Part shown: positions 1-64,000 of the stretch, piece by piece | Numbering within the stretch: the first letter of the stretch is position 1 | Layout of the letters: each line of letters begins with the position of its first letter | Source: an uncultured SAR86 cluster bacterium | Lineage (GTDB): Bacteria; Pseudomonadota; Gammaproteobacteria; Magnimaribacterales; D2472 | Length of the DNA stretch: 64,000 nt | Assembly (NCBI GenBank): GCA_902628925.1 | Contig: CACOPA010000001.1 | Coordinates: 326,532-390,531, forward strand | Direction of reading: 5' to 3' | The notes under the pieces: model-generated | Database searches by the model: none | Told to the model about the DNA's origin: nothing | Seen by the model: only the letters and a program-made list of their open reading frames with translations | Position numbers and translations under genes: made by a program

Positions 1-268
1 CACGTTCAATCGCTAAATGTTCTGCTACATCAACAAACTCACAACCCCCATAATATCTTTTGTCTGGATAACCCTCGGCATATTTATTAGTGAGCAAAGA
101 TCCTTGAGCTTCAAGTACTCGTTTACTTGCATAATTCTCAGAGGCAATAAGTTCAATATGATCTTCCTGTCGGATTGATTCATCTTGCATTGCTTGCCAC
201 AAATCCGCATCATAGCCAGCAATATCTGAGGGATTAGAAAAAATTAAATCAGCATGAGATTTCATCAT
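1..268 (-). CDS. glyA: Serine hydroxymethyltransferase, N-terminal part; the gene continues past the left edge
   Basis: Absent from the ORF track because no stop lies in the window. My minus-strand translation is [89 protein letters not shown]. It carries the conserved SHMT N-terminal motifs ELIASEN and [21 protein letters not shown] lies just upstream of tandem ATGs (complement of 266-268 and 263-265); the second ATG has better spacing. The listed ORF 25..222 is an out-of-frame artefact. Confidence 0.9.
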
Positions 269-314
269 TACTCCAAAAAATAGGTATATTGTTTAAGTTA
301 TTATTCTAATTTAT

Positions 315-968
315 CTAGGGTCTTTTGTGGGCAAATGGCCGAATTCTTTTCGGATTAATTGCTTTACAAATCTTACACTCAAGGGCAAAACATTCATGAG
401 CTTGGCAAAACTCTCTTCCCCAAAAGATAATTTGTAAATGCAGCTTGTTCCATAATTCCTCTGGAAAGATGCGTTTAAGGTCTTTTTCAGTTTGAGTAAC
501 ATTTTTACCATTAGTAAGCTTCCATCTTTGCGCTAAGCGGTGGATATGTGTGTCTACTGGAAATGCTGGATGACCAAAACCTTGGCTCATTACCACAGAA
601 GCAGTTTTATGCCCAACACCCGGGAGTTTTTCTAGTAGCATAAACTCTTCAGGCACTCGACCTTGATAGTCTTTAACTAAAATCTTTGAGAGTGATTTGA
701 TTGCCTTTGACTTTTGAGGGCCTAAACCGCAAGGTTTTATGACTTCATAGATCTGCTTTTGAGAGAGTTTTGCCATGGAATATGGATCATTTGCCAGCTT
801 AAAAAGCTTTGGCGTTATTTGATTTACTCGCTCATCTTTGCATTGAGCTGACAATAATACTGCTATTAAGAGTGTGAAGTTATCAGAATGGTCCAATGGA
901 ATTGGTGTTTTAGGATAATGTGATTCAAGAATATCGATAATAATCTGCGCTTTTTCTTTAATTTTCAT
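315..968 (-). CDS. nth: Endonuclease III family DNA glycosylase/AP lyase (HhH-GPD)
   Basis: Contains LLIAVLLSAQCKD, the HhH motif LPGVGHKTASVV with the catalytic Lys, VDTH, and a C-terminal Cys cluster. I prefer the start at MKIKEK (968) over the ORF-track 1007, because this removes the overlap with the divergent receptor gene. Confidence 0.85.
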   Translation of the reverse strand: MKIKEKAQIIIDILESHYPKTPIPLDHSDNFTLLIAVLLSAQCKDERVNQITPKLFKLANDPYSMAKLSQKQIYEVIKPCGLGPQKSKAIKSLSKILVKDYQGRVPEEFMLLEKLPGVGHKTASVVMSQGFGHPAFPVDTHIHRLAQRWKLTNGKNVTQTEKDLKRIFPEELWNKLHLQIIFWGREFCQAHECFALECKICKAINPKRIRPFAHKRP

Positions 969-1070
969 GAATTTAATATTTCGTAGATTTATTTGCCCAA
1001 AAAACACATATCAGTATATGATAAGACTCACGTTCAGACATATTTAGCACTATTAATAGGGGGGTGTAAT

Positions 1071-3956
1071 ATGAACCGTTATTTATTATCAACAATATTC
1101 GTTGTTACTGGATTATTTATTCCAAGCATCAACGCTCAAGAAGAAGAGAACAGAACCATTGAAGAAGTCGTGGTTTCCGCTCTCAGACAAGAAACATCAC
1201 TGCAAGATACTGCGATAACTGTAACAGCGATTACTGGCGATAGTCTTGAAACTCAACAAATTGAAAATATGGAAGATCTTCAGTTTGCTGTACCGACTCT
1301 TGGTTTCCAAAAAGGAGCTTATTCAGGTTCCGGTATTACCTTAAGAGGTATTGGTAACTTTGCTGTGGGTAACTCAACCAGTTCCTCTGTTGGATACTTC
1401 TGGAATGGTCAGGTTGCATCCATATCTTCACTTTATGAGGCTGAGCTCTTTGACGTAGAGCGAGTTGAGGTACTTCGTGGACCTCAAGGTACTCTTTTTG
1501 GAGATGGAACAACCGGTGGACTATTGCAAGTTATCTCAAAGAGACCTAACAGTGATTTCGGTGGCTATGTAAAAGCCGATATTGCTGAATATGATTCTAC
1601 TAGAATATCTGCTGCAGTTGATCTACCCCTATCAGATACTGTAAGAACAAGAATTGCTGCAAGTAGCCTTAAAAGAGGCGGCTTCGTAGTCAATAACTAT
1701 AATGATGAAGAATTGGATGATAGAAATACGCAATCTGCGAGAATTACTATTGAATGGGATGTTTCAGATGAAACCTTATTTACTCTAGTTCATGAAAACG
1801 TAAGCGCTGATGATAATCGATTAAGAGCAGCTAGACAGTTTTGTAAACAAGACTCATTCTTTGGTTGTAGTCCATTTGAAACTGGCATGGATGCTGTTTT
1901 CTCAGCCGGTAGTTATGGGCATTGGGTTCCCTATCTTCAGTTCCAAAATCCTGATTTACAATCAACTGTTTACAGAAATAATCCCTCAACAGATGTTAGA
2001 ACTGTTGATTTAGATTACACACCAATTCACTCAGCTGAGTATCAAAATACTTTACTTGAGATTCAAACTCAGCTTAGCGATGATATTTCAGTAACCATTT
2101 CTTCGCATTATGCAACTCGAGATTACCATGATCAGGCTGACTATGATCATTCTGTTTCAGTAGTAAATTATGCTATGGGACCAATAACTACGTCTCTGGG
2201 TATTGATAGCAATAACCACACAACTGGTGGAGTTGGCACTAAAGTTTATGCTTCTGATCAGGCAGTTGATAGATCAACTAATGAATCTGAGTGGTGGCAA
2301 AACGAGATCAGAATCGTATCTGATTATGACGGAAGCTTCAACTTCACAGCAGGTCTTTTCAGGTACGATGAAGACAGTGCTAATGAATATCAAATTATGA
2401 CGCCCTATATGCAATACTGGGCAAATACATCAGTTGGACCTGCTTGTACATTATTTGGACAATGCGGATATGGTGGTGCTCCTTTCTGGGCTCAATCATT
2501 CTTAGGTGCAGCCGCAGCGCAAGCACAAGTGCCTGCCTTAATTGCTGGCGGCATAATCACTCCTGCACAAGCCCAAGGCTATGTTCTTAATTCTGCTTTT
2601 GCTACAGGCGCAGCAGCTGCTGGTCAACTACCAACTAACGGTGTATTGCCGGATTGGCAGTCTTATTATCATAATGATTCAAACTTAAACAGGAATACTG
2701 CTGCTGTTTATGGAGAGATGTACTTTGATCTATCAGACCAAACAAGACTAACAGTTGGAGGAAGATACACAGAATACGAGATCAGTGATTGGGGATACTC
2801 ATCACTACTTGACCTTCAGGGTGATGCTGCTGGATATTATGGTCCAACTATACCTGCTGCAACCAATCGTGTGTTTGAATCTGATGAAACCACTTATAAG
2901 TTAGGATTAGATCACAGCATCAATGACAATCATCTTGTCTATGCAACATATAGCACTGGATTTAAGCCTGGTGGATCCAACCCAACTGACGGTGAGGGCG
3001 GTACTCCAACTGAGTTTGGGCCTGAGACTGCTAACGTATTTGAAGTTGGTATGAAGAGTACTTTCTTGGAAGGTGCTTTGCAAGTTAACACCTCTATCTA
3101 TTCAAATGACTATGAAGGACTTCAGCTTTCTAAAATTATCAGACGTTCTTCTGTAAATGAAAATGCCGATGCTACCATTGAAGGTATCGAAACAGAATTT
3201 AAATTCTTTGCTTCAAACACTTTATTGATTGATGGTTACATTGCTTGGACAGATGCTGTAATTGATGAGTTTAAATCTGTTGATCCATTAAACATCAATG
3301 CGGCTACTACAACATTACCAAACTCAAGTATTTTTGCTCCAATCGGGGGGACAGCAACTGGAATGTTTGGTGACTTTGCTCAATTCGCTGCACCTTGTGC
3401 TGCTGGTCTTGTAACTGGAGCGCTATGTGGAGCTGCAGCTGCTGCTGCAAATCCATTGTTTGCTGCTTTAGTAAAATATCAGTTAACAGATGCTGGAATA
3501 GTATATAAATCATTTGGACCTCTATGTACTCAGCCTTTCTATGGACTTGATTCAACAACTGCACCATGTCCAGCGACTGATGGTGTTGAACAAGATCTTG
3601 CCGGTAATAAAATGCCGCTATCTGCAGAGCTAAATTGGAGACTAGGTGTTAGTAAGTTCTTTGAAAGACCTGGAGGTACATGGATTTTCAGAGTTGACTA
3701 CACGTACAGAGATGAGACATGGTCAGATGCATTTAACAATGCCAGAGCATATACACCTGAGCTCGATTATATCGATGTTTCATTAAAATATACTGCTGCT
3801 GATGACTCTTGGTATGCAGGTGTTTATGTTAGAAATGCTGGAGATGAAGATCACCTTTATGCTAAATATTCTACAGATCCAACTGTAGCTGGTTTTGCTA
3901 ACGGTGTAGCGATTGATCCAAAAATTGCTGGTTTCAACTTTGGTATTAATTTCTAA
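1071..3956 (+). CDS. TonB-dependent outer-membrane receptor (about 961 aa), substrate unknown
   Basis: Signal peptide MNRYLLSTIFVVTGLFIPSINAQ follows a G-rich RBS (aggggggtg). Plug-domain motifs are EEVVVSALRQE, VEVLRGPQGTLFG and GG. The barrel ends in aromatic FGINF. The 993 start in the track adds a non-signal extension. Confidence 0.9.
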   Translation: MNRYLLSTIFVVTGLFIPSINAQEEENRTIEEVVVSALRQETSLQDTAITVTAITGDSLETQQIENMEDLQFAVPTLGFQKGAYSGSGITLRGIGNFAVGNSTSSSVGYFWNGQVASISSLYEAELFDVERVEVLRGPQGTLFGDGTTGGLLQVISKRPNSDFGGYVKADIAEYDSTRISAAVDLPLSDTVRTRIAASSLKRGGFVVNNYNDEELDDRNTQSARITIEWDVSDETLFTLVHENVSADDNRLRAARQFCKQDSFFGCSPFETGMDAVFSAGSYGHWVPYLQFQNPDLQSTVYRNNPSTDVRTVDLDYTPIHSAEYQNTLLEIQTQLSDDISVTISSHYATRDYHDQADYDHSVSVVNYAMGPITTSLGIDSNNHTTGGVGTKVYASDQAVDRSTNESEWWQNEIRIVSDYDGSFNFTAGLFRYDEDSANEYQIMTPYMQYWANTSVGPACTLFGQCGYGGAPFWAQSFLGAAAAQAQVPALIAGGIITPAQAQGYVLNSAFATGAAAAGQLPTNGVLPDWQSYYHNDSNLNRNTAAVYGEMYFDLSDQTRLTVGGRYTEYEISDWGYSSLLDLQGDAAGYYGPTIPAATNRVFESDETTYKLGLDHSINDNHLVYATYSTGFKPGGSNPTDGEGGTPTEFGPETANVFEVGMKSTFLEGALQVNTSIYSNDYEGLQLSKIIRRSSVNENADATIEGIETEFKFFASNTLLIDGYIAWTDAVIDEFKSVDPLNINAATTTLPNSSIFAPIGGTATGMFGDFAQFAAPCAAGLVTGALCGAAAAAANPLFAALVKYQLTDAGIVYKSFGPLCTQPFYGLDSTTAPCPATDGVEQDLAGNKMPLSAELNWRLGVSKFFERPGGTWIFRVDYTYRDETWSDAFNNARAYTPELDYIDVSLKYTAADDSWYAGVYVRNAGDEDHLYAKYSTDPTVAGFANGVAIDPKIAGFNFGINF

Positions 3957-3972
3957 AAATAATTATTTGATG

Positions 3973-3999
3973 AAAGCCCGGTTTATCCGGGCTTTTTTA
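3973..3999 (+). terminator. Rho-independent terminator after the TonB receptor gene
   Basis: The sequence aaAGCCCGG-tttat-CCGGGCTtttttat forms a GC-rich 7-bp stem with a 5-nt loop and a T-run, 17 nt after the stop. Confidence 0.8.
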
Positions 4000-4004
4000 T
4001 TTAT

Positions 4005-4310
4005 ATGAAGCAAGTAGAAAAATTTTTAATCAAACTTAAAGAATTTTTTTTGGCAGAAAATGCTGAAAATCAAAAAATGCTTGATACCTATATTAAATTT
4101 GCGGAAGGCAAGGCATCGGATGAGGAATTAGCAAAAGCAAACGATCAGCTTGCTGAAAATTTTAAAAATTTAGGTTTGGGTGTTCTTGTCATACTGCCCT
4201 TCAGTCCAATAACAATCCCTTATATTTTTAAAAAAGCACAAGAGTATAAGATAGATATTGTGCCCAAATGGTATAAGAATATTATCAATGAAAATAAGGA
4301 AATTAAATAG
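4005..4310 (+). CDS. Small hypothetical protein (101 aa) with a coiled, acidic N-terminus and one hydrophobic segment
   Basis: The ORF sits between a strong terminator and the thiolase promoter region. The hydrophobic stretch LGLGVLVILPFSPITIPYIF loosely recalls LETM1-like ribosome-binding-domain proteins. No firm family assignment is possible by eye. Confidence 0.45.
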   Translation: MKQVEKFLIKLKEFFLAENAENQKMLDTYIKFAEGKASDEELAKANDQLAENFKNLGLGVLVILPFSPITIPYIFKKAQEYKIDIVPKWYKNIINENKEIK

Positions 4311-4321
4311 CTTATTTAGAT

Positions 4322-4351
4322 TTGCAGAGGGCAGTTTGTGGCATATATAAT
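4322..4351 (+). promoter_or_regulatory. Candidate sigma70 promoter for the thiolase-thiL-pgpA unit
   Basis: TTGCAG (4322-4327), an 18-nt spacer, then TATAAT (4346-4351). AGGAG lies 6-7 nt before the ATG at 4398. The AT-rich background makes chance matches likely. Confidence 0.3.
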
Positions 4352-4397
4352 GCCATATTCCTGGGTATTCAGATAAAGTTTAAAAAGGAGAATAATA

Positions 4398-5591
4398 ATG
4401 AAAACAGCTGTAATAGTTGATAGCGTTAGAACAGGCCTTGCAAAATCGCATAGAGGTGGTTTTAACATTACAAGAGCTGATGACATGCTTGCACATATCA
4501 TCAACAACCTAATGGAAAGAAATTCAAATTTGCCAGGTGAGGCGGTTGAAGATGTCATCATGGGGTGCGGTAATCCAGAAGGACCAATGGGTCATAATAT
4601 AGGAAGAAATGCTGCTGTGCTTTCAAACCTCCCCGTTACTGTTGGAGGTACAACTGTAAATAGATATTGTTCTTCAGGACTTCAAACTGTTTCCATGGCT
4701 GCAAGTCAAGTAATGGCTGGATGTTATGATACTGTTATTGCTGGTGGAGTAGAGCAAATTTCTATGTTGCAAGGAAAGCAAAACATGGAAGGCTTTGTTA
4801 ATGAAAAACTTGCTGAGCAAAGTCCTGGTATTTATCACCCAATGGGTATAACTGCAGAAACCGTTGCTAAAAGATATGATGTATCAAGAGAATCTCAAGA
4901 TGAATATGCTTTGGAGAGCCAAAAGAGAACTGCGAATGCTCAAGAGCTAGGTTTATATGATGATGAGATTGTTCCAATGAAAACCAAGATGCTACTTGTT
5001 AACAAAGAAACTGGTGATTCAAAAGAAGTCGACTATACAGTTGATAAAGATGAATGTAACAGACCAGATACAACATTGGAGGGCCTTTCTTCTCTAAAGC
5101 CTGTCTTTGATCCAGAAAATGGATCAGTTACTGCTGGAAATTCCTCTCAGCTGTCTGACGGTGCTTCAGTGACCTTGGTTATGAGTGAAGAAAAAGCACT
5201 CGAACTTGGCTTAAAGCCTTTAGCTTATTTTAGAGGTTTCACTACTATGGGTTGTGAGCCAGATGAAATGGGTATTGGACCAGTTTTTTCAGTACCAAAA
5301 TTACTAAAAAACTATGATTTAAACGTTGATGATATCGACTTATGGGAATTAAATGAGGCTTTTGCGGTGCAGGTTGTTTATTGCAGAGATAAGCTAGGTA
5401 TCTCCATGGATAAGCTCAATGTAAATGGGGGCTCAATTTCAATTGGTCATCCATTTGGTATGACAGGCTCGCGACAGGTTGGCCATATGGTTAGAGAACT
5501 TAATCGTCAAGATAAGCAATTTGGTGTTGTAACCATGTGTGTAGGTGGTGGCATGGGTGCCAGTGGCCTATTCGAAAGATACCCAAGTTAA
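4398..5591 (+). CDS. Acetyl-CoA C-acyltransferase / 3-ketoacyl-CoA thiolase
   Basis: Thiolase signatures are present: NRYCSSGLQ (active-site Cys), NEAFA, GGSISIGHPFGMTG and CVGGGMG. Strong RBS. Confidence 0.9.
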   Translation: MKTAVIVDSVRTGLAKSHRGGFNITRADDMLAHIINNLMERNSNLPGEAVEDVIMGCGNPEGPMGHNIGRNAAVLSNLPVTVGGTTVNRYCSSGLQTVSMAASQVMAGCYDTVIAGGVEQISMLQGKQNMEGFVNEKLAEQSPGIYHPMGITAETVAKRYDVSRESQDEYALESQKRTANAQELGLYDDEIVPMKTKMLLVNKETGDSKEVDYTVDKDECNRPDTTLEGLSSLKPVFDPENGSVTAGNSSQLSDGASVTLVMSEEKALELGLKPLAYFRGFTTMGCEPDEMGIGPVFSVPKLLKNYDLNVDDIDLWELNEAFAVQVVYCRDKLGISMDKLNVNGGSISIGHPFGMTGSRQVGHMVRELNRQDKQFGVVTMCVGGGMGASGLFERYPS

Positions 5592-5593
5592 AA

Positions 5594-6505
5594 ATCATTT
5601 CTGAATTCAAGATTATTGAGAAGTACCTATCTAATATAGGTACTTCTTATAATAATAAGAATAAGATCTTGAAAGGTGTTGGAGACGATGCCGCGGTAAT
5701 TTCACTATCAGATAATCTTATTGTTTCAACTGATACCTCCGTAGAGGGTGTCCATTTTCCAAAGGCTATTAAACCAGAGTATGCAGCCTATAGAGCATGT
5801 GTTACAGCACTAAGTGATCTGGCAGCAATGGGCTCTCATCCATTAGCCTTTCAGCTTTCTCTTTCCACTAGAGAGAATAGCCCAAAATTTTTTTCCTCAT
5901 TTAAAAAAGGACTTCAAGATTTTTCAAATGATTACAAAATTGGCTTAAGTGGTGGTGATCTTGTGAAAGGACAATACCAGATATCTGTGACTGTCTTTGG
6001 TAAACAGCATTCAAAAGTTTTGCTAAGAAATAACGCTAATGTTGGTGACATTGTTTGTTTATCCGGTCAATTAGGCAATGGTTTATTTGGTATGCAGAAC
6101 TTCAAAAAGCGTAATAGAGAAAATAAGATTTCATCTGCTTATCTTAAACCTAAAGCTCTAATTGATTATGGCAAAATCATTGCAGGATTTGCCTCGAGTG
6201 CGATTGATATTTCTGATGGATTTCTTCAAGACCTTGAACATCTAAGCAAAGCATCTAATATAGGATTCGAATTATCTTCAAGCTTAATACCCTACAATTT
6301 AAATTTATCATTAAACCAATGCTTAAATTGCGGTGATGATTATCAATTAATTTTTACTGTGCCTAAAAAAAATATTCAGTCTCTTGCCATAAAAATGAAA
6401 AAAATGAAGTTTGAAATGTATCAAGTTGGCACATCAATTAAAACGAAGAAAATATATCTTGATGGTAAAATAACTTCATTAAATAAAGGCTATAAGCATT
6501 TCTAA
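5594..6505 (+). CDS. thiL: Thiamine-monophosphate kinase
   Basis: Contains GVGDDAAVI, TDTSVEGVHF, ALSDLAAMG, GGD and DISDG. The homologous N-terminus begins near SEFKIIEKYL. The start is uncertain: the only canonical in-frame start is GTG 5537, inside the thiolase gene. ATC 5594 and ATT 5597 are positioned as expected. See finding. Confidence 0.8.
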   Translation: MISEFKIIEKYLSNIGTSYNNKNKILKGVGDDAAVISLSDNLIVSTDTSVEGVHFPKAIKPEYAAYRACVTALSDLAAMGSHPLAFQLSLSTRENSPKFFSSFKKGLQDFSNDYKIGLSGGDLVKGQYQISVTVFGKQHSKVLLRNNANVGDIVCLSGQLGNGLFGMQNFKKRNRENKISSAYLKPKALIDYGKIIAGFASSAIDISDGFLQDLEHLSKASNIGFELSSSLIPYNLNLSLNQCLNCGDDYQLIFTVPKKNIQSLAIKMKKMKFEMYQVGTSIKTKKIYLDGKITSLNKGYKHF

Positions 6506-6511
6506 ATTTAT

Positions 6512-6973
6512 ATGAGTTTCCCAAATTATAATAATGTATCCCATGTTCTGGCGACTTGCTTTGGGGTTGGATCTATCCCATTTGCTCCAGGAACTTGGGG
6601 AAGCTTATTTGCTATTTTATTAATTTATAACATAGCTTTTTTGCAAGAGTGGATTATTCTTGCAACAGCTTTAATAGTAGCTTTTAGTTGGTGGGTTTGT
6701 GTTGAAATACATAAAGAAACAAAGTCCGATAGCTCAGAAATTGTTATTGATGAATTTGCAGGAATGTTTGTGGCTTGCATGTTTATCAATCATGATTTTA
6801 TTTCACTCGTCTTTGCATTTTTATTTTTTCGTTTTTTTGACATTGTTAAACCATGGCCAATTTCATGGGTCGATAAAAATATTAAAAATGGACCAGGAAT
6901 CTTGATTGATGATCTTCTTGCAGGATTATTCTCAGGCATTTTAATGCTTGGCATTTTTGAAATTATAATTTGA
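6512..6973 (+). CDS. pgpA: Phosphatidylglycerophosphatase A
   Basis: Contains FGVGSIPFAPGTWGSL, DEFAGM and FRFFDIVKPWPI. Shows the classic thiL-pgpA adjacency. Confidence 0.85.
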   Translation: MSFPNYNNVSHVLATCFGVGSIPFAPGTWGSLFAILLIYNIAFLQEWIILATALIVAFSWWVCVEIHKETKSDSSEIVIDEFAGMFVACMFINHDFISLVFAFLFFRFFDIVKPWPISWVDKNIKNGPGILIDDLLAGLFSGILMLGIFEIII

Positions 6974-6975
6974 TG

Positions 6976-6993
6976 TGTAAAAGGATTTTTACA
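6976..6993. terminator. Weak AT-rich hairpin between convergent pgpA and dxs
   Basis: TGTAAAA-ggat-TTTTACA, a 7-bp stem. It is the only structure in the 37-bp convergent gap. Low predicted stability. Confidence 0.3.
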
Positions 6994-7010
6994 AAATCAA
7001 AATCTTATTA

Positions 7011-8867
7011 CTAAATTAATTTTTTAATCTGATCGAGTATGGCATCTTCATCAAGACAAGCCATTTTTATCATTTCATCTCTACTGGCATGCTCAATGAA
7101 TACATCAGGAATACCAAATGATTTGATGGTTACATTCAAATTATTATCAGCAAACCATTCTTGAACAGCTGATCCTGCACCGCCATAGCGACTACCATCC
7201 TCAATAGTAACAATTAGTATTTTATCATGTATTTTTTTAAGAAACTCAGCATCAAGGGGTTTCACAAATCTCATATCAGCTAAAGAGCAATTTAATTTTT
7301 CTGCAACGTTTTTACTCATCTCCATCAGAGCACCGAAATTTAGGATAATTATTTCTGATTCTTTATTGATCACAAGATTTGATTTACCTATCTGTAATGT
7401 TCCTAAGCCCTTATCAATTTGAATATTTGGACCGGTTCCTCTTGGATAGCGAATAGCTGCTGGACCCTTATGCTTGTAACCAGTGGATAACAGCTTTCTG
7501 GTTTCATTTTCATCGGATGGGGTCATGATTATCATGTTTGGAATACATCTTAGATAGGCAAGATCATAATTACCTGAGTGTGTTGGACCATCCTCGCCAA
7601 CAAGTCCGGCTCTATCGATTGCAAAGGTAACGTCTAGATTTTGTAGCGCTACATCATGAATCAATTGATCATATGCCCTTTGTAAAAATGTTGAGTAAAT
7701 CGCAACAATTGGTTTCTTACCTTCTACTGCCAAACCAGCTGCAAATGTAACAGCGTGTTGTTCAGCTATGGCTACATCAAAGTATCTATCAGTAAATTTT
7801 CTACTAAATTCAACCAATCCAGACCCTTCTCGCATTGCCGGAGTTATTGCATATAAGCTTTCATCTTCCGTTGCCATATCAACAATCCATTCACTAAAAA
7901 TATCCTGATATTTTGGTTTTGAACTATTTTGTTTTCTTGCAACAGGTTTTATTTTTCCAATGGCATGAAAACCTATTCGGTCAGCTTCAGCCGGATCAAG
8001 ACCTGCTCCTTTTTTCGTAATGATATGCAAAAACTGTGGTCCTTCAAAATCCTTTAAATTCTTTATGACACTTAGTAATTCATCAATATCATGTCCATCA
8101 ACTGGACCAATGTAATTTAGTCCCAGTTCCTCAAAGATTGATCCTGGCGAAACCATGCTCTTCATTTGTGTCTCTACTTTTCGAGCTAGATGATGAGCTT
8201 GCGGTAGATTTTCTAGGAAGCTTTTTCCACCTTTTCTAATTCCTTTATAAAGTTTTGAAGCCCAAATTCTAGAAAAATAATTAGATAAGCCACCTACATT
8301 TTCGGAGATAGACATATCATTGTCATTGAGTATGATCAGTATATTTGGCTTTACGCTGCCAGCATGACTCATTGCCTCAAATGCCATACCTGCAGTCATT
8401 GCTCCATCACCAATCACAGCAATTGTTTTTTTATTTTGATTAGCAACAGCCATCCCTAAAGCTGCACTAATTGACGTGCTTGAATGACCGGTACCAAAAG
8501 CATCATACTTACTTTCGGTTCTTGAAGGAAAGGGAGCTAGACCCCCTTTAATTCTGATGGTTTTAAGTTTATCTCTTCTTCCAGTCAGAATTTTATGTGG
8601 ATAGGCTTGATGACCCACATCCCATATTAAATTATCATCCGGAGTATTAAACAAGTAGTGCAAAACAACGGTTAACTCAACAACACCTAAACCGCCACCT
8701 AAATGACCGCCCGTTTGTCCAACTTGATAGAGCAAAAATGCTCTTAATTCATCGGCTAAATTTTTGAGCTGCTCAAGGGTTAGAGGTTTCAAATCTTTAG
8801 GTGAATTAATTTCATCAAGCAAAGGTGTGCTAGGGCGAGAATTTGGTATTTCTTTAAAAAATCTCAT
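7011..8867 (-). CDS. dxs: 1-deoxy-D-xylulose-5-phosphate synthase
   Basis: 618 aa. Contains GGHLGGGLGVVELT, the TPP motif GDGAMTAGMAFEA, and a transketolase-like C-terminus. Confidence 0.95.
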   Translation of the reverse strand: MRFFKEIPNSRPSTPLLDEINSPKDLKPLTLEQLKNLADELRAFLLYQVGQTGGHLGGGLGVVELTVVLHYLFNTPDDNLIWDVGHQAYPHKILTGRRDKLKTIRIKGGLAPFPSRTESKYDAFGTGHSSTSISAALGMAVANQNKKTIAVIGDGAMTAGMAFEAMSHAGSVKPNILIILNDNDMSISENVGGLSNYFSRIWASKLYKGIRKGGKSFLENLPQAHHLARKVETQMKSMVSPGSIFEELGLNYIGPVDGHDIDELLSVIKNLKDFEGPQFLHIITKKGAGLDPAEADRIGFHAIGKIKPVARKQNSSKPKYQDIFSEWIVDMATEDESLYAITPAMREGSGLVEFSRKFTDRYFDVAIAEQHAVTFAAGLAVEGKKPIVAIYSTFLQRAYDQLIHDVALQNLDVTFAIDRAGLVGEDGPTHSGNYDLAYLRCIPNMIIMTPSDENETRKLLSTGYKHKGPAAIRYPRGTGPNIQIDKGLGTLQIGKSNLVINKESEIIILNFGALMEMSKNVAEKLNCSLADMRFVKPLDAEFLKKIHDKILIVTIEDGSRYGGAGSAVQEWFADNNLNVTIKSFGIPDVFIEHASRDEMIKMACLDEDAILDQIKKLI

Positions 8868-8869
8868 AG

Positions 8870-9727
8870 CTAGTTATCTCTATTAATAATAAAATCACAA
8901 ATCTCCAACAGGCTCTCACTATTTAAATTACCATCAAGATCTATAATTTTATTTTTTGATTGTTCAATCAATTTTTCAGCATTTTTTATTGCAGGTTCAA
9001 GACCATAAACCGACACATAAGTTAGTTTTTTGTTCTTAACATCAGATCCTGAGTCTTTTCCAAGAGCGCCTGAAGAGGCAGTTACCTCTAAAACATCATC
9101 CATGATTTGAAATGCTAAACCAACATCTTCTCCAACAGTTTTTAGTTTCATCCTAAGTTTTGAATTTGTGATTGGTAGTGCAAGGGAAGCACTAATTAAT
9201 CTGCCAGTTTTTAAGGCATGGATTTTATTTATATCTCCAGAATCTGATCCTTCAGATTCTAAATCCAATTGCTGTCCAAGAATCATTCCATTAAAACCGC
9301 AAGCGTCTGAGAGTAATTTAATGATGTTAACTTTTTGCTCAATAGATAAGTGAGCATCATTAGCAACAATTTCATAAGCCAAGCTGTGCAAAGCATCTCC
9401 TGCAAGTATTGCAGTCGCTTCACCATAAGCAATATGACTGGAAGCTTGACCTCTTCTCATATCGTCATCATCCATAGCTGGTAAATCATCATGAATCAAT
9501 GAATATGAATGCATCGCCTCAACTGCGGTCTCCAAATTATTTATAGATTCTTTTTTTAGAATGCCTTCAAGCTCGGCAGCAGCCCTTACAATTCCTGCTC
9601 TAATACATTTGCTTGGAGCTAGCACGGTGTGAAGCATTGCTTTAGAAACTTGAGAATTGTTTTTAATGATATTTAAGAATTGTTGATTCACACTTTCTCG
9701 CACATTAGCGAGGTATTCATCAATCAT
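8870..9727 (-). CDS. ispA: (2E,6E)-farnesyl diphosphate synthase
   Basis: Aspartate-rich motifs LIHDDLPAMDDDDMRRG and FQIMDDVLE. Shows xseB-ispA-dxs synteny. Confidence 0.9.
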   Translation of the reverse strand: MIDEYLANVRESVNQQFLNIIKNNSQVSKAMLHTVLAPSKCIRAGIVRAAAELEGILKKESINNLETAVEAMHSYSLIHDDLPAMDDDDMRRGQASSHIAYGEATAILAGDALHSLAYEIVANDAHLSIEQKVNIIKLLSDACGFNGMILGQQLDLESEGSDSGDINKIHALKTGRLISASLALPITNSKLRMKLKTVGEDVGLAFQIMDDVLEVTASSGALGKDSGSDVKNKKLTYVSVYGLEPAIKNAEKLIEQSKNKIIDLDGNLNSESLLEICDFIINRDN

Positions 9728-9730
9728 GAC

Positions 9731-9946
9731 TTAATTCTCTTGATCTAAAATTTCACCATCACCCATAAGCTTATTAACTTTTAGCTCAGCTTCTTTAAGT
9801 TGCTTTTGACAGTCTTTTACAAGCTTGATGCCTTCTTCAAATTTTTTAACGCTCTCTTCTAGGCTAACGTCACTATTTTCTAAGGCATCAACAATACCCT
9901 CGAGCTTTGCCAAAGAATCTTCAAAGTTAAGGTTTTTTTTGGTCAT
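9731..9946 (-). CDS. xseB: Exodeoxyribonuclease VII small subunit
   Basis: A 71-aa helical protein with FEDSLAKLEGIVDALE at the N-terminus, in the conserved position upstream of ispA. Confidence 0.8.
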   Translation of the reverse strand: MTKKNLNFEDSLAKLEGIVDALENSDVSLEESVKKFEEGIKLVKDCQKQLKEAELKVNKLMGDGEILDQEN

Positions 9947-9978
9947 ATAAATATTTTAACTGAGTTTTGTATTAATTA

Positions 9979-12900
9979 TTAGGAAGTCTCGACCACTGTA
10001 CTTTTACTAAAATAATTTTTAATTGATTCAGGAACCATTAAGGCAGCTGGAGTAAAAATAAGTGTTAAGATTGTACTAAATCCTAGTCCAAAAACTATTG
10101 ACTGTGCTAAAAGCTGCCACCAATCTACAACGCGGCTGCCTAATTCAATTGATCTTGCAACAATATCTAGGCTTACTCCAGCAGCAAGCGGCAGCAGCCC
10201 GAAAATAGTTGTGAGGGTTGTTAATAAGATCGGTCTCAATCTTTGTTTACAAGCCATGACCACTACATCATATCTTGCTAGATTTTGATTTTCGTGTCGA
10301 AGCCTGTTAAAGGTATCAATCAAGACGATATTGTTATTAACAACAATTCCGGCTAACGCAACAATGCCGATTCCAGTCATGGTTGTACCAAAAGGTTGTC
10401 CAGTAATTAGTAATCCTAATAACACTCCTGTAGCTGACATAAATACTGCAGACAAAATGAGAATTGATTGATAAAAGCTATTAAATTGAGTTAGTAGCAG
10501 GACAAGCATAAGGAAGATAGCTGTAATACCTGCAACACTCAAAAAACTATTTACCTCCTCAGTTTCCTCTTGTTGCCCCCTAAATTGAACAAAAATTCCT
10601 GAAGGAAACTCTTGTTGATCTATCCATTGCCTCATCTCTTTAACTTTTTCATCAATTAAAATGTCTTTATTTGCTCCAGCAGCTCCAATTTCATGAAAAA
10701 ACTTACCGTTTCTTCTAACAACAGATTGCCTGTTTTCTTTTGGAATAATTTTGATAAATGAGCTGATAGGTACTTGTCCTCGCGAGGAGGGGACCTTTAG
10801 ATCATCAATACCCGTTAACGATCTTTCATCGCGCTTAAACCTGACTCTTATCTCAACTTCATCTCTTGAATCATCAGGTCTATATTCACCAGCTTTAAAA
10901 CCATTTGTAAGCATCTGCACAATAGCGCCAACGTCAGAAATATTGACTCCCAGTTGAGCAGCTTTTTGTTTATCAACATCAATCTTCCACTCAATCTGGG
11001 GGTAAGGTAGCGTTGAACTTATATTCGCCAAGCCAGTAACCCCATTCTTTGCATAGTCCTCCACCATCCGAGTTACCTGAACAACCTCATTCTCAGTATT
11101 TCCAAAAATACCTATTTCAATGGGATTTTCAAAAGCAGGCCCACCTTCTTGCTCGCTTATCTCAACAATAATGCCTGGGATATTTGCTACTACTAGTTGA
11201 GCTTGATCAATTATTTGTTGACCCGTAAGTCCCTTTGAATTGAATTCCTCGACCTCAAAAATGCCACGTCCAACAACATCACCTCCTGAGTTAAACCACT
11301 CAGAGCCTGTTCTTAAATAAAGACTTTTTATTTCTTGAATTTCGAGCAGCCTGTCTTCAACTTGCTCAACAATGTCTTTTGATTCGATAGCTGAAAAATT
11401 ACCTCTTGCTCTTATTGACACCTCAGCAGCAACAGGGTCTACGTAAGGAAAATATACTGTGCCTTTTCCAAAGCGATCGTAAGAAATAATAATGACTGAT
11501 AATAGAAAAAAAACGCTTAATATTGTTTCAAATGGATTCTTTGCAAAAACCCTTACCCATTTGCTGTAGAAGGATGAAATTCTGTCAAAAACAACCTCTC
11601 CAGTTTTTTCAGATTCTCCAGACATAAGTGAAGATCTTCTTTGACCAAATACAGCACCGAGAACTGGCACTACAATCATTGCATAGACCAATGAAGCCGA
11701 TAGAACTATGAAAACAGCAATTGGTAAAAAACGCATAAATTGACCTGTGAATCCAGGCCAGAAAATAAGTGGTGTAAAGGCAGCAATTGTAGTTGCTGTC
11801 GAGGACAGTATCGGATAGAACATCCTTTTTGAAGCGAGTCTGTAGGCTTCAATTCTTTGTACGCCTTCAGATATTTTTCTATCTGCATATTCAGTGACAA
11901 CAATAGAGCCATCGATTAGCATTCCAAGCCCTAACAACAACCCCATCATTACAAGGAAGTTAAATTCAATATTTGCAATATTCAAAACAATAAATGTTAA
12001 TAGGAAGCAAAACGGTATCGATAGACCAACCAACATGCCGACTCTAATACCCATACTGGCAACAACCAATATCATTACCAAAAAGATTGCAGTAACAATG
12101 TTTCCTTGGAGCTCTGTAATCATTTTTTCAGCCCAAATAGTTTCATCATCAGTTTTAACAATTTCAATGTTTTCAGGTAGGTAAGGTTCAAACTCAGATA
12201 TATTCGACATAATTGCTCGTTTAGCATCTATTGCATTAGCACCCTCTCTAAGTTTTACCTCAAGCGTAACTGCATCTTTACCATTAACTTTTGAATATGA
12301 TGAGTAATCTTTAAAAGTTCTTCTTATTTCACCAAGATCTCCAAGGGTCACAACTGCTGAGGAGGTAACTTTGATAGGAATGCTGTAAACATCTTGAGCA
12401 GTCTCAAAAACTCCAGGAACTTCAATGTTAAAACGACCATCACCAGTATCTTGAGCACCACCAGGAATAATTACGTTATTGTTTGAAACAGCTAAATATA
12501 GGTCTCTTAATGTAATTCCATAAGTTTCCAGCTTTGACTTATCAATAATTGCTTCAAGAACCTCATCTGGAGCACCACTTATATCAATACTCAGAACCTC
12601 ATCTATGCCTTCAAGCTGATCTTGCAGTTCTTTTGCAAAAAATACTTTTTGCCTCAATGGCCCATTTCCTATCAGGCTGAGGTTCATAACAGGGAATGTC
12701 GCAAATGAGTATTCTCTTATTTGTGGATCCTCTGCCTCGAGTGGAAGCTTGTATTTAACTTCTTCTACTGCCTGTTTGATATCAACAAGTGCAGCATCAA
12801 TGTCATGTCCTACTTCGAACTCAGCAACCAATCTTGCAAATCCTAGAGTGCTACTGGATGATATTTCTTCAATCCCAGGGACACTTCTAAGTCTATTTTC

Positions 12901-13104
12901 TAACGGCTTTGCTATTAATCTAGATGCGTCATTCGGAGAAGCTCCATCGAGAAAGACCGAAACACTCACAAGGGGTAGCTGAATACTAGGGTCTGCAGCA
13001 ACGGGAATGATCGTGCGAGAGTAACTTCCAGCAATTAAAACTAGCAAGGCAATAGTTAATGTTGTCTTTCCTTTGGAAAGAGCAAAATCAACAATTTTAT
13101 TCAT
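9979..13104 (-). CDS. RND (AcrB/HAE-type) efflux transporter permease
   Basis: 1041 aa. It has the typical two-fold TM and large periplasmic loop architecture, with an N-terminus of the type ...LTIALLVLIAGSYS...PS.QLP.V.V. Confidence 0.9.
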   Translation of the reverse strand: MNKIVDFALSKGKTTLTIALLVLIAGSYSRTIIPVAADPSIQLPLVSVSVFLDGASPNDASRLIAKPLENRLRSVPGIEEISSSSTLGFARLVAEFEVGHDIDAALVDIKQAVEEVKYKLPLEAEDPQIREYSFATFPVMNLSLIGNGPLRQKVFFAKELQDQLEGIDEVLSIDISGAPDEVLEAIIDKSKLETYGITLRDLYLAVSNNNVIIPGGAQDTGDGRFNIEVPGVFETAQDVYSIPIKVTSSAVVTLGDLGEIRRTFKDYSSYSKVNGKDAVTLEVKLREGANAIDAKRAIMSNISEFEPYLPENIEIVKTDDETIWAEKMITELQGNIVTAIFLVMILVVASMGIRVGMLVGLSIPFCFLLTFIVLNIANIEFNFLVMMGLLLGLGMLIDGSIVVTEYADRKISEGVQRIEAYRLASKRMFYPILSSTATTIAAFTPLIFWPGFTGQFMRFLPIAVFIVLSASLVYAMIVVPVLGAVFGQRRSSLMSGESEKTGEVVFDRISSFYSKWVRVFAKNPFETILSVFFLLSVIIISYDRFGKGTVYFPYVDPVAAEVSIRARGNFSAIESKDIVEQVEDRLLEIQEIKSLYLRTGSEWFNSGGDVVGRGIFEVEEFNSKGLTGQQIIDQAQLVVANIPGIIVEISEQEGGPAFENPIEIGIFGNTENEVVQVTRMVEDYAKNGVTGLANISSTLPYPQIEWKIDVDKQKAAQLGVNISDVGAIVQMLTNGFKAGEYRPDDSRDEVEIRVRFKRDERSLTGIDDLKVPSSRGQVPISSFIKIIPKENRQSVVRRNGKFFHEIGAAGANKDILIDEKVKEMRQWIDQQEFPSGIFVQFRGQQEETEEVNSFLSVAGITAIFLMLVLLLTQFNSFYQSILILSAVFMSATGVLLGLLITGQPFGTTMTGIGIVALAGIVVNNNIVLIDTFNRLRHENQNLARYDVVVMACKQRLRPILLTTLTTIFGLLPLAAGVSLDIVARSIELGSRVVDWWQLLAQSIVFGLGFSTILTLIFTPAALMVPESIKNYFSKSTVVETS

Positions 13105-13982
13105 AGACTAGCTAGATTTGTAACAGCTACGGTTTGGCCATTTTCAACAAATCCCTGTCCTTGAACTATAAGATTTGAAAATTGAGGTATTCCACTTACC
13201 CAAAGCCCGTCGGCTGTATCCTTAATAATTTTTATTGAATGAAACTCAACTTTGCTTTCAGAATTAACAGTCCTTACACCAATATTGCCTTCATCGGTTA
13301 GCAATAAAACGGAAGCAGTAATTTTATGGGCTAAAATCGGTTGAGTACTAATATGCATTGTGCCAGTAATACCATCTCTTACAGCGCCAGTGACATTCTC
13401 AAACTCTGCTTCAACTCTGAAGGTTCTAGTAGCGGGAGATGCGCTTTTAGATACGAATGTGAGATTAGATGAAATAGTTTCATCAGTGATTAAATCAATT
13501 TTGACCTGAAGACCTTCAAAGATGTCTTTGATTTTAGCTTCAGGAACCTCAGCAACGAATGTTATAGGGCTTAGCTCAATTATGGTTGCGCAGATTTCAC
13601 CTCTTTGAATAAAGTTACCTGGCTTAACAATATTTTCTACATAGCCATCGAATGGAGCTTTTACTTCTGTTCGATTCAGTTCGACTATGCCGAGTCTACA
13701 CAAAAGCTCATCTTTTTTAACCCATTCACCTTGTCGAACACCTGTTGCAACGACTTCACCTGAAGTTTTTGCCTTAACCGCAACTCTTTTTTCACTGATA
13801 GCAACAGAATTTACGCTTATGGTCGGAGAAATCATTTCCGCAATACTTTCATTAATTACAACTGAGGATAATGTTTTCTGAGCTTTTGGCGGTTCTATTT
13901 TGTCCTCTTCAAGCACGCCAGTTGCAAACCAGAAAGATACTGGTAGCAAAATTAGTAAAGCCATCCTGACGTTTTTAGACAT
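13101..13982 (-). CDS. RND efflux periplasmic adaptor (membrane fusion protein)
   Basis: Signal/anchor plus lipoyl-like hairpin motifs (GEVV...V.QG.WVKKDELLCRL, V.APFDGYV). ATGA overlap with the permease gene. No outer-membrane factor gene is adjacent. Confidence 0.8.
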   Translation of the reverse strand: MSKNVRMALLILLPVSFWFATGVLEEDKIEPPKAQKTLSSVVINESIAEMISPTISVNSVAISEKRVAVKAKTSGEVVATGVRQGEWVKKDELLCRLGIVELNRTEVKAPFDGYVENIVKPGNFIQRGEICATIIELSPITFVAEVPEAKIKDIFEGLQVKIDLITDETISSNLTFVSKSASPATRTFRVEAEFENVTGAVRDGITGTMHISTQPILAHKITASVLLLTDEGNIGVRTVNSESKVEFHSIKIIKDTADGLWVSGIPQFSNLIVQGQGFVENGQTVAVTNLASL

Positions 13983-14083
13983 AATTTTTATATTTTAAGA
14001 CCTACAAACATATATAGGTCCAAATCTCCTGTTTAAAAGGGTGAGTATTATAGTGTAATCAGCCCAAATTGTATGTTTTTGCC

Positions 14084-14692
14084 TCAAAGATCATATTTTT
14101 TTCTGAGTTGTTTGAATAAATTGGAATCAAACTTTTTTAATTCAAATTCTTCAGTCTCAGTATAATCAATTGATAAATCCACGCCTTCTTCAAGTTTGAT
14201 TAGTAATTCTGCATAATTTTTTCTAAATTGGTTGATTGCATTGTATTGATTGGAGTCATTCAGAGTACTCCATCCAGTTTTGCATCCAGCGAAATAAACT
14301 ATCGGATGTGACCAATTATATTTTTTTCTTGGAGAATAAGATTTTTGAGCTTCCAAAAATGCTTCATCAGCACTCGGAATGCTATCTGAGTATGGCTGCT
14401 TTCTTACTGCTTTTACAAATTCGTTTAGAGTGGGAATGAACTCATTGTTGCTGATAATAAAAGCACTAGCTTGGTTTAGCTGATGAATTGAAAAGTTTTT
14501 TAATGTACTGGCCCAGAGTCGTTTCGCAGTAATTATTTTTTCATTGGATGAATAAATTTTAAAGAACTGATAATGATAGGCCACTTCAAACTTATAAAAT
14601 AAGTCCTCAATAAATTGAATTATGAGTTTCTTTTTAGAGCTCGAGATCTTTTGACCACGATAGGTCTTTTGTCTGCTCTGAAGATTCCCCAT
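14084..14692 (-). CDS. Phage lambda replication protein P-like protein (putative DnaB helicase loader)
   Basis: AKRLWASTLKNFSIHQLNQASAFIISNNEFIPTLNEFVKAVRKQ aligns by eye to lambda P RRQWVLAFRENGITTMEQVNAGMRVARRQNRPFLPSPGQFVAWCRE. The later YNWSHPIVYF aligns to YPWKSNAHYW. I prefer the start at M14 (14692), which has AGAAGG upstream; the ORF-track start is 14731. Confidence 0.6.
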   Translation of the reverse strand: MGNLQSRQKTYRGQKISSSKKKLIIQFIEDLFYKFEVAYHYQFFKIYSSNEKIITAKRLWASTLKNFSIHQLNQASAFIISNNEFIPTLNEFVKAVRKQPYSDSIPSADEAFLEAQKSYSPRKKYNWSHPIVYFAGCKTGWSTLNDSNQYNAINQFRKNYAELLIKLEEGVDLSIDYTETEEFELKKFDSNLFKQLRKKYDL

Positions 14693-15425
14693 GGCCTTCT
14701 TCTTTGTTATTAGATCTTTTATTTTCTTCATTATTAATTGTATTAACTATTTCTTTTCTTTTTACAAAGTCTACAAACTTTGAATTCCATGATTTTAGAG
14801 CTACTCCATCTTCTTCCCAAAACAGTACAAATTCTAATATATATGATTGTGAAACATTTTTTGGGATATTAGCTAACTCAAGAACCTCATAGGCGTCACT
14901 GCTTGGTTGCCAATTTCGATGCATTTGGGTTGGAGCGCCCTTATTTGGTGATTTTTCCTTTACCCATTCTCTTCTTACAAAATCAACAAAGATTGAGTTC
15001 CAATTATCTTTAAGCAAGCCTTTTTCACCCCAATAAATTTTAAATTCTTGAAGCTTGTTAGCACTAAATTCTTTTGATATACCACCCATTAATAATACTT
15101 CGTAAACTTCTAGATTAGGTTGCCAGTTAGTATGCATCTGCTTTTTTAACCCATCTGGAGACTTCCCAGGAAGCTTCAATTTATAAACATTGTCTTTTTT
15201 CCCAGTTGCAGAATCGCTAGATCCAATAAGTTTTAGTTTCAAAAGCTTTTGAGTTGCTTGGATGAGATTTTCCCTATTTTCAAATTTTAGATAATTCTCT
15301 AAATTAGAGATCAGTTCATCGAAGTTTTCAGAGGAAATTTTATTTTGCTGAATTACAGCCAAAACTATTGCTGAAGTAGGGCCAAGAGTATTAATTATAT
15401 CGAGTGAAACTGAAACTTCCTTCAA
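14634..15425 (-). CDS. Protein with tandemly duplicated DnaT-like (primosomal protein I C-terminal) domains
   Basis: Two repeats, QMHTNWQPNLEVYEVLL...LQEFKIYWGEKG...NWNSIFVDFVRREW and QMHRNWQPSSDAYEVLE...ILEFVLFWEEDG...SWNSKFVDFVKRKE. They resemble E. coli DnaT [17 protein letters not shown]...[28 protein letters not shown]. The ATG abuts the aroG stop. Confidence 0.6.
   Translation of the reverse strand: MKEVSVSLDIINTLGPTSAIVLAVIQQNKISSENFDELISNLENYLKFENRENLIQATQKLLKLKLIGSSDSATGKKDNVYKLKLPGKSPDGLKKQMHTNWQPNLEVYEVLLMGGISKEFSANKLQEFKIYWGEKGLLKDNWNSIFVDFVRREWVKEKSPNKGAPTQMHRNWQPSSDAYEVLELANIPKNVSQSYILEFVLFWEEDGVALKSWNSKFVDFVKRKEIVNTINNEENKRSNNKEEGHGESSEQTKDLSWSKDLEL
14754..15140 (-). repeat. 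Intragenic tandem duplication (two units of about 60 aa) within the DnaT-like gene
   Basis: Unit 1 spans aa 96-155 (nt 14961-15140) and unit 2 spans aa 167-224 (nt 14754-14927). They share the pattern QMH.NWQP....YEVL, .EF...W.E.G, .WNS.FVDFV.R. Confidence 0.8.
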
Positions 15426-16475
15426 TTAGTTTCCTCTTCTTTTTTCAACAGCTTCATAGCAAGCATTTAAACATATCAACGTATCTTCTGTATTCATGCA
15501 TGCGTCAGTAATACTTTGACCATATGTAAGATTTTCTGAAATTGACTGATTACCTTCAACTAAATTGCTCTCTAGCATGAGGCCTCTGATAAGCAAGTTA
15601 CCATCAGAAATTTGATCAGCAATTTTTTGTGTAACGGTGACTTGATTTTTATGTTGCTTCTGACTATTTCCATGGCTCGCATCGATCATGATTGATTCAT
15701 TAACCTCCGCCTCTCTTAATGCTATCAAGGTTTGCTCTACTGCCTCATTGTCATAATTAGGATTGCTGCCACCTCTTAAAATAATGTGAGCATCTGAATT
15801 GCCTGAAGTCTTGTAAATGGAGACCATACCTTCTTTTGTATTAGAGAAGAATACATGTGAGTGGTTAGCTGCTTGGATTCCATCAATTGCTGGCTTGAGT
15901 GCACCAGAAGTTCCATTTTTAATACCAATAGGACAAGACAAACCAGATGCTAGCTCTCTATGTATCTGACTTTCTGCAGTTCGCGCACCAATGGCGCCCC
16001 AAGATATTAGATCAGCAACGTATTGTGGTGAAATGGGATCTAGGAATTCTGTACCTATAGGAAGCCCAATTTCAGAAATTTCTTTAAGAATTGATCTAGC
16101 TAACATCAAGCCTTTATTGGCATCAAAAGTATTATTCAGATCTGGGTCGTTAATGAGACCTTTCCAACCAACTGTAGTCCTAGGTTTTTCAAAATATACT
16201 CTCATTACTATTAAAAGATTATCTGAGAATTGATCTCTAGCATCTTTTAAAAATTTAGCGTATTCAATGGCTGATTTTTTATCATGAACTGAACATGGCC
16301 CACATATCACAAGCAACCTATCATCTTTGCCATGGAGAACCTGACTTATTTCATTTCTAGTTCCATATACAAGCGCTGCAACCTCATCTGTAAGTGGATA
16401 TTTCTCTAAAACTTCATTAGGAGTTATTAGATCAAACTTCTCTACAATTCTTGTATTGTCAGTAAGATAATTCAT
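15426..16475 (-). CDS. aroG: 3-deoxy-7-phosphoheptulonate (DAHP) synthase, class I; feedback isozyme type not determinable
   Basis: 349 aa. Contains LLVICGPCSVHD, KPRTTVGWKGLINDP, GARTAESQ.HRELASG and IMIDASHGNS. Confidence 0.9.
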   Translation of the reverse strand: MNYLTDNTRIVEKFDLITPNEVLEKYPLTDEVAALVYGTRNEISQVLHGKDDRLLVICGPCSVHDKKSAIEYAKFLKDARDQFSDNLLIVMRVYFEKPRTTVGWKGLINDPDLNNTFDANKGLMLARSILKEISEIGLPIGTEFLDPISPQYVADLISWGAIGARTAESQIHRELASGLSCPIGIKNGTSGALKPAIDGIQAANHSHVFFSNTKEGMVSIYKTSGNSDAHIILRGGSNPNYDNEAVEQTLIALREAEVNESIMIDASHGNSQKQHKNQVTVTQKIADQISDGNLLIRGLMLESNLVEGNQSISENLTYGQSITDACMNTEDTLICLNACYEAVEKRRGN

Positions 16476-16643
16476 TTGCAGTATGATAATTGATAAAAAA
16501 CTATAAAAAATATATTAATCAAAAATATATATGTTTTTACCGTAAATTAACTGATTTAGTTAAATCTTTTGTATAAGCCTCAAAATGCTTTAAAAACACT
16601 ATATATTGTGTATTATTCACTCAATGATTACACTATCTAGTAG

Positions 16644-17438
16644 ATGAGCTCTACAATTCAAAGAGAATTTCCGCTGCTTAAGGGTAAAAATATTGATGCT
16701 CTCCCAGAGGATTTATTTATTCCTCCAAATGCCCTTGAATTAATCCTAGAGGAGTTCTCAGGTCCAATGGATCTTCTTTTATATCTAATTAATAAAAAAG
16801 ATATTGATATACTGGAGTTAGATCTAGCTTCAATCACAGAACAATATCTCCAATATATAGAAATTATGGAAGAATTGAAGGTTGAGCTTGCATCAGATTA
16901 TATGGTCATGGCGGCAACTCTAGCGCATGTTAAATCTAGAATGTTGCTTCCTCAAGATAATGAGCTTGAAGATGAAGAAGATCCAAGATCAACTCTGATA
17001 AGAAGATTACAAGAATACAAACGCTTTAAATCTGTCTCGGAAAGAATCTCAAACCTTCCCAAAATTGAACGGGACTATTTTGTTGCCAACGCTGGCTTGC
17101 CAAAGTTTAATGAGCCCAAGGAGCAACTCCCTTTCAATACAACCGATCTTCGGGATGTGTTTGCTGAAGTAATTTCAAGACCTAAATTTGAAGGAATCCA
17201 CTTTGTTGAATTTGAGGAATTATCAACGCAAGAAAGGATTGAGCACATTCTTGGCCTTTTAACCAAAAGAAATATCATTCAATTCTTTAAGACCTTTAAA
17301 AAATCTGAGGGGAGACAAGGTGTTGCAGTTGCTTTATTGGCATCACTAGAGCTTGTTAAGGATGGCAATATAGAAATCATTCAGAATGAGGACTCAAATC
17401 AGTTGTATCTTAAATCAGTCAGTCAGGGAGTCCATTAA
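16644..17438 (+). CDS. scpA: Segregation and condensation protein A
   Basis: Contains F.GPMDLLLYLINKKDIDILELDLASIT.QYL and a C-terminal winged helix. Followed by scpB with a one-base overlap. Confidence 0.85.
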   Translation: MSSTIQREFPLLKGKNIDALPEDLFIPPNALELILEEFSGPMDLLLYLINKKDIDILELDLASITEQYLQYIEIMEELKVELASDYMVMAATLAHVKSRMLLPQDNELEDEEDPRSTLIRRLQEYKRFKSVSERISNLPKIERDYFVANAGLPKFNEPKEQLPFNTTDLRDVFAEVISRPKFEGIHFVEFEELSTQERIEHILGLLTKRNIIQFFKTFKKSEGRQGVAVALLASLELVKDGNIEIIQNEDSNQLYLKSVSQGVH

Positions 17439-18004
17439 TGGAATTAAATGCAAATCATGTTGAAGCTATCTTGTTTGGCGCAGCTCGACCAGTAAAACTT
17501 TCAGAAATTAAATCTCTTTTATCAAATCAAGGCATCAAAGTTGAATTATCGGAAATTAAGGAAGTCCTTAATGACTTGGAATTAAGATATCAAGAAACTT
17601 CACTTTCAATATTGGAAGTTGCTAGTGGATACCGTCTTCAAATTAAATCTGAGTTTTCTGAATTAATTTATCCAATGTGGAGTGATACCCAAGCTAGAAC
17701 ATCTAAAGCCTTAATGGAAACCATTTCAATAATTGCCTACAGGCAACCAGTTACAAGAGGCGATATTGAGGATATTCGAGGCGTTAGTGTTAGCTCTCAA
17801 ATTATAAGAACACTTCTTGATAAAAATTGGATCCAAGCTGCAGGATATAGAGATGTTCCAGGAAGACCAACTCTTTACAAAACTACAACTAATTTTTTAG
17901 ATGATTTACAAGTTAAATCAATATCTGATCTTCCGCCATTACCCGAGATAGAAGATGCTTCCATTGACCTCGTTGACGATGATTTCAATCTTCAAACTGG
18001 ATAA
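17438..18004 (+). CDS. scpB: Segregation and condensation protein B
   Basis: Contains VEAILFGAARPV, ETISIIAYRQPVTRGDIEDIRGV and GRPTLYKTT. Confidence 0.85.
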   Translation: MELNANHVEAILFGAARPVKLSEIKSLLSNQGIKVELSEIKEVLNDLELRYQETSLSILEVASGYRLQIKSEFSELIYPMWSDTQARTSKALMETISIIAYRQPVTRGDIEDIRGVSVSSQIIRTLLDKNWIQAAGYRDVPGRPTLYKTTTNFLDDLQVKSISDLPPLPEIEDASIDLVDDDFNLQTG

Positions 18005-18012
18005 TGCATTGA

Positions 18013-18729
18013 ATGCAAAGACTACAAAAGTTTCTAGCGAGCGCTGGGTTTGGATCTAGGCGCAAATCTGAAGAAATCATAAAACGAGGAAGAGTCCGAC
18101 TCAATGATGCTCAAGCAAAGCTAGGAGATAAAGTTGGTGAATTAGACAAAGTATATGTTGATGGAAATTTAATAGAATCTATTGCTCAACCCACTAGAAT
18201 TATAATGCTTAATAAACAACGTGGTGTGATATGTTCTAAGAACCCACAAAAATTTGGCGCAACAATATTTGATAATTTACCTGATCCATCGACTAATTGG
18301 ATTTCAATCGGCAGACTTGATGTCAACACAACTGGCCTCTTATTAATAACAAATAATGGTGAGCTAGCACATAAACTCATGCATCCATCTTCGATAATTG
18401 ATAGAGAATATCTTGTCAGAGCAAGAGGGAACTTTAGTGAGAAAATCAAAGAATCCATGCTGAAAGGTATAAATATTGATGATAAAAAATTGCAGTTGAC
18501 AGATATTGTCCTGGGGGTGAAGCAATCATCCAATCAATGGTTTACTGTCTGTTTACAGTCAGGGAAAAATAGAGAAGTAAGAAATCTTTTTGATTATCAT
18601 GGCTTACAAGTCAGCAGACTAAAACGTGTTAGATTTGGTTCGATATTTTTAGATAAGGACTTAAAAGAAGGACAATTAAAAGAACTTACCTCAAATGAAG
18701 TCGACCAAATCATTGAAAATGGAATATAA
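18013..18729 (+). CDS. rluB: 23S rRNA pseudouridine synthase (RsuA/RluB family)
   Basis: Has an S4 domain (RLQKFLASAGFGSRRKSEEII..GRV) and the catalytic motif GRLDVNTTGLLL. Shows scpAB-rluB synteny. Confidence 0.85.
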   Translation: MQRLQKFLASAGFGSRRKSEEIIKRGRVRLNDAQAKLGDKVGELDKVYVDGNLIESIAQPTRIIMLNKQRGVICSKNPQKFGATIFDNLPDPSTNWISIGRLDVNTTGLLLITNNGELAHKLMHPSSIIDREYLVRARGNFSEKIKESMLKGINIDDKKLQLTDIVLGVKQSSNQWFTVCLQSGKNREVRNLFDYHGLQVSRLKRVRFGSIFLDKDLKEGQLKELTSNEVDQIIENGI

Positions 18730-19300
18730 GAAGATTCATTTGGATTTATTAAAAATTTCTAAAAAAAATAACCACTCTAGTTTTTTAAATTTTTTAAAAA
18801 TCAGCCCTCCAAAACAGCTCAAAGTATTTAATGGAGAATTGTCAGTCTATTTATCAAAGGCAATTGTAGGACAACAACTTTCTACAAAAGCTGCAAAAAC
18901 TATATGGGAGCGAGCTGAGAAATTTATCATTAATCTACCATTACAAAATAGGAACTTAGAGAATGACCTTAGGGATAGCGGACTCTCTCAAAAAAAATGT
19001 GAATATGTAAAAAATATTTTAATTTCTAATAAATTACAAAAGAAGAAAAATTATTACAAAACCATTGGAGCAGAGGGATTCACTAATTTATTAATTTCTT
19101 ATAAGGGGATAGGGCCTTGGACAGTAGATATGGCAAAAATGTTTTTCCTAGGTGATGTCGATATATTGCCCAAAGGAGATTTAGGCATAAAAAGGGCATG
19201 CAATAATTTTTTTCCTAATGAGACCTTAGAAAGTATCGAGGAGATTTATAAACCCTTTAATTCCTACCTGAGTTTGAACCTATGGGATAGTCTTGATTAA
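18719..19300 (+). CDS. DNA-3-methyladenine glycosylase II-like (HhH-GPD, AlkA family)
   Basis: Contains GQQLSTKAAKTIWER, YKGIGPWTVDMAKMFFLGDVDILPKGDLGIKRA. The start is taken at MEYKK (18719); the ORF-track start is 18695. Confidence 0.7.
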   Translation: MEYKKIHLDLLKISKKNNHSSFLNFLKISPPKQLKVFNGELSVYLSKAIVGQQLSTKAAKTIWERAEKFIINLPLQNRNLENDLRDSGLSQKKCEYVKNILISNKLQKKKNYYKTIGAEGFTNLLISYKGIGPWTVDMAKMFFLGDVDILPKGDLGIKRACNNFFPNETLESIEEIYKPFNSYLSLNLWDSLD

Positions 19301-20023
19301 TTCTGAATATCTAAAGTAATGTTCAGTTGCGGCATCACTATCCTTTGAGAAAAACCAGTCATAACAAGGCATTAGATCATCTAGTGATTTAAGGTCATTT
19401 GGGTCTTCGCCAGGATATGCAGTTGACCTCATATCCGTTGGAGATGCACCCGGATCAAAATTAAATATCTTTAGATCATGAATATTTTCGAGTTCATCTC
19501 GAAATATTTCAGCCAGTCCCTTCACAGCAAACTTGCTTACCGAATATGCTCCCCAAAAAGCCTTACCATAATCAGCCACACCAGAAGACGTAAAAATAAT
19601 TCTAGCTTTTTGAGAGTTAGTTAAAATTGGTAGCATGGTCTTTGCTAGCATAAACTGTGAAGTGAGGTTTACATTCATTACCTTGTTCCAAGTTTCTAAA
19701 TCATAATCACTCAAGGCACTCATCTTGCCTAAAATTGCTGCATTTAGAACAAGGCCGTAAAGTTCATCATAGTTTTCGTCAATATTTAATTTAATTTCAT
19801 TGTAATGAGATGCATCTAAGTTGCTTAAATCACAGCAAATAATAAGATGCTTACCTTTCGGGTTAATTGACACCAATCCATCATAGGTCTTGTTAAGACT
19901 CTCCTCATTGCTTGCTAGTAAAACTATGTTAGCTCCTTGAGAAGCAAAATGCGTTGCTAGCTTATTGCCTATCCCTCTAGTGGCACCAGTGATCAGAATA
20001 TTTTTATTTTCAAGCGTGTTCAT
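19280..20023 (-). CDS. Short-chain dehydrogenase/reductase (YciK-like)
   Basis: Contains TGATRGIG and YSVSK. It is the third gene of a ubiG-HAD-SDR trio, as in Pseudomonas. Confidence 0.7.
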   Translation of the reverse strand: MNTLENKNILITGATRGIGNKLATHFASQGANIVLLASNEESLNKTYDGLVSINPKGKHLIICCDLSNLDASHYNEIKLNIDENYDELYGLVLNAAILGKMSALSDYDLETWNKVMNVNLTSQFMLAKTMLPILTNSQKARIIFTSSGVADYGKAFWGAYSVSKFAVKGLAEIFRDELENIHDLKIFNFDPGASPTDMRSTAYPGEDPNDLKSLDDLMPCYDWFFSKDSDAATEHYFRYSELIKTIP

Positions 20024-20675
20024 CTAGCAACTTAAAATTAGTTTTTGAAAACTCTAATAAATTTCTAACTTCAATATCATCATTGTCAAGGTCAGATGAT
20101 TTTAATGCATACCCATAAGTGCATGCTGCGGTAAGAGTTCCTGCTGCTCTAGAAGCCATTAAATCCTTTTGGTGATCTCCAAAATAAATCACTTCTTTCG
20201 GATTAAGGTTAAGCTGATTGCATGCTAACAATATTCCTTCAGGACTAGGTTTAGCTTTTTTTAGATGATCTGGACAAACCAAGGTCATACAGGATGATAG
20301 ATCAGGGGTTTCTTCAATAATTTTAGAGGCATATACATATGGTTTGTTAGTTACGATTCCCCATTTCAAATTATTGAGTTTAGTTTTTTCAATCAATTCC
20401 GAAGCACCAATAAATAAATTTGAAAACTTGCCAAGGTTATTTTTATAAGTATCAAGAAATTCTTTTTTTAATTTTTCGAATTCAGGATGATCCTCCTCAA
20501 TTTTAAATCCAAGCTTGACTAACATTGCGCTTCCATCAGAAACATAAGATCTTATTAAATCTGCATCTGTTGGAGGCTTTTGATATTTTTCTAAAAGAGA
20601 ATTTAAGCAATAAACAAAGTCTGGAGCAGAATCAAGTAAGGTGCCATCCAAATCAAAGAGCAATCCTTTAATCAA
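20010..20675 (-). CDS. HAD-family phosphatase (phosphoglycolate phosphatase / MupP-like)
   Basis: Contains LLFDLDGTLLDS, VTNK and GD...D. Overlaps both neighbouring genes. Confidence 0.7.
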   Translation of the reverse strand: MIKGLLFDLDGTLLDSAPDFVYCLNSLLEKYQKPPTDADLIRSYVSDGSAMLVKLGFKIEEDHPEFEKLKKEFLDTYKNNLGKFSNLFIGASELIEKTKLNNLKWGIVTNKPYVYASKIIEETPDLSSCMTLVCPDHLKKAKPSPEGILLACNQLNLNPKEVIYFGDHQKDLMASRAAGTLTAACTYGYALKSSDLDNDDIEVRNLLEFSKTNFKLLDEHA

Positions 20676-21369
20676 CTTTTACACCATGCATCATATAGTT
20701 AACACCTAAATCATTATTTAGTGTTGCACTATGAAAGAGGGGGTTATAAAAAAGACCCTTGCTTTCCATAAGCCTTACATTTGCTGAAGTCATATATGAC
20801 TCTAGTTCATAAGGTTTTATAAATTTTGCATATTCATGAGTGCCTTTAGGCAACAATTGAAAGAGGTATTCGGCTCCAAAAATTGCTGTTACAAAAGATC
20901 GTGGATTTTTATTGATTGTTGAAAGGAACAAGGACCCATGTCTTTTGAGCATAGAGGAGCATTCGTTTATTAAAACTGATGGGTCAGGTACGTGCTCCAA
21001 AACCTCAAGACAGGTCACAATATCAAAGTAGTTTTTATGATTATTTGAAAAACTCTTCGCATCTGTGAGATGGTATGAAATATTTTTTTTGTGAGCATTA
21101 GCATGATGTTTTGCTACTTCAATATTTCTTTCTGTTACATCTATTGCTGAAACCTCAGCTCCCGCATCAAATAATGCTTCAGCAAGAAGACCGCCACCAC
21201 ATCCAACATCCAAAACTTTTTTGCCCTTAAGATCAATTTTATTGGAGATATATTCTGCTCTGATTGGATTAATCACATGCAAGGGTTTGAAATCACCAGT
21301 GGGATCCCACCATTGTTCTGCAATGGCTGCAAATTTTTGAACTTCATTTTGGTCGATATTATCAGTCAT
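20668..21369 (-). CDS. ubiG: Bifunctional ubiquinone biosynthesis O-methyltransferase
   Basis: Contains EVQKFAAIAEQWWDPTGDFKPLH.INP.R, the SAM motif VLDVGCGGGLLAE, and EVLEHVPDP. Confidence 0.9.
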   Translation of the reverse strand: MTDNIDQNEVQKFAAIAEQWWDPTGDFKPLHVINPIRAEYISNKIDLKGKKVLDVGCGGGLLAEALFDAGAEVSAIDVTERNIEVAKHHANAHKKNISYHLTDAKSFSNNHKNYFDIVTCLEVLEHVPDPSVLINECSSMLKRHGSLFLSTINKNPRSFVTAIFGAEYLFQLLPKGTHEYAKFIKPYELESYMTSANVRLMESKGLFYNPLFHSATLNNDLGVNYMMHGVKVD

Positions 21370-21619
21370 AGCTTATTCATTATTAGTGAACAGGATTGTA
21401 AGTATTTTTGTTATAAAAATGTAATTTCGAAAAAAGTTTTTATATATAGTATTTAGGAATTATTGTTGTTTTATCAATAAATTTATATAAAATTCACCAT
21501 CTATGTCGCAAATCCTTGTAAAACTAACATCCTAGTTTGATTATTTCTATTATTAATTTTAATTTTATTCTTTAGATTCTGTTGGAGATAGTACTATAGC
21601 TTCGCAAAAGAAAAACTTC

Positions 21620-22123
21620 ATGCCTATCAATGAAAAGATTAGGGCTGATGAAGTTATGTTAATTGATGATAGCGGTGAAAAACTTGGGATCGTCATGATT
21701 GAAGAAGCGCTCGATAAAGCAAAAGCAAAAAACATTGATCTTGTTCAAGTATCACCTTATGGTGCAAATCCAACTGTATGCAAATTATTAGATTACGGTA
21801 AATTCCAATTTGAAAAGAAGAAAAATCAAGGGGGCGCAAAAAAACAGAGAAAACAGTCCTTAAAAGAGATTAAATTCAGGCCCTCTACAGATGTTGGTGA
21901 TTACAACATTAAATTAAAAAAGATAAAAAACTTTATTATTGACGGAGATAAGACTAAAATTAGCGTCCGATTTAGGGGGCGTGAGATTTTAAACTCTAAT
22001 CTAGGTCTTGAGCTGCTTAATCGAATTAAAGATGACTTAAGTGATGTTGCTCAAGTTGACCAAGAGCCTTCATTGGAAGGTAGACAACTGTTGATGGTGC
22101 TTTCTAAAGTCAAAAAGAAATAA
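21620..22123 (+). CDS. infC: Translation initiation factor IF-3
   Basis: Contains [25 protein letters not shown]...P.VCKL.DYGKF, KEIKFRP..D.GDY, RFRGRE and EGRQLLMVL. The true start is possibly ATA at 21596. See finding. Confidence 0.9.
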
Positions 22124-22130
22124 AATTATT

Positions 22131-22325
22131 ATGGGTTATAAGTTAAAAACACACTCTAGTGCTAAAAAGAGATTTAAAAAGACAGGTTCTGGCTTAAAGC
22201 GAAGAAGTGCCAACAGATCTCATATTTTAACCAAGCAAACCACCAAGAGAAAAAGACACAATAGAGGGCTTATTAAGATGCAAGATGAAACTAAAAAAAT
22301 AGCATCTAAACTTTTAGTCAAATAA
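22131..22325 (+). CDS. rpmI: 50S ribosomal protein L35
   Basis: A 64-aa basic protein with [20 protein letters not shown]. Shows infC-rpmI-rplT order. Confidence 0.9.
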
Positions 22326-22334
22326 GAGATAATC

Positions 22335-22682
22335 ATGCCAAGAACAACTAAAGCTGTAACAGCAAAAGCCAAACATAAAAAAGTTCTTTCCTCTACAAAA
22401 GGCCACTATGGTGCGAGAAGTAGGCTATATAAAACTGCAAAACAGTCAAATATTAAATCGCTTCAATACGCTTTTAGAGATAGAAAGAACAAGAAGAGAA
22501 CCTTTAGATCTTTGTGGATTGCTAGAATATCAGCTGCACTAAATGATCATGAGATCTCATATAGCAGGTTTATAAACAACCTTTCAAAGTCTGATATAAA
22601 GCTTGATAGAAGAATTCTATCTGGAATCGCTTATTCTGACCCAAAAACATTTTCAAAGATTGTAGATAAAGTAAGGCTATAA
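22335..22682 (+). CDS. rplT: 50S ribosomal protein L20
   Basis: Contains KGHYGARSRLYKTAKQ, AFRDRKNKKR.FR.LWIARI.AA. Confidence 0.95.
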   Translation: MPRTTKAVTAKAKHKKVLSSTKGHYGARSRLYKTAKQSNIKSLQYAFRDRKNKKRTFRSLWIARISAALNDHEISYSRFINNLSKSDIKLDRRILSGIAYSDPKTFSKIVDKVRL

Positions 22683-22689
22683 TGCTCTC

Positions 22690-23661
22690 ATGCAAATCCC
22701 AAAGGATTTAATTGAAGAGGCCTTACGAAGTTTATCTTCCGTAGCTAACGAATCAGATTTTTTCAAAGTCAGATCCCAATTCTTAGGTAAAAAATCTTTC
22801 ATTCAGCTAAGTTTCAAAGAGTTAAAAAATCTAGATCCTGAAAAAAAAGTTCTTGCGGCAAAAGAACTTAATCTATTAAGAAATCAATTAAATAATATTT
22901 TTAGGGACTTCCAAGAGAATATTAATTTTAATAGTGCAGTTGATATCATTGATACCTCGTTGCCAGTTCAAGATTCGGTATCCGGAGCTCACCCAATTTC
23001 TGAATGTACTAATAAAATATTAAGGTATTTTGAAAATCTTAATTTCAAAACTTTCTATGGCAATGAAATAGAAACTGATTTTTATAATTTTGAAGCTTTA
23101 AATTTTCCAAAAAACCATCCCGCAAGACAAATGCATGATACTTTTTATGTCGATACAAAATCAAAAGACAGTTACTTATTAAGGACTCATACCTCTAATA
23201 CTCAAATTCACTCAATGTTAGAGCATGCAGCTCCGATATATATGCTTTCTCCCGGGAGAGTGTATAGGTGCGATTCTGATACAACTCATCTTCCAATGTT
23301 CACGCAGGTGGAAGGTTTGGCTGTCGATGTTGATATCAGCTTTGCTGACTTGAAAGGAATTTTGATTGACTTTCTTGAATTCTTTTTTAACAAAAAAATG
23401 GATGTCCGTTTTAGGCCATCTTATTTCCCATTTACTGAACCTTCTGCGGAGGTGGATATTAAGTTTGATTCAGATTGGCTAGAGGTTTTGGGTTGTGGAA
23501 TGGTCCATCCAAATGTTCTTAAAAACTGCAATATCGATCATCATAAATTCCAAGGTTATGCTTTTGGAATGGGTGTAGAAAGGCTTGCGATGCTTTATTA
23601 CGGTGTTAAGGATATTCGAGACTTCTACTCATCTAATTTAGAATTTTTAGAGCAAATTTAA
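22690..23661 (+). CDS. pheS: Phenylalanine--tRNA ligase alpha subunit
   Basis: Contains HPARQMHDTFY, LLRTHTS, PGRVYR.D.D.TH...F.Q.EG and FPFTEPS.EVD. Confidence 0.95.
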   Translation: MQIPKDLIEEALRSLSSVANESDFFKVRSQFLGKKSFIQLSFKELKNLDPEKKVLAAKELNLLRNQLNNIFRDFQENINFNSAVDIIDTSLPVQDSVSGAHPISECTNKILRYFENLNFKTFYGNEIETDFYNFEALNFPKNHPARQMHDTFYVDTKSKDSYLLRTHTSNTQIHSMLEHAAPIYMLSPGRVYRCDSDTTHLPMFTQVEGLAVDVDISFADLKGILIDFLEFFFNKKMDVRFRPSYFPFTEPSAEVDIKFDSDWLEVLGCGMVHPNVLKNCNIDHHKFQGYAFGMGVERLAMLYYGVKDIRDFYSSNLEFLEQI

Positions 23662-23662
23662 T

Positions 23663-25663
23663 ATGAGAATCGAATATTCATATTTAAAGAAATTTTTAGC
23701 CTCTAATGAAAGTCAAAATAGACTTTCTGCGATTTTTACTGATCTTGGATTTGAATGTGAGGTTGATGGTAATTGCATAGACTTTGATTTAACTCCAAAT
23801 AGGGGTGATGCTTTTTCCTTAAAGGGGCTGGCAAGAGATTATTGGGCATTCAAAAATCAAGATCTCCATAAAAAATCTTTTTCTTCAAAAAATAATCTTA
23901 CTTTCAAGAGAGACTTAAAAGTAATTAAGGAGATAGAAACAAATGCATGTAAAAATTATCACCTACTTTTGTTGGATGATATTGTTCTAAAAAAATCTCT
24001 TCCAAAAAATATTAAATCATTACTTGAAAGTGCTGGCATTCCGCTTATCCATCCCCTAGTGGACTTAGGTAATTTTGTTATGCTTGAGCAGGGAACACCT
24101 CTTCATGTATTTGATAGGGAAACCCTAAGCTTGCCTATTTCAGTTGGTTTTTCTGTTAATAAAGAATCCCTTAAAGTAATAGGCAATGAAGTTAAAGAGA
24201 TCACCAAAGATACACTGATAATTCGTGATGAGTCTGGAGCAATTGCAATAGCCGGAATTATCGGAGGTGCTAACACCGCTGTTTCAGATTCTACAAAATC
24301 AATTGCAATTGAAGCTGCGTTCTTCTCACCTGAAAGCTTAATGAATAAGGCAAGACAATATGGTTTGAGTACTGATGCATCAACAAGATTTGAAAGGGGG
24401 GTTGATCCGTCAATTCAAGCATTTGCGCTTGAGAGATATTTAGATTTACTTGAAGAAATAGCTTCATTCAAATTAATAGGCTGCAATAAGTTAGAAAAGA
24501 AAACAAACTTCGCAAAAAAGATCACCCTAGATTATCTAAATTTTGAATCTTTTGCGGGCGTTAAGATATCTAAAAAATTCATTACAAGAACACTTAAATT
24601 GCTTGGGTTTATAGAAATCGATTCCTTTAAAACAGGGTTAACTATTTCAACTCCAAGTCATAGATTTGACATGAGCCTTGCTGAGGATCTTTATGAGGAA
24701 ATCCTGAGACATTATGGCTATGACAATCTTCCAGTGAACAAACCTAAGGCTGCACAATATGCGAAAGTTATTAGTAATAATATAAAGAACACCTTAAGAT
24801 TATTTTTCATAAATCGAGGCTATCAAGAGGTAATGCATATACCTTTCACAGCTTCAAACCTAGATCTCAGCGACAACAAATCAGTTAAAGTCGCAAATCC
24901 ATTAAATAGTGAAGAGTCTTTATTAAGAAGCAATCTCTTACAGTCATTGATTAGCGCTGTTGAAGATAACCTAAAGAGGGGGTTTAAAACTATAAATCTC
25001 TTTGAGATAGGAAGATCCTATAAAAAAAGCGGGATATCTTTTTCTGAAGAAGAAATTGTCAGTGGAGTAGTCTGCAGGTCAACTAAGGCTAAATTCTGGG
25101 ATCAAAATTCATTGGCATACAATTTTTTTACTTTAAAAAAAGACATTCAAGATTTGCTAAAAACACTTGGCTTCAAAAATTATGAATTCATTTTCAATAC
25201 CGATAATACATTTTTTAATGAAAACTCATTGATGATTAAAAACAATCATTCAAAAGAAATTATCGGCAGTTTTGGTGAAATCAATAATAATTTCTCATCC
25301 GAACAGTTGTACGGATTTAGTTTATTGGTTGATAAACTTCTTCAAACCAATCAAAGAGATAATTTAAATCCTGTTTCCAAATTTCCATTCTCTGAAAGAG
25401 ATTTAAATATTGTGCTTGATAAGAAAATTGATTATTCGGTTATTGAGAGCTTAATTTCAAAGCTTAAGATTAGCTATTTAAGAAAGTTCGAATTGATTGA
25501 TATATTCTCTGGAAAAGATCTCCAGGAAGATCAAAAAAGTCTAACCATTAGGTTTAGTTTCCAAAGCCAAAGTCGGTCTTTAAAAGATGAAGAAGTAAAT
25601 CAGTCAATCGATAAAATCTTGCGAAACTTAACTAGCAAACTATCTGCTAAACTTAGGAAGTGA
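23663..25663 (+). CDS. pheT: Phenylalanine--tRNA ligase beta subunit, short form (666 aa) lacking the N-terminal OB-fold tRNA-binding domain
   Basis: Has a B1-like N-terminus, then runs directly into DLTPNRGDAFSLKGLARD. The B3/4, B5 and C-terminal anticodon-binding-like domains are present. Confidence 0.9.
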   Translation: MRIEYSYLKKFLASNESQNRLSAIFTDLGFECEVDGNCIDFDLTPNRGDAFSLKGLARDYWAFKNQDLHKKSFSSKNNLTFKRDLKVIKEIETNACKNYHLLLLDDIVLKKSLPKNIKSLLESAGIPLIHPLVDLGNFVMLEQGTPLHVFDRETLSLPISVGFSVNKESLKVIGNEVKEITKDTLIIRDESGAIAIAGIIGGANTAVSDSTKSIAIEAAFFSPESLMNKARQYGLSTDASTRFERGVDPSIQAFALERYLDLLEEIASFKLIGCNKLEKKTNFAKKITLDYLNFESFAGVKISKKFITRTLKLLGFIEIDSFKTGLTISTPSHRFDMSLAEDLYEEILRHYGYDNLPVNKPKAAQYAKVISNNIKNTLRLFFINRGYQEVMHIPFTASNLDLSDNKSVKVANPLNSEESLLRSNLLQSLISAVEDNLKRGFKTINLFEIGRSYKKSGISFSEEEIVSGVVCRSTKAKFWDQNSLAYNFFTLKKDIQDLLKTLGFKNYEFIFNTDNTFFNENSLMIKNNHSKEIIGSFGEINNNFSSEQLYGFSLLVDKLLQTNQRDNLNPVSKFPFSERDLNIVLDKKIDYSVIESLISKLKISYLRKFELIDIFSGKDLQEDQKSLTIRFSFQSQSRSLKDEEVNQSIDKILRNLTSKLSAKLRK

Positions 25664-25938
25664 CTTTAACCAAAAAAGAACTTGCTCAAAACCTCAGTGA
25701 TCAAACTGAATTATCTTTTGCTGATGCAAAAAAATTTGTTGATTTATTTTTTGATACCATCAAGGAACAACTAAACTCTGGAAAGACCGTAAAACTTTCT
25801 GGTTTTGGGACATTTGATATTGTTCAAACAAAAGAGAGAGTTGGAAGAAATCCAAAAACAATGGAAGAGTTCCCAATTCCGTCAAAGAGAAAAGTTAAAT
25901 TCACTGTATCTCCTAAAGTTAAAAAATCTATTAACTAG
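25660..25938 (+). CDS. ihfA: Integration host factor alpha subunit
   Basis: HU/IHF fold: LTKKELAQ.L, V.LSGFGTF......R.GRNPKT.E...I. GTG start within a GTGA overlap with pheT. Conserved pheST-ihfA synteny. Confidence 0.85.
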   Translation: MTLTKKELAQNLSDQTELSFADAKKFVDLFFDTIKEQLNSGKTVKLSGFGTFDIVQTKERVGRNPKTMEEFPIPSKRKVKFTVSPKVKKSIN

Positions 25939-25939
25939 T

Positions 25940-26710
25940 TTAGAGATTTAGAGAAACCCCTCCATCAACTGTGATAAGTTGTCCTGTGACTAGTGAGCTC
26001 CCACTTGCAAGATAATAAATTATTTCACCAATAGATTCAGGCGTACAGGTCTTTCTTAATGGCGCAGTTGCTTCTATGTGCTTTTTAGTACCCTCGTAGA
26101 CCTCTTCACCCATACCTTTTTTAAGCCATTCACCCTCAATGAATCCTGGGCAGATAGCATTTACTCTAATGGGCCCAAGATTTCTAGCCATTGACAGTGT
26201 CATGGTATTTAATGCTCCTTTTGAAGAGGCATATGCTATTGAACTACCAATGCCTTTGATACCGGCAATAGAGGAGATATTCACAATACTAGGGTTTGAA
26301 GATTCAATGAGATGTTGTTTGCATGATTTAACCATTTGAAATGGGCCAATGAGATTTACCGAGTAGATTTTAATAAAATCTTCTGCGGATAAAGATGAAA
26401 GATCAGAATGGTCCCAAACAAATTTTGTTGTACCTGCGTTGTTTATAAGAGAATCTAAGCCTCCCCAAAGTGATACGCATTTTTCAATGGTTGCATCACA
26501 ATCTTTTTGATTTGAAACATTCGCTTGAATTGCAACTATTTCACCTGAGAGATCATCTGACTGATTAGCAATATTCTCCGCTTCATCAATAGAGCTCGAG
26601 CATGTAATTAAAACATTCCACCCATGAGATGCTAATTTTTTTGCTGCAGCTGCTCCCACACCTCTGCTTCCTCCTGTGATAATTGCTGTATATTTTTTAT
26701 CTTTAAACAT
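25940..26710 (-). CDS. SDR-family oxidoreductase (FabG-like), substrate unknown
   Basis: Contains TGGSRGVGAA, NNAG and YASSKGAL. Its stop is 1 nt from the ihfA stop (convergent). Confidence 0.75.
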   Translation of the reverse strand: MFKDKKYTAIITGGSRGVGAAAAKKLASHGWNVLITCSSSIDEAENIANQSDDLSGEIVAIQANVSNQKDCDATIEKCVSLWGGLDSLINNAGTTKFVWDHSDLSSLSAEDFIKIYSVNLIGPFQMVKSCKQHLIESSNPSIVNISSIAGIKGIGSSIAYASSKGALNTMTLSMARNLGPIRVNAICPGFIEGEWLKKGMGEEVYEGTKKHIEATAPLRKTCTPESIGEIIYYLASGSSLVTGQLITVDGGVSLNL

Positions 26711-26761
26711 AATAAAGTTAGTTTAATTCATCGTTAAAAATTAAGAAAAAATAAATTTTAT

Positions 26762-26776
26762 TGTAGTGATACTACA
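26762..26776. promoter_or_regulatory. Perfect palindrome TGTAGT-gat-ACTACA (candidate operator) upstream of the SDR gene
   Basis: A 6+3+6 inverted repeat read directly from the sequence, 52 bp upstream of the SDR ATG. Its half-site recurs at 26829-26863. Confidence 0.4.
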
Positions 26777-26828
26777 TGCATCTCACATATAAATTATTGT
26801 TTTTAAGCTAATTTGTGTAAAGATTGAC

Positions 26829-26863
26829 ATATGTAGTCAAATAAATTCGAATGTACTACATAT
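26829..26863. promoter_or_regulatory. 9-bp perfect inverted repeat ATATGTAGT-N17-ACTACATAT abutting a TTGACA hexamer, upstream of pntAA
   Basis: The arms lie at 26829-26837 and 26855-26863. TTGACA lies at 26824-26829. It shares the TGTAGT/ACTACA half-site with 26762-26776. Confidence 0.4.
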
Positions 26864-26879
26864 TAATTAAATATTTAAC

Positions 26880-28001
26880 ATGATTATTGGCGCACTAAAA
26901 ACTACAAGTCCAACTGACAAAAGATCAGTTCTTCATCCAGAGACAATCTATAGCTTAGTTAATTTAGAAGGTGTGAAAGTTATATTTGAATCTGGTATTG
27001 GTCAAGGCATAAATGTGTCTGACAGTGAATTTCAAAAAAATAATTTAACTCCTGTATCTCGTCATAACTGCTTAAGTGAAGCAGATATTTTAATTGTTCC
27101 ATCGGCTTTATCGAGTGAGGAAGTTCAAGCACTAAAAAAGAATTCAATTGTCTTAGGCATGATTGATCCTTTCGGAAATAAAGAACATCTAAAAATGCTT
27201 GAAACTTCTGGACAAACAGCTGTAAGTATGGAGTTTATACCTCGAATAACCAGAGCACAAAAAATGGATGTTTTGAGCTCTCAAGCCAATCTTGCAGGCT
27301 ATTCTGCAGTCATAGAAGCTTCAAGCTTACTATCTTCAGCTTTACCAATGATGATGACAGCTGCTGGAACTTTAAAACCTGCAAAAGTCTTTGTAATAGG
27401 GGTTGGTGTGGCAGGCCTTCAAGCTATAGCTACGGCAAAGAGACTGGGCGCTAGAGTAGAGGCTTTTGATACACGTGATGTGGTTGAAGAGCAAGTGAAG
27501 TCATTAGGTGCTAAATTTGTAAAAATTGATCTAGGTGAGACAGGTGAAACAGACCAAGGCTATGCTAAGGAATTAACTGAAGAGCAGATAGCTAAGCAAA
27601 AAGAACTCCAATCCAAAGTATGCGAAAAGTCAGATATTGTAATTACTACTGCTCAGCTTTTTGGAAGACCTGCTCCTAAATTAATTGATCAATCTACGAT
27701 CAGTAAAATGAAACCAGGAAGTGTAATACTAGATATGGCAGTTGAAAGCGGCGGCAATGTAGAAGGATCCATAGTAGATCAAGTTGTTGAAAATAATGGC
27801 GTGAAAATTGTAGGTATATCCAACTTAGCTTCTAGGGTTGCCGGTCATGCTTCGGTAGCATTATCAAATAACATTATTAACTGGATAACAGAGTTTTTTG
27901 ATAAAGAATCTGTCTCGATAAATCTTGATTTTGAAGATGAGATTATTAAAAGCAGTGTTCTAGTTCACCAAGGTAAAATTAGGGACGAGAGGTTTAAATA
28001 A
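26880..28001 (+). CDS. pntAA: NAD(P) transhydrogenase alpha subunit, dI part
   Basis: Alanine-dehydrogenase-like fold with V.GVGVAGLQAIATAKRLGA.V..FD.R. Followed by the small membrane alpha-2 and beta subunits. Confidence 0.9.
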   Translation: MIIGALKTTSPTDKRSVLHPETIYSLVNLEGVKVIFESGIGQGINVSDSEFQKNNLTPVSRHNCLSEADILIVPSALSSEEVQALKKNSIVLGMIDPFGNKEHLKMLETSGQTAVSMEFIPRITRAQKMDVLSSQANLAGYSAVIEASSLLSSALPMMMTAAGTLKPAKVFVIGVGVAGLQAIATAKRLGARVEAFDTRDVVEEQVKSLGAKFVKIDLGETGETDQGYAKELTEEQIAKQKELQSKVCEKSDIVITTAQLFGRPAPKLIDQSTISKMKPGSVILDMAVESGGNVEGSIVDQVVENNGVKIVGISNLASRVAGHASVALSNNIINWITEFFDKESVSINLDFEDEIIKSSVLVHQGKIRDERFK

Positions 28002-28276
28002 TGGAAATATATATTTTGCTTGGATTTGTTTTACTGTTATCAATTTTTCTTGGCCTAGAGCTTATCTCAAAGGTCCCAAGCACTCTTCATACACCACTTA
28101 TGTCAGGTGCAAATGCTATTTCAGGTATAGCACTTGTGGGAGCTTTAATGTTAAGTGCTGAAGGTCAAATACAAAACGTTTTAGCATTCTTTGCAATATT
28201 ATTTGCATCCATAAATGTTTTTGGTGGCTATTTAGTAACTAATAGAATGCTGAGCATGTTTAAAAAGAAATCATAA
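28001..28276 (+). CDS. pntAB: NAD(P) transhydrogenase alpha subunit, membrane part 2
   Basis: A 91-aa protein with three hydrophobic helices, HTPLMSGANAISGI. TAATG overlap junctions on both sides. Confidence 0.85.
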   Translation: MEIYILLGFVLLLSIFLGLELISKVPSTLHTPLMSGANAISGIALVGALMLSAEGQIQNVLAFFAILFASINVFGGYLVTNRMLSMFKKKS

Positions 28277-29658
28277 TGAACACCTTGATAGACATTACCA
28301 TTTTTCAGAACCTCGTTTATATAGTTTCTTCTGTTCTATTTATTTTAGGTATAAAGATGCTCGGTAAAGAGTCGACTGCAGTTCGAGGTAATATACTTTC
28401 TTCAGTTGCCATGTTGTCAGCAGTTTCTGTAACACTTATCGACGTAGACATAGGTATCGCTATTATTATTTCAGCAATAATCTTGGGTGCCTTAATAGGC
28501 TCTGTGATTGCACTGAAAGTTAAGATGACTGCAATCCCAGAAATGGTAGCTTTATTCAATGGGTTTGGGGGAATGGCTTCCTTTCTAATAGCCTGGTCAC
28601 AATTTACTGACACGCAACCAGCGTTATTACAGAATCTTCTAATTATGATAACCATTTACATTGGGGGGATAACCTTCTCTGGATCAATTGTGGCTTATGG
28701 AAAATTATCAGAAAAAATTAACCTAGAGAAAGGGTCTTTGGTAACAAATATTTTAGTTACGTTCTTTTATCTTAGTATTCCTGCCTTATTAATTATGATG
28801 TTTGTTCCAGCTTTGAGCATAAATCCAAATTTTATTTTCTTGGGATTTTTAGTATTAACAGTATTGGCAGGACTTGGTTTTGTCATGCCCATTGGTGGCG
28901 GTGACATGCCAGTAGTAATCTCCTTACTGAATTCACTTTCTGGAATTGCTGCCGCATTTGCAGGTTTGCTATTACTAAATAATGTTTTGATAGTGGCAGG
29001 CTCCTTAGTTGGCGCCAGTGGTTTGATTTTGACCATTATCATGGCCAAGGCGATGAATAGAACAATTGGAAATATTTTATTTGTTGGCTATGCATCTGCT
29101 TCCTCATCTAAATCAGAGGGGGAGCAGGGAGAAGTCAAACCTATAAACGCGGAAGATGCTTATTTAATATTAGAAAATGCTTCTTCGGTGTTAGTGGTTC
29201 CAGGATATGGAATGGCGGTTGCTCAAGCGCAACACGTTGTTAGAGAGCTAGGAGAGCTCATGGAAGAAAATGGTACCGAAGTTAAATATGGAATTCATCC
29301 CGTTGCAGGAAGGATGCCTGGTCATATGAATGTCCTCCTTGCAGAAGCAAACGTTTCTTATGATCTACTTGTAGAGCCAGACGATGTGAATCCAACCATG
29401 GATACTTTTGATGTCGCAGTGGTCATTGGTGCCAATGACGTTGTTAATCCCTCAGCTACTGAAGAGCCAGGAAGCCCTATTTACGGAATGCCCATTATTG
29501 AAGTTCATAATGCTAAGACTGTTTTTGTGCTTAAAAGATCAATGTCATCTGGCTTTGCTGGAGTCCAAAACCCACTGTTTTTTAAAGAAAATACTAGGAT
29601 GCTATTTGGCGATGCAAAAGAGTCAATTGGCACAGTAGTTTCCGAGTTTAAAGACTAA
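28276..29658 (+). CDS. pntB: NAD(P) transhydrogenase beta subunit
   Basis: A polytopic N-terminal half plus a dIII NADP(H) domain: VPGYGMAVAQAQH, IHPVAGRMPGHMNVLLAEA, GANDVVNP. Confidence 0.9.
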   Translation: MNTLIDITIFQNLVYIVSSVLFILGIKMLGKESTAVRGNILSSVAMLSAVSVTLIDVDIGIAIIISAIILGALIGSVIALKVKMTAIPEMVALFNGFGGMASFLIAWSQFTDTQPALLQNLLIMITIYIGGITFSGSIVAYGKLSEKINLEKGSLVTNILVTFFYLSIPALLIMMFVPALSINPNFIFLGFLVLTVLAGLGFVMPIGGGDMPVVISLLNSLSGIAAAFAGLLLLNNVLIVAGSLVGASGLILTIIMAKAMNRTIGNILFVGYASASSSKSEGEQGEVKPINAEDAYLILENASSVLVVPGYGMAVAQAQHVVRELGELMEENGTEVKYGIHPVAGRMPGHMNVLLAEANVSYDLLVEPDDVNPTMDTFDVAVVIGANDVVNPSATEEPGSPIYGMPIIEVHNAKTVFVLKRSMSSGFAGVQNPLFFKENTRMLFGDAKESIGTVVSEFKD

Positions 29659-29686
29659 TTTTATCCCCCAAAATATGGTAAAATTT

Positions 29687-29705
29687 ATACCTTAAATTAA
29701 GGTAT
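29687..29705. terminator. Hairpin/palindrome ATACCTTAA-a-TTAAGGTAT between pntB and gyrA
   Basis: A perfect 19-bp palindrome 29 nt after the pntB stop. It has no clear T-run, so it could be a terminator or a protein-binding site. Confidence 0.35.
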
Positions 29706-29744
29706 TTAATAGATATTTAATCTGTCAAAAACCCAGAGAAATTT

Positions 29745-32282
29745 ATGTCAGATTTTGCCAAAGAAATACTCCCAATAAGCATTGAAGATGAGCTGAAACA
29801 ATCTTATCTGAGCTATGCAATGAGCGTAATTCATGGCAGAGCCCTGCCTGATGTCAGAGATGGCTTGAAACCTGTTCATCGTCGCATACTCTTTGCCATG
29901 CATGACCTAAAGAACTACTACAACAGACCCTACAAAAAATCTGCCAGAGTTGTTGGCGATGTGATTGGTAAATATCACCCTCATGGTGATAGTGCAGTCT
30001 ATGACGCCATGGTTAGAATGGCTCAAGATTTTTCTATGAGATACATGTTGGTAGAAGGACAAGGAAATTTTGGCTCAATTGACGGTGATCCACCTGCTGC
30101 AATGAGATATACCGAAGTACGGATGTCAAAAATCACTGATCAACTTTTGGCGGACATAGAAAAAGATACTGTCAACTTTTCACCTAACTATGATGGGTCA
30201 GAGCAAATTCCTGATGTCCTTCCAACCAGAGTTCCAACTCTATTAGTGAATGGCTCATCTGGTATTGCTGTTGGAATGGCAACTAATATACCTCCGCATA
30301 ATCTTACTGAGGTTGTTAATGGATCTCTTGCACTCCTAGAAAATCCAAAGACTAGTATTGATCAGCTGACGCAATCGATTTCAGGACCCGATTTTCCAAC
30401 AGGTGGAATTATTGATGGAAAGATGGGAATCTATGAAGCTTATAACACTGGCAGGGGAATTATTTATGTGAGGGCGAAAACTTCAGTTGAAGAAGATAAA
30501 TCAGGGAATCAATCACTGGTAATCAATGAAATACCATACATGGTTAACAAAGCTCGCATGCTAGAAAAGATTGCTGAACTCGTTAAGGATAAAAAGATTG
30601 ATGGCATAAGAGAAATTAGAGATGAGTCTGATAAAGATGGCCTCAGAGTTGTAATTGACGTTAAAAAGGGAGAATCAGTCGATGTCCTTGAGAATAATCT
30701 TTATGCCCAAACTCAATTGGAGCAATCATTTGGCATCAATTTTACTGTTCTTGTAAACGGACAACCAAAAGTTCTAAATTTAAAGGAAATCCTTCAGGAG
30801 TTTATTAAGCATAGAAAAGATGTCGTTACCAAAAGAACAAAATTTGAACTAAAGAAAGCCAAAGACAGAGGCCATATTGTAGAAGGCCTGATGGTAGCAA
30901 TTGCTAATATTGATTCAATCATTACTATCATTAAAAAATCTAAGGACCCAAAGATTGCTGCTGCCGAGTTAAGCAAAAAAACATGGAAAGCTGGTCCAAT
31001 TGAAGCCATTCTTAAGAAAGTAGGCAAAGATGCATGCAAGCCAAAGGGGCTTCCCGCTGACTTAGGCCTTAAGGGTAAAAATTACAAACTTTCACCCGAT
31101 CAAGCTAAATCAATTCTTGAGCTGAGGCTCGGGAGGTTAACCGGACTTGAGCAAGACAATTTATCATCTGAATTTAATGAATTAATTGAGAAGATTCAAA
31201 AATTACAAGAAATCCTAGATGACAATAATGTGCTTCAAGGAGTTGTTCGTGATGAGCTCAATGAAATCAAAGAAAGTTTTGGCGATGAAAGGAAAACAGA
31301 TGTTAACGATGCAAGACAAGATATATCAAATGAAGATCTGATTCCTGAAGAGACAAGAGTGTTAACTCTTTCAAGAAGTGGCTATGCTAAAACCCAGCCT
31401 CTTACTGAGTACAGGGAACAAAGAAGGGGAGGTATGGGCAAGGCTGCAGCTTCAGTGAAAGAGGAAGACCTTATTCAAAATCTATATGTGCTTAGCTCGC
31501 ACTCACAGTTATTATGCTTCACAACTCTAGGAAAAGTTTACTGGTTAAAGGTTTATGAAATTCCTGTTGCCAGTAGAACTTCAAAAGGTAGACCACTGGT
31601 AAATATGCTCAACCTTGATGATGATGAAACTGTTACTCAAATTTTACCGGTTGAAGATTTTGCTGAAGATAAGTATGTGTTTATGGCAACTAGAAACGGT
31701 ACAGTAAAAAAAACTTCTCTTAAGTTTTTTGCAAAGAAGTATAAATCAGGAATCAAAGCTATAAAGCTCGATGAGGGCGACAAACTAGTTGGGTCAGTAG
31801 TAACTGACGGTAATCAAGAAATTCTTTTAGCATCTCTCTCTGGGAAACTTATTCGATTTCATGAATCTAAAGTAAGACCGATGGGCAGAACTGCAAGAGG
31901 CGTTAGAGGCATGAGATTGCAGAAAGATATGAAAATTATTTCTCTAATGGTGGGAGATACAACAAAGACAATTTTATGTCTTTCAGAAAACGGGTACGGC
32001 AAGAAATCTAAGCTTGAAGATTTCACAATGCATAATCGAGGCGGTCAAGGTGTTATTGCTCTTAAAACTTCAGATAGAAATGGCTTAATGGTATCTGCGT
32101 CTTCAGTCGATGAAGAAGATGGAATAATGCTTATTAGCGACAAAGGCACAATGATTCGAACAAGCGTTGGGCAAATACCTACGCTTGGAAGAAATACTCA
32201 AGGTGTCAAAGTTATTACTCCCAAAGAAGGTGAAAAACTTATCGAGGGGGTGCGAATACCTCCTGATGAAGAAGAAGACTAG
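29745..32282 (+). CDS. gyrA: DNA gyrase subunit A
   Basis: Contains [16 protein letters not shown], the QRDR sequence [17 protein letters not shown], the active-site segment AAMRYTE, and a C-terminal beta-pinwheel with an acidic tail. Confidence 0.97.
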
Positions 32283-32285
32283 CCA

Positions 32286-33359
32286 ATGAGAAAATGGAAT
32301 TTCTCAGCTGGGCCCGCGATCATTCCTGAATCTGTTCTTAAGGAAACACAGTCAGAGCTTTTAGAATTCAAATCCTCCGGTATGTCTGTGATGGAGATGA
32401 GTCATAGATCCAAAGATTATGGTGAGATCGCCAATGCTGCTAGAGATGATTTAATCGAACTTTTAGACGTTCCTGAATCTCATGATGTTTTATTTCTTCA
32501 GGGCGGCGCTACTCTTCAATTTGGCTTAATTCCAATGAACTTTGCCCACATTGGTATTCCTGAATATTTAGAGACTGGAACTTGGTCCACAAAGGCTATT
32601 AAAGAATGTTCTAAAGTATGTGATCTAAACATTTGTGCTTCCTCTGAGGAATCTAATTTTACTAATGTACCAGAACTTATAGACTGGAAATTAAGATCAT
32701 CAAATGGCTATTTTCATTATGTAGCCAATGAAACGATCCAAGGCAATGCAATTCATGATGTTCCATCAGTTGAGAACCCCATCATTGCAGATATGTCATC
32801 TGTTATTCTTGCAGAACCAATAGACGTCTCAAAGTTTTCAATGATTTATGCGGGTGCTCAAAAGAACATTGGCCCAGCAGGTTTAACCATAGCAATTATT
32901 AGCAAAGATTTTTTGTCATCATGCAATAAAGATCTTCCAAATATCATGAATTACGATAAACACGCTCAATCAGGTTCAATGCTGAATACTCCGCCAACAT
33001 TTGCATGGTACATGGCAGGTAAAGTTTTTAAATGGCTTAAATCTTTAGGCGGTCTTGAGGCAGTAAAAGAGAGTAATTATTTAAAAGCGTCAACACTGTA
33101 TGACTACATTGATAGGAGTGATTTCTACAGCAACCCAGTTGCCAAAAAAAATAGATCAATTATGAACATTCCCTTTATTCTAAAAAGCCCTGATCTAGAT
33201 GGCGCATTTCTAAACGAAGCCGAAAGTGAAAATCTCCTAAATTTAAAAGGGCATAGATCAGTTGGAGGAATGAGAGCTAGCATCTATAATGCCATGCCTC
33301 AGGAGGCAATAGATGATTTAATAGCCTTTATGGAGGCTTTTGAATCAAAATATGGGTAA
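32286..33359 (+). CDS. serC: 3-phosphoserine / phosphohydroxythreonine aminotransferase
   Basis: Contains NFSAGPA..PE.VL, QGGA..QF, YAGAQKN.GPAG, HRS.GG.RAS.YNAMP. Confidence 0.92.
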   Translation: MRKWNFSAGPAIIPESVLKETQSELLEFKSSGMSVMEMSHRSKDYGEIANAARDDLIELLDVPESHDVLFLQGGATLQFGLIPMNFAHIGIPEYLETGTWSTKAIKECSKVCDLNICASSEESNFTNVPELIDWKLRSSNGYFHYVANETIQGNAIHDVPSVENPIIADMSSVILAEPIDVSKFSMIYAGAQKNIGPAGLTIAIISKDFLSSCNKDLPNIMNYDKHAQSGSMLNTPPTFAWYMAGKVFKWLKSLGGLEAVKESNYLKASTLYDYIDRSDFYSNPVAKKNRSIMNIPFILKSPDLDGAFLNEAESENLLNLKGHRSVGGMRASIYNAMPQEAIDDLIAFMEAFESKYG

Positions 33360-34444
33360 TGGTGACAAAGACAAAAATTGAACAAGTCAGAATAGAAATT
33401 GACAAAATAGATGACAAAATTCTTGAGCTTATTCAAAAAAGGGGGGTTCATGCTAAAGAGATTGGAAGTCTAAAGTCTCAACTTTCAGTAAAGTCTAGCT
33501 TTTATAAGCCTGATAGAGAGGCCCAAATATTGAGAAGGCTTATTGAAAAAAACTCTGGTTTGATCTCTGATAAAAAAGTTAAGTCTATATTTAAAGAACT
33601 TATTTCTGCTTGTCTATCTTTAGAAGAGTCCTTACAGATAGCTTTTTTGGGTCCTTTAGGTACTCATTCTGAGGCCGCAGTTAAGAAACACTTTGGATCA
33701 TCCATAAATCTTGATCCACGATCAACAATTGATGATGTTTTTTACCAAGTAAATAATGGAGCTTCACAGTTTGGAATGGTGCCTTTTGAGAATTCATCTG
33801 AAGGGGTGGTAAATGCAACATTAAATTGTCTAGTTGATGAAAAGTTATTGATTTGTGGTGAAACATATTTGGATGTTGAGCATAACTTAGCTGGCAGGGC
33901 AACTTCAAAAATTAGTACAGCAAAAGTAATAGCTTCTCATCCTCAAGCGCTTGGTCAATGCAGTAAGTGGTTAGAAAATAATTTACCCAATATAAAAAGG
34001 AAGCTAACTTCCAGCACAGCAAAAGCTGCAGAATTAGCTAAATCAAATAAAGATACTTTGTGTATTGTTGGAAGTCTGGCTGTTGAGAAATATAAGCTGA
34101 AAACGCATGCCCAAAACATAGAAAATCATTCAGATAACAGAACCAGGTTTCTTATAGTCGGCAATCAAAAAATCTCTAAAACAGGAAAAGACAAAACATC
34201 TTTGTTAATCCAAACAAATAATAAACCTGGAGCATTGGTTAAATTGCTTAAACCATTTGAAGAAAAGAAAATTAATCTTTTTAGAGTTGAAACCCGTCCC
34301 TCGAGATTAACTCGAGACTCCCATAATTTCTTTATTGATTCTGCTGGACACCAATCCGACAGTAAACTACAAAAAGTGATTTCAACGATAAGAAGTGATG
34401 GAGCCTTTGTAAGGATTTTAGGCTCTTATCCAGATGAATCATGA
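33359..34444 (+). CDS. pheA: Bifunctional chorismate mutase / prephenate dehydratase (P-protein)
   Basis: Has an N-terminal CM helix (R.EID.ID..IL.L...R), a PDT domain (AFLGP.GT.SE.A, PFENS.EG.V), TRF and an ACT domain. Confidence 0.9.
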   Translation: MVTKTKIEQVRIEIDKIDDKILELIQKRGVHAKEIGSLKSQLSVKSSFYKPDREAQILRRLIEKNSGLISDKKVKSIFKELISACLSLEESLQIAFLGPLGTHSEAAVKKHFGSSINLDPRSTIDDVFYQVNNGASQFGMVPFENSSEGVVNATLNCLVDEKLLICGETYLDVEHNLAGRATSKISTAKVIASHPQALGQCSKWLENNLPNIKRKLTSSTAKAAELAKSNKDTLCIVGSLAVEKYKLKTHAQNIENHSDNRTRFLIVGNQKISKTGKDKTSLLIQTNNKPGALVKLLKPFEEKKINLFRVETRPSRLTRDSHNFFIDSAGHQSDSKLQKVISTIRSDGAFVRILGSYPDES

Positions 34445-35538
34445 GTAATGATATTTTTTCTAGATTGAATCCTGGAATTTCTGATCTTGCTCCTTATGAA
34501 CCAGGCAAACCTATCGATGATGTCGCTAGAGAATATGGGATTAGCAACATTATCAAGCTTGCGTCCAATGAAAATCCTTTGGGCGCATCACCTAAAGCAT
34601 TAAGAAGCATAGCTGACCTAGATGATAGCCTTCATTTATATCCAGATGGTAATTGCACCGAACTCAAGAATGCAATTGCTCATCATGAAAAAGTTGCAAA
34701 AGAATCTGTAATCCTTGGGAATGGGTCCAACGAAGTATTGGAATTGATTGCAAGAGCTTGGCTTAACCCAAGCAGAAACGCCATTACTTCAAGGCATGCT
34801 TTCGCAGTCTATAAGATAGTTACACAAGCTGCTGGAGCAAAGCTAATCGAGGTTGAAGCAAAAAATTGGAAATTCAACCTTGAAGCTTTTCACAACTACT
34901 TTAATGAAGAAACCGCAGTAATATTCATAGCGAATCCAAATAATCCAACAGGTACATATAACACCCACAAAGAAATTGAAGATTTTCTTTCGAATGTACC
35001 CTCAAATATATTGGTTGTATTGGATTGTGCATACTATGAATATGTTCAAGAAAATGACTATGTAGATGTAAATCAGTTATTAGATAAGTACGAAAACTTA
35101 ATTGTGACAAAATCATTTTCAAAAATTCAAGGTCTTGCAGCAATAAGGCTTGGCTATGGATTAGCTAATGCATCTTTAATTGAGAGCTTAAACAGAATCA
35201 GACAACCTTTTAATATTAATTCTTATGCACAGAAGTTAGCTATAAGTGCTATTCATGATAAGGAGCACATTCAAAAGAGCATAGATTTAAATCAAGAAGG
35301 GCTAAAGTACCTATCCGCAGAGCTTTCAAAATTAAAGCTTACAACTATACCATCCGTTGGAAATTTTATTTCTTTTCATGGACAGTTTGATGGGAAAGAA
35401 CTATTTGAGTCTCTTTTAAGAAGGGGAATTATTGTTAGACAAATTGATTTATATGACATGCCTGATTTCATAAGGGTGACGGTTGGTACCATGGAACAAA
35501 ATCAAATATTTATCAGTACTCTCAAAAAATTATTATGA
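34441..35538 (+). CDS. hisC: Histidinol-phosphate / aromatic aminotransferase
   Basis: Contains KLASNENPLG, YPD, NPNNPTG, the PLP-Lys region SFSK..GLA..R.GY, and R.PFN. Confidence 0.88.
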   Translation: MSNDIFSRLNPGISDLAPYEPGKPIDDVAREYGISNIIKLASNENPLGASPKALRSIADLDDSLHLYPDGNCTELKNAIAHHEKVAKESVILGNGSNEVLELIARAWLNPSRNAITSRHAFAVYKIVTQAAGAKLIEVEAKNWKFNLEAFHNYFNEETAVIFIANPNNPTGTYNTHKEIEDFLSNVPSNILVVLDCAYYEYVQENDYVDVNQLLDKYENLIVTKSFSKIQGLAAIRLGYGLANASLIESLNRIRQPFNINSYAQKLAISAIHDKEHIQKSIDLNQEGLKYLSAELSKLKLTTIPSVGNFISFHGQFDGKELFESLLRRGIIVRQIDLYDMPDFIRVTVGTMEQNQIFISTLKKLL

Positions 35539-36344
35539 ATAATATTGTTATTTGTGGGATTGGCCTAATTGGTGGTTCAATTGCGAAAGGTCTCTCTAAG
35601 GACAATTTCAATGTATATGTAATTGATTCAAATCATGAGTCTAAAAATAATGCTATTAAAAATAAGCATGCCCAAGAGGTCATGCATTCAGTTGAAGAAA
35701 CAAAAAAATTAGAAGATGCTATTTTTATTTTTGCTACTCCGCCCAAAACAACACTTGAAATTTTAAAAAAAAATGAATGGTTGCTTGGTTCAAAGCTTTC
35801 TATCACTGACGTAACTAGCGTAAAAACCGAGCTTGTAGAATATTTAAAAGGTTTCGATGCTAAGAATTTTATTCTCTCTCATCCAATTTCTGGATCTCAT
35901 CTAAGTGGATTTGACAATGCAAGTGAAAATCTTTTTGCTGGTAAGACAACTATTATCTCTTCACTTGGCTCATCAAAATTTCATTTAGACAGAATTCAAA
36001 ATCTTTGGAAATCTCTAAACTCAAATGTAATTGAATTAGATTATGAAAACCATGACAAAATATTTTCATTAACAAGTCATCTACCTCATTTTGTTGCCTA
36101 CAGTCTGATGAAAGTTCTTTATGATAATAATATAGATGTAAATACATATGCTGGAGGGGGCCTGAAAGAATTTATACGCTTGTCTCAATCCTCAACTGAA
36201 ATGTGGGGAGATATTTTTCAGTCTAATGCATACCTAAACAAACATATCGATGAGTTGGTTGAAAAGTTAATTGAGTTAAAAGAGTTATCAAGCTCAAAAG
36301 ATAGCTCTGCGCTTAAAGAATATTTAAATCAATTTAAACAATAA
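35535..36344 (+). CDS. tyrA: Prephenate/arogenate dehydrogenase
   Basis: Rossmann fold I.GIGLIGGS, DV.SVK, SHPI.G and HD...S..SHLPH. It is a separate gene here, not fused to aroA. Confidence 0.8.
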   Translation: MNNIVICGIGLIGGSIAKGLSKDNFNVYVIDSNHESKNNAIKNKHAQEVMHSVEETKKLEDAIFIFATPPKTTLEILKKNEWLLGSKLSITDVTSVKTELVEYLKGFDAKNFILSHPISGSHLSGFDNASENLFAGKTTIISSLGSSKFHLDRIQNLWKSLNSNVIELDYENHDKIFSLTSHLPHFVAYSLMKVLYDNNIDVNTYAGGGLKEFIRLSQSSTEMWGDIFQSNAYLNKHIDELVEKLIELKELSSSKDSSALKEYLNQFKQ

Positions 36345-36351
36345 TTCACTC

Positions 36352-37668
36352 ATGAGATTGATAGCCAAACCATGCAATAAAGTTTCTGGCGAGGTTTTAT
36401 GTCCCGGAGACAAATCGATATCGCAAAGAATTGTAATGCTTGGCTCATTGCTGGATCATGATTTGACGGTAGAAAACTTTTTAAGCGCAGCAGATCCCAT
36501 TTCTACAATGTCAGCATTAGAAAGAGTGGGATTTAAATATCAATACCTAAATGACTTAGATACTGTAAAAATCTTAAACTCAAAAAAAAGAGTAAGTGAT
36601 CCTGATTCTTCTTTGGACCTCGGAAATTCTGGAACAGGCTTGCGTTTAATGCTGGGATTCTTGGGAGGCTTAAATATAAAAGCTAACTATATAGGAGATA
36701 ATTCACTCTCAGCGCGTCCTATGGCTAGGGTCTTAGACCCACTCAGCCAAATGGGAATTAAATACAACAGTAATGCAGGAAAACTGCCAATTAATTATAT
36801 AAATTCAACTCCTATTAAAAGTTTTAGCTATAAACTTCCTGTTGCGAGCGCACAGGTTAAATCATCAATTCTTTTAGCAGGCTTATGCTCTGGAGCTAAG
36901 ATCGAGATAATCGAGCCAACTGCTACCAGAGACCACACTGAAAGAATGCTTGAGTTTTTGGGTGCAAAAATTGAAGTTGATGATAGTGTTGAAGGTAGGA
37001 AGATAAAGTTATCAGGACAATTAGATAGTGAAGTTACTTATTATGATGTGCCTGGTGATTTTTCTTCAGCAGCTTTTTTAATTATTTCTGCGTTAATAAC
37101 AAAGGATTCAGATTTGCTCATTAAAAATGTTGGCATCAATAAAACACGATCTGGATTGTTAGATGTATTGCTTGAAATGGGTGCTGATATAAAGCTTATT
37201 AATCACCAAAACATCATGAACGAGCCTAGGGCAGACATAAGGGTAAAAAGCTCAGAGTTACATGGAATAAATATAGGAGGCAGTATTATTGCCAACCTGA
37301 TTGATGAAATACCTATACTTTGTATCGCTGCCTCTTTTGCCTCTGGCCAAACTAAAATCGTGGGTGCTGAGGAACTCCGTGTAAAAGAGTCAGATAGATT
37401 AAATGCAGTTGCACGAGGACTCGAAAGGCTTGAAATTAATTTTGTTGAACTTGATGATGGGATAATTATTGATGGAGGCAATAACGTGAACGTTAAAAAT
37501 ATTAATATTAATTCATATCATGATCACAGAATAGCAATGTGTTTTTTAATCGCCTCTTTGAGATCAACTGAAGCTATAACTGTTGATGATTGTTCTAACA
37601 TTGAAACTTCATTCCCCTCATTCATGCACGTTATGAATCGGATAGGATTAAACATTCATGAAGCTTGA
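36352..37668 (+). CDS. aroA: 3-phosphoshikimate 1-carboxyvinyltransferase (EPSP synthase)
   Basis: Contains PGDKSISQR, LGNSGTGLRL, ARPM.R...PL, LRVKESDR and DHR.AM. Confidence 0.93.
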   Translation: MRLIAKPCNKVSGEVLCPGDKSISQRIVMLGSLLDHDLTVENFLSAADPISTMSALERVGFKYQYLNDLDTVKILNSKKRVSDPDSSLDLGNSGTGLRLMLGFLGGLNIKANYIGDNSLSARPMARVLDPLSQMGIKYNSNAGKLPINYINSTPIKSFSYKLPVASAQVKSSILLAGLCSGAKIEIIEPTATRDHTERMLEFLGAKIEVDDSVEGRKIKLSGQLDSEVTYYDVPGDFSSAAFLIISALITKDSDLLIKNVGINKTRSGLLDVLLEMGADIKLINHQNIMNEPRADIRVKSSELHGINIGGSIIANLIDEIPILCIAASFASGQTKIVGAEELRVKESDRLNAVARGLERLEINFVELDDGIIIDGGNNVNVKNININSYHDHRIAMCFLIASLRSTEAITVDDCSNIETSFPSFMHVMNRIGLNIHEA

Positions 37669-38305
37669 TAAGAAAATTATCACTATTGACGGGCCTTCCG
37701 CATCAGGTAAAGGAGTTCTGTCTTCCTCATTAGCAAATCATTTAAATTTTTCTCTTTTAGACAGTGGATTACTTTATCGGGCTTACGCTTATTGTTATGA
37801 ATCATCTCTTGATCATGATTTAGCATTGAAAAGCTTCGAATCTATCAATTTTGTTAATGCATCAAATAAGTACTCTGCAAACCACAATGGAAATGAAATT
37901 ACAAAACAATTAAGAAGCGAAAGTATGGCAAAAATTGCCTCTAAAATTAGCATGATGCCAGAGACTCGAAAAAATTTAATTTCAATCCAGAGATCCTTTA
38001 AGAATGATAATGGTCTTATCGCTGATGGCAGGGATATGGGCACGGTTGTATTCCCGGAGGCGGCATACAAGATTTTTTTAACAGCAGACTCTGAGACTCG
38101 AGCTAAAAGAAGGTTTCTAGAGTTGCAGAAAAAGGGACAAGAAGTTAATATGCGCGATCTGGTTGAGGATATTGAAGCGCGAGATAAAGCTGATATGGAA
38201 AGATCTTTGTCACCCTTAATTCCCGCATCAGATGCATCAATTATTGATACATCTAATTTAAATCCTGATCAGGTATTATCTAGGGCTATTAAATTAGTCT
38301 GTTAA
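37658..38305 (+). CDS. cmk: Cytidylate kinase
   Basis: Contains [34 protein letters not shown]....RA.RR. Confidence 0.9.
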
Positions 38306-38322
38306 AAGGAAGTAAAAATTAT

Positions 38323-39630
38323 ATGTCAGAGAATTTCGCTGCACTATTAGATGAAAGTTTAAATACATTAGAGATGCAGCCTGGAACAATTGTATCCGGG
38401 GTTGTATTGGATCTTGACAAGGAATGGGTCACTGTTCATGTGGGTCTCAAGTCAGAAGGAGTTATACCACTTGATGAATTTAAGGATGTTGAGGGAAAAG
38501 TTGACATCAACGTTGGAGATGAAATTGAAGTAGCGCTCGAGGCAGTTGAGGATGGTTACGGTGAAACAAGGATCTCCAGAGAAAAAGCTAGAAAGATTTC
38601 TGCATGGAAAAACTTAGAAGAGGCTCTAGAAACTGGCGAATTTGTTACTGGCAAGGTTTTGAACAGAGTTAAAGGCGGTTTCTCTGTAGAGGTTGATGTA
38701 ATTAAAGCATTCTTGCCTGGTTCCCTAGTTGATATTAGGCCTGTAAAAGAGGCACCTGAGCTTGAGAATACAATTCAAGAATTTAAAGTGATTAAGCTCG
38801 ATTACAAGAGAAATAACGTTGTATTGTCTAGGAAGGCAGTTCTTGAGCAAATTAATTCCGCAGAAAAAGTTGAACTTCTTAAAAATCTTGAGGAAGGTCA
38901 AATTGTTAAGGGTATTGTTAAAAATATAACTGATTATGGTGCATTCATAGATTTGGGTGGCTTAGATGGCCTACTTCATATAACTGATATTTCATGGTCA
39001 AGGGTTGTCAATCCAAAGGAAGCCTTGAATTTGGGTGAAGAAATTGAGGTGAAGGTATTAAGTTTTGATAAGGAGAAACTAAGAGTTTCTTTAGGCTTAA
39101 AACAAATTCAAAATGATCCATGGGAAGGCATCGAAGGTAAATATTCTGTTGGCGGTATTTACGAAGCAACAGTATCTAATTTAACTGACTATGGTTGTTT
39201 TGCAGAATTAGAGCAGGGCGTTGAGGGACTAATTCATTTATCAGAGTTAGATTGGACGAATAAAAACATTCATCCATCTAAAGTAGTAACTCTTGAGGAG
39301 AACATTAGAGTTATGATTCTAGAGTTAGATAATGAGAAAAGAAGAATTTCATTAGGTCTTAAGCAAACAAAACCTAACCCATGGCTTGAATTTGAAAACA
39401 AATACAATATCGGAGACAGCGTAGACGGCTCAATCAAATCAATTACTGATTTTGGTGTATTTGTTGGTCTTGAGGGTGACATTGATGGCTTAATTCACCT
39501 TTCAGACTTGTCTGATAATGAAAATCCCGAGGAAGATTTAAAGAATTACAATAAAGGAGATAAGCTTTCCTGTATCATATTTGGTATTGATGCAGAGCGA
39601 GAAAGAATATCTCTTAAAATAAGTGACTAA
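38323..39630 (+). CDS. rpsA: 30S ribosomal protein S1, five-domain form (435 aa)
   Basis: Five S1 OB repeats can be recognised, each with G..V.G.V......G.FV......G..H.S. The sixth domain of the E. coli-type protein is absent. Confidence 0.92.
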
Positions 39631-39904
39631 TAATACATTCAATAAATCTGATCTTTCTGAAAAAATATCTGGACCATTAAATCTTAGTTCTTCCATAACC
39701 TCAGACTATTTAACACAATTATGTGGACTTTTAGCCTCATCTATTGCACTAAAAAACAGGGCAGAGTTTAGAGATTTTGGCACTTTTGTAAAAAAAACTA
39801 TTAGGCCAAGAAAGTTCATAAATCCAAAAACTAAAAATGTATCTTTTTTAGGTGAAACCCATACCATTTTATTTTCACCTTCAAAGAACCTGCTCGATGA
39901 CTGA
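39623..39904 (+). CDS. ihfB: Integration host factor beta subunit (divergent)
   Basis: HU/IHF pattern ..FRDFGTF......R...NPKT......G.....F.PSK.L. GTG start overlaps the rpsA end by 8 nt. Conserved rpsA-ihfB synteny. Confidence 0.75.
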
Positions 39905-40577
39905 AAAGAATATTATTGTTGCCTTGGATGATCCACTTGATTATCAGGGCGTGCTTGAAGTACTAGATCCAAAAAAATGCATTATTAAAGTTGGAAGCGT
40001 AATTTTTAATTATCACGGTAGAAAAATACTTGATGAAGTTGCGAATCATGGTTTTGAAATATTCTTTGACATAAAGTTTCATGACATTCCCAACACAGTA
40101 AGCAAATCTATTAAATCTTTTAAAGGATATCCAATAAAGTTGCTGACAATTCATCTGTCTGGTGGAAGCTCTATGATCAAATCAGCCCTAGTTTCAAGTA
40201 AAAATATTAATGCAAAGTGCATAGGCGTGAGCATTCTCACAAGTATTAACGAAGAGGAATCTAAAGAAGTTTATAATCAAGAAATCCCAAAAACAGTGAC
40301 TTCTATGTTTAATTTAGCAAATGAAGCAGATATAGATGGAGTCGTTTGCTCTCCGCATGAGCTAAAACTCGCCGGTGATCTTCTTCAAGGTAAAATTAAA
40401 ATTACGCCAGGTATAAGACTATCAGACTCTAATTCTGATGATCAATCTAGAGTAATGAACCCAAAAGAAGCGATTGATTTGGGTGCTACATATTTAGTAA
40501 TTGGAAGACCAATTACATCTCATAAAGATAAAGCGTCTGCGTTTGAAAAAATATATCAATCCATCTATGAAAAATAG
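39897..40577 (+). CDS. pyrF: Orotidine 5'-phosphate decarboxylase
   Basis: Contains IVALD, K.G, FFDIKFHDIPNTV, GV..LTS and VIGRPI. The start is taken at MTEKN (39897), in an ATGACTGA overlap with ihfB. Confidence 0.88.
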   Translation: MTEKNIIVALDDPLDYQGVLEVLDPKKCIIKVGSVIFNYHGRKILDEVANHGFEIFFDIKFHDIPNTVSKSIKSFKGYPIKLLTIHLSGGSSMIKSALVSSKNINAKCIGVSILTSINEEESKEVYNQEIPKTVTSMFNLANEADIDGVVCSPHELKLAGDLLQGKIKITPGIRLSDSNSDDQSRVMNPKEAIDLGATYLVIGRPITSHKDKASAFEKIYQSIYEK

Positions 40578-41901
40578 ACATTTAAAGGAATTAAACAGCC
40601 TAAAAAAGCTTAATAATTCTGGCTTATTTCATAAGAGTTTTAAGCTTCCTAATCTAAAAATTTCTAGCATTTACCAGAATTACTCAAATGATGTATTTCA
40701 AATCATGGATAGCATTTATCATGAGCTAAAAATAGATACATTAATAAGAGCATTACATAATGGTAAGGAAGTTAATTTTGCTGAAAAAAAGGCGGCTCTC
40801 CATCATCGTTACAGAGATCTATCCAAAAAAGATAATGACTTTGATTCAATAAGTGCATCAAAATTTTTTTTAAAAAAAATAAAAGAAAACTCTTATAAAA
40901 ATATTTTTATTTTCGGAATCGGCGGCTCTTACGAGGGACCAAAATTATTGCATGAGTTTACTGAAACAAAAGACAATTTATTTTTTATAACCGGACCAGA
41001 TAAAGACGAGTTCTTGAGTTTGGTAAAGCCAAGGCTCAAAGAAAATAATTTATACGTTTTTATAAGCAAATCCTTTTCTACTGATGAACTGCTTTTATCT
41101 CATTCATGGCTCCCAAAAAATATACTTAAGAAGAATTTATTTGCTATAACTGCAAACAAGAGTAAAGCAATGGGATTCGGTTTTGTTGAACAAAATATTT
41201 TAGATTTTCCAGAGAGCGTTGGAGGGCGTTATTCAATTTGGTCACAAGTGAATTCTCCAGTTCTTCAACCTAATGAGTGTAGAAATTTTCTTAAGGGAGC
41301 AGCAAGTATTGATAATAATGTCCAAAAAAAATCTACTGTAAAGAGTGCTCTTAAAAATATTGTTTTTCACGATATCTGGTCTCATAACTTCATGGATAAA
41401 AAAAACAGAGTCATACTTTCTTATAACTGGAAGCTCAGATCTATCACAAATTATCTACAACAACTTGAAATGGAATCTCTTGGTAAGCCAAATAATCCTG
41501 AATCAATATTCGCGTACACAGGCCAAACTATTTACGGTGGATTTGGCCCAACAGCTCAACATTCATATTTCCAACTCTTGCATCAAGGTACTTCTGAAAC
41601 ATCAGCTGATTTAATTTCAAGCCGAAGCAGCTATTCAGCACTTCTTAATTCTCAGGCTGAGGGGCAATTCAAGCTATTATCAGGAAAGATTAAATTCAAA
41701 AAAGGGATGGATGCTGCCAATAGCAATATTGGAGGGAATTTTTTCTCATTAGATAAGCTAGATCTTTCTTCATTAGGTGCTCTTATAGCTTTTTGGGAGT
41801 ATAGAGTTTTTGTCACTGCTGCTATGATTCAAATTAATCCTTTTGATCAATTTGGTGTAAATGCCGGTAAAAAGGTTGCTAAGAAAATTTTAGATAAATA
41901 G
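40567..41901 (+). CDS. pgi: Glucose-6-phosphate isomerase (short, about 444 aa form)
   Basis: Contains GIGGSYEGPK, SKSF.T.E, GGRYSIWS, ESLGK and HSYFQLLHQG. The start is taken at MKNRHL (40567). Confidence 0.8.
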   Translation: MKNRHLKELNSLKKLNNSGLFHKSFKLPNLKISSIYQNYSNDVFQIMDSIYHELKIDTLIRALHNGKEVNFAEKKAALHHRYRDLSKKDNDFDSISASKFFLKKIKENSYKNIFIFGIGGSYEGPKLLHEFTETKDNLFFITGPDKDEFLSLVKPRLKENNLYVFISKSFSTDELLLSHSWLPKNILKKNLFAITANKSKAMGFGFVEQNILDFPESVGGRYSIWSQVNSPVLQPNECRNFLKGAASIDNNVQKKSTVKSALKNIVFHDIWSHNFMDKKNRVILSYNWKLRSITNYLQQLEMESLGKPNNPESIFAYTGQTIYGGFGPTAQHSYFQLLHQGTSETSADLISSRSSYSALLNSQAEGQFKLLSGKIKFKKGMDAANSNIGGNFFSLDKLDLSSLGALIAFWEYRVFVTAAMIQINPFDQFGVNAGKKVAKKILDK

Positions 41902-41918
41902 CCTTATATAATTATTTA

Positions 41919-43682
41919 ATGATCAAAGATTTATCACATGTCCCCAACAAGCCAGGGGTATATCAATTCTTTGATGACTCAAAGATAATTTATATTGGCA
42001 AGGCCAAAGATCTAAATAAAAGGGTAAGATCTTATTTCACCCCGTCAATTAAGGATAGAAAAACTGAGCAAATCAAAAAGCAAGCTATTAAAGTAGAAAC
42101 ATTTACAACGCACTCTGAGACAGAAGCTCTAATACTAGAGCAACAACTTATCAAAGAATATAAACCCAAGTTCAATATTCTTTTAAGAGATGACAAAACC
42201 TATCCATTTATCTATTTTTTAGGTTCCCATGATTTTCCTTCCATTCATTTGAAAAGAAGTAAGCAGGCAATAGATAAAAATTTTTATGGACCATATACGA
42301 ACGCAAGATTAGTTCGTGATCAGATCAAAGAATTACAAAAAATTTTTAGACTGCGTAATTGCTCAAATAGCACTTTCAGTAATAGATCTAGGCCTTGCAT
42401 TGAGTATCAAATGAAGCGCTGTAGTGCACCATGTGTAAATCTTATTAGTAAGTCAGATTACGCTGAAGACATATCCTCAGCACAGAGATATTTAACCAGC
42501 GAAAAAAAATATATAAAAAAAATTCTCAGAGAAAAGATGCTACGTCATTCGGAGCTACTTCAGTTTGAGGAGGCTGATAGATACAAAAAAAGACTTGATA
42601 GTATTATTTCACTTGAAGATGAAGCATCAATCAATATACACCCGCTGGATATTGATATCTGGCATGGTTCTTTTAAACACAAGACTGGCATTGCTAAAAT
42701 ATCAGTCAGAGACGGTAAAGTAAGATCTACAAAAACTTATTTAATTGATTCTGATGAATCTTCACAAGTAGATAATGTTTTTAGAAGAGCAATTTTTCAT
42801 AATTACTTACATAAAAATCAGATTCCAAATAAGATACTTATTGGTAATAAGATCTGTGAAAGAAAGCTACTTCAAGAAGCACTTGAACAGACATTTAAAA
42901 AGAAAGTTAATATTTTTATAAAAGCGCCTAAAGGAAGTAAAAATTTTTTAGATTTAGCGAAATTAAACTCAAAACAAACCCTCATAAATTCTGAAAAAAA
43001 AGAGCCTCCCATGAAGCAAGCTTTCAAAGAATTGATAAAAAAGTTCAACTTAAATTTAAATAATCCTAGTTTGGATTGTTTCGATATAAGTCATCATTCC
43101 GGGAGCAATCCCAAAGCAGGCATTGTTAGATTTAATGAGTACGGAAAAGACAAAAAACTCTACAGGACCTACAACATACCTAAAACTTTAGGCGGCAATG
43201 ATACAGGGTCAATTGCATATGCTATTAGCAAAAGACTTAAAAACAAAAATGAGAGACCTGATATTATTTTAGTTGATGGAGGCAAAGCTCAACTAAATGC
43301 AATAAAGTCAAACATTCAAAACGAAGAAACTTTAATACTGGCAATTGAGAAGGGATCTAATAGAAAGACTTTTACAGAAAGCATTTATTCGTTAAAAGGC
43401 CAAGAGTCAGTAAAGCAAGATTCAATAGTATTTAACCTTTTGGTGCAAGCAAGAGATGAAGCTCATAGGTTTGCAATTAAAGCCAATAGATCAGCAAAAA
43501 GAAAGATGATGCATAAATCAGCTTTGGATACGATTAGCGGTATTGGTCCAAAAACCAAAGAGGCACTTTTCACAAAATACAAATCAATTAATGGTATCCT
43601 GCAAGCTGAGGATAAGGAAATTTTAAAAATACCAAGGATTAATAAAGCAATCCTTAAAAAAATAAAAAATATAAAAATTTAA
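41919..43682 (+). CDS. uvrC: Excinuclease ABC subunit C
   Basis: GIY-YIG domain (PGVYQF.D....IYIGKAK.L..RV.SYF), a UVR domain (FEEA.R.....) and a C-terminal (HhH)2. Confidence 0.92.
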   Translation: MIKDLSHVPNKPGVYQFFDDSKIIYIGKAKDLNKRVRSYFTPSIKDRKTEQIKKQAIKVETFTTHSETEALILEQQLIKEYKPKFNILLRDDKTYPFIYFLGSHDFPSIHLKRSKQAIDKNFYGPYTNARLVRDQIKELQKIFRLRNCSNSTFSNRSRPCIEYQMKRCSAPCVNLISKSDYAEDISSAQRYLTSEKKYIKKILREKMLRHSELLQFEEADRYKKRLDSIISLEDEASINIHPLDIDIWHGSFKHKTGIAKISVRDGKVRSTKTYLIDSDESSQVDNVFRRAIFHNYLHKNQIPNKILIGNKICERKLLQEALEQTFKKKVNIFIKAPKGSKNFLDLAKLNSKQTLINSEKKEPPMKQAFKELIKKFNLNLNNPSLDCFDISHHSGSNPKAGIVRFNEYGKDKKLYRTYNIPKTLGGNDTGSIAYAISKRLKNKNERPDIILVDGGKAQLNAIKSNIQNEETLILAIEKGSNRKTFTESIYSLKGQESVKQDSIVFNLLVQARDEAHRFAIKANRSAKRKMMHKSALDTISGIGPKTKEALFTKYKSINGILQAEDKEILKIPRINKAILKKIKNIKI

Positions 43683-44218
43683 TGAAGAATTTTGTACTAT
43701 TTCTTACATATATAAGAATATTGTGCGCTCCAATTATTTTCATACTAATTATCTTTTTTTCTGAATTTACAGCATCATTATTTCTTTTTATTTTGGCAGC
43801 AATATCCGATTATTTTGACGGTGTTCTTGCAAGAAGATTCAAGGTATCGAGTGAACTTGGAGCAATTCTAGATCCTATTGCTGATAAAGTTTTATTATTA
43901 TTCTCATTGTTTGCAATCGCCATCTCCACTCAAAATAACTATATTGGGTTATTTGCAGCAATAATCCTTGCAAGAGAATTCTGGATAAGCGCCTTAAGAG
44001 AATATAATTCTAAAAAGCAAACTACAACAAAAACTGATGTAACTTTTTTAGCAAAAGCTAAAACAACATTCCAATTTGCTGCAATAGCTCTTTATCTTTT
44101 TGGTATGGCATACCAAGCCCAACTTGTCATTTTTATAGGGTCATTTGTTTTCTTTATTGCATTGCTACTTTCTATCAAGACAGGACTAAATTACACGAAA
44201 GCTACTTTTTTTGATTAA
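43682..44218 (+). CDS. pgsA: CDP-diacylglycerol--glycerol-3-phosphate 3-phosphatidyltransferase
   Basis: CDP-alcohol transferase motif DYFDG.LAR......LGA.LDP.ADK. Shows uvrC-pgsA synteny. Confidence 0.9.
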   Translation: MKNFVLFLTYIRILCAPIIFILIIFFSEFTASLFLFILAAISDYFDGVLARRFKVSSELGAILDPIADKVLLLFSLFAIAISTQNNYIGLFAAIILAREFWISALREYNSKKQTTTKTDVTFLAKAKTTFQFAAIALYLFGMAYQAQLVIFIGSFVFFIALLLSIKTGLNYTKATFFD

Positions 44219-44283
44219 ATTAAATTTAAAATATCTTTATTACATACTTAATTTATAATCCATATTCAGATTAAACAATTTTC

Positions 44284-45303
44284 ATGAAGATATTAGTGAC
44301 CGGGGGAGCAGGCTTTATTGGATCTGCCTTAGTAAGATTCTTAATTAACACTACTGAACATCAAGTCATCAATGTGGATAAACTTTCATATGCTTCTAAT
44401 ATGAAGTCACTTGATTCTGTTACTGATAACGAAAATTACAGTTTTTACAAATATGACATTTGCAATAGGGAAAAAATAGATATTCTTCTAGAGAAAGAAA
44501 AGCCAGATGTAATTTTTAACCTTGCTGCAGAGAGTCATGTAGATAATTCACTAGCTAATTCGCGTGATTTTATATTCAGCAACATAATAGGCACTTATGA
44601 GTTAATCGAATCAACACGAAATTACCTATTAAAAAATCAAAAAAATAATTTTAGATTTATTCATATTTCAACAGATGAAGTATTTGGGGATCTTTTACCA
44701 GATGACAGTCCGTTTACTGAAACCAATCCTTATAAACCTAGTAGTCCGTATTCTGCAAGTAAAGCTAGCTCAGATCATCTAGTGAGGTCATGGTTTCGAA
44801 GTTATGGATTCCCTGCAATTATTACTAATTGCTCCAATAATTATGGACCATACCAATATCCCGAAAAGCTAATACCATTAGTAATAAGCAAAGCCTTAAA
44901 AGGAGAATTACTACCTATATATGGAAATGGACTTCAAATAAGAGATTGGCTCCACGTAGAGGATCATGTTTCAGCTTTATATAAAGTTTTATTAAATGGA
45001 AAAGTTGGTGATTCATATAATATTGGTGGTAAAAATGAAAAAACAAATATATCAGTAGTGAAAGAGATTTGTAGAATCTTGGATGAGACTATAAAAGTAA
45101 AGCCAAATAATATTTCCTCGTTTAGCGATCTAATAAGTTTTGTAGAAGATAGACCAGGGCATGATTTAAGATACGCAATCGATGCAAGTAAAATTTCAAA
45201 AGAACTGGACTGGGATGTTAAATATAATTTTGACGATGGTCTCAAATATACTGTTGATTGGTATTTAGATAACATAAGCTGGGTTAGCGAAACCCTCAAG
45301 TAA
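44284..45303 (+). CDS. rfbB: dTDP-glucose 4,6-dehydratase
   Basis: Contains ILVTGGAGFIGS, HISTDEV.G and YSASKA.SDHL. Confidence 0.93.
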   Translation: MKILVTGGAGFIGSALVRFLINTTEHQVINVDKLSYASNMKSLDSVTDNENYSFYKYDICNREKIDILLEKEKPDVIFNLAAESHVDNSLANSRDFIFSNIIGTYELIESTRNYLLKNQKNNFRFIHISTDEVFGDLLPDDSPFTETNPYKPSSPYSASKASSDHLVRSWFRSYGFPAIITNCSNNYGPYQYPEKLIPLVISKALKGELLPIYGNGLQIRDWLHVEDHVSALYKVLLNGKVGDSYNIGGKNEKTNISVVKEICRILDETIKVKPNNISSFSDLISFVEDRPGHDLRYAIDASKISKELDWDVKYNFDDGLKYTVDWYLDNISWVSETLK

Positions 45304-45315
45304 TAGATATAAATA

Positions 45316-46200
45316 ATGAGCAAAGAATATAAAGGAATTGTCTTAGCAGGTGGTAACGGCACAAGATTACATCCTTTAACTTCCATTGTTTCAAAACAAC
45401 TTTTGCCTGTATATGACAAACCTATGATCTTTTATTCTTTGTCGACTTTAATGTTAGCAGGAATTAGAAATATCCTTCTCATCACTTCCAATGAACATAT
45501 AAGTCTATATAAATCATTAATTGGCGATGGGAATAACTTTGGAATAAATATTTCCTATGAAACTCAAGACAAACCAAACGGAATCGCTGAAGCATTTTTG
45601 ATAGGAAAAAAATTTATAGGTAACTCAAGTACAGCTTTAGTTTTAGGAGATAATATTTTTTATGGTCCCTCATTCTCAAGGATTTTACACTCAGCAAAAA
45701 AAAGAAAGAATGGCGCAACAATTTTTGCTTATAAAGTATCAGATCCAGAAAGATTTGGAGTCGTAAGTTTTGATAAAGATAAAGTTGCAACGTCAATTGA
45801 AGAAAAGCCGACTACTCCAAAATCTTCCTATGCTGTTACAGGTTTATACTTTTATGACAATAAAGTAATAAATTTTGCTGAAAACCTCACTCCTTCAGGG
45901 AGAGGTGAGCTAGAAATTACTGATATAAATAATATGTATCTTAAAAACAATGAACTAAACGTTGAAATTCTTGGAAGAGGTTTTTCTTGGCTTGATACTG
46001 GAACATTTAGCAGTCTGCATGAGGCATCTGCATTTGTTCAAACAGCTCAAAATAATCAAGGCCTCAAAATTGGTTGTCTTGAAGAGATCGCATGGAGGAA
46101 TGGCTGGATTTCTGATGATGAATTAATCTCTATTTCTAAAAGATATCCTAATAATGAATTTGGTGGTTATTTTAAAAATATACTTCACTCTGAGAAATGA
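45316..46200 (+). CDS. rfbA: Glucose-1-phosphate thymidylyltransferase
   Basis: Contains [15 protein letters not shown]...[21 protein letters not shown] and RGELEITD. Confidence 0.95.
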
Positions 46201-47081
46201 CTGTAAAAAAGGTTCTACTCACAGGATCTAATGGCCAATTAGCTAGGGCGTTACATAAAAACTTTCCAAAAAACCATAATCTAGTAGCCTTATCAAAAGA
46301 GGATTTTGATATTTCAAATATGACTCATGTAGAGAAATATTTAAAAAAAAATAAATTTGATTTAATTATTAATTCGGCGGCATATACAAATGTTGATTCA
46401 GCTGAAGATTATCCTAGATTAGCAACACTTGTAAATAAATTTGGATCTCAAAATCTTTCAAAAGCCTCAAGTGGGATGTGCCCAATCATACATATTTCTA
46501 CAGATTATGTTTTTAATGGAAGAAAAAAAACGCCATACCTAGAAGATGATGAAACTGATCCAATAAACAATTATGGTAAATCTAAGCTAGATGGAGAGCT
46601 TGAAATATCCTCTCATAATCCTGAAAGAATAATAATTAGGACTTCATGGTTATTTAGTGAATTTGGCAATAATTTTTTAGATACCATTTTAAGGATTTCT
46701 AAAGAAAAAAACTTAATTAATATTGTTTCAGATCAATATGGTGGTCCAACATCAGTAAATGATTTGTCACTTGCAATTATATTTATTGCTGAAGAAATCT
46801 TTGCTGAGAAGAAAATTTCATGGGGGACCTATCATTTCTCTGGATATCCATATACATCATGGAAAGAATTTGCACAGGAAATTGTGAAATGTGCATATAA
46901 GTATAACTTATTACCTCAATTGACTGATGTCAGAGGCATAAAAACTGAAGAATATATTACCAAAGCAACTAGACCAAGATCTTCAATGCTAGATAATTCA
47001 AAAATTTATAATGAATTCTCAATCAAACCATCAAACTGGAAAGAAGAGCTTAATAGAATTTTAAAATCATATGGAAATTAA
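46197..47081 (+). CDS. rfbD: dTDP-4-dehydrorhamnose reductase
   Basis: Contains [31 protein letters not shown]. Confidence 0.9.
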
Positions 47082-47622
47082 AAAAACAACAATAGAGGGA
47101 GTTCTATTAATTAAACAGCCAGTATATCAGGACGCAAGAGGATATTTTATGGAATCTTGGAACCAAGAAATGTTTAACGAGGCATTGAAAAAACAAATAA
47201 TTTTTGTTCAAGATAATTTTTCAACTTCAGTACATGGAGTTTTACGAGGATTACATTACCAGTATCCCAATTCACAAGGAAAATTAGTGCGTGTAACAAG
47301 AGGAGTAGTTCATGATGTAATTGTAGATATCAGAAGAAATTCTAAAACTTTTGGACAAAACCTTATCATTGAATTAAGTTCCGAAAACAATCTACAGATT
47401 TGGATGCCAGACGGCATTGCGCATGGCTTCCTAGTAACGAGTGAAAGTGCTGACTTTTTATACAAGGTAACAAGTTTATATGATAAGGATTCCGAGCATT
47501 GCATCGTGTGGAATGATGAAGACCTTAGAATTCCTTGGCCTCTTCATTTGCTTGATGGTGATCCTTTAGTGAGTGAGAAAGACAAACTTGGACTTAGCTT
47601 TAAGGAAGCTATAAAGTTTTAG
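47071..47622 (+). CDS. rfbC: dTDP-4-dehydrorhamnose 3,5-epimerase
   Basis: Contains D.RG.F.E, Q.N.S.S....LRGLH.Q, KLV.V..G.V.DV.VD.R and P.G.AHGF. Confidence 0.93.
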   Translation: MEIKKTTIEGVLLIKQPVYQDARGYFMESWNQEMFNEALKKQIIFVQDNFSTSVHGVLRGLHYQYPNSQGKLVRVTRGVVHDVIVDIRRNSKTFGQNLIIELSSENNLQIWMPDGIAHGFLVTSESADFLYKVTSLYDKDSEHCIVWNDEDLRIPWPLHLLDGDPLVSEKDKLGLSFKEAIKF

Positions 47623-47656
47623 TAAACTTAATGTAAAATCACCATTTGAATTGTCT

Positions 47657-47730
47657 GGCTGGATGGCAGAGTGGTTATGCAGCGGCCTGCAAAGCCGTGT
47701 ACGCCGGTTCGATTCCGGCTTCAGCCTCCA
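47657..47730 (+). tRNA. tRNA-Cys (GCA), CCA encoded
   Basis: GGCTGGA...TTCAGCC acceptor stem, anticodon arm GCGGC-CTGCAAA-GCCGT, T-arm GGTTCGATTCC. 74 nt, closely parallel to E. coli tRNA-Cys. Confidence 0.93.
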
Positions 47731-47769
47731 ATCATTTATAATATACATTGAAGGAGAATTATAGATAAA

Positions 47770-47856
47770 GCCCAGGTGGTGGAATTGGTAGACACAAGGG
47801 ATTTAAAATCCCTCGAAGGCAACTTCGTGCCGGTTCAAGTCCGGCTCTGGGCACCA
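47770..47856 (+). tRNA. tRNA-Leu (UAA), long variable arm, CCA encoded
   Basis: GCCCAGG...TCTGGGC acceptor stem, anticodon arm AGGGA-TTTAAAA-TCCCT, variable arm CGAAGGCAACTTCG, T-arm GGTTCAAGTCC. 87 nt. Confidence 0.93.
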
Positions 47857-47876
47857 TAAATTAATTAAATAAAAAA

Positions 47877-48776
47877 ATGAATAATCAAAGATATAGTTAC
47901 AACGAAAATGAAATTTCATTTACAGAATTATTCAAGTCGTTTAAAAATAATTTGCAGTTTATAGTTTTTGTTACTAGTGGCTTCGCTTTATTATCAATAA
48001 TTTACTCATTAACCTTACCAAATCTATTTACCTCACATTCAATTCTAAATTTCTCAAGCAGTTCACAATCTTCATCAAGCCAGAATTACTCAGGTGTAGC
48101 TAGCCTTGCAGGAATAAGGTTATCTGGAGGAAAAGCTGATAAAGCTGATGAAATGATAGAGCTAATTAAATCTCGTGGATTTTTAGAACATTTAATTTCC
48201 TTTGATCATGTTTTGCCCTCGATAATGATACCTAAAGTTAAGAGAGATGGAGCGGTAGATTTTTCCTCAAGATCTTACAACAGCGATGAGAAGACTTGGA
48301 GAAAGGGAGCTAAGCCATCAACACTCGAAGCTCATGAAATTTATATAAGAGATTTATTAAAAATTTGGAGAGATAAGGATACTGGATTTATTAATATTCA
48401 GATAACTCATATTTCTCCAAAATTTTCATATGAATTACTATCATTAGTAATTTCTCAATCAAATGAAATTATGAGGCTTAGGGACCTTGAGGATGCAAGT
48501 AATTCGTTGTCATTTTTAACAAAGGAGATTCAAAATACATCCATTATTGAGATGAGAAATTCAATATCATCTTTGCTGCAATCACAGCTTGAAACGAAAA
48601 TGGTTGCAAATATTAGACAAGATTACATTCTTCGTACTATTGAGCCTCCTTTTATACCTGAAAAGAAATCAGCTCCATCTCGTTTAATATTTGTTGTGTT
48701 AACAACAATTATTGGGTTTTCTGTGGCTTTATTGTTTGTTTTCTTTAGAGACTTCGTATTCACTAGGACTGAATAG
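47877..48776 (+). CDS. wzz: Wzz-like polysaccharide chain-length determinant (PCP-1 family)
   Basis: N-terminal TM (FIVFVTSGFALLSIIYSL), a long periplasmic coiled region, the proline motif EPPFIPEKKSAPSR and a C-terminal TM. Confidence 0.8.
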   Translation: MNNQRYSYNENEISFTELFKSFKNNLQFIVFVTSGFALLSIIYSLTLPNLFTSHSILNFSSSSQSSSSQNYSGVASLAGIRLSGGKADKADEMIELIKSRGFLEHLISFDHVLPSIMIPKVKRDGAVDFSSRSYNSDEKTWRKGAKPSTLEAHEIYIRDLLKIWRDKDTGFINIQITHISPKFSYELLSLVISQSNEIMRLRDLEDASNSLSFLTKEIQNTSIIEMRNSISSLLQSQLETKMVANIRQDYILRTIEPPFIPEKKSAPSRLIFVVLTTIIGFSVALLFVFFRDFVFTRTE

Positions 48777-49804
48777 TGTTCATCGGTAAAAGAGAAATTT
48801 CTCATAATTTTACTCCACTAGTTATTGCTGAAATTGGAATTAATCATGGGGGATCTCTCGAGTTGGCCAAGATAATGGTAAAGCTAGCTAGAGACTCAGG
48901 GGCTGAATGTGTAAAACATCAAACTCATTTTGTAGAGGATGAGATGACTAAGGAAGCTCAATCCATCTACCCACCAAATGCAGATGATTCTATATTTGAT
49001 GTAATAAAAAGTAATTCACTCAATATGGATGAAGAAATTGAGCTCAAGAAGTTTGCTGAAGATCTTGGCCTAATTTATATTTCAACTCCATTCTCAAGAC
49101 AAGCGGCAGACTTTCTGAATGAAATTAATATTCCAGCATTTAAAATAGGTTCGGGAGAATCAAATAATCTTGCACTTATTGATCACATAGCAAGCTTTAA
49201 AAAACCAATCATTATGTCCACTGGCATGCAATCTGTTGAGTCTATTAAACAATCAGTTAGTGTTATAAACGCGTATCATGATGAAATATGTTTACTTGAG
49301 TGCACAAATCTTTACCCATCACCTCCTGAAAATGTATCTCTGCAAGGCATAATAGATTTAAAAAATACTTTTCCAGATATACCAATTGGATTCTCTGACC
49401 ATTCCATTGGACCCTCAATGGCATTAGCTGCCCTTGGACTTGGTGCATCTATTATTGAAAGACATTTTACTGATTCAAGATTTAGAAGTGGTCCGGATAT
49501 TTCTTGTTCAATGGATCCTGCTGAACTTAGATTTTTAATTGATCGTTCAAAGGAGATACATATTGCTCTCAATAATCCCAAACAAAGAACTAAAGAAGAA
49601 GAAGCAGTTTATGCATTTGCAAGGAGCTCAATTGTAGCTGATCAAGATCTTAAGAAAGGAACTATTTTAGATAAGTCTCATATATGGGCTAGAAGGCCGG
49701 GCAATGGTGAAATTTCTGGCTCAGAATTTTTTGATATTTTAGGTAAAGAATTAATCAAAGATTTATCAAAAGGTGATCAACTAAAATGGAGCGACCTTAA
49801 GTAA
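48776..49804 (+). CDS. neuB: N-acetylneuraminate (sialic/nonulosonic acid) synthase
   Basis: Collinear by eye with N. meningitidis NeuB: IAEIGINHGGSL, GAE.VKHQTH, ISTPFSR.AA, IPAFKIGSGE.NN, STGM...ESI, HFTD....GPD..CSM, and a C-terminal SAF domain. GTG start shares one base (48776, TAGTG) with the wzz stop. Confidence 0.88.
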   Translation: MFIGKREISHNFTPLVIAEIGINHGGSLELAKIMVKLARDSGAECVKHQTHFVEDEMTKEAQSIYPPNADDSIFDVIKSNSLNMDEEIELKKFAEDLGLIYISTPFSRQAADFLNEINIPAFKIGSGESNNLALIDHIASFKKPIIMSTGMQSVESIKQSVSVINAYHDEICLLECTNLYPSPPENVSLQGIIDLKNTFPDIPIGFSDHSIGPSMALAALGLGASIIERHFTDSRFRSGPDISCSMDPAELRFLIDRSKEIHIALNNPKQRTKEEEAVYAFARSSIVADQDLKKGTILDKSHIWARRPGNGEISGSEFFDILGKELIKDLSKGDQLKWSDLK

Positions 49805-49813
49805 TTAATAAAA

Positions 49814-50491
49814 ATGATTTTTTCTTTAATTCCAGCTCGTGGTGGCTCAAAAGGTATAAAAGATAAAAATCTTTCTAAGGTTGGCAATCTATCATTGGTT
49901 CTAGGAGCTATCAAATGTGCTGAGAGTAGTGGTATTTTTGATAATATAGTTGTTACCAGCGATTCATTAAAAATAAAGAAAGAGATTCAAGCAAAAAACG
50001 CTGAATTCTTGAGAAGACCTAAGTCAATTTCAACGGATTCAGCCTCAGCACGAGAGGTTGTTGAGCATTTTATATTGAGTAAAGACCTTAAAGACGATGA
50101 TATCGTAGTTTACTTGCAACCCACATCTCCTTTTAGAACAAGTAAAAATATTCATGAAGCTCTTGATATTTTTTACAGAGAAAAATGCGCAGTTACAAGT
50201 GTAAGCGAAGAAAAATTGTATTATGAAAAATATCTCACATTAGATAATGCTGAAAAACTTCGAGAGCTATTTATTAAAAGTAGTAGCTCCAATAGACAGT
50301 CTCTAAATTATGCTTTTAAACCAAATGGAGCGATTTATATTTTCAATAAACTTATGTTTGAGACAGAAGATGGATTTCCAATTAATGGCTCCTGTCCATA
50401 TTTTATGAATAAAATTGAAAGCCTGGATATAGATGATCCAAAAGACTTAGAAATTTGTAGAGCTATTTCAAAAAACTTAAATGAAAAATAA
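49814..50491 (+). CDS. neuA: CMP-N-acylneuraminate synthetase (cytidylyltransferase)
   Basis: Contains IPARGGSKGIKDKN, LQPTSPFR and NGAIY. This is the short form without an esterase domain. Confidence 0.85.
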   Translation: MIFSLIPARGGSKGIKDKNLSKVGNLSLVLGAIKCAESSGIFDNIVVTSDSLKIKKEIQAKNAEFLRRPKSISTDSASAREVVEHFILSKDLKDDDIVVYLQPTSPFRTSKNIHEALDIFYREKCAVTSVSEEKLYYEKYLTLDNAEKLRELFIKSSSSNRQSLNYAFKPNGAIYIFNKLMFETEDGFPINGSCPYFMNKIESLDIDDPKDLEICRAISKNLNEK

Positions 50492-51623
50492 AAAAATAAT
50501 TTTTTTAACAGGAACGAGAGCTGACTTTGGAAAGCAGAAAAGCTTAATAGAAAGCGTCTATGGCCATAAAGATTTTGAAGTATATATTTTTGTAACTGGT
50601 ATGCATCTTGAGAAAGAATATGGATATACATTTGAGGAGGTTAAATCTAATTTCCCAAAAAATATTATCGCCTTTAAAAATTCCAAAAAGAATAATTCGA
50701 TGGATGAGATTTTGGCTAATACTATTTTAGGCTTCACAAAAGTTGTAAAGGAGATAATTCCTGATTTTGTTGTAGTTCATGGTGACAGAGTTGAGGCTCT
50801 TGCAGGTGCAATAGTGGGAGCATTAAATAATATTAGAACTTTGCACATTGAGGGCGGTGAGAGATCTGGAACTATCGATGAATCTATAAGGCATTCTATA
50901 AGTAAGTTATCTCATATTCATTTAGTTGCCAATAATGAAGCTATGCACAGGTTGAGATTGTTGGGAGAAGATGAAAAATCTATTTTTATTATTGGATCTC
51001 CAGATATAGATATTATGAGGTCTGATAAATTACCTAATTTTGAGAAAGTATTAAAGCACTATGAGATACCATTTAAAGATTATGGAATTTTACTTTTTCA
51101 TCCCGTCACCACAAATAGCAAAGATCTACCTAAATCCGTAAAGAATCTTGTAGATTCAATCATTGATTCCAAGAAAAGATTTATTGTGATTCTTCCAAAT
51201 AATGATTTAGGTACAGAGATTATTCAATTTGAGTACAAGAGATTTACAAAAAATGAAAACATTAAGGTTTTTCCTTCTATACGCTTTGAGTATTTTTTAA
51301 GTCTACTCAAAAATTCTCAATTCATAATTGGAAATTCCAGTGCTGGAATTAGAGAAGCTCCTTTTTACGGGATTCCAACAATTAATATTGGAGATAGGCA
51401 AAGCAATAGAGCAGAGGGTGAATCTATATTAAATATAGATTTTTCCAAAAAACAAATACTTGAAGCTATAAACAATTCGTTAACTAAAAAATTCAACAGA
51501 ACTAGAGATTTTGGAGATGGAACAAGCGATAATAGGTTCTTGAAATTGCTTGAGGGGGATGATTTTTCGAATATAAAAATTCAAAAAAACTTTATTGATT
51601 TTGTTTCCATGAACACTCTTTAA
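50481..51623 (+). CDS. neuC: UDP-N-acetylglucosamine 2-epimerase (hydrolysing)
   Basis: Contains I.FLTGTRADFGK, VHGDRVEALAGAIVGALNNI...HIEGGE.SGTIDE..RH.ISKLSH.H and GNSSAGIREAP. Confidence 0.85.
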   Translation: MKNKKIIFLTGTRADFGKQKSLIESVYGHKDFEVYIFVTGMHLEKEYGYTFEEVKSNFPKNIIAFKNSKKNNSMDEILANTILGFTKVVKEIIPDFVVVHGDRVEALAGAIVGALNNIRTLHIEGGERSGTIDESIRHSISKLSHIHLVANNEAMHRLRLLGEDEKSIFIIGSPDIDIMRSDKLPNFEKVLKHYEIPFKDYGILLFHPVTTNSKDLPKSVKNLVDSIIDSKKRFIVILPNNDLGTEIIQFEYKRFTKNENIKVFPSIRFEYFLSLLKNSQFIIGNSSAGIREAPFYGIPTINIGDRQSNRAEGESILNIDFSKKQILEAINNSLTKKFNRTRDFGDGTSDNRFLKLLEGDDFSNIKIQKNFIDFVSMNTL

Positions 51624-51626
51624 AAT

Positions 51627-52937
51627 ATGAAAATTTCAATCGTTGGAACTGGCTATGTAGGTTTAGTTACTGGTATTTGTCTTGCAGAATTGGGCCACAA
51701 TGTTCTTTGCATTGATAGTGATAAAAACAAAATATCTCAGCTTAAAAAAGGTATTTCTCCAATCATTGAGAAAGGGATTAATTTAGCTCTAAAAAAAACG
51801 ATTTCATCAAACAACATTTCATTTTCTAATGAATTATCTTTAGCTTGTAATTTTAGTGATGTAATTTTTATAGCAGTTGGCACTCCAACAAAAAGTGATT
51901 CAAATGACGCTGACTTATCTATCTTAAATCATGTTTTAAGTGAGATTAAAAATTATGCAAACAGGACCAAAGTAATTGTAATTAAATCAACCGTACCTAT
52001 TGGCACAAATGATCACTTATCAAAGTTATACCCTAAAGAGTCAAGCAATCTTGTTTTTATATCAAATCCTGAATTTCTGAGAGAAGGAAATGCACTATTT
52101 GATGCAAGAAATCCTGACAGAATTGTGATTGGTGGAGTTGACGAAAATTCTATAAAAAAAGTAAAGTCGATTTATCGCAGATTTAAAAATAAAAAAATCA
52201 TTGTCACTGATCCAACTTCATCTGAATTGATTAAATATGCTTCTAACGCTTTTTTAGCATCAAAAATTTCTTTTGTTAATGAGATTGCATCAATTGCTCT
52301 TAAGGTAAATGCGAGCATATCAGACATTACATATGGTATGGGGTTAGATCCTAGGATTGGTAATTTATTCTTAAAGCCTGGTCCAGGTTATGGCGGCTCC
52401 TGCTTCCCTAAAGATGTAAAGGCAATAGATTTTTTTGCAAAAGAAAAAAACTTACACTTACCAATAATCTCAAATATCGAGGTTTCTAATCTGATCATCA
52501 AAAAGAAAATTTTAGAAAGAATTAAAATGGTGCTCGGAAAAAAGAGTAAGGTTAAAAATAAAATAATTACAATTTTTGGAGTCTCATTCAAGCCTGATAC
52601 TGATGATGTAAGAGAGTCGGCATCAGTTTTTCTCATAAAAAATCTTACTAAGCTTGGTTTGAGGATCAAGCTTTATGACCCAATCCTTTCAGATACTAAT
52701 CAAATACCATTTAAAAATAGTGAATGGTATTCATCAGCCTACGATGCAGTTTTGAAATCTCAACTTTTAATTATCATGAATGACTCTAGGGAATTTCTAA
52801 ACCTTAAGCTTAAAAATATAGCATCTTCGATGCAAAGAAAGAGGATTATGGATCTCCGAAACTTATTCAATGTAGATGACCTTTCTCAAGCTGGCTTTGA
52901 AGAAGTTTATAACCTAGATAAAGACATTGTTACATAG
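51627..52937 (+). CDS. ugd: UDP-glucose 6-dehydrogenase
   Basis: Contains KISIVGTGYVGLVTG, NPEFLREG, the catalytic-Cys motif GGSCFPKDV, and FKP.TDD.RES. Confidence 0.88.
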   Translation: MKISIVGTGYVGLVTGICLAELGHNVLCIDSDKNKISQLKKGISPIIEKGINLALKKTISSNNISFSNELSLACNFSDVIFIAVGTPTKSDSNDADLSILNHVLSEIKNYANRTKVIVIKSTVPIGTNDHLSKLYPKESSNLVFISNPEFLREGNALFDARNPDRIVIGGVDENSIKKVKSIYRRFKNKKIIVTDPTSSELIKYASNAFLASKISFVNEIASIALKVNASISDITYGMGLDPRIGNLFLKPGPGYGGSCFPKDVKAIDFFAKEKNLHLPIISNIEVSNLIIKKKILERIKMVLGKKSKVKNKIITIFGVSFKPDTDDVRESASVFLIKNLTKLGLRIKLYDPILSDTNQIPFKNSEWYSSAYDAVLKSQLLIIMNDSREFLNLKLKNIASSMQRKRIMDLRNLFNVDDLSQAGFEEVYNLDKDIVT

Positions 52938-54333
52938 AAATAAATTTAAAATCTTACTCCCTATAGAGAATATTGCTCGTGAATTTGATTATAAATTAAT
53001 TTTATCGAGTTACTTATTAGATAGAGATTATGAAATCATTATCGCTCAACATGATCTTCTATTTTTAATATCAAAGTTTATAAAAAACGGTGTATATATT
53101 GGAAAGAATACAATGACACGACTTAATAATGGAAAATGGTTCTCTGACAGGCACTATAAAATAAAAGCTAACAATATCTCTATATTTCATCTTGATGAAG
53201 AAGGCGCTGTTTATTATGGAAGAGAAGAAGACTGGGTTAAAAAGATATCAGAACTTCGAGTTGATAAGCATGCTTTTGACGAGAATGATTTTGTCCTCAC
53301 TTGGGGTAATTTCCAAGCTGATGTTTTCAAAGAGAATACCTCTGCTTATTCAAATAAAATTTTCTGTACTGGACATCCAAAGTTTGATCTTTTGAAAAAA
53401 AAATATAGCTTCTTTTATGAAACGGATGTTAGGCGCATTAAAAATGAGTTTGAGAACTATATTCTTGTAAACACAAATTTTGCTCATTTTAATAATTCTC
53501 TTGGGAACAAAGATTCACTTTCTCCTCGAATGGGCTATAAAGTAGATAATAATGATGAAAGGATTACCTCAATCAATCAATGGTCATACGTTGGAAAAAC
53601 ATTTTTAGATTTTATCAAGCTAATCACTGCATTGAGCATAGAATTTTCTGATAAGCACTTTGTTATAAGACCTCATCCTTCGGAAAGCCTTGAAATCTAT
53701 AATAAAATTTTTGATGATGTAAAAAACGTAACTGTAAAAAGAGATGGAAGCGTTATCCCATGGATTTTAGCATCTGATATAGTGATTCATGATGGGTGCA
53801 CAACAGCACTTGAAGCTTATTTTGCTACAAAACCCATTATTAATTATCATCCGCATCATGAAGAAAAAACAAATTTATATCTGCCAAACAAGGTAGGAAT
53901 TAAATGCCATGATATAGATTCTGTTAAAGAAGCAATCAACAACAAAGACAACTTACTGCAAAATTCAAATTATAGAAGGCTTGAAGAGGATACTCTTTCC
54001 ATGTCACTAGTAAAAAATATTTCCAATTTTGAAGATTCATTTCATCAAATAAAAAATTTAATACATGCAGAAATTGATAAGAATTCTCAATCTCAAGTCC
54101 AAAATTTTCAGTTAAAATTTTTCATGGCCTTCTCGAGTGCAATAAATTTTCTCAAGCTTATTTTTAGACCATTATTTTCAGAAAAGCAAAAGGATTATCT
54201 TGCATACAAGGCAATATTTCCCGGATTTGATAAAAAATTAGTTAAACATAAAATATCTCTTTTAAATAAGCATAGTAACCACATAGATATAAAATTTTTA
54301 AGTGATCAAATTATCATTCTAAATAAAAAATGA
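52927..54333 (+). CDS. Orphan GT-B-like surface-carbohydrate biosynthesis protein; candidate sialyltransferase
   Basis: 468 aa with no family recognisable by eye. Contains LDEEGAVYY (nt 53194-53205), TGHPKFD, VIRPHPSES (HP at nt 53674-53679) and HDGCTTALEA. TTG start overlaps ugd, and there is an ATGA overlap with the downstream epimerase. Confidence 0.4.
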   Translation: MLHRNKFKILLPIENIAREFDYKLILSSYLLDRDYEIIIAQHDLLFLISKFIKNGVYIGKNTMTRLNNGKWFSDRHYKIKANNISIFHLDEEGAVYYGREEDWVKKISELRVDKHAFDENDFVLTWGNFQADVFKENTSAYSNKIFCTGHPKFDLLKKKYSFFYETDVRRIKNEFENYILVNTNFAHFNNSLGNKDSLSPRMGYKVDNNDERITSINQWSYVGKTFLDFIKLITALSIEFSDKHFVIRPHPSESLEIYNKIFDDVKNVTVKRDGSVIPWILASDIVIHDGCTTALEAYFATKPIINYHPHHEEKTNLYLPNKVGIKCHDIDSVKEAINNKDNLLQNSNYRRLEEDTLSMSLVKNISNFEDSFHQIKNLIHAEIDKNSQSQVQNFQLKFFMAFSSAINFLKLIFRPLFSEKQKDYLAYKAIFPGFDKKLVKHKISLLNKHSNHIDIKFLSDQIIILNKK

Positions 54334-55319
54334 AAGTTCTCGTAACAGGATCAGCAGGGTTTATAGGATTCCATTTAAGTAAACTCCTTTTAGAGAAAGG
54401 CATTACAGTTATTGGTATTGATGGCATGACTGATTATTACGATATAAAACTTAAAGAAGACAGAAATAAAATACTTGAGAGCTATGATCACTTTACTTTC
54501 CATAGAAATATGCTGTCTGATACCGAAAAAATAATTGAAATAGTTAAGAAAAATAATGTGGATACCATAGTCCATTTAGCAGCACAAGCAGGCGTTAGAT
54601 ATTCAATTGAGAATCCAAAGTCATATATCGACAGCAATATATATGGATCATTTAGCATACTTGAAGTTGCGAGGATTTGTTCAATTGAGCATTTACTTTG
54701 CGCATCTACTTCTTCAGTCTATGGTTCTAATGTTGATATGCCATTTATTGAGAATCAGCGAACTGACTCTCAGCTAACGATTTATTCAGCAACAAAAAAA
54801 TCTATGGAATCCATGTGCCATGCTTATTCTGATCTATGGAAAATACCAATAACCGTTTTTAGATTTTTTACTGTTTATGGCCCATGGGGTCGCCCTGATA
54901 TGGCTTTATTTAAATTTGTTCGATCAGCATTAAATAATGAATCAATTGATGTTTATAACAATGGTAATATGTTTAGGGATTTTACATATGTTAAAGATTT
55001 AGTTGAGGCCATTAGACTATTGAGCTCTGTTCCACCTAGCGAAGAAATGGAATCGGATGGGTATTTTTTATCACCATACAGGATTATAAATATTGGAAAT
55101 TCAACTAAGGTTAAACTGAATGACTTTATCCAAGCTATTGAAAAGAAACTTGACTTAAAGATAAAGAAAAATTTTATGGAGATGCAAAAAGGGGATGTAC
55201 ATGCTACTTGGGCAGATTGCTCTGAACTTGAGAATTTAATTGGATTCAAGCCTTCTATAAAAGTTGAGGAAGGTATTTCAGAATTCATTGACTGGTACAA
55301 AGAATATTACAGTAATTAG
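54330..55319 (+). CDS. UDP-glucuronate 4-epimerase (NAD-dependent SDR)
   Basis: Contains VLVTGSAGFIG, YSATKKS, and the hallmark FRFFTVYGPWGRPDMA of the GlcA/GalA epimerase subfamily. Confidence 0.8.
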   Translation: MKVLVTGSAGFIGFHLSKLLLEKGITVIGIDGMTDYYDIKLKEDRNKILESYDHFTFHRNMLSDTEKIIEIVKKNNVDTIVHLAAQAGVRYSIENPKSYIDSNIYGSFSILEVARICSIEHLLCASTSSVYGSNVDMPFIENQRTDSQLTIYSATKKSMESMCHAYSDLWKIPITVFRFFTVYGPWGRPDMALFKFVRSALNNESIDVYNNGNMFRDFTYVKDLVEAIRLLSSVPPSEEMESDGYFLSPYRIINIGNSTKVKLNDFIQAIEKKLDLKIKKNFMEMQKGDVHATWADCSELENLIGFKPSIKVEEGISEFIDWYKEYYSN

Positions 55320-55326
55320 GTCTTGT

Positions 55327-56607
55327 ATGAATTTAAAAGATATCAAATTAGGAATTATTGGGCTTGGTTATGTTGGTTTGCCCTTGGCCTTAGAATTTGG
55401 AAAACAACGAAAAGTTGTAGGCTTTGATATAAGCAAAATAAGAGTAAGTGAGTTAAAAAAAAATTTCGACTCTAGTGGTGAATTTTCAAAAAATGAAATA
55501 AAAGCATCGCAAAAACTTAAATTTTCATCAGAATTGAATGATTTGAGAGCCTGTAATACTTTTATTATCTCAGTCCCAACACCCATTAATAAAAAAAATC
55601 AGCCTGATCTAAGAATTTTAAAAACAGCTACCAAAATGGTAGGTCAGATTTTAAAAAAAAGTGACATAGTTATTTTTGAGTCAACAGTATATCCTGGAAC
55701 TACAGAGGAGATATGTGTTCCTTTGCTCGAGAAAGAGTCAAATTTGATCTTTAACAAAAATTTCTTTGTTGGATATTCTCCTGAAAGGATTAATCCTGGT
55801 GATAAAGTTCATACCTTAAAAGATATTGTGAAAGTAACTTCTGGATCAGATGGTTTTTCATCAAGACTGATTGACTCACTATATGCATCAATAGTTAAAG
55901 CTGGAACATATTTGGCTGACAGTATTAAAACAGCCGAAGCTGCCAAAATTATCGAAAATACTCAGAGAGACTTAAACATTGCCTTGATTAATGAGCTTGC
56001 AATTATTTTTGAAAAGATGGACTTAGATACTTCCAGTGTTCTCCAAGCAGCTAACACTAAGTGGAACTTCTTAGACTTTAGGCCGGGTCTTGTTGGCGGT
56101 CATTGCATTGGAGTAGATCCATATTATTTAACATATAAGGCTAAAGAGCTTGGCTTAAATCCTCAGCTTATATTGGCCGGCAGATCATTAAATGATTCTA
56201 TGAGCAAATACGTAGCCACGAAATTTTACAAACAGATAAAGAAAATCTATCCAAAACCCACAAAACACAAAGTTGTTATATTTGGCGCCTCATTCAAAGA
56301 AGATTGTAAAGATGTGCGTAATTCAAAAATATTCGATGTGGTCAGTGAGTTGAACAAAAGAAATTGCCAAGTAGATATTTTCGATCCTAATTTGAAAAAA
56401 AATGATCTAATTTATTATCAGGATCTAAATTTCACCTTTAGAGCAAAATTAAAAATATCAAATTATCATGGAATTCTATTAGGAGTACCCCATAGAGGAT
56501 TTAAATCTAAGTCTGCAAGCTGGTATAGAAAATTTGGACTTAAGAACGCAGTTTTTTTTGATCTCAAATCTGTGTACCCAATCAATCAGTCTGATATTAG
56601 GCTTTAA
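55327..56607 (+). CDS. UDP-N-acetyl-D-glucosamine 6-dehydrogenase family (TviB/WbpO-like)
   Basis: Near-collinear by eye with Salmonella TviB: IIGLGYVGLPLA.EFGK...VVGFD, VPTPIN...QPDL, ESTVYPG.TEE.CVP, GYSPERINPGDK, ENTQRDLNIAL.NELAIIF, FRPGLVGGHCIGVDPYYL, C-terminal QSD.RL. Start at MNLKD (55327). Confidence 0.85.
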   Translation: MNLKDIKLGIIGLGYVGLPLALEFGKQRKVVGFDISKIRVSELKKNFDSSGEFSKNEIKASQKLKFSSELNDLRACNTFIISVPTPINKKNQPDLRILKTATKMVGQILKKSDIVIFESTVYPGTTEEICVPLLEKESNLIFNKNFFVGYSPERINPGDKVHTLKDIVKVTSGSDGFSSRLIDSLYASIVKAGTYLADSIKTAEAAKIIENTQRDLNIALINELAIIFEKMDLDTSSVLQAANTKWNFLDFRPGLVGGHCIGVDPYYLTYKAKELGLNPQLILAGRSLNDSMSKYVATKFYKQIKKIYPKPTKHKVVIFGASFKEDCKDVRNSKIFDVVSELNKRNCQVDIFDPNLKKNDLIYYQDLNFTFRAKLKISNYHGILLGVPHRGFKSKSASWYRKFGLKNAVFFDLKSVYPINQSDIRL

Positions 56608-56613
56608 TCAGGA

Positions 56614-58431
56614 ATGAAATTAATAAAGAAAATCATCTCATTGCTTTCAGCAAAAGAAAAAAAGCAAGGGATATTAGTGCTTTTGATTGCAATATTCATG
56701 GCAATATTTGAAGTTCTTGGTGTAGCTTCAGTTACTCCATTCCTAGCTGTCATGTCAGATCCAAGCATTGTTGAGTCTAATTCAACACTATCTAAAATAT
56801 ATAACGATCTAAATTTCAAAAGCATAAATAATTTTCTAATTTTTCTAGGGATTATTTCTTTTTCTATAATGCTAATTTCAGCATTTGTTAGAACATTGGG
56901 TATATATTTAATAACAAAATTTGCTCAGTTAAGACGGCACTCAATCTCACTAGTTTTATTGAATAGTTATTTATCAAAAGACTATGAGTTTTTCCTAGCC
57001 AGGGATACGGCTGAATTATCAAAAACTTTACTTTCTGAAGTTGATCAAGTTGTAAATGGTGTCATACAGCCTTTTTCATCATTGGTAGCTTATTCATCAG
57101 CCTCAATAGCACTATTACTATTTTTAATATTAATTAATCCAATTACAACGCTTGCTGCATTAGGTTTGATAGGCCTGTCTTTTTTATTAATTTTTCTATT
57201 GGTACGACCAAAGATGGCACAACTGGGATCAAAACAAATCGAAGCCAATAAGGATCGTTTCAAAGCTGCATCAGAGGCATTAAATGGAATTAAAGAAATT
57301 AAGTTATACAGGCGAGAAAGTTTCTATTTAAACCAATTTAGCAAACCTACATATTTAATGGCGAGGTACATTTCTTTCAACCAAATTTTGTCGCAAATAC
57401 CAAGGTTTTTAATTGAAGCATTTGCTTTTGGAGGAATAATTTTACTTGCCATAATGCTTCTTCAAAAATCAGGTGGAATAGAAGCAAATAATCTTGGAAA
57501 CATAATACCTCTTCTAGGATTATATGCATTTTCTGGGTTGAAGTTATTACCTGCAATTCAGGTTGTATATCAATCATCAACTCAAATCCAATTTTGGCAA
57601 TCAGCTATAAATAATTTGTTAAAAGATTTTATTAAAGGCTTGGAGGCTAAAGCTACAAATGAAATGACAGGAGATTCTATAAATTTAGGAATGTTTGATG
57701 CATTAGAGTTAAAAAACCTATCTTTCTCTTATCCAAAATCAAATCAACAGGCCTTAGAAGAAATCTCTTTTAGTATACAAAGAAATGATTCTTTGGCAGT
57801 AATTGGTAGATCTGGTTCTGGTAAATCTACGTTAGTTGATATTATTTTAGGACTTATTAAGCCAACTGGAGGCGATATTTTAATTAATAATTGTAATTTA
57901 AGAGAAAATATTATCAGGAGCTGGCAAAGCAAAATTGGATATGTTCCGCAAGAAATATACTTACTTGATAGCTCAATATATGAAAATATAGCTTTTGGAA
58001 TTGCTCTAGAGAAGATTGATAGAGAAAGGGTAAGGTCGGTATCAAAAATTGCTCAAATCTCTTCATTTATTGAAAATGAACTTGAATTTAAATATGAGCA
58101 TATTATCGGCGAAAGAGGAATACAGCTTTCAGGAGGTCAGAGACAAAGAATAGGTATTGCAAGAGCGTTATATAATGATCCCGAGATTATTGTTTTTGAT
58201 GAAGCAACTAGCTCATTAGATAATAAAACTGAAAAGGATATTATCGATTCCTTGGGATTGGTAGCAAAAGACAAAACACTAATAGTTATTGCTCATAGAA
58301 TGAGCTCAATATCTATATGTAACAAAGTTCTAATTTTAAATAATGGCTCAGTGTCAAACTTTGGTAATTACAATGAATTAAAAGATAGTGATATGTTTAT
58401 GAAAGAGCTTCTAAAGATAGAATCCCAATGA
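56614..58431 (+). CDS. Fused TMD-NBD ABC exporter (MsbA/PglK-like half transporter)
   Basis: Six hydrophobic helices in the N-terminal 320 aa. Walker A is GRSGSGKST, the signature is LSGGQRQRIGIARAL, and Walker B is IIVFDEATSSLD. Confidence 0.88.
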   Translation: MKLIKKIISLLSAKEKKQGILVLLIAIFMAIFEVLGVASVTPFLAVMSDPSIVESNSTLSKIYNDLNFKSINNFLIFLGIISFSIMLISAFVRTLGIYLITKFAQLRRHSISLVLLNSYLSKDYEFFLARDTAELSKTLLSEVDQVVNGVIQPFSSLVAYSSASIALLLFLILINPITTLAALGLIGLSFLLIFLLVRPKMAQLGSKQIEANKDRFKAASEALNGIKEIKLYRRESFYLNQFSKPTYLMARYISFNQILSQIPRFLIEAFAFGGIILLAIMLLQKSGGIEANNLGNIIPLLGLYAFSGLKLLPAIQVVYQSSTQIQFWQSAINNLLKDFIKGLEAKATNEMTGDSINLGMFDALELKNLSFSYPKSNQQALEEISFSIQRNDSLAVIGRSGSGKSTLVDIILGLIKPTGGDILINNCNLRENIIRSWQSKIGYVPQEIYLLDSSIYENIAFGIALEKIDRERVRSVSKIAQISSFIENELEFKYEHIIGERGIQLSGGQRQRIGIARALYNDPEIIVFDEATSSLDNKTEKDIIDSLGLVAKDKTLIVIAHRMSSISICNKVLILNNGSVSNFGNYNELKDSDMFMKELLKIESQ

Positions 58432-59381
58432 ATACTTTTGAGAACTTATTTTTAAATAATAAAATTACTGAAAAATATTCAAATGGAGTTATTTCTCTCA
58501 TAGAAGATGATTATCATGATAATTTTGGCTTTCAGTGGAACCAATTTAATAAGTTACAGCTAGATTCATTCAACGGATCAAATGAGTCTCTTGATAGGTT
58601 ATTATTTCAAAGCAAGTTAAAGGAAGGTGATTTTAAAGACAAATTAGTTTTGGAATTGGGAGCAGGAAATGGAAGATTTACAGAGATCTTGCTTAAACTT
58701 GGAGCAAAAGTTGTTGCAGTGGATTACTCAACGGCTATTAATGCCAATTATGAGAATCATAAATCATATGTAAATGATAATAAGTTAATGTTAGTGCGAG
58801 GAAGCTTGTTTGATCTTCCGCTTAAGAAAGAGGTTTTTGATATTGTAATTTGTTATGGTGTTATTCAGCACACTGGTGATAATAAGGGATGTTTAGACAC
58901 TATTTCTGAATATGTAAAAAAAGATGGTTTATTGCTAGTGGATATATATAGCAATAGCATAAAACACTTCAACCCATTTATATATTTAATAAGACCGTTC
59001 TTCTTTAGGATAAGTGGAGACAGGAAAAAGCTTCGAGTTGTTGAAAATTTTGTTAATAAAGTTTTTCCTGTTCAGCTAAAAGTATTGGGTTATTTGCATA
59101 ATAGAAAGGGAATATTCAAATACTTGAAATTTGTAATAAATAGATCGCCAAACTCAGTTTACGGCATCAATCTTTATCTAGACGGAAAGATTTCTATCAA
59201 GCACGCAAGAGACTGGTCCATTTGTGATACTTATGATGCATGGATGCCTAAACACGACCATCCAGTTTCTATGCGTAAATGGAGGAAATTACTTAATAAT
59301 CTTGCAATTCAAAAGGAATTTGATGTTATGAGTGTTTTTGAGTGTGGACAGGGGAATGCAGCAGTCCTAAAGAAGACTTAA
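58428..59381 (+). CDS. Class I SAM-dependent methyltransferase
   Basis: Motif I is VLELGAGNGRFTE. Also LGAKVVAVDYS, DIVICYGVIQH and GLLLVD. ATGA overlap with the ABC exporter gene. Confidence 0.8.
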   Translation: MNTFENLFLNNKITEKYSNGVISLIEDDYHDNFGFQWNQFNKLQLDSFNGSNESLDRLLFQSKLKEGDFKDKLVLELGAGNGRFTEILLKLGAKVVAVDYSTAINANYENHKSYVNDNKLMLVRGSLFDLPLKKEVFDIVICYGVIQHTGDNKGCLDTISEYVKKDGLLLVDIYSNSIKHFNPFIYLIRPFFFRISGDRKKLRVVENFVNKVFPVQLKVLGYLHNRKGIFKYLKFVINRSPNSVYGINLYLDGKISIKHARDWSICDTYDAWMPKHDHPVSMRKWRKLLNNLAIQKEFDVMSVFECGQGNAAVLKKT

Positions 59382-59382
59382 T

Positions 59383-60462
59383 GTGATTCAAAAAATAAGT
59401 GCATTAATCCCATCATTAAGTGGCGGTGGAGCTGAAAAAGTTTTTAGCTTAATTATTTGCCACGTTCTCAATGCAGGAAACTTAAATAGGGTTTATGTTG
59501 CCCATGATGAAAAACTTGAACTTTCTTTTAATCTCAACAAGCAAACAAAACTATACACTTTATCAAAATCAAAAAAGAAAAGAGCAATAAATGCAGTATT
59601 CAGACTTATAAGTTTAATTTTAAAAGATAAATCTAATAGGTTTTTTCTTACACTTGGGTATGCAAATTTAGCTTTTATTATTAGATTTTTTCGCCCTCAT
59701 TCTAAGATCTTTATAAGATTAGGCAACACAGTATCAGAAGAAATCAAAACACTAGATTTTATAAAAAAATATAGGTATTTAATTTCCTTATACTTAAATT
59801 TAAAGATATCCGACGTAGTTATTGTTCAGTCTAAATTTATGAAAAATGATTTAATTAATTTATTTCCTAAATTACAGAAGAAAATTATTCATATTTATAA
59901 CCCAATAAAACTTGGCAATAAAAAAGAATATCCATGCCCATATGATCGCCCGTATATTTTTTGTGCCTCAACTTTCAAATACCAAAAGGGAATTGACACT
60001 CTCTTAGAGGCTTTTTCAAAATATAAGCAATCAGGGGGGAGAAGATTTTTAGTAATTGCTGGGATTAGTCGCGAAAATAAAAATGTCTTACATTTAATTG
60101 AAAAAAATAATTTAAAAATGACCGATGTTGACCTTTTAGGCTTTAAAGAAAACATAGATGCTTATATTAGCAATGCAGATTTATGTGCGCTAACTTCTAG
60201 ATATGAAGGGATGAGCAATTTTTTACTCGAAGCATGCTCTTATGGAAAAAAAATTATTTGTACTGACTCCCCTGGAGGCAATAGAGAAATTGCCTCCTCT
60301 TATGAGAATATTCACTTTGCTGATGTTGATAATACAAATCAAATTGCTAAATTCTTTCATCAAACTAGAGTTGATTTAAACCAAGATAAAGCAATTAAAG
60401 CTTTAAGTGAATTCGATGAAAGCCAGATTCTTAATCAATACTATAATATTCTGATGAGTTGA
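59383..60462 (+). CDS. Glycosyltransferase, GT-B fold (GT4-like)
   Basis: N-terminus has SLSGGGAEKV. The C-terminal motif YEGMSNFLLEACSYGKKIICTD is E-x7-E-like. GTG start. Confidence 0.8.
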   Translation: MIQKISALIPSLSGGGAEKVFSLIICHVLNAGNLNRVYVAHDEKLELSFNLNKQTKLYTLSKSKKKRAINAVFRLISLILKDKSNRFFLTLGYANLAFIIRFFRPHSKIFIRLGNTVSEEIKTLDFIKKYRYLISLYLNLKISDVVIVQSKFMKNDLINLFPKLQKKIIHIYNPIKLGNKKEYPCPYDRPYIFCASTFKYQKGIDTLLEAFSKYKQSGGRRFLVIAGISRENKNVLHLIEKNNLKMTDVDLLGFKENIDAYISNADLCALTSRYEGMSNFLLEACSYGKKIICTDSPGGNREIASSYENIHFADVDNTNQIAKFFHQTRVDLNQDKAIKALSEFDESQILNQYYNILMS

Positions 60463-60479
60463 TATTTGTATCAAGAAAA

Positions 60480-62528
60480 ATGCACAATAAAATCTCAATT
60501 ATCGTTCCAGTATTTAAAGGTATTTCTCATGTTAAAGAATTTATTGAGTCATTAGAGAAATTTGAAAAGGAACCAGATGAAGTTATTTTCGTTCTCTCTC
60601 CATCCAAAGAAATCGATGAAATTCAATCATTAATTGAAAAATCTCCTTTAAATATTAAAAAACTTATTTCTAACGAAAGGCTTTATCCTGGAGCTGCAAG
60701 AAATTATGGAGCAGAAAGGGCAAAGTTTGAGTGGATAGCTTTTCTGGATATTACAACTATTCCATCACAAGTTTGGTTGAAAGAAATTACAGATGCTATT
60801 TCCAGTGAGTTAAATTTAATTACATGTAAAACAATTGCAGAAGGAAGATCTTTTTTTCAAGATATAATTAAGCAGGCAACATATGGAGATAAGCCATTTA
60901 GATCTATCCCAGGATCATGCGTTAATAAACGTTTTTTTTTAAAAAATAAGTTTTCGGAGAACATCAGAGCAGGCGAAGATATAAAGTGGTTCGAAGATAA
61001 TAAGCTGCATGTAAATGAGCATAAGATTAGTAAAATCTTAATTTCTTATCATGGATTCCCAAAAAAAATTAAGTCTGCTATAAAAAAATGGTTTAAGTAT
61101 TCACTTGAAAATGCTAAATCAGAAATCTTAAGAGAAGAAAAATTTCTCTACCTCACAATTCTTCTTATCGTATTCGCCTATTTTATTTATAACTGGAATT
61201 TTTTGTTTGCAGGGAAAGAGTGGGAGGAGAGCGAATACTTTATTCCACATATAAATAAGATAATTTGGGGTTTGGTTTTTTCTATATATTTTATTTTCAG
61301 AGGAATAATTAAGCCGAAATTAGTTTCGGTAAGTTTAAGAAAAATACTCCCATTTAGATGGATTGGAATAAGTCTTATTGGAATATTGATAGATTTTGTA
61401 AAGATGCCTGGGAGGATAATTGGATCACTTTCATTTGTGCGAAATATTTCTCCTACTGAAAGCAAAAAAATTCTATTCCTAAGCCCTTACCCAAAAGGTT
61501 GTGCTGCAGGACAAAGATTCAAGTTTGAAAACGCAATTGAGATATTAGAAAGAAATGAATATATAGTGGATCAAAATGCATTTCTAGACGTAGATTCATG
61601 GAATGTTTTGTACTCAAGAGGTTTTTATATTATTAAATTTAAAGGTCTTATCAAGGGCTACATGAAAAGGTTATTTATATTATTAAAACTTAGAAAATAT
61701 GATTATGTTTATCTATATTTATGGGGCACCCCAAGAGGTCTTCCGATTTATGAATTTTTAATCAGGCTATTAAGTAAAAGAATTATTGTTGACATTGATG
61801 ATGAAGTCTATAAAAAACAAAGTATTTTGATTTCAATTTTTACCTCAAATCTTAAAACAAACTATCTTACAAAATACGCTGACACAGTTCTTCATACATC
61901 AGAATTTTCATCTGGTGAATGTAAAAAAATAAATCTTAAAGGAAGCTCTTACTTCATTCCTTGCAACCTTGATATGAATCGATATATTAAAAAAGAATTT
62001 GTTAACTTAAATGATAGAAAAATAGTTCTTGGTTGGACTGGTACTTTTAGTTCAAAAGAATATTTAGATTCAATTAGGAATGCACTTATCACCCTTGATA
62101 AAATTGTCGACTTTAAGTTAGTACTCATAACAAATTTTGATTACGAAATTCCTTTAAAAGATTATGAATTAAAAAGATGGAAAGAAAGCAGTGAAATCAA
62201 AGATCTTAATTGTTTTGATATCGGTTTGTATCCAATTCTTTTTGACAATTGGGGTCTTTCTAAAGGTGGATTAAAGGTCCAGCAATATATGTCCTTAGGA
62301 ATCCCTAGTGTATGCACCAACCATGGAGCAGCAAAATCATTTATTAAAAATTGTGAAACCGGTTTTTTAGTTAATTCAGAATCAGACTGGGTTGAAAAGC
62401 TAAAACATTTAATATTAAACCCAGATCTCATTAAGGAAATGGGATTCAAGTCAAGAATATATGCAGAAAAAAATTTTTCAAAAGAGAATATATCCATGAA
62501 ATATATCCAGGCTCTTAAGGAATTATAA
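60480..62528 (+). CDS. Two-domain glycosyltransferase: N-terminal GT2 (GT-A), central hydrophobic segments, C-terminal GT-B (GT4-like)
   Basis: The GT2 part has ISIIVPVFKG, YPGAARNYG, AFLD and AGEDIKWF. Hydrophobic stretches span nt 61143-61400. The GT-B part has ILFLSPYP, LGWTGTFSSKEY and GGLKVQQYMSLGIPSVCT. Confidence 0.75.
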   Translation: MHNKISIIVPVFKGISHVKEFIESLEKFEKEPDEVIFVLSPSKEIDEIQSLIEKSPLNIKKLISNERLYPGAARNYGAERAKFEWIAFLDITTIPSQVWLKEITDAISSELNLITCKTIAEGRSFFQDIIKQATYGDKPFRSIPGSCVNKRFFLKNKFSENIRAGEDIKWFEDNKLHVNEHKISKILISYHGFPKKIKSAIKKWFKYSLENAKSEILREEKFLYLTILLIVFAYFIYNWNFLFAGKEWEESEYFIPHINKIIWGLVFSIYFIFRGIIKPKLVSVSLRKILPFRWIGISLIGILIDFVKMPGRIIGSLSFVRNISPTESKKILFLSPYPKGCAAGQRFKFENAIEILERNEYIVDQNAFLDVDSWNVLYSRGFYIIKFKGLIKGYMKRLFILLKLRKYDYVYLYLWGTPRGLPIYEFLIRLLSKRIIVDIDDEVYKKQSILISIFTSNLKTNYLTKYADTVLHTSEFSSGECKKINLKGSSYFIPCNLDMNRYIKKEFVNLNDRKIVLGWTGTFSSKEYLDSIRNALITLDKIVDFKLVLITNFDYEIPLKDYELKRWKESSEIKDLNCFDIGLYPILFDNWGLSKGGLKVQQYMSLGIPSVCTNHGAAKSFIKNCETGFLVNSESDWVEKLKHLILNPDLIKEMGFKSRIYAEKNFSKENISMKYIQALKEL

Positions 62529-62529
62529 A

Positions 62530-64000
62530 ATGTGTGGAATTGCTGGCCTTATTTCTAAAGTTCCAATTAATTCTCAAAAAAAAGACAGCTTTGAAAATGT
62601 TTTAAGAAGTTTTGATCATAGAGGTCCCGATTATTCTGATACCTGGATTGATAATTCAAATAATATAATTCTTGGACATAATAGGCTCTCTATAATTGAC
62701 CTATCAGCTTCTGGTCATCAGCCAATGTCCTCAATGTCAGGCAAATTAAAAATTGTTTTTAACGGAGAAATATATAACTTTCAGTATTTAAAGAAAAAAC
62801 TTGATTCTGTTAAAGAAATTCGCTGGAAAGGATCCTCTGACACTGAAATTCTTATTGAGCATATAGATCACTTTGGGTTAAGCAATACTCTTGAGAGTAT
62901 TGAAGGAATGTTTGCATTTGCTCTATGGGATATTGAGAAAAAGAACCTGCAATTGGTTCGAGATAGAGCTGGCGAGAAACCGCTTTATTATGCTCTCTTA
63001 AATGGTGAATTTATTTTTGCATCAGAGATTCATGAAATTAATAATTTTTTTATGAATACCTTGAATATCGATCATGAAGCATTAAAAAAATATTTAAAAA
63101 AATCTTGCATCTCTGCACCTTCTTCAATCTTTGAAGAGATTAAAAAGTTAGAACCTGGTCAAACTTTAAAATTTGACGCTACTAAATTTAACTTCTCTGT
63201 ATCACATTATTGGGAGCTTAAAGATATCATTCAAAAAGAAACAAAAAGACGTTCAATTAAATTAGACAGCACTTCTGCAAAAAAGAGTACATTGAATATT
63301 CTAAAAGAGGTTGTTAATTCGCAAATAATAAGTGATGTCCCCATTGGTGCTTTTTTATCAGGAGGAATTGATTCAACCTTAATTAGTGCTATTGCAAATG
63401 ATTCATTAAGCGGAAAGTTAAATACATTCTCAATAAGCTTTGATGACAAATCTTTCGATGAATCAAGTCATGCAAAGGTTGTAGCCGATAAATTAAAAAC
63501 AAATCACATTGAATTTAAGCTCCATGAGGATGAAGCGTTAAGCCTACTTAAGCAAGTTCCATATATTTATGATGAACCGTTTGCAGATTCATCTCAGATC
63601 CCAACTCTTTTGTTATGTAGAGAATCTAGAAAATATATTACTGTTGCATTAACAGGTGATGGAGGCGATGAAGTATTCGGTGGCTATAACAGATACATCT
63701 ATGGACCAAGGTTCTTGAGTCTTAAAAAAATTATTCCAAATAAGCTCTTTACAAGTTTCGGTATAAATATTTCTGCAAAACCTCTTATTAAATTAATGAC
63801 TAAATTAAGATTTTTACCTGCATCATCGCAATTACGTCTATCAAGATTCGTAGATGTTTTCAGGTCTTCAAAAGATTTGAGTGGTTTCTATGAAAATATT
63901 ACTGATCTAAGCAATCTTTCAGATGAATTACTGATTAAAAAATCTTATGAAAATATACCACCGACAGATAATGAAGAAATATTTGATCTTGATATTAATG
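62530..64000 (+). CDS. Asparagine synthase (glutamine-hydrolysing)-like amidotransferase (WbpS-like), runs off the right edge
   Basis: Absent from the ORF track because no stop lies in the window. My translation begins MCGIAGLISK...HRGPD...LGHNRLSIIDLS..GHQPM..., with Cys2 as the Ntn nucleophile. The PP-loop is SGGIDSTLISAIA (about 63358-63396). The frame stayed open in the stretches I translated (about 62530-63000 and 63001-63720); 63721-64000 was not translated. Confidence 0.85.
   Translation, partial: MCGIAGLISKVPINSQKKDSFENVLRSFDHRGPDYSDTWIDNSNNIILGHNRLSIIDLSASGHQPMSSMSGKLKIVFNGEIYNFQYLKKKLDSVKEIRWKGSSDTEILIEHIDHFGLSNTLESIEGMFAFALWDIEKKNLQLVRDRAGEKPLYYALLNGEFIFASEIHEINNFFMNTLNIDHEALKKYLKKSCISAPSSIFEEIKKLEPGQTLKFDATKFNFSVSHYWELKDIIQKETKRRSIKLDSTSAKKSTLNILKEVVNSQIISDVPIGAFLSGGIDSTLISAIANDSLSGKLNTFSISFDDKSFDESSHAKVVADKLKTNHIEFKLHEDEALSLLKQVPYIYDEPFADSSQIPTLLLCRESRKYITVALTGDGGDEVFGGYNRYIYGPRFLSLKKIIPNKLFTSFGINISAKPLIKLMTKLRFLPASSQLRLSRFVDVFRSSKDLSGFYENITDLSNLSDELLIKKSYENIPPTDNEEIFDLDIN

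Follow-up and report, generated by a model that had tools for sequence, protein, structure and literature searches.

A SAR86 member of the DopC/DopE family of phage-derived genes, putatively a helicase loader, encoded directly behind aroG

Within a 64,000-nucleotide stretch of DNA from an uncultured SAR86 bacterium (the window), two overlapping genes lie directly behind aroG, and it was proposed in the initial annotation that the first resembles the primosomal protein DnaT and the second the helicase loader P of phage lambda. This raises the question of what such a pair is doing on the chromosome of a marine bacterium, and whether it represents a new arrangement or a known one. Judged by homology, the pair is the SAR86 version of the published DopC/DopE, phage-derived genes proposed to serve as a helicase loader; what is new here is a further member of a known system, not a new architecture. 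The window is chromosomal DNA of SAR86, and the locus holds the following features.

15426-16475, minus strand: aroG, encoding a class I DAHP synthase, with which the unit begins (Pfam DAHP_synth_1, E 2.4e-92)
15432-15436, minus strand: Shine-Dalgarno (SD)-like GAGGA within the final codons of aroG, 7-11 nt ahead of the start of dopC (sequence)
15423-15428, minus strand: stop-start junction TAA/TTG, the aroG stop abutting the dopC start (sequence)
14634-15425, minus strand: dopC homologue, 263 aa, with an N-terminal helical domain, a linker, two DnaT-type three-helix bundles and a disordered tail (Pfam, AF2)
15228-15425, minus strand: N-terminal domain of DopC (residues 1-66), predicted to form four helices (AF2)
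14946-15140, minus strand: DnaT-type domain copy 1, residues 96-160 (best stretch of Pfam PF17948; AF2 three-helix bundle 105-158)
14742-14927, minus strand: DnaT-type domain copy 2, residues 167-228 (second Pfam stretch; AF2 helices 176-237)
14637-14669, minus strand: motif KDLSWSKDLEL in the C-terminal tail of DopC, the version of TD(R/T)SWA present here, inside the dopE overlap (alignment)
14634-14692, minus strand: out-of-frame dopC/dopE overlap, 59 nt, or 98 nt from the upstream ATG (ORF coordinates)
14084-14692 or 14084-14731, minus strand: dopE homologue, 202 aa (ATG 14692) or 215 aa (ATG 14731), lambda-P-family putative DnaB loader (Pfam, PHROG)
14087-14134, minus strand: DopE C-terminal helix KFDSNLFKQLRKKYDL, positional counterpart of the C-terminal lasso in domain IV of lambda P (alignment)

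In 2017, Brezellec and colleagues proposed DopCE as a third bacterial solution to helicase loading, after DciA and DnaC/DnaI (PMC5509034), and the initial annotation had linked that proposal to the present genes. The link was borne out by homology to the Cellvibrio japonicus pair, whose reference DopE (P0484, 'replication protein P [Cellvibrio japonicus]') is CJA_3124 of CP000934 and whose DopC is the gene upstream. SAR86 DopC is 35% identical to its C. japonicus counterpart and homologous over its length (E 2e-32), and DopE is 29% identical over 230 aligned columns, the full length of the protein (E 6e-35). The DopC/DopE of Cellvibrionales and some Oceanospirillales share the gene order and the out-of-frame overlap (PMC5509034). 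In Cellvibrionales, the loci of which were reached through a representative search and look-up of the encoding contigs, DopC has the same N-terminal domain, tandem DnaT domains and S-W tail motif, DopE is a PF06992 protein alignable at full length, and the pair likewise sits in a chromosomal, non-phage context and lacks iterons. The SAR86 pair differs in its host, a lineage not covered in PMC5509034; in its context, aroG-dopCE-MFP-RND as opposed to radA-dopCE or the C. japonicus context; in a compact DopC, 263 aa with two DnaT domains against 394 aa with three in C. japonicus; in the apparent coupling of dopC to aroG via the TAA/TTG junction; and in having relatives with a mini-DopE or with no dopE at the position. 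The later literature on DopC/DopE cites the 2017 proposal only and contains no experiment on any DopC or DopE, and none of the papers listed by a search linking SAR86 to DciA, DnaC or helicase loading (15 of 249) mentions SAR86.

The tandem duplication first noticed by eye in the upstream protein is real, since a 62-residue gapless self-alignment of copy 1 with copy 2 scored 161 as compared with 27 +/- 5 in shuffles, and its likeness to DnaT was upheld by a profile search that found two Pfam DnaT DNA-binding domains (PF17948) in DopC, with 127 bits and an E value of 2.3e-37. Copy 1 in the AF2 model (mean pLDDT 69) gave the complex of DnaT84-153 with ssDNA (4OU6) and the entry 6AEQ as top Foldseek matches (prob 0.95-1.0, TM 0.58-0.65), and a PDB sequence-profile search with DopC did not recover the E. 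coli DnaT chains. It was also suggested initially that a duplicated DnaT-like partner would be a distinct architecture, a view that had to be given up: the published DopC of C. japonicus contains three DnaT domains in tandem, and a duplicated DnaT partner is therefore normal for the family. Among 149 DopC family representatives the domain count was three in 81 and two in 48. DopC had been described with a DnaT C-terminal motif in PMC5509034, figure 3 of which includes E. coli proteins with DnaT_C and IstB-like domains. Orthology of DopC to DnaT itself was considered and rejected, as DopC scored 20 bits on the NCBIfam DnaT equivalog NF002770, the cut-off of which is 201; the two proteins share the domain only.

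The N-terminal domain of DopC, with AF2 helices at 8-14, 16-27, 35-45 and 51-63, matched the N-termini of three-domain DopC proteins in hhalign (prob 97.3%, E 1.8e-11). In PMC5509034 this region was described as a lambda-O-like helix-turn-helix (HTH_36 by HHpred). In the SAR86 protein there were weak Foldseek matches to Fur-family winged-helix domains, no Pfam HTH match at E <= 1, and no hhalign match between the SAR86 DopC profile and phage Ab31 O, taken as a single sequence. Unlike lambda O, DopC has neither the Phage_rep_O domain nor the O C-terminus, and has DnaT domains in their place. At its other end the DopC family has a conserved TD(R/T)SWA motif; D254 and W257 of this tail are invariant in 57 SAR86 sequences, and a D-x-S-[WLFIM] motif is found in 91 of 129 family tails. 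Among the relatives of DopC are DnaT-domain-bearing replication initiators of phages (PHROG matches to phage replication-initiator C-termini) and P0344, a fusion of a Rep_3 plasmid initiator with two DnaT domains.

Like DopC, DopE was assigned by profile: it scored 37.1 bits on Pfam Phage_lambda_P (PF06992; gathering cut-off 26), covering profile positions 3-159 of 162, as compared with 43.4 bits for C. japonicus DopE, and matched the PHROG_109 'P-like helicase loader' family (E 1.9e-16). The alignment with lambda P that was originally made by eye thus stands at the level of the family; the direct match is weak, with blastp giving 22% identity over 59 aa and hhalign an E value of 0.006, marginal for a single-sequence comparison. 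In a neighbor-joining tree with a small phage sampling, SAR86 DopE grouped with Cellvibrionales DopE and phage P fell outside. Phage lambda O/P and lambdoid Pseudomonas pairs such as that of Ab31 resemble the SAR86 pair in having an initiator-like gene with the gene of a P-family loader (about 200-230 aa) directly behind it, and lambda in having a conserved C-terminal helix in the lasso position; the phage P proteins differ in sequence, at an identity of only 22-27% to SAR86 DopE. A PDB sequence-profile search with DopE did not recover lambda P and gave only a weak match to SPP1 G39P (E 0.01). The AF2 model of DopE, built on a 41-sequence alignment, had a pLDDT of 42 and was unusable, and the lambda-P-like fold and the lasso are therefore deduced from sequence alignment only. 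The C-terminal helix, predicted by AF2 at low confidence, aligns end to end with the C-termini of lambda P and the C. japonicus protein, and SAR86 sequences show no variation at its residues L205, F206, L209, R210, K211 and K212; for what the lasso does in lambda P we follow PMC12661323. VdhL1 and VdhL2 of Vibrionaceae are likewise virus-derived, non-homologous replacements of dciA that are remotely P-like and are transferred along with a companion gene weakly resembling lambda O (PMC11087808, the text of which leaves DnaT unmentioned). VdhL fails PF06992 and is sporadic and horizontal, whereas SAR86 DopE passes and the SAR86 pair is vertically fixed.

As the SAR86 dopC and dopE, the two are replication genes of phage origin fixed in the chromosome; how they function we infer from these likenesses, and consider it probable that DopE delivers DnaB and DopC binds ssDNA. 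The globular part of DopE would help to open the DnaB ring, and DnaB would be delivered to ssDNA at oriC, probably also at restarted forks, a step that DciA or DnaC would otherwise carry out. A link to DnaB is suggested by a Haliea genome in which dopCE adjoins dnaB, and by the DopE-type motif at the end of DopC in SAR86 lineages that have no dopE at the position. DopC would no longer be an origin-specific initiator; its two DnaT-type three-helix bundles may bind exposed ssDNA, and its N-terminal domain, its C-terminal TDxSWA-like tail, or both may tether the DopE-DnaB complex to it, the role given to the tail motif being a conjecture. In E. coli, separate DnaT subunits build an array of DnaT domains on ssDNA. 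The E. coli dnaT-dnaC operon is alike in that a DnaT-type ssDNA-binding three-helix bundle is encoded just upstream of a helicase-loader gene. It differs in that DnaC is an AAA+ protein and the SAR86 loader a P-type protein without an ATPase domain, and in that DnaT has one DnaT domain per subunit and DopC two per chain, the region that precedes them in DopC bearing no relation to the DnaT N-terminus. A further likeness is that the loader gene is regarded as phage-derived (Brezellec et al., PMC5109545, PMC5509034).

The DnaT domains, strong matches as they are, would also suit a pair that serves restart only, a DnaT-like primosome adaptor with its loader acting at stalled forks while oriC uses another loader, such as a divergent DciA, or none. 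E. coli DnaT, the sole characterized protein with this domain, acts in PriA-dependent replication restart, and the Cellvibrionales pair adjoins radA, a recombination and repair gene. The possibility was raised for DopC by Brezellec and colleagues (PMC5509034), who also found dciA and dnaC/I to be absent from the DopE-carrying Cellvibrionales and Oceanospirillales, so that no other known loader is left there for initiation. Moreover, the N-terminal part of DnaT is unmatched in DopC, the equivalog alignment spanning positions 65-134 of 179, and roles in restart and initiation are not mutually exclusive. A role confined to restart is thus unlikely, though it is the best placed of the alternatives.

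The proposed loader pair is joined to aroG without a gap. It was correctly noted that the first gene sits flush behind aroG, but its start is not an ATG: the aroG TAA at 15426-15428 is followed by TTG at 15423-15425, which opens the 263-aa ORF, and the conserved DopC N-terminus contains no ATG. The zero-gap junction with a non-ATG start was found in 39 of 39 SAR86 sequences (38 loci and the window), as TAA/TTG in 29, TAG/TTG in three and TAG/GTG in seven. All 39 have an SD-like GAGG or AGGA inside aroG, located 7-13 nt ahead of the dopC start where this is TTG and 17-19 nt ahead of it in the seven loci with GTG; across the 38 SAR86 species loci with aroG, the identity of that gene is 69-100%. 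A stop codon followed directly by a start implies translational coupling of dopC to aroG, as read from the sequence, and no terminator was found between the genes of the unit. The overlap of dopC and dopE was likewise as described, 59 or 98 nt depending on the dopE start; ATG 14692 is preceded by an SD-like GAAGG and is also used by a 97%-identical cluster representative (P0121), with ATG 14731 as the alternative. Overlaps of 89 nt each occur in C. japonicus, in the L043 pair and in a Porticoccaceae locus (L051). We suppose that dopC is translated by reinitiation at the weak TTG directly after the aroG stop and that dopE starts within the dopC 3' end, so that the aroG transcript would yield both proteins at low, fixed ratios. 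The role given to the aroG coupling is conjecture.

The same gene order, scpA<-|aroG-dopC-dopE-MFP-RND (MFP, membrane-fusion protein), was present at 42 SAR86 species loci in a genome-collection scan, which returned only SAR86 because it was built on SAR86-specific peptide patterns, and L049, L054 and L057 also have the synteny of the window. In all 42 SAR86 loci with both genes, as in C. japonicus, dopC adjoins and overlaps dopE. The surrounding genes are housekeeping genes; the neighbors examined were dxs, ispA, scpA, scpB, rluB, pheST, pntAB, gyrA, a glycosylase, and the MFP and AcrB-type RND genes, and the GC content of the pair, 0.344, equals that of its surroundings. Neither DciA nor DnaC was found among 23 scanned proteins of the window; in the relatives, the flanks covered extended up to 6 kb. 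Since both proteins have phage relatives, the pair might nevertheless be a decaying or selfish prophage replication remnant, or a decoy that titrates DnaB away from phages, with no role in host replication. An anti-phage side benefit was suggested by Brezellec and colleagues in 2017 (PMC5509034), and the dN/dS of the pair, 0.10-0.35 (dopC 0.12-0.35, dopE 0.10-0.24), although that of genes under purifying selection, lies above the 0.00-0.09 of neighboring housekeeping genes. Against this, the reading frames are intact and the gene order is unchanged across SAR86 lineages that share about 40% protein identity, and the pair is kept even in streamlined 1-Mb SAR86 genomes. No phage genes, integrase or att-like repeats were found around the pair among the neighbors examined and in a repeat search; no relatives of the pair were found in viral contigs, the closest phage P match to DopE reached only 25-27% identity, and the PADLOC defense models gave zero matches. 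We therefore hold a remnant or decoy to be distinctly improbable, and the earlier view that the pair is chromosomal and domesticated and not prophage-borne is supported.

That DopC instead still binds an origin, as the initiators lambda O and plasmid Rep do, and fires a secondary origin in or near its gene at which DopE loads DnaB, is suggested by its phage and plasmid initiator relatives and by the lambda origin lying inside gene O, but is very improbable, as neither iterons nor repeat arrays occur in 13900-16700, the number of DnaA boxes is that of chance (19 observed, 20 expected, none in 13872-22660), GC skew across the window reflects only the orientation of the genes, and the skew minimum of 13 genomes lies at gidA-dnaA and not at dopC (PMC5509034). 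In both the missing iterons and the missing prophage context the SAR86 locus is unlike lambda.

A GC-skew minimum near 16-18 kb was also considered as an origin and discarded, since skew tracks the gene strand throughout the window and DnaA boxes are at chance. Separately, the unit lies between the two arms of a perfect 12-nt inverted repeat (14050-14061 and 16625-16636); a rough estimate puts the number of such pairs arising by chance in 2.8 kb of AT-rich DNA at a few tenths.

To return to the pair as a DopC/DopE loader, the locus varies within SAR86. In some lineages DopE is only 140 aa long and lacks the WSHP-containing globular part. In others (CP097968.1, L057) no dopE is present at the position and DopC ends in a DopE-type C-terminal motif. 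This motif is enriched in the fused tails (5 observed, 0.022 expected), and an end-anchored pairwise alignment gave a z of about 3.5; an HMM of the 45 C-terminal DopE residues scored 5-10 bits on these tails, similar to shuffled controls. A fusion is proposed because of the motif enrichment, the end-anchored alignment and the missing dopE gene, not the HMM. A tentative reading, to which we give rather less than even chances, is that of a reduction series at one locus, from DopC with DopE through DopC with a 140-aa DopE to a single gene. If this is true, the working core of the system would be an ssDNA-binding array of DnaT domains tethered to a single DnaB-binding lasso helix, DopC and not DopE would be the main body of the loader, and the supply of the loader would be rigidly bound to how much AroG, the aromatic-amino-acid enzyme, is translated.

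The SAR86 variants, which differ in having two or three DnaT domains, a shortened DopE, or one gene only with no dopE at the position, amount to natural deletion mutants, and they indicate that the DnaT-domain array and the C-terminal helix are likely the indispensable parts; they also offer short, simple constructs for in vitro loading assays. The presence of DopCE as a fixed system throughout SAR86, among the most abundant bacterial groups of the surface ocean, widens the known range of the system and suggests that its domestication is older than the split between SAR86 and Cellvibrionales.

In the window aroG, dopC (coding for a DnaT-domain protein) and dopE (coding for a protein of the lambda P family) are three head-to-tail genes, in that order:

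15426-16475, minus strand: aroG, Pfam DAHP_synth_1, E 2.4e-92
14634-15425, minus strand: dopC reading frame, 263 aa
14084-14731, minus strand: dopE reading frame, 215 aa, or 202 aa from the second ATG at 14692

The aroG stop codon TAA (15426-15428) is directly followed by the dopC start codon, which was initially annotated as ATG but reads TTG in the sequence. The overlap of 59-98 nt first described between dopC and dopE was confirmed; it is out of frame and measures 98 or 59 nt depending on the dopE start. The downstream ATG at 14692 is the likelier start compared with 14731, since it is preceded by GAAGG and P0121, which has 97% identity to the window DopE and represents a cluster of 708 sequences, begins at its position. 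In all 39 SAR86 sequences (38 loci and the window) no gap separates the aroG stop from the dopC start, the junction being TAA-TTG in 29, TAG-GTG in 7 and TAG-TTG in 3, and a GAGG/AGGA motif inside aroG precedes dopC by 7-13 nt in TTG-start loci and by 17-19 nt in GTG-start loci. From these junctions dopC is predicted to be translationally coupled to aroG in SAR86. No terminators were found within the aroG-dopC-dopE unit. In one long-read SAR86 assembly (L031, JBJLIA010000032, 4941-5699) the aroG frame ends about 280 nt early with the dopC TTG at its usual place, which reflects a frameshift, a fault in the assembly or a disrupted aroG. A perfect 12-nt inverted repeat, ATAGTGTAATCA / TGATTACACTAT, is located in the intergenic regions on either side of the unit (14050-14061 and 16625-16636); it is probably due to chance in AT-rich DNA, but may be a promoter or operator element common to both regions.

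The recognition of a DnaT-like and a P-like gene by the initial annotation was borne out by Pfam, which places two DnaT DNA-binding domains in DopC (127 bits, E 2.3e-37, cut-off 25) and Phage_lambda_P in DopE (37.1 bits vs 26, nearly the whole profile). The tandem duplication noticed in DopC is also real, as a gapless self-alignment of 62 residues scores 161 vs 27 +/- 5 for shuffles. In PHROG, three 'replication initiation protein' families match DopC with their C-terminal parts. It was rejected as a DnaT orthologue (20 bits vs a cut-off of 201 for the NCBIfam DnaT equivalog), and DnaT was not recovered when PDB sequences were searched with the DopC profile. In the AF2 model (mean pLDDT 69) a four-helix N-terminal domain (residues 8-63) and a disordered linker (69-87) are followed by two three-helix bundles (105-158 and 176-237) and a disordered tail. 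The best Foldseek matches were 4OU6, the DnaT84-153-ssDNA complex, and 6AEQ, the ssDNA-binding domain of Salmonella DnaT (probability 0.95-1.0, TM 0.58-0.65 on target). Beyond a disordered, low-complexity linker, the C-terminal consensus TD(R/T)SWA(D/E) is present in 91 of 129 family tails; in the window it has this form:

14637-14669, minus strand: DopC C-terminal motif, KDLSWSKDLEL

This motif is a candidate partner-binding peptide. The likeness of DopE to lambda P, previously drawn by eye, held at the family level, with Pfam and with PHROG_109 'P-like helicase loader' (E 1.9e-16), but in direct comparison with lambda P the similarity is weak. The AF2 model of DopE (pLDDT 42) was unusable.

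In 2017, Brezellec et al. (PMC5509034) described dopE as a domesticated lambda P and dopC as its upstream companion, with a lambda-O-like N-terminus and a DnaT C-terminal motif replacing the O C-terminus; their figure 3 includes E. coli proteins with DnaT_C and IstB-like domains. An exhaustive profile search returned 632 relatives of SAR86 DopC, many of them 350-420 aa long with three DnaT domains, and the N-terminal domain of SAR86 DopC was homologous to the N-terminus of these three-domain proteins (hhalign probability 97.3%, E 1.8e-11). The gene of one representative, P0251 (its cluster has a Porticoccaceae member), is followed by a P-like ORF that overlaps it. A search with this ORF led to 'replication protein P' of Cellvibrio japonicus, on a 4.58-Mb chromosome (CP000934), where the P-like gene shares 89 nt with the upstream gene, which codes for 394 aa and three Pfam DnaT domains. 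SAR86 DopC matched its C. japonicus counterpart with an E of 2e-32 (35% identity across 170 residues that take in both repeats), and DopE with an E of 6e-35 (29% identity, full length), which substantiates the link to dopC/dopE made initially. The window pair is thus very probably DopCE. A small neighbour-joining tree placed SAR86 DopE as sister to Cellvibrionales DopE, with phage Ab31 P and lambda P outside; this fits one shared domestication, though with so thin a sampling of phages it falls short of proof. The literature search found no experimental work on a DopC or a DopE, and SAR86 was not mentioned among the matches listed for its combination with DciA, DnaC or helicase-loader terms.

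The duplicated DnaT-like partner had been proposed as a distinct architecture, a view that did not survive, as among 149 family representatives two DnaT domains occur in 48 and three in 81 (one in 11, four in 6). The pair is a new lineage-level member of the system published in 2017 and not a new architecture. In another SAR86 lineage (L049, GCA_028406185.1, 5001-5912) the DopC encoded flush behind aroG has 303 aa and three DnaT domains, and thus the repeat number varies from 2 to 3 within SAR86. A 638-aa JGI 'plasmid replication initiation protein' (P0344) combines Rep3_N and Rep3_C with two DnaT domains at its C-terminus, so that the tandem module is also attached to plasmid initiators; together with phage initiators carrying one DnaT domain, this makes the DnaT module a portable accessory of replication initiators.

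A scan of a genome collection with one genome per species found 42 loci, 40 of them labelled SAR86, Gammaproteobacteria, Proteobacteria or Pseudomonadota, the closest being in single-cell assembly AG-917-F05 (97% identical). The other two, labelled Methanobacteriota archaeon (L029, PCAW01000055) and Mesoflavibacter profundi (L040, CAXQNQ010000204), keep the SAR86-type order from rluB and from dopC, respectively, through the RND pump gene, with neighbouring genes at 59-78% protein identity; since this synteny stands despite the labels, both contigs are in all likelihood contaminants of the respective bins. Wherever the flanks were long enough, rluB, scpB and scpA lay on one strand, and aroG, dopC, dopE, the gene of a membrane-fusion protein (MFP) and that of an AcrB-type pump on the opposite one. 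The position behind aroG is particular to SAR86. Cellvibrionales relatives have radA upstream; in Haliea sp. (L052, GCA_016703175.1, Halieaceae, 1331-6545) dopC-dopE lies between radA and rpsF-rpsR-rplI-dnaB, convergent with dnaB. Across these genomes identity was at minimum 40% for DopC and 38% for DopE, and at least 69% for AroG, and dN/dS between close relatives was 0.12-0.35 for dopC, 0.10-0.24 for dopE and 0.04-0.09 for aroG. All 21 neighbouring window proteins examined were housekeeping proteins, and the GC content of dopC-dopE equals that of its surroundings. No relatives of the pair turned up when 2.9 million viral contigs were scanned twice. In 50,697 phage records the closest match was a Pseudomonas phage P protein (25-27% identity), and no PADLOC defence model matched. 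The pair is vertically inherited, chromosomal and under purifying selection; a prophage fragment was rejected on the identical synteny, low dN/dS, housekeeping flanks and lack of viral-contig relatives, in line with the domestication initially favoured. Elsewhere in the window (40000-64000) GC content declines from some 0.34-0.38 to some 0.30-0.32 along an extended series of same-strand genes, inside which are found:

47657-47730: tRNA-Cys
47770-47856: tRNA-Leu

Reduced forms were found within SAR86. In one subclade (L034-L041, e.g. L035 6677-7099) DopE has 140 aa, lacking some 60 residues, among them the invariant WSHP motif, and keeping the N-terminal part and C-terminal helix, and DopC has 254 aa and a GTG start. 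In a one-gene form the MFP gene comes next to dopC, with no dopE at the syntenic position:

L054 (CP097968.1, SAR86, 1.0 Mb), 5001-5810: one-gene-form dopC
L053: one-gene-form dopC
L057, 5001-6089: one-gene-form dopC

As far as the accessible text of the 2017 description goes, it has neither the truncated DopE nor the one-gene form, nor the aroG coupling or the DopC tail motif. The one-gene DopC tails end in a DopE-type motif (...NLRDKYKI, ...QLKEKHKI); the motif L-[RK]-x-[KQERS]-[HYFL]-x-[ILVF] terminates 118 of 119 SAR86 DopE proteins and 5 of 149 DopC representatives, vs 0.022 expected by shuffling. An end-to-end alignment between the tail of DopC representative P0450 and DopE residues 130-194 takes in the WNFLN and F-x-IP motifs (z ~3.5). 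Since an HMM of the short DopE tail alone gave no significant match to the one-gene tails, these sequences are suggestive, short of proof, of a fusion of DopC to the DopE tail.

The DnaT-type bundle is the fold by which E. coli DnaT binds ssDNA (4OU6). Two or three such bundles per chain would give DopC, which presumably no longer bears the hallmarks of an origin-specific initiator, a ready-made array for holding the unwound strand, with its N-terminal domain and conserved tail as candidate contacts for DopE or DnaB. In lambda P the C-terminal lasso apparently engages first, after which domains II and III stabilise the opened spiral (PMC12661323). Judging from its alignment with the Pfam P profile over the globular part and from its strongly conserved C-terminal helix, which aligns with the C-terminus of lambda P, DopE would be expected to open and deliver DnaB as lambda P does. 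The ssDNA-binding array and the DnaB-binding helix would have to be tethered, by complex formation or covalently, and the one-gene SAR86 forms would fit this. On balance we infer that the pair is the organism's main DnaB loader, a reading we favour with some reserve. The initial view that the organism uses neither DnaC nor DciA stands as a hypothesis, the analysis having covered the window and, in relatives, short flanks of the locus. A role in replication restart only is plausible, as restart is what DnaT does and as radA neighbours the pair in Cellvibrionales, but it would leave initiation in DopE organisms without a known loader. That the pair is a selfish remnant or an anti-phage decoy agrees poorly with synteny across the order and with its retention in 1-Mb genomes. 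The aroG-dopC-dopE unit has no iterons, which contradicts service of a secondary origin; DnaA boxes occurred only at chance frequency. The SAR86 variants are useful handles on which parts of DopCE matter.

Follow-up and report, generated by a model that had tools for sequence, protein, structure and literature searches.

Locus organization and gene content

The window, the whole 64,000-nucleotide stretch of DNA that was analysed, holds the left (first) half of a surface-polysaccharide locus of ~34.6 kb and ~30 genes from an uncultured marine gammaproteobacterium, the product of which is probably an acidic capsule or O-antigen-like polysaccharide. All 13 genes given for positions 47877-64000 in the initial annotation were found in place when compared with Pfam, NCBIfam and the PDB; all lie on the forward strand, with intergenic distances of -11 to +17 nt. 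Together with the features immediately upstream they are as follows.

44284..47622, + strand: rfbB-rfbA-rfbD-rfbC, dTDP-L-rhamnose synthesis (NCBIfam equivalogs), upstream of the tRNA pair
47657..47856, + strand: tRNA-Cys(GCA) and tRNA-Leu(TAA) (ARAGORN), left boundary of the locus
47877..48776, + strand: Wzz-type polysaccharide co-polymerase (PCP) without a kinase domain (PF02706, 36.8 bits, cut-off 25.5)
48776..49804, + strand: neuB (TIGR03569, 348 bits)
49814..50491, + strand: CMP-nonulosonate synthetase (CTP_transf_3)
50481..51623, + strand: neuC (TIGR03568, 410 bits, cut-off 236)
51627..52937, + strand: ugd, UDP-glucose 6-dehydrogenase (three UDPG_MGDP_dh domains; TIGR03026, 417 bits)
52927..54333, + strand: TIGR04396-family protein, formerly called an orphan GT-B (316 bits, cut-off 125)
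54330..55319, + strand: SDR epimerase (PDB sequence comparison)
55327..56607, + strand: TviB/WbpO-like UDP-GlcNAc 6-dehydrogenase (NF011729, 511 bits, below the cut-off of 592)
56614..58431, + strand: PglK/Wzk-family fused ABC exporter (NCBIfam, PDB, AF2/Foldseek)
58428..59381, + strand: SAM-dependent methyltransferase (Methyltransf_11/12/25/31)
59383..60462, + strand: GT4 glycosyltransferase (Glycos_transf_1, 84 bits)
60480..62528, + strand: GT2-TM-GT4, membrane-anchored dual glycosyltransferase (Pfam; AF2 pLDDT 91.3)
62530..64000, + strand: AsnB-type glutamine amidotransferase (Asn_synthase and GATase_6/7; TIGR03108, 360 bits)

The uvrC-pgsA-tRNA order at the left boundary matches that of enterobacteria, and the chromosomal neighbourhood gyrA-serC-pheA-hisC-tyrA-aroA-cmk-rpsA corresponds to that of Pseudomonas. 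The four rfb genes scored 469, 449, 277 and 225 bits (rfbB, A, D and C), each above its NCBIfam equivalog cut-off. A comparison of base composition with the upstream region, proposed at the outset, did reveal a difference (GC 31.1% in the locus against 35.4% upstream); however, GC3 was only slightly lower within the locus, and the compositional signal is therefore weak.

The locus was followed for ~18 kb past the window using metagenome contigs that are 99.9% identical (L001-L011) and 95.8% identical (L012-L016), the far end being read in one 95.8%-identical strain only. In total ~82 kb was examined, of a source contig of at least 456 kb. Past the window edge the genes run in the order AsnB, EpsG, HAD, GtrA, a GT-C-PRK fusion, a class II aldolase-like gene, an unknown of 209 aa, two NTP-transferase-like genes, a GT2, a 561-aa membrane protein, a second AsnB, a GT4, OPX, YjbH and YjbF, after which the genes are unrelated and on the opposite strand.

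Sugar precursors and their transfer

Taken together, neuB, the CMP-nonulosonate synthetase and neuC (48776..51623) are predicted to direct the synthesis of CMP-Neu5Ac. The NeuB score falls below the TIGR03569 cut-off of 399.65 but is well above that for PseI (241 bits), and no Leg/Pse dehydratase or aminotransferase genes were found anywhere in the locus. The SDR epimerase has as its best PDB match 5u4q (352 bits), deposited as a dTDP-glucose 4,6-dehydratase, whilst its nearest functionally characterised solved relatives are UDP-GlcA 4-epimerases, with 165 bits to the B. cereus enzyme (6zl6) and 130 to MoeE5, as against 87 to WbpP. In four of the six related loci that were read, the ABC gene is preceded by a TviB-like gene, mostly together with an epimerase gene. 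The amidotransferase is cut by the window edge at residue 490 of 646; it is present at its full length of 646 aa on L002, and a second AsnB copy of 623 aa lies further downstream in the locus. The precursors originally suggested, namely CMP-Neu5Ac, UDP-GalA, UDP-GlcNAcA, uronamides and dTDP-Rha, stand as family-level predictions.

The 52927-54333 product belongs by NCBIfam to the "surface carbohydrate biosynthesis protein" family TIGR04396, with a weaker match of 78 bits, below the cut-off of 200, to the BFO_1060 family; it has no Pfam match and no PDB sequence match. As the BFO_1060 family contains a nonulosonate transferase (PMC5420450), this protein is a candidate nonulosonate (sialyl) transferase. 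The GT4 protein has PglJ as its best, though weak, NCBIfam match. The AF2 model of GT2-TM-GT4 consists of a GT-A fold followed by membrane helices and a GT-B fold, the C-terminal half matching BshA, PglA, MshA and PimA; the two halves also occur elsewhere as separate proteins. The methyltransferase gene overlaps the stop codon of the ABC gene by 4 nt.

Chain-length regulator, polymerase and export genes

The Wzz protein has a transmembrane helix at each end (residues ~29-47 and 270-288) and a GNVR match of 20 bits; its sequence matches to the solved FepE and Wzc structures in the PDB were insignificant. The first gene after asnB, just past the window edge (L002 17854-18912), encodes an EpsG-family protein (Pfam 150 bits, cut-off 30.1) with ~7 or more transmembrane helices. 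The Wzy polymerases of Acinetobacter, including A. baumannii, fall within the EpsG family (PMC9241936), and by family membership we assign this protein as a Wzy-type polymerase; Wzz thus has its usual partner. On L016, from the 95.8%-identical strain, the locus ends with a Wza-like OPX of 881 aa with Poly_export and SLBB domains, YjbH/GfcD (622.8 bits) and YjbF/GfcB (47.1 bits). GfcC/YjbG, Etk (the Wzc kinase) and Etp were absent from the called locus genes.

Within the 16 kb of the locus that lies in the window (47877-64000) there is no Wzx, Wzy, Wzm/Wzt, KpsMT or phosphoglycosyltransferase. The initial annotation had reported no Wzy in view; this holds for the window but gives a wrong picture of the locus, given the EpsG-type Wzy directly beyond the edge, and the position of that edge accounts for most of the "missing" export genes. 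Across the called genes of the ~34.6 kb locus, no Pfam matches were found to a MOP-family flippase, a phosphoglycosyltransferase, Wzm/Wzt, KpsMT or Wzy_C, in a search that covered ~30 genes, those without a precomputed Pfam match being scanned separately with the same outcome. There were no Polysacc_synt or MVIN-type (Wzx/MOP) matches on these genes and no Glycos_transf_4 or Bac_transf matches in the locus that would indicate an initiating phosphoglycosyltransferase of the WecA, WbaP or PglC type; the related loci L021 and L022 do carry genes for such enzymes. The locus also has no two-component ABC-2 type transporter, its sole ABC protein being of the fused ABC_membrane type. WaaL was not found in the ~34.6 kb, and no PglB was seen at the locus. 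Of the description of the export gene set as atypical, what survives is a PglK/Wzk-type ABC protein in the place of Wzx, whilst a Wzy and an outer-membrane export set do exist further along. A conventional locus had been expected to reveal wzx, wzy and an initiating transferase on rightward extension; the remaining ~18 kb supplied the Wzy, but neither a Wzx nor an initiating transferase.

The fused ABC exporter

The ABC exporter, which is the sole candidate flippase in the locus, combines ABC_membrane and ABC_tran domains within 605 aa, and its AF2 model (pLDDT 89) comprises six long transmembrane helices and a nucleotide-binding domain. The best NCBIfam match was PglK at 342 bits, followed by HepA (264) and MsbA (260). 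However, the score against the PglK equivalog NF050066, 341.6 bits, is far below the cut-off of 1000 bits; by sequence the protein is a relative within the PglK family and not the Campylobacter orthologue. When the transmembrane domain alone (residues 1-345) was compared with the whole PDB, PglK was the only match (E 7e-20), with residues 3-337 aligning to PglK 1-329. The best Foldseek match of the model was likewise PglK (6hrc; TM-score 0.82/0.88), with 30% identity as against 20-24% to MsbA and others. The classification recommended at the outset thus places the exporter with PglK and not with unrelated exporters in the NCBIfam, PDB and Foldseek comparisons.

The functional cavity of PglK contains the arginines R86, R260, R302 and R309, which are thought to bind pyrophosphate (PMC5395944). 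The exporter studied here has R at the position of R260, K at R302, S at R86, followed one helical turn later by an Arg, and V at R309. Among 109 members of its family, R or K occurs in 99% at R302 and in 77% at R260, and R309 is not kept, whilst an Arg one helical turn past the R86 position is 99% conserved; three of the four cavity charges thus probably have counterparts throughout the family, one of them displaced by one turn of the helix. The model also predicts short helices between TM1 and TM2 (residues 40-48, 52-55 and 57-65; pLDDT 90-94), in a region that aligns to PglK with a single one-residue gap and that we take to correspond to the site of the PglK external helix. The ABC protein is a candidate for the ATP-driven flipping of an Und-PP-linked glycan.

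Related loci

The closest divergent locus (L018/P0146), from another lineage, is syntenic and lies directly after pgsA, its ABC protein being 47-48% identical to the one described here. It retains nonulosonate genes, a TIGR04396-like gene, ugd, epimerase, TviB, ABC, methyltransferase, GT4, AsnB and GT2-TM-GT4, with the adjacency of the ABC and methyltransferase genes preserved. Between asnB and GT2-TM-GT4 it has, side by side, the genes for a PCP-like protein of 299 aa (22.6 bits against Wzz; 23% identity with the Wzz of the window, E 6e-10) and a 10-TM protein; no Wzx was seen. A Porticoccaceae locus has OPX, Wzz and a WecA-type phosphoglycosyltransferase with the same ABC type, and no Wzx. 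All six contexts read for ABC homologues were polysaccharide loci, and none of these six contained a MOP flippase. In the distant loci L019, L021 and L022 there was no polytopic Wzy-like protein within 10 kb of the ABC homologue.

Discussion

With Wzx/Wzy-dependent group 1/4 capsule and O-antigen assembly, as in the E. coli group 4 capsule (gfc/yjb) operons and the P. aeruginosa OSA cluster, where wzz comes first, the locus shares a Wzz-type PCP at its start, a Wzy of the EpsG family, a Wza-like OPX, GfcD/YjbH and GfcB/YjbF; unlike these systems, it is without Wzx, Wzc/Etk kinase, Wzb/Etp phosphatase, GfcC/YjbG and an initiating transferase in the locus. The TviB/WbpO-like dehydrogenase and AsnB/WbpS-like amidotransferases, predicted to yield N-acetyl-hexosaminuronic acids and their amides, are shared with the P. 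aeruginosa O6 wbp and Salmonella Vi clusters. However, the SDR enzyme here resembles UDP-GlcA 4-epimerases more than it does WbpP or TviC, and neither the Wzx/Wzy and WbpL of O6 nor the KpsMT-type VexBC of Vi is present. The general O-glycan cluster of Tannerella forsythia serves a protein O-glycosylation pathway that uses Wzx. It has in common with our locus a terminal nonulosonic acid theme, a BFO_1060/TIGR04396-type protein, uronic acids, amidation and methylation (PMC5420450), although the BFO_1060 match is below cut-off and the present locus has polymerase and capsule export genes.

The closest parallels for the exporter are C. jejuni PglK (WlaB) and H. pylori Wzk, ABC flippases of Und-PP-glycans that share its homodimer-type fused TMD-NBD architecture and glycan operon setting. 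PglK was the closest match by NCBIfam, by PDB sequence and by structure, and an external-helix-like element and most basic cavity residues appear to be retained, but it is only 30% identical and leaves the exporter far short of the equivalog cut-off. It also feeds an oligosaccharyltransferase, whereas the ABC gene of the window is accompanied by genes for Wzy-like, Wzz, OPX and Gfc proteins. H. pylori Wzk feeds WaaL in a pathway without Wzy or Wzz (PMC2841628), whereas the locus here has both a Wzy-like protein and Wzz; conversely, that pathway has WecA and WaaL, neither of which was seen in this locus.

We tentatively favour, at a little under an even chance, a hybrid route in which the PglK-type flippase supplies the units for polymerisation by Wzy/Wzz and for export through Wza/Gfc. 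A rather unlikely alternative is that polymerisation of the glycan of the TviB/epimerase/GT4/GT2-TM-GT4/AsnB module is wholly cytoplasmic, with undecaprenyl pyrophosphate as the carrier. The methyltransferase and/or Neu5Ac would cap the chain, the ABC protein would flip it in one piece, and ligation or export would follow, with Wzz, EpsG and Gfc serving a second glycan or export only. The multi-domain polymerising transferases of ABC-dependent pathways resemble the dual-domain GT2-TM-GT4, and this protein and the methyltransferase beside the ABC gene, which overlaps it here and stays adjacent in L018 and P0146, would be expected for cytoplasmic polymerisation with a methyl cap, which counts against the hybrid route. 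So do the distant loci, where the ABC homologue has no Wzy-like membrane protein nearby; these fit whole-chain flipping better than repeat-unit flipping. The OPX, Wzz and WecA found with the ABC gene in Porticoccaceae also resemble a KpsE/KpsD-style export complex, and whole-chain flipping is the mode used by H. pylori Wzk (PMC2841628). However, H. pylori, the sole characterised case, is without the Wzy and Wzz that are both in the operon here, and the closest divergent locus has its PCP-like and 10-TM genes inside the ABC module (asnB to GT2-TM-GT4). Were EpsG to serve a second glycan, that glycan would still be without a flippase in the locus.

It is more doubtful that this is a conventional Wzx/Wzy locus with wzx and the initiating transferase elsewhere in the genome and the ABC protein as an accessory or redundant exporter. 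WecA and similar initiating enzymes are often encoded outside O-antigen loci, the Wzy, Wzz, OPX and Gfc proteins are ordinary parts of a group 1/4-type capsule, and with ~82 kb of the contig of at least 456 kb examined, wzx, the initiating transferase and waaL may lie beyond, which would also weigh against the hybrid route. On the other hand, wzx is usually found inside the locus whose unit it flips, the ABC gene is conserved in its module across lineages (40-48% identity), no MOP flippase was seen in any of the six related loci read, and the membrane domain of the ABC protein is specifically PglK-like. The distance of its 342 bits from the 1000-bit PglK equivalog cut-off counts against the hybrid route. 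A last explanation, which we consider very improbable, is that the protein is unrelated to glycan flipping and is instead either MsbA, the housekeeping flippase of lipid A, or an exporter of peptides or drugs that lies in the locus by chance. The fold is common to all type IV ABC exporters, and the MsbA score of 260 bits is accompanied by substantial ones for type I secretion and bacteriocin exporters; however, these derive largely from the shared nucleotide-binding domain, whereas the membrane domain alone matches only PglK among solved exporters (E <= 0.001), and identity to MsbA and others is lower than to PglK. Furthermore, the protein has no peptidase domain, and its gene overlaps its neighbour in a glycan operon, with homologues that lie in polysaccharide loci in all six contexts read.

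For the hybrid route, gene identities, gene order and the affinity of the ABC protein to PglK are the observations from which we infer each pathway step and protein partnership. Cytoplasmic enzymes would supply CMP-Neu5Ac, UDP-GlcA/GalA, UDP-GlcNAcA and dTDP-Rha, from which the GT4s, GT2-TM-GT4 and the TIGR04396 protein would assemble a lipid-pyrophosphate-linked unit, amidated by the AsnB enzymes and methylated by the methyltransferase. The PglK-type ABC protein would then flip this unit in the usual role of Wzx, the EpsG-type Wzy would polymerise it under the control of Wzz, and the Wza-like channel with GfcD/YjbH and GfcB/YjbF would deliver the product to the surface. The Gtr-like cassette (GtrA, GT2 and GT-C) probably attaches a periplasmic side group, and the genes for the initiating phosphoglycosyltransferase and any ligase would lie elsewhere in the genome. 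An E. coli wzx mutant regains its O16 O-antigen with H. pylori Wzk, a homologue of PglK (PMC2841628), so that a flippase of this type is able to supply a Wzy/Wzz pathway. The ABC-centred module described here recurs, without Wzx and with Wzz-like proteins, in other marine Gammaproteobacteria.

Genes of the locus inside the window

The genes named between 47877 and 64000 by the initial annotation, which was made from the sequence alone, were all recovered by ORF listing and profile searches, and all lie on the + strand. Successive genes of the locus are separated by -11 to +17 nt, and the minus-strand ORFs within the cluster are short and contained in + strand genes.

Genes of the locus inside the window, in order
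wzz, + strand, first gene: Pfam Wzz, 36.8 bits; one TM helix at either end
neuB, short CMP-nonulosonate synthetase gene and neuC, + strand: neuC TIGR03568, 410 bits
ugd, + strand: profile searches
468-aa protein, + strand: no Pfam match; NCBIfam TIGR04396, 316 bits; weaker match to the BFO_1060 model
SDR epimerase, + strand: closest functionally characterised solved relatives are UDP-GlcA 4-epimerases
TviB-like dehydrogenase, + strand: profile searches
56614 to 58431, + strand, fused ABC exporter, 605 aa: profile searches
Methyltransferase, then GT4, then GT2-TM-GT4 (60480 to 62528), + strand: profile searches
AsnB-type amidotransferase, + strand: window edge at residue 490 of 646

One member of the BFO_1060 family is a nonulosonate transferase from Tannerella (PMC5420450); among solved structures, nothing related in sequence to the TIGR04396 protein was found. 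The window copy of GT2-TM-GT4 differs from the recorded copies by one residue (C for R), exact look-ups from three different starts having returned no match. Each half of this fusion also occurs as a separate protein in many organisms (GT2 with TM helices, ~320-400 aa; GT4, ~360 aa), and among the best matches full-length fusions are much rarer than the separate halves.

Directly upstream of the locus are rfbBADC and the tRNA-Cys/tRNA-Leu pair, preceded by 44 kb of housekeeping genes, among which no wzx or transferase candidate was found in the genes scanned. The gene orders gyrA-serC-pheA-hisC-tyrA-aroA-cmk-rpsA (29745 to 39630) and uvrC-pgsA to tRNA-Leu (within 41919 to 47856) are consistent with the Gammaproteobacteria; the setting resembles familiar O-antigen sites, the former order, ahead of a locus with wzz as its first gene, being that of P. 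aeruginosa, and uvrC-pgsA followed by the two tRNAs that of E. coli. In a related lineage, pgsA is followed at once by another version of the cluster, with no rfbBADC in between. Contigs L001 and L006, otherwise 99.9% identical to the window, have a spacer between tRNA-Cys and tRNA-Leu (47731 to 47770) that is 33 nt shorter than that of the window, L002 and L003. The comparison of base composition proposed in the initial annotation gave a GC of 31.1% for the locus and 35.4% upstream, with GC3 only slightly lower in the locus, a contrast too slight to say much on origin or to constitute a clear foreign signature. The ops element GGCGGTAG, the mark of RfaH-dependent operons, had no exact match in the window, including upstream of wzz, and promoter and terminator scans gave results at or below chance.

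The locus beyond the window edge

The ABC and GT4 proteins have sequence-identical copies on 20-23 metagenome contigs, Tara included, that are 99.9% identical to the window. The contigs of a 95.8%-identical strain were reached via a protein from the same cluster as the downstream GT-C-PRK protein, and the far end of the locus was taken from a metagenome scan (contig L016); from the second NTP-transferase-like gene onward the order is that of the 95.8% strain only.

Genes following asnB, in order
1, EpsG-family protein, 352 aa: Pfam, 150 bits
2, HAD phosphatase
3, GtrA
4, 667-aa fusion (GT-C-PRK): GT-C-like membrane domain and phosphoribulokinase-family domain
5, class II aldolase-like protein
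6, 209-aa protein, family not recognised
7, two NTP-transferase-like proteins
8, GT2, 246 aa
9, 561-aa polytopic protein, no detectable family
10, second AsnB
11, GT4
12, Wza-like OPX, 881 aa: Poly_export and SLBB domains
13, YjbH/GfcD: 623 bits
14, YjbF/GfcB: 47 bits

Past YjbF/GfcB the genes are unrelated and on the opposite strand, so that the locus spans ~34.6 kb, of which the window holds the first 16 kb. At this boundary, convergent with yjbF, L016 encodes (9975 to 10664, - strand) a secreted-looking protein of 229 aa that has a high content of Ala, Pro and Thr and includes a (PTPA)n repeat; it might be a counterpart of the threonine-rich GfcA. In the long-read, pilon-polished contigs L013, L014 and L015 the ABC, GT4, GT2-TM-GT4 and 561-aa genes are split into two ORFs, in combinations that vary among the three, and the same genes are intact in short-read L012 from the same population. 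Long-read indel errors in AT-rich sequence are the likeliest explanation, natural frameshift variation being possible.

Extending the locus rightward, as had been proposed, altered one of the absences initially remarked upon and left the others standing. The lack of a Wzy holds for the window and not for the locus: it was an effect of the window edge, as the gene directly past asnB belongs to EpsG, a Pfam family in which several Wzy polymerases of Acinetobacter are placed (PMC9241936), and Wzz therefore has its usual partner. For export across the outer membrane the locus also has a gene set like that of group 4 capsules. No gene over the whole ~34.6 kb matches MOP/Wzx, Wzm/Wzt, KpsMT or a phosphoglycosyltransferase, which the initial annotation had not seen in the 16 kb available to it, or Wzy_C/WaaL, and those genes without a precomputed match were still blank in our own profile scans.

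A Gtr-like cassette and a 561-aa membrane protein

Past the window edge lies a conserved cassette (L012 8955 to 17452, equivalent to ~65.5-74 kb of the window; L007 9968 to 15824) comprised of a HAD protein (RuBP-5-phosphatase-like), GtrA, the GT-C/phosphoribulokinase-family fusion, the class II aldolase-like and 209-aa proteins, the two NTP-transferase-like proteins and GT2. A Bacteriovoracaceae MAG preserves the gene order of its core, at 30-46% identity; a scan of the genome collection with the GT-C-PRK protein returned a single relative, 35% identical, likewise in a Bacteriovoracaceae MAG. The fusion has hundreds of relatives, Flavobacteriia among them, labelled only 'uridine kinase', 'GT87' or 'hypothetical'. 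The cassette has the look of a unit for periplasmic glycosylation of the Gtr type that supplies itself with an unusual sugar phosphate; we know of no characterised example.

The 561-aa protein (L012 15767 to 17452) has ~9-11 TM helices, followed by ~200 aa of soluble C-terminal sequence. Searches of Pfam, NCBIfam and the PDB gave no match for it even at E <= 1-10, and by BLAST it resembled neither EpsG nor the GT-C domain. It was considered as a hidden Wzx, WaaL or oligosaccharyltransferase and rejected for want of a family match, its topology of 9-11 TM helices and a soluble tail being in addition unlike that of Wzx. Some 45 residues past the last TM helix is 'WADYRYG', which resembles the WWDYG motif of STT3/PglB; with no other support for an STT3 link, this likeness could be chance.

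The ABC protein

The PglK/Wzk-type assignment of the ABC protein agrees with its NCBIfam ranking, in which PglK (342 bits) stands above HepA (264) and MsbA (260), though all are far under the equivalog cut-offs. As the nucleotide-binding domain dominates such scores, the membrane domain was searched alone against the entire PDB; PglK was the sole match (E 7e-20, end to end), and at E <= 0.001 neither MsbA nor any other exporter was matched. In Foldseek, an AF2 model (from 66 homologues, pLDDT 89) came closest to PglK in its outward-facing form (TM-score 0.82/0.88, 30% identity), the identity to MsbA, TM287/288, ABCB8 and others being 20-24%, and it places predicted short helices at residues 40-65, the position of the PglK external helix. 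Four cavity arginines are functional in PglK, R86, R260, R302 and R309 (PMC5395944). In an alignment of 109 family members the R302 position is R or K in 99% and the R260 position in 77%, a 99%-conserved Arg lies one turn from R86, and R309 is not retained. The protein is thus a relative within the PglK family and not the Campylobacter orthologue.

Many Gammaproteobacteria, and bacteria outside that class, have homologues that are 40-48% identical, and none of the six contexts inspected shows a Wzx. A single-cell genome (L018) and a JGI contig starting directly after pgsA (P0146) retain the module of nonulosonate genes, TIGR04396-like gene, ugd, epimerase, TviB, ABC, methyltransferase, GT4, AsnB and GT2-TM-GT4. 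Within it is a 299-aa two-TM protein with a remote likeness to Wzz (22.6 bits in Pfam; E 6e-10 against the window Wzz), adjoined by a 10-TM protein. TviB and the epimerase stand immediately upstream of the ABC gene in Neptunomonas (L019) and another single-cell genome (L020), a Porticoccaceae MAG (L021) combines OPX, Wzz, a WecA-type transferase and the ABC gene, and Thioalkalivibrio (L022) has a PglC-type transferase, the ABC gene and two GT2s. In the more distant L019, L021 and L022 there is no polytopic Wzy-like protein within 10 kb.

Assembly route

Bacterial surface glycans are usually classed under three routes of assembly, H. pylori Wzk being an exception, and the flippase type serves to predict the route from sequence. 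The best-supported reading here is a hybrid, in which a lipid-pyrophosphate-linked acidic unit would be made in the cytoplasm, its initiating transferase being encoded elsewhere; the PglK-type ABC protein would flip it, the EpsG-type Wzy would polymerise it with Wzz in control, and the Wza-like channel, together with GfcD and GfcB, would export it. This is a claim from gene content and not from function. Such a route is feasible in principle, as an E. coli wzx mutant regains O16 O-antigen when given H. pylori Wzk (PMC2841628). The broader proposition, that PglK/Wzk-clade ABC proteins are a natural replacement for Wzx in Wzy/Wzz-dependent, Wza/GfcD-exported capsules widespread in marine Gammaproteobacteria, is tentative, and we would give it slightly less than an even chance.

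The main rival is that the ABC protein flips whole chains, as Wzk does. The conserved adjacency of the ABC and methyltransferase genes, the dual-domain transferase and the distant loci without a Wzy all speak for it; H. pylori, however, has no Wzy or Wzz of its own, whereas this locus has both. The sequence by itself is compatible with either reading. The pathway may also be conventional, its wzx lying at another place in the genome, given that the sequence read covers a minor part of the genome, and a role for the ABC protein unrelated to glycan flipping is unlikely, its closest likeness being to PglK. As to initiation, one speculation, much less likely, has the chain begun on undecaprenyl monophosphate by the GT2-TM half of the dual transferase, and would account for the absent phosphoglycosyltransferase; a fold search with the dual transferase returned ordinary GT4/GT2 enzymes, with no GtrB- or DPMS-type among the best 50.

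The individual parts are all of known kinds. Their combination, a PglK/Wzk-type ABC protein with Wzy, Wzz and Wza/Gfc and without Wzx, matches no textbook route, nor that of H. pylori. A full-text search of the literature found, within the library searched, no described natural system pairing PglK/Wzk with Wzy or Wza, and a flippase of this type in a Wzy pathway is so far known from laboratory complementation only. If the hybrid route is true, mixing of these modules occurs in nature, beyond complementation experiments, and automated pathway calls that depend on Wzx would misclassify such loci. Marine metagenome assemblies, those of Tara among them, carry the identical ABC protein on 23 contigs, the organism being an abundant uncultured ocean bacterium; its predicted sialic-acid-bearing, amidated acidic coat would thus bear on how it interacts with phages and grazers in surface seawater.

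Follow-up and report, generated by a model that had tools for sequence, protein, structure and literature searches.

A TIGR04396 protein encoded beside neuB, neuA and neuC genes in a SAR86 cluster bacterium as a candidate CMP-nonulosonate-dependent glycosyltransferase

The surface-polysaccharide locus of an uncultured SAR86 cluster bacterium encodes a 468-residue protein of the NCBIfam family TIGR04396, which we propose to be a CMP-nonulosonate-dependent GT-B transferase that attaches a sialic-type acid to a surface polysaccharide (probability of about 0.62). This assignment is the best explanation of the conserved motifs, the GT-B model, the homology to Tannerella forsythia transferases and the co-occurrence with nonulosonic acid genes, although the closest structural neighbours of the protein are non-sialyl enzymes. 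Transferases for legionaminic (Leg) and pseudaminic (Pse) acids are few, and in many producers of nonulosonic acids no sialyltransferase can be recognised.

Gene content of the locus

The analysed stretch of 64,000 nucleotides (the window) contains the following genes of the locus, and the gene under study (the target) lies among them.

44284..48776, + strand: rmlB, rmlA, rmlD, rmlC and a gene for a Wzz-like chain-length protein; start of the locus, after pgsA
48776..49804, + strand: NeuB-like nonulosonic acid synthase (PF03102 plus SAF; TIGR03569, 347.6 bits)
49814..50491, + strand: CMP-nonulosonate synthetase (NeuA-like, 225 aa; PF02348 CTP_transf_3; PseF model, 105 bits, below its cutoff)
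50481..51623, + strand: NeuC, hydrolysing UDP-GlcNAc 2-epimerase (TIGR03568, 410 bits against a cutoff of 235.9)
51627..52937, + strand: ugd, UDP-glucose 6-dehydrogenase (TIGR03026, 416.8 bits)
52927..54333, + strand: target gene (open reading frame and translation; 468 aa, TIGR04396), putative CMP-nonulosonate transferase
54330..55319, + strand: SDR-type NDP-sugar epimerase/dehydratase, whose start overlaps the target stop
55327..56607, + strand: TviB-like UDP-N-acetylhexosamine 6-dehydrogenase (NF011729, 511 bits; start as called on TARA contigs)
56614..58431, + strand: PglK/MsbA-like fused ABC exporter, which recurs beside TIGR04396 genes elsewhere
58428-59381, + strand: methyltransferase, glycan-assembly gene of the operon
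59383-60462, + strand: GT4, glycan-assembly gene of the operon
60480-62528, + strand: GT2+GT4 two-domain transferase, glycan-assembly gene of the operon
62530..64000, + strand: AsnB-like amidotransferase, running off the window end (646 aa on identical TARA contigs, with GATase_7 and Asn_synthase domains)

Translation of the window bears out the predicted 468-aa open reading frame at 52927-54333, from a TTG start at 52927 to a TGA stop at 54333, together with its overlap with the genes on both sides: 11 nt are shared by the end of ugd (TAG stop at 52935-52937) and the target start, and the target stop shares the sequence ATGA (54330-54333) with the start of the next gene. The upstream genes are arranged in the order neuB-neuA-neuC. 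The view that they encode a complete route to CMP-sialic acid stands in part: NeuC passes its cutoff, and the neuB-like and CTP_transf_3 genes are present; however, the NeuB-like protein scores below the cutoff of the NeuB equivalog model (399.65 bits; its PseI score is 240.6 bits), and a complete CMP-Neu5Ac route is therefore likely rather than proven. In agreement with what had been stated for the window, the larger open reading frames scanned, every gene of the locus included, contain no match to the models of GT38, GT42, GT52 or GT80 sialyltransferases. Within the window a CMP-type signature marks the target alone among the transferase candidates, the rest being GT4 and GT2/GT4 proteins. 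Profile scans found no tagD, tarIJ or kdsB-type genes at the locus.

Family membership and conserved motifs

Judged by its sequence, the target is clearly a member of TIGR04396 ("surface carbohydrate biosynthesis protein"), a large and already named family: an HMM scan gave 316 bits against a cutoff of 125, and the match is full-length, aligning target residues 9-445 to model positions 1-425 of 427. All 51 aligned homologs match the same model. A single-sequence search with the target retrieved 141 homologs, and a profile search with the 51-sequence alignment returned 3,594 cluster representatives at E<=1e-30 (clusters at 50% identity), so the earlier description of the protein as an orphan that resembles nothing nameable has to be abandoned. 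The target also matches the model NF046086 BFO_1060_trans over residues 78-338 (77.7 bits, E 9e-22), far below the curated cutoff of 200 bits, and is therefore a relative rather than a member of that group. The target and all 50 aligned homologs match NF046086 (best E 2e-29), and one homolog, P0082, aligns to it over model positions 3-340 of 365. Since both the TIGR04396 and the BFO_1060 models exist, the target defines no unseen family, contrary to the original prediction. Deletion of BFO_1060, Tanf_01245 or TFUB4_00887 in T. forsythia removes only a terminal Pse or Leg derivative, and complementation restores it (PMC5420450). In the literature searched, the sole mention of TIGR04396 that we found is one in passing (PMC6679464), in a paper where a Herbaspirillum LPS island has the same arrangement of neuABC and a 'surface carbohydrate biosynthesis protein'.

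Scanned against Pfam at E<=10, the target gave no more than two matches, both at chance level. Assignment to several known families was considered and rejected: GT38 (no PF07388 match at E<=10, and an hhalign probability of 9.8% over 38 columns against a 10-sequence GT38 alignment); GT42, GT52 and GT80 (no match to their Pfam models in the target at E<=10 or in the 51 homologs at E<=1); GT107 KpsC/KpsS (no match to PF05159 Capsule_synth at E<=10; hhalign 2.5% for KpsS and 25% for KpsC); TagF/TagB (no PF04464 match at E<=10, no tagD or tarIJ in the locus, and a similarity that is structural alone); and UDP-GlcNAc 2-epimerase (no PF02350 match at E<=10, and the conserved catalytic Asp, Glu and His outside the alignment). 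Among the 51 homologs, weak matches occur to PF04464 (4/51, best 5e-5), PF05159 (1/51, E 0.055) and PF02350 (four homologs), and P0082 carries a precomputed PF07388 match.

Four motifs had been picked out in the protein, LDEEGAVYY (aa 89-97), GHPKFD (149-154), VIRPHPSES (246-254) and DGCTTALEA (289-297), and all are found at these residues. With a further N-terminal motif, they map as follows.

52960..52983, + strand: N-terminal motif P12-I-E14-x3-R18-E19, all four residues at least 90% conserved (n=51)
53194..53205, + strand: D90-E91-E92-G93 (D/E-D/E-G motif), in the loop after N-domain strand 84-89
53371..53388, + strand: G149-H-P151-K-F-D154, at the N-domain end near the interdomain linker (DSSP of the model)
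53668..53685, + strand: R248-P249-H250-P251-S-E253, the (K/R)xHP motif, after C-domain strand 244-248
53794..53814, + strand: G290-C291-T292-T293-A-L-E296, Ser/Thr-rich loop at the N-terminus of helix 293-299

Conservation was counted in an alignment of 51 sequences, i.e., the target and 50 aligned homologs. In the first of the two sialyltransferase-type motifs E92 is found in 51/51 sequences, G93 in 48/51 and E91 in 46/51; in the second, R248, P249 and P251 are invariant, H250 is present in 50/51 and E253 in at least 90%. C291 of the Ser/Thr loop is invariant as well, and T292, T293 and E296 each recur in at least 90% of the sequences. The GHPKFD element has an invariant G149 and a P151 kept in 50/51 sequences, and H150 in merely 27/51. 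Composition predicts 0.22 occurrences of [DE][DE]G and 0.45 of HP by chance, and the target has three HP dipeptides; taken alone, the bare motifs are no more than chance. EEG (91-93) and HP (250-251) are meaningful because they are kept in 46-51 of the 51 homologs, while the HP at 308 is unconserved; the DEEG and HP motifs selected in the original prediction thus coincide with invariant or near-invariant residues of the family.

The spacing between EEG and HP is 158 aa in the target, compared with 125 in GT38 and ~170 in GT80, and the target has the general arrangement of GT-B sialyltransferases, with D/E-D/E-G in the N-domain and HP in the C-domain, 125-170 residues apart. These motifs were defined for bacterial GT-B sialyltransferases and functionally validated in NmB-polyST and PmST1; the E153A and G154A variants of NmB-polyST are inactive, which makes the D/E-D/E-G motif essential there (PMC2169525). 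Moreover, the RPHP segment of the target fits the (K/R)xHP signature for CMP binding in sialyl- and Kdo-transferases (PMC12887879; PMC2169525).

Genomic associations, predicted fold and alternative functions

A NeuB-like synthase is encoded within 10 kb of the TIGR04396 homolog in 37 of the 45 loci with full flanks (82%), and in 17/19 (89%) when only full-length homologs are counted; the co-occurrence with neuB/legI/pseI that had been proposed as a check is thus observed in 82-89% of full-flank loci. The median distance is 2.7 kb across all loci with a NeuB-like gene. The neighbouring synthases include 21 of the NeuB/LegI type (the window's own counted) and 8 of the PseI type, and the consistent partners of TIGR04396 are NeuB, LegI or PseI plus a CTP_transf_3 cytidylyltransferase. 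Eight of the 45 full-flank loci, for instance those of Nitrospira and Halobacillus, lack any nonulosonic acid gene within 10 kb. Some family members sit inside complete legionaminic acid operons: the TIGR04396 start overlaps, in Idiomarina, the closing gene of the Leg cluster (an SDR oxidoreductase gene right after the cytidylyltransferase gene) and, in a marine sulfur oxidiser, the cytidylyltransferase gene itself; on a plasmid of Azospirillum thermophilum the gene is flanked by a methyltransferase gene and neuB. In addition, one homolog is a PseG-TIGR04396 fusion. The Tannerella homology, the NeuB co-occurrence, the Leg operons and the PseG fusion together therefore make a CMP-nonulosonate transferase the best reading. 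A PglK/MsbA-like ABC exporter gene is adjacent to TIGR04396 in ~16/80 loci and within 6.5 kb in 29/80, and the family may often form a module with an adjacent exporter of the MsbA/PglK type.

The AlphaFold (AF2) model of the target (pLDDT 94, pTM 0.92) has a GT-B fold of two Rossmann domains, with a C-terminal helical and beta-hairpin extension, and Foldseek matches it to many GT-B proteins with a probability of 1.00, in line with the GT-B enzyme originally suggested. Whether the whole protein (E 3e-9) or only the C-domain (E 4e-5) was searched, UDP-GlcNAc 2-epimerases ranked first. The leading whole-protein matches include TagF (E 1e-8, TM 0.45-0.56), and KpsC (E 1e-3) and TarL are among those of the C-domain; these three are CMP-releasing enzymes. 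Most of the structural neighbours are GT-B proteins that bind UDP. No GT38, GT42, GT52 or GT80 structure is among the best 50 matches of the whole protein or of the C-domain. The sialyltransferase assignment was to be given up if the best match proved to be a non-sialyl family and the DEEG and HP residues were not conserved among homologs; the best structural matches (UDP-GlcNAc 2-epimerases, TagF, KpsC) are indeed non-sialyl, but the assignment survives because these residues stay conserved.

The abundance of UDP-binding neighbours would also suit a GT-B transferase with an ordinary NDP-sugar donor, which might, for example, add the sugar that follows the nonulosonic acid residue or build the acceptor of that residue, and co-occurrence alone would look the same for such an enzyme. 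We consider this function unlikely: the invariant R-x-H-P is a cytidine-nucleotide signature, the Tannerella relatives attach nonulosonic acid as the terminal residue, and no other gene of the window is a candidate for the nonulosonic acid transferase.

An enzyme like TagF/TagB or KpsC/KpsS, transferring a polyol phosphate or octulosonic acid from a different donor with a CMP leaving group (CDP-glycerol, CDP-ribitol or CMP-Kdo), is improbable. The Foldseek matches to TagF, KpsC and TarL and the weak PF04464 and PF05159 matches of homologs agree with it, as does the HP plus Ser/Thr-loop segment common to TagF- and Kps-type families; moreover, the ~21 neighbouring synthases that are divergent NeuB-like proteins might make other ulosonic acids. 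However, the target itself matches neither Pfam model at E<=10, the locus has none of the tagD, tarIJ or kdsB-type genes, and the consistent partners are nonulosonic acid synthases with their cytidylyltransferase.

We assign a comparably low likelihood to a non-transferase role, in which a GT-B protein resembling epimerases or hydrolases would modify a nucleotide-linked precursor on the way to the nonulosonic acid. Its basis is the rank of UDP-GlcNAc 2-epimerases among the structural matches, the weak PF02350 matches of four homologs, and the hhalign probability of 71.6% against a NeuC alignment over target residues 263-378; the N-terminal P-I-E...R-E also presumably resembles the epimerase R-P-E motif. 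However, residues 263-378 are the generic C-terminal nucleotide-binding half, and the invariant catalytic residues of the epimerases, which belong to the N-domain, lie outside the aligned region. The loci already hold NeuC/LegG or PseG, so that their pathways are complete without a protein of the target type, and the homologous Tannerella proteins behave as transferases.

Least probable is a processive polymerase that makes a nonulosonic acid homopolymer in the manner of GT38 polysialyltransferases: the motifs are collinear with those of NeuS (xLxEEG...Y, IKPHPKE and the Ser/Thr loop), a Wzz-like protein and an ABC exporter are encoded at the locus, and P0082 has its PF07388 match, but global GT38 similarity is insignificant (probability 9.8%), the Tannerella relatives add one terminal residue, and the rhamnose, uronic acid and hexosaminuronic acid pathways and three further GT domains of the operon point to a heteropolymer.

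Proposed mechanism and comparison with known systems

For the CMP-nonulosonate transferase, we infer the donor, the acceptor, the stereochemistry and the catalytic roles of residues; the (K/R)xHP motif and the gene context suggest transfer of a nonulosonic acid from a CMP donor. The target would be a soluble GT-B glycosyltransferase that uses the CMP-nonulosonic acid made by the NeuC, NeuB-like and NeuA-like enzymes, the donor sugar probably being Neu5Ac or a close derivative, judging from the gene content. The recipient would be a sugar of the lipid-linked surface glycan assembled by the same operon, and candidate acceptors include the uronic acids produced by the flanking dehydrogenases. By analogy with the GT38, GT52 and GT80 sialyltransferases, the C-terminal Rossmann domain would hold CMP, with R248-x-H250-P251 (within R248-P249-H250-P251-S-E253) contacting the cytosine and phosphate and the C291-T292-T293...E296 loop (within G290-C291-T292-T293-A-L-E296) contacting the phosphate and ribose. 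In the predicted catalytic base region, D90-E91-E92-G93, the residues E91/E92 would face the interdomain cleft from the loop after N-domain strand 4 and deprotonate the acceptor hydroxyl, and H250 would stabilise the leaving CMP.

The chances are about even that TIGR04396 as a whole is a widespread 'missing' family of sialic, legionaminic and pseudaminic acid transferases in environmental bacteria; the window protein, from an abundant marine gammaproteobacterium, would then belong to a new CAZy family as a transferase of the CMP-Neu5Ac type. If so, thousands of 'surface carbohydrate biosynthesis protein' annotations could gain a function, chemoenzymatic routes to analogues of bacterial sialic acids would have new catalysts, and sequence would allow the prediction of cell-surface sialylation in abundant marine bacteria. 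The idea will not surprise specialists, as the Tannerella work, the NCBIfam models and the Herbaspirillum genome paper already point there. On this view TIGR04396, a relative of the Tannerella enzymes, would be separate from GT38, GT42, GT52, GT80, GT107 and GT118.

GT38 enzymes (NeuS, NmB-polyST; PF07388) share with the target the predicted GT-B fold and three collinear motifs. The E. coli K1 NeuS motifs cited in the original prediction are correct: UTI89 NeuS reads SLIEEGTGTY and IFIKPHPKEP where the target reads HLDEEGAVYY and FVIRPHPSES, followed by the Ser/Thr-rich loop. However, hhalign probabilities are only 5.9-9.8% over 23-38 columns around HP, and the N-domain and C-terminal extension are unlike those of the target. 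Across GT38, KpsS and KpsC the probabilities range from 2.5 to 25%, with the CMP-binding segment alone aligned; the same HP segment is chosen each time (paired with NeuS IKPHPKE, KpsC YKPHPD and KpsS IKHHPMD), and with KpsS and KpsC the alignment continues through the Ser/Thr loop. This loop aligns with INSTAGISA in KpsS and GNSSSGIRE in NeuC.

The retaining ulosonic acid transferases KpsC/KpsS (GT107), WbbB (GT99), KpsS1 (GT118) and KrkA (GT140) use a CMP-sugar donor and share the (K/R)xHP motif and a GT-B-like C-domain with the target. KpsS1, a Pse5Ac7Ac transferase, is about 30% identical to KpsS (PMC12887879), whereas the target is not. TagF/TagB/TarL (PF04464) resemble the target in structure and in CMP release, and a TagB domain had been annotated in the Tannerella relatives (PMC5420450); CDP-polyol genes are absent from the loci. 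The UDP-GlcNAc 2-epimerases differ in that the window already encodes a bona fide NeuC two genes upstream of the target. Bacillus subtilis SpsB, a TagB-domain protein with DEG and HP motifs whose gene adjoins legionaminic acid genes, is nevertheless not needed for Leg transfer (PMC7439481), which counts against the similarly argued reading of the target.

In T. forsythia the transferases act in protein O-glycosylation, and their activity is known from genetic evidence rather than from purified enzyme (PMC5420450). The collinearity of BFO_1060 with the target begins at the N-terminus and extends across the DEEG, RPHP and GCTT regions, and in both systems the genes adjoin those for nonulosonic acid biosynthesis. 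In Tanf_01245, Tomek et al. placed the D/E-D/E-G motif in the C-terminal half, where it may not correspond to the DEEG of the target, and this placement counts against the transferase reading. The TIGR04396 proteins also have an extra C-terminal region of ~120 aa, and the target locus resembles one for LPS or capsule rather than one for protein O-glycosylation. The Tannerella acceptor for the nonulosonic acid is a uronic acid, ManNAcA (PMC5420450), and uronic-acid genes flank the target. The TIGR04396 homologs themselves agree with the target in length, motifs and C-terminal extension.

The target ORF and its gene cluster

The genes that follow pgsA form one same-strand cluster, and a promoter and terminator scan across this operon gave signals at or below shuffle expectation and no convincing internal one. 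The cluster comprises rmlB, rmlA, rmlD, rmlC and genes for a Wzz-like protein, a NeuB-like synthase, a CTP_transf_3 cytidylyltransferase and NeuC, then ugd and the target ORF, which is followed by genes for an SDR epimerase, a TviB-like dehydrogenase, a PglK/MsbA-like ABC exporter, a methyltransferase, a GT4 transferase, a GT2+GT4 protein and an AsnB-like amidotransferase. The coordinates used here are:

44284 to beyond 64000, + strand: gene cluster after pgsA
48776-49804, + strand: NeuB-like synthase
52927-54333, + strand: target, TTG 52927 to TGA 54333, 468 aa
52935-52937, + strand: TAG stop codon of ugd
56614-58431, + strand: ABC exporter, 2.3 kb downstream of the target
62530-64000, + strand: AsnB-like glutamine amidotransferase, continuing past the window end

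The ORF listing and translation bear out the predicted reading frame and both of its overlaps: the TTG start lies within the final ugd codons, and the TGA stop is part of an ATGA that also opens the following gene (product N-terminus MKVLVTGSAG). The next in-frame ATG (M63) was rejected as an alternative start, since it would cut off the conserved N-terminal P-I-E...R-E motif. Many contigs from TARA ocean metagenomes encode the identical protein in an unchanged gene order. The TARA gene calls begin at 55327 (426 aa) and 60480 (682 aa) for the mechanical ORFs 55264-56607 and 60459-62528, and the starts TTG 55264 and TTG 60459 are thus probably too long. The AsnB-like amidotransferase, the last visible operon gene, has 646 aa on identical TARA contigs and could amidate a uronic acid or make an acetamidino group on a nonulosonic acid; in Idiomarina, a weak ("faint" in Pfam) Asn_synthase-like gene is likewise located downstream of the target homolog.

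The original prediction described a complete route to CMP-sialic acid. NeuC scores over its cutoff (410 bits) and a cytidylyltransferase is present; however, the NeuB-like synthase (347.6 bits) falls under the NCBIfam NeuB equivalog cutoff of 399.65, and therefore the exact nonulosonic acid made at this locus is uncertain. Since no LegB/C/H or PseB/C/G/H was found among the scanned ORFs of the window, the simplest product would be CMP-Neu5Ac or a derivative. The other transferases of the cluster belong to GT2 and GT4, which are not known to use CMP-nonulosonates; no candidate but the target is then left for the CMP-nonulosonate transfer step.

The window has 34% GC and contains the gammaproteobacterial block gyrA-serC-pheA-hisC-tyrA-aroA-cmk-rpsA. 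The rpsA gene (38323-39630) encodes 435 aa only, matching positions 1-433 of S1 models that span roughly 560, and the 666-aa pheT product (23663-25663) has no Pfam match across its first ~95 residues, the stretch that contains a tRNA-binding domain in longer PheT proteins. Both short genes are consistent with a streamlined marine genome.

Family membership and genomic context of homologs

A Pfam scan of the target gave no meaningful match, yet the protein is neither an orphan nor the founder of a new family, as had been proposed: it matches the already named NCBIfam family TIGR04396 (surface carbohydrate biosynthesis protein) over its full length and scores 316 bits, the cutoff being 125. A single-sequence search returned 141 homologs in many phyla, and searching 1.84 billion cluster representatives with a profile gave 3,594 matches at E<=1e-30, a number that rises to 10,712 at E<=0.001. 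Scanning species-representative genomes with a 15-sequence family alignment yielded 528 relatives, the best 37% identical. The Bacillaceae homologs match residues 9 to about 340 only and may constitute a separate subfamily.

We examined 80 genome loci with profiles built from the window NeuB, NeuA and NeuC, and restricted the context counts to the 45 loci whose flanks extend 9 kb or more in each direction. The expected co-occurrence with nonulosonic acid genes was observed: a NeuB-like synthase is encoded in 37 of these loci (82%), a synthase or CMP-synthetase-like gene in 40 (89%), and a synthase in 17 of 19 loci with full-length homologs, at a median distance of 2.7 kb from the target homolog over all loci with a synthase. 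By tblastn, the 80 loci contain 50 NeuB-like, 24 RmlB-like, 8 RmlA-like and 3 Ugd-like genes. At E<=1e-90, the 50 NeuB-like neighbours and the window's own synthase (51 in total) include 21 of the NeuB/LegI type and 8 of the PseI type, the remainder being divergent. About 21 of the 50 neighbours match neither type at this threshold; they show 21-26% identity to the window NeuB, several are unusually long (ORFs of about 500 aa in loci L044-L046, L048, L053, L064, L065, L072 and L079), and they may represent a divergent group of ulosonic-acid synthases.

In Idiomarina, the homolog overlaps the end of a complete legionaminic acid (Leg) operon (LegB-, LegC- and LegG-like proteins, NeuB, an acetyltransferase, PtmE-, PtmF- and PtmA-like proteins and a cytidylyltransferase). 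The homolog of a marine sulfur oxidiser shares its first nucleotides with the cytidylyltransferase gene, NeuB and NeuC being encoded upstream, and the one on an Azospirillum thermophilum plasmid, annotated as a surface carbohydrate biosynthesis protein, is located between a methyltransferase gene and neuB within a Leg operon. The 803-aa homolog P0050, from one 4.2-kb Logan contig, fuses a full TIGR04396 domain to PseG (156 bits, over cutoff), a UDP-sugar hydrolase that acts in pseudaminic acid synthesis; as a single observation, it may stem from faulty assembly or gene calling. A Herbaspirillum genome paper describes a surface carbohydrate biosynthesis protein gene following neuABC and suggests a role in Neu5Ac transfer (PMC6679464).

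Eight of the 45 full-flank loci have no NeuB-like gene. Within 10 kb, Nitrospira sp. M1 (locus L087) and Halobacillus andaensis (L043) contain no nonulosonic acid genes; the neighbours encode GT61, an Elm1-like protein, GDSL lipases and an ABC exporter in the former, and a pyruvyl transferase, a GDSL lipase and a Capsule_synth-like protein in the latter. TIGR04396 may be functionally non-uniform. In about 16 of the 80 loci, a fused MsbA/PglK-type ABC exporter gene is the immediate neighbour of the TIGR04396 gene (same strand in L002, L003, L005-L010, L013, L014, L022, L035, L037 and L074; divergent in L025 and L027), and in 29 it lies within 6.5 kb, which looks like a recurrent transferase-exporter pair.

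Conserved motifs and predicted structure

All four motifs of the original prediction, with DEEG, RPHPxE, GHPKFD and GCTTxxE as their cores, occupy the residues given for them when checked against the translation. By themselves they are weak evidence: 0.22 [DE][DE]G and 0.45 HP occurrences are expected from the composition of the target, which has three HP dipeptides. It is conservation among homologs that tells signal from noise. In the alignment of 51 homologs, EEG 91-93 and HP 250-251 are conserved in 46-51 sequences, whereas HP at 308 is not conserved and HP at 150 retains its His in 27 and P151 in 50. Residues E92, G127, G149, L180, R248, P249, P251 and C291 are invariant, and P12, E14, R18, E19, K60, E91, G93, W126, P151, N182, N189, H250, E253, N267, T292, T293 and E296 are at least 90% conserved.

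The AlphaFold2 model from this alignment (pLDDT 94, pTM 0.92) comprises an N-terminal and a C-terminal Rossmann-like domain (about residues 1-165 and 176-345), after which residues 393-467 form a helical region and a terminal beta-hairpin. DEEG comes after N-domain strand 84-89, RPHPxE comes after C-domain strand 244-248, and GCTTxxE starts helix 293-299, so that in the model the conserved residues occupy GT-B donor/acceptor binding positions. The GT-B fold anticipated for the target is confirmed, but the best Foldseek matches of the whole model in PDB are UDP-GlcNAc 2-epimerases, TagF and LpxB (E about 1e-8, TM 0.45-0.57) rather than sialyltransferases; PDB sequence searches with the target and the 51-sequence profile gave nothing meaningful. 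The C-domain was also modelled alone (pLDDT 95) to remove interdomain-angle effects. Epimerases again rank first (E 4e-5), with KpsC, TarL and LpxB below and no GT38, GT52 or GT80 structure among the best 50; the isolated domain brought no shift of the ranking towards sialyltransferases. The models thus speak for a GT-B enzyme of nucleotide sugars without singling out sialyltransferases. An ordinary NDP-sugar transferase that works on the nonulosonic acid or beside it is a less probable rival.

The R-x-H-P of the target fits the (K/R)xHP signature that contacts the cytosine ring and phosphate in sialyltransferases and retaining Kdo transferases (PMC12887879). Mutagenesis of the meningococcal polysialyltransferase and the PmST1 structure have validated both D/E-D/E-G and HP (PMC2169525), and the NeuS motifs quoted in the original prediction are correct (SLIEEGTGTY and IFIKPHPKEP in E. 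coli UTI89). Profile comparisons of the target are weak and local: NeuS is matched with a probability of 5.9% (23 columns around HP), a 10-sequence GT38 alignment with 9.8% (38 columns around HP), and KpsS and KpsC with 2.5% and 25%, respectively. Every comparison with a CMP-transferase selects the same HP segment, and the KpsS and KpsC alignments continue across the S/T-loop. A TagF- or Kps-like enzyme using another CMP-leaving donor, a rival that shares this segment and the TagF and KpsC structural matches, is less probable than transfer of a nonulosonic acid. An epimerase-like non-transferase would agree with the leading Foldseek matches and the 71.6% probability against a NeuC alignment; however, the latter match covers residues 263-378 only and leaves out the epimerase catalytic residues. 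A polymerase, the last rival, is likewise less probable than a nonulosonate transferase.

Proposed function and relation to Tannerella transferases

We propose a CMP-nonulosonate-dependent GT-B transferase as the best-supported explanation of the target, with a probability of about 0.62. The enzyme would attach the nonulosonic acid synthesised at the locus to the glycan of the operon. E91/E92 would be the base, CMP would be held by R248, H250 and the CTT loop, and the PglK/MsbA-like transporter would export the glycan. Our confidence is held back because epimerases, TagF and KpsC are the closest structural matches; because the activity of TIGR04396 proteins is at present a prediction; because B. 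subtilis SpsB, a Leg transferase predicted by the same sort of argument, turned out dispensable (PMC7439481); and because Tomek et al. place the D/E-D/E-G motif of the Tannerella protein in its C-terminal half (PMC5420450), so that it may not correspond to the DEEG of the target.

A literature search for TIGR04396 by name found no report. By all tests run, this very large family is distinct from GT38, GT42, GT52, GT80, GT107 and GT118, and the target is a further member of this named but uncharacterised family. A profile search aimed at more distant named relatives, such as BFO_1060 itself, listed TIGR04396 members alone. NF046086, the BFO_1060 family glycosyltransferase model, is matched by the target and by each of the 50 aligned homologs (target E 9e-22, best E 2e-29; one homolog aligns with model positions 3-340 of 365). 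As the target scores under the 200-bit cutoff, it is a relative of this family and not a member. The orthologs of BFO_1060, a protein of strain 92A2, are Tanf_01245 and TFUB4_00887; in T. forsythia, deletion of their genes removes only the terminal pseudaminic (Pse) or legionaminic acid derivative of the O-glycan, with complementation restoring it (PMC5420450). The functional idea for the target follows from this Tannerella work and was already hinted at in print.
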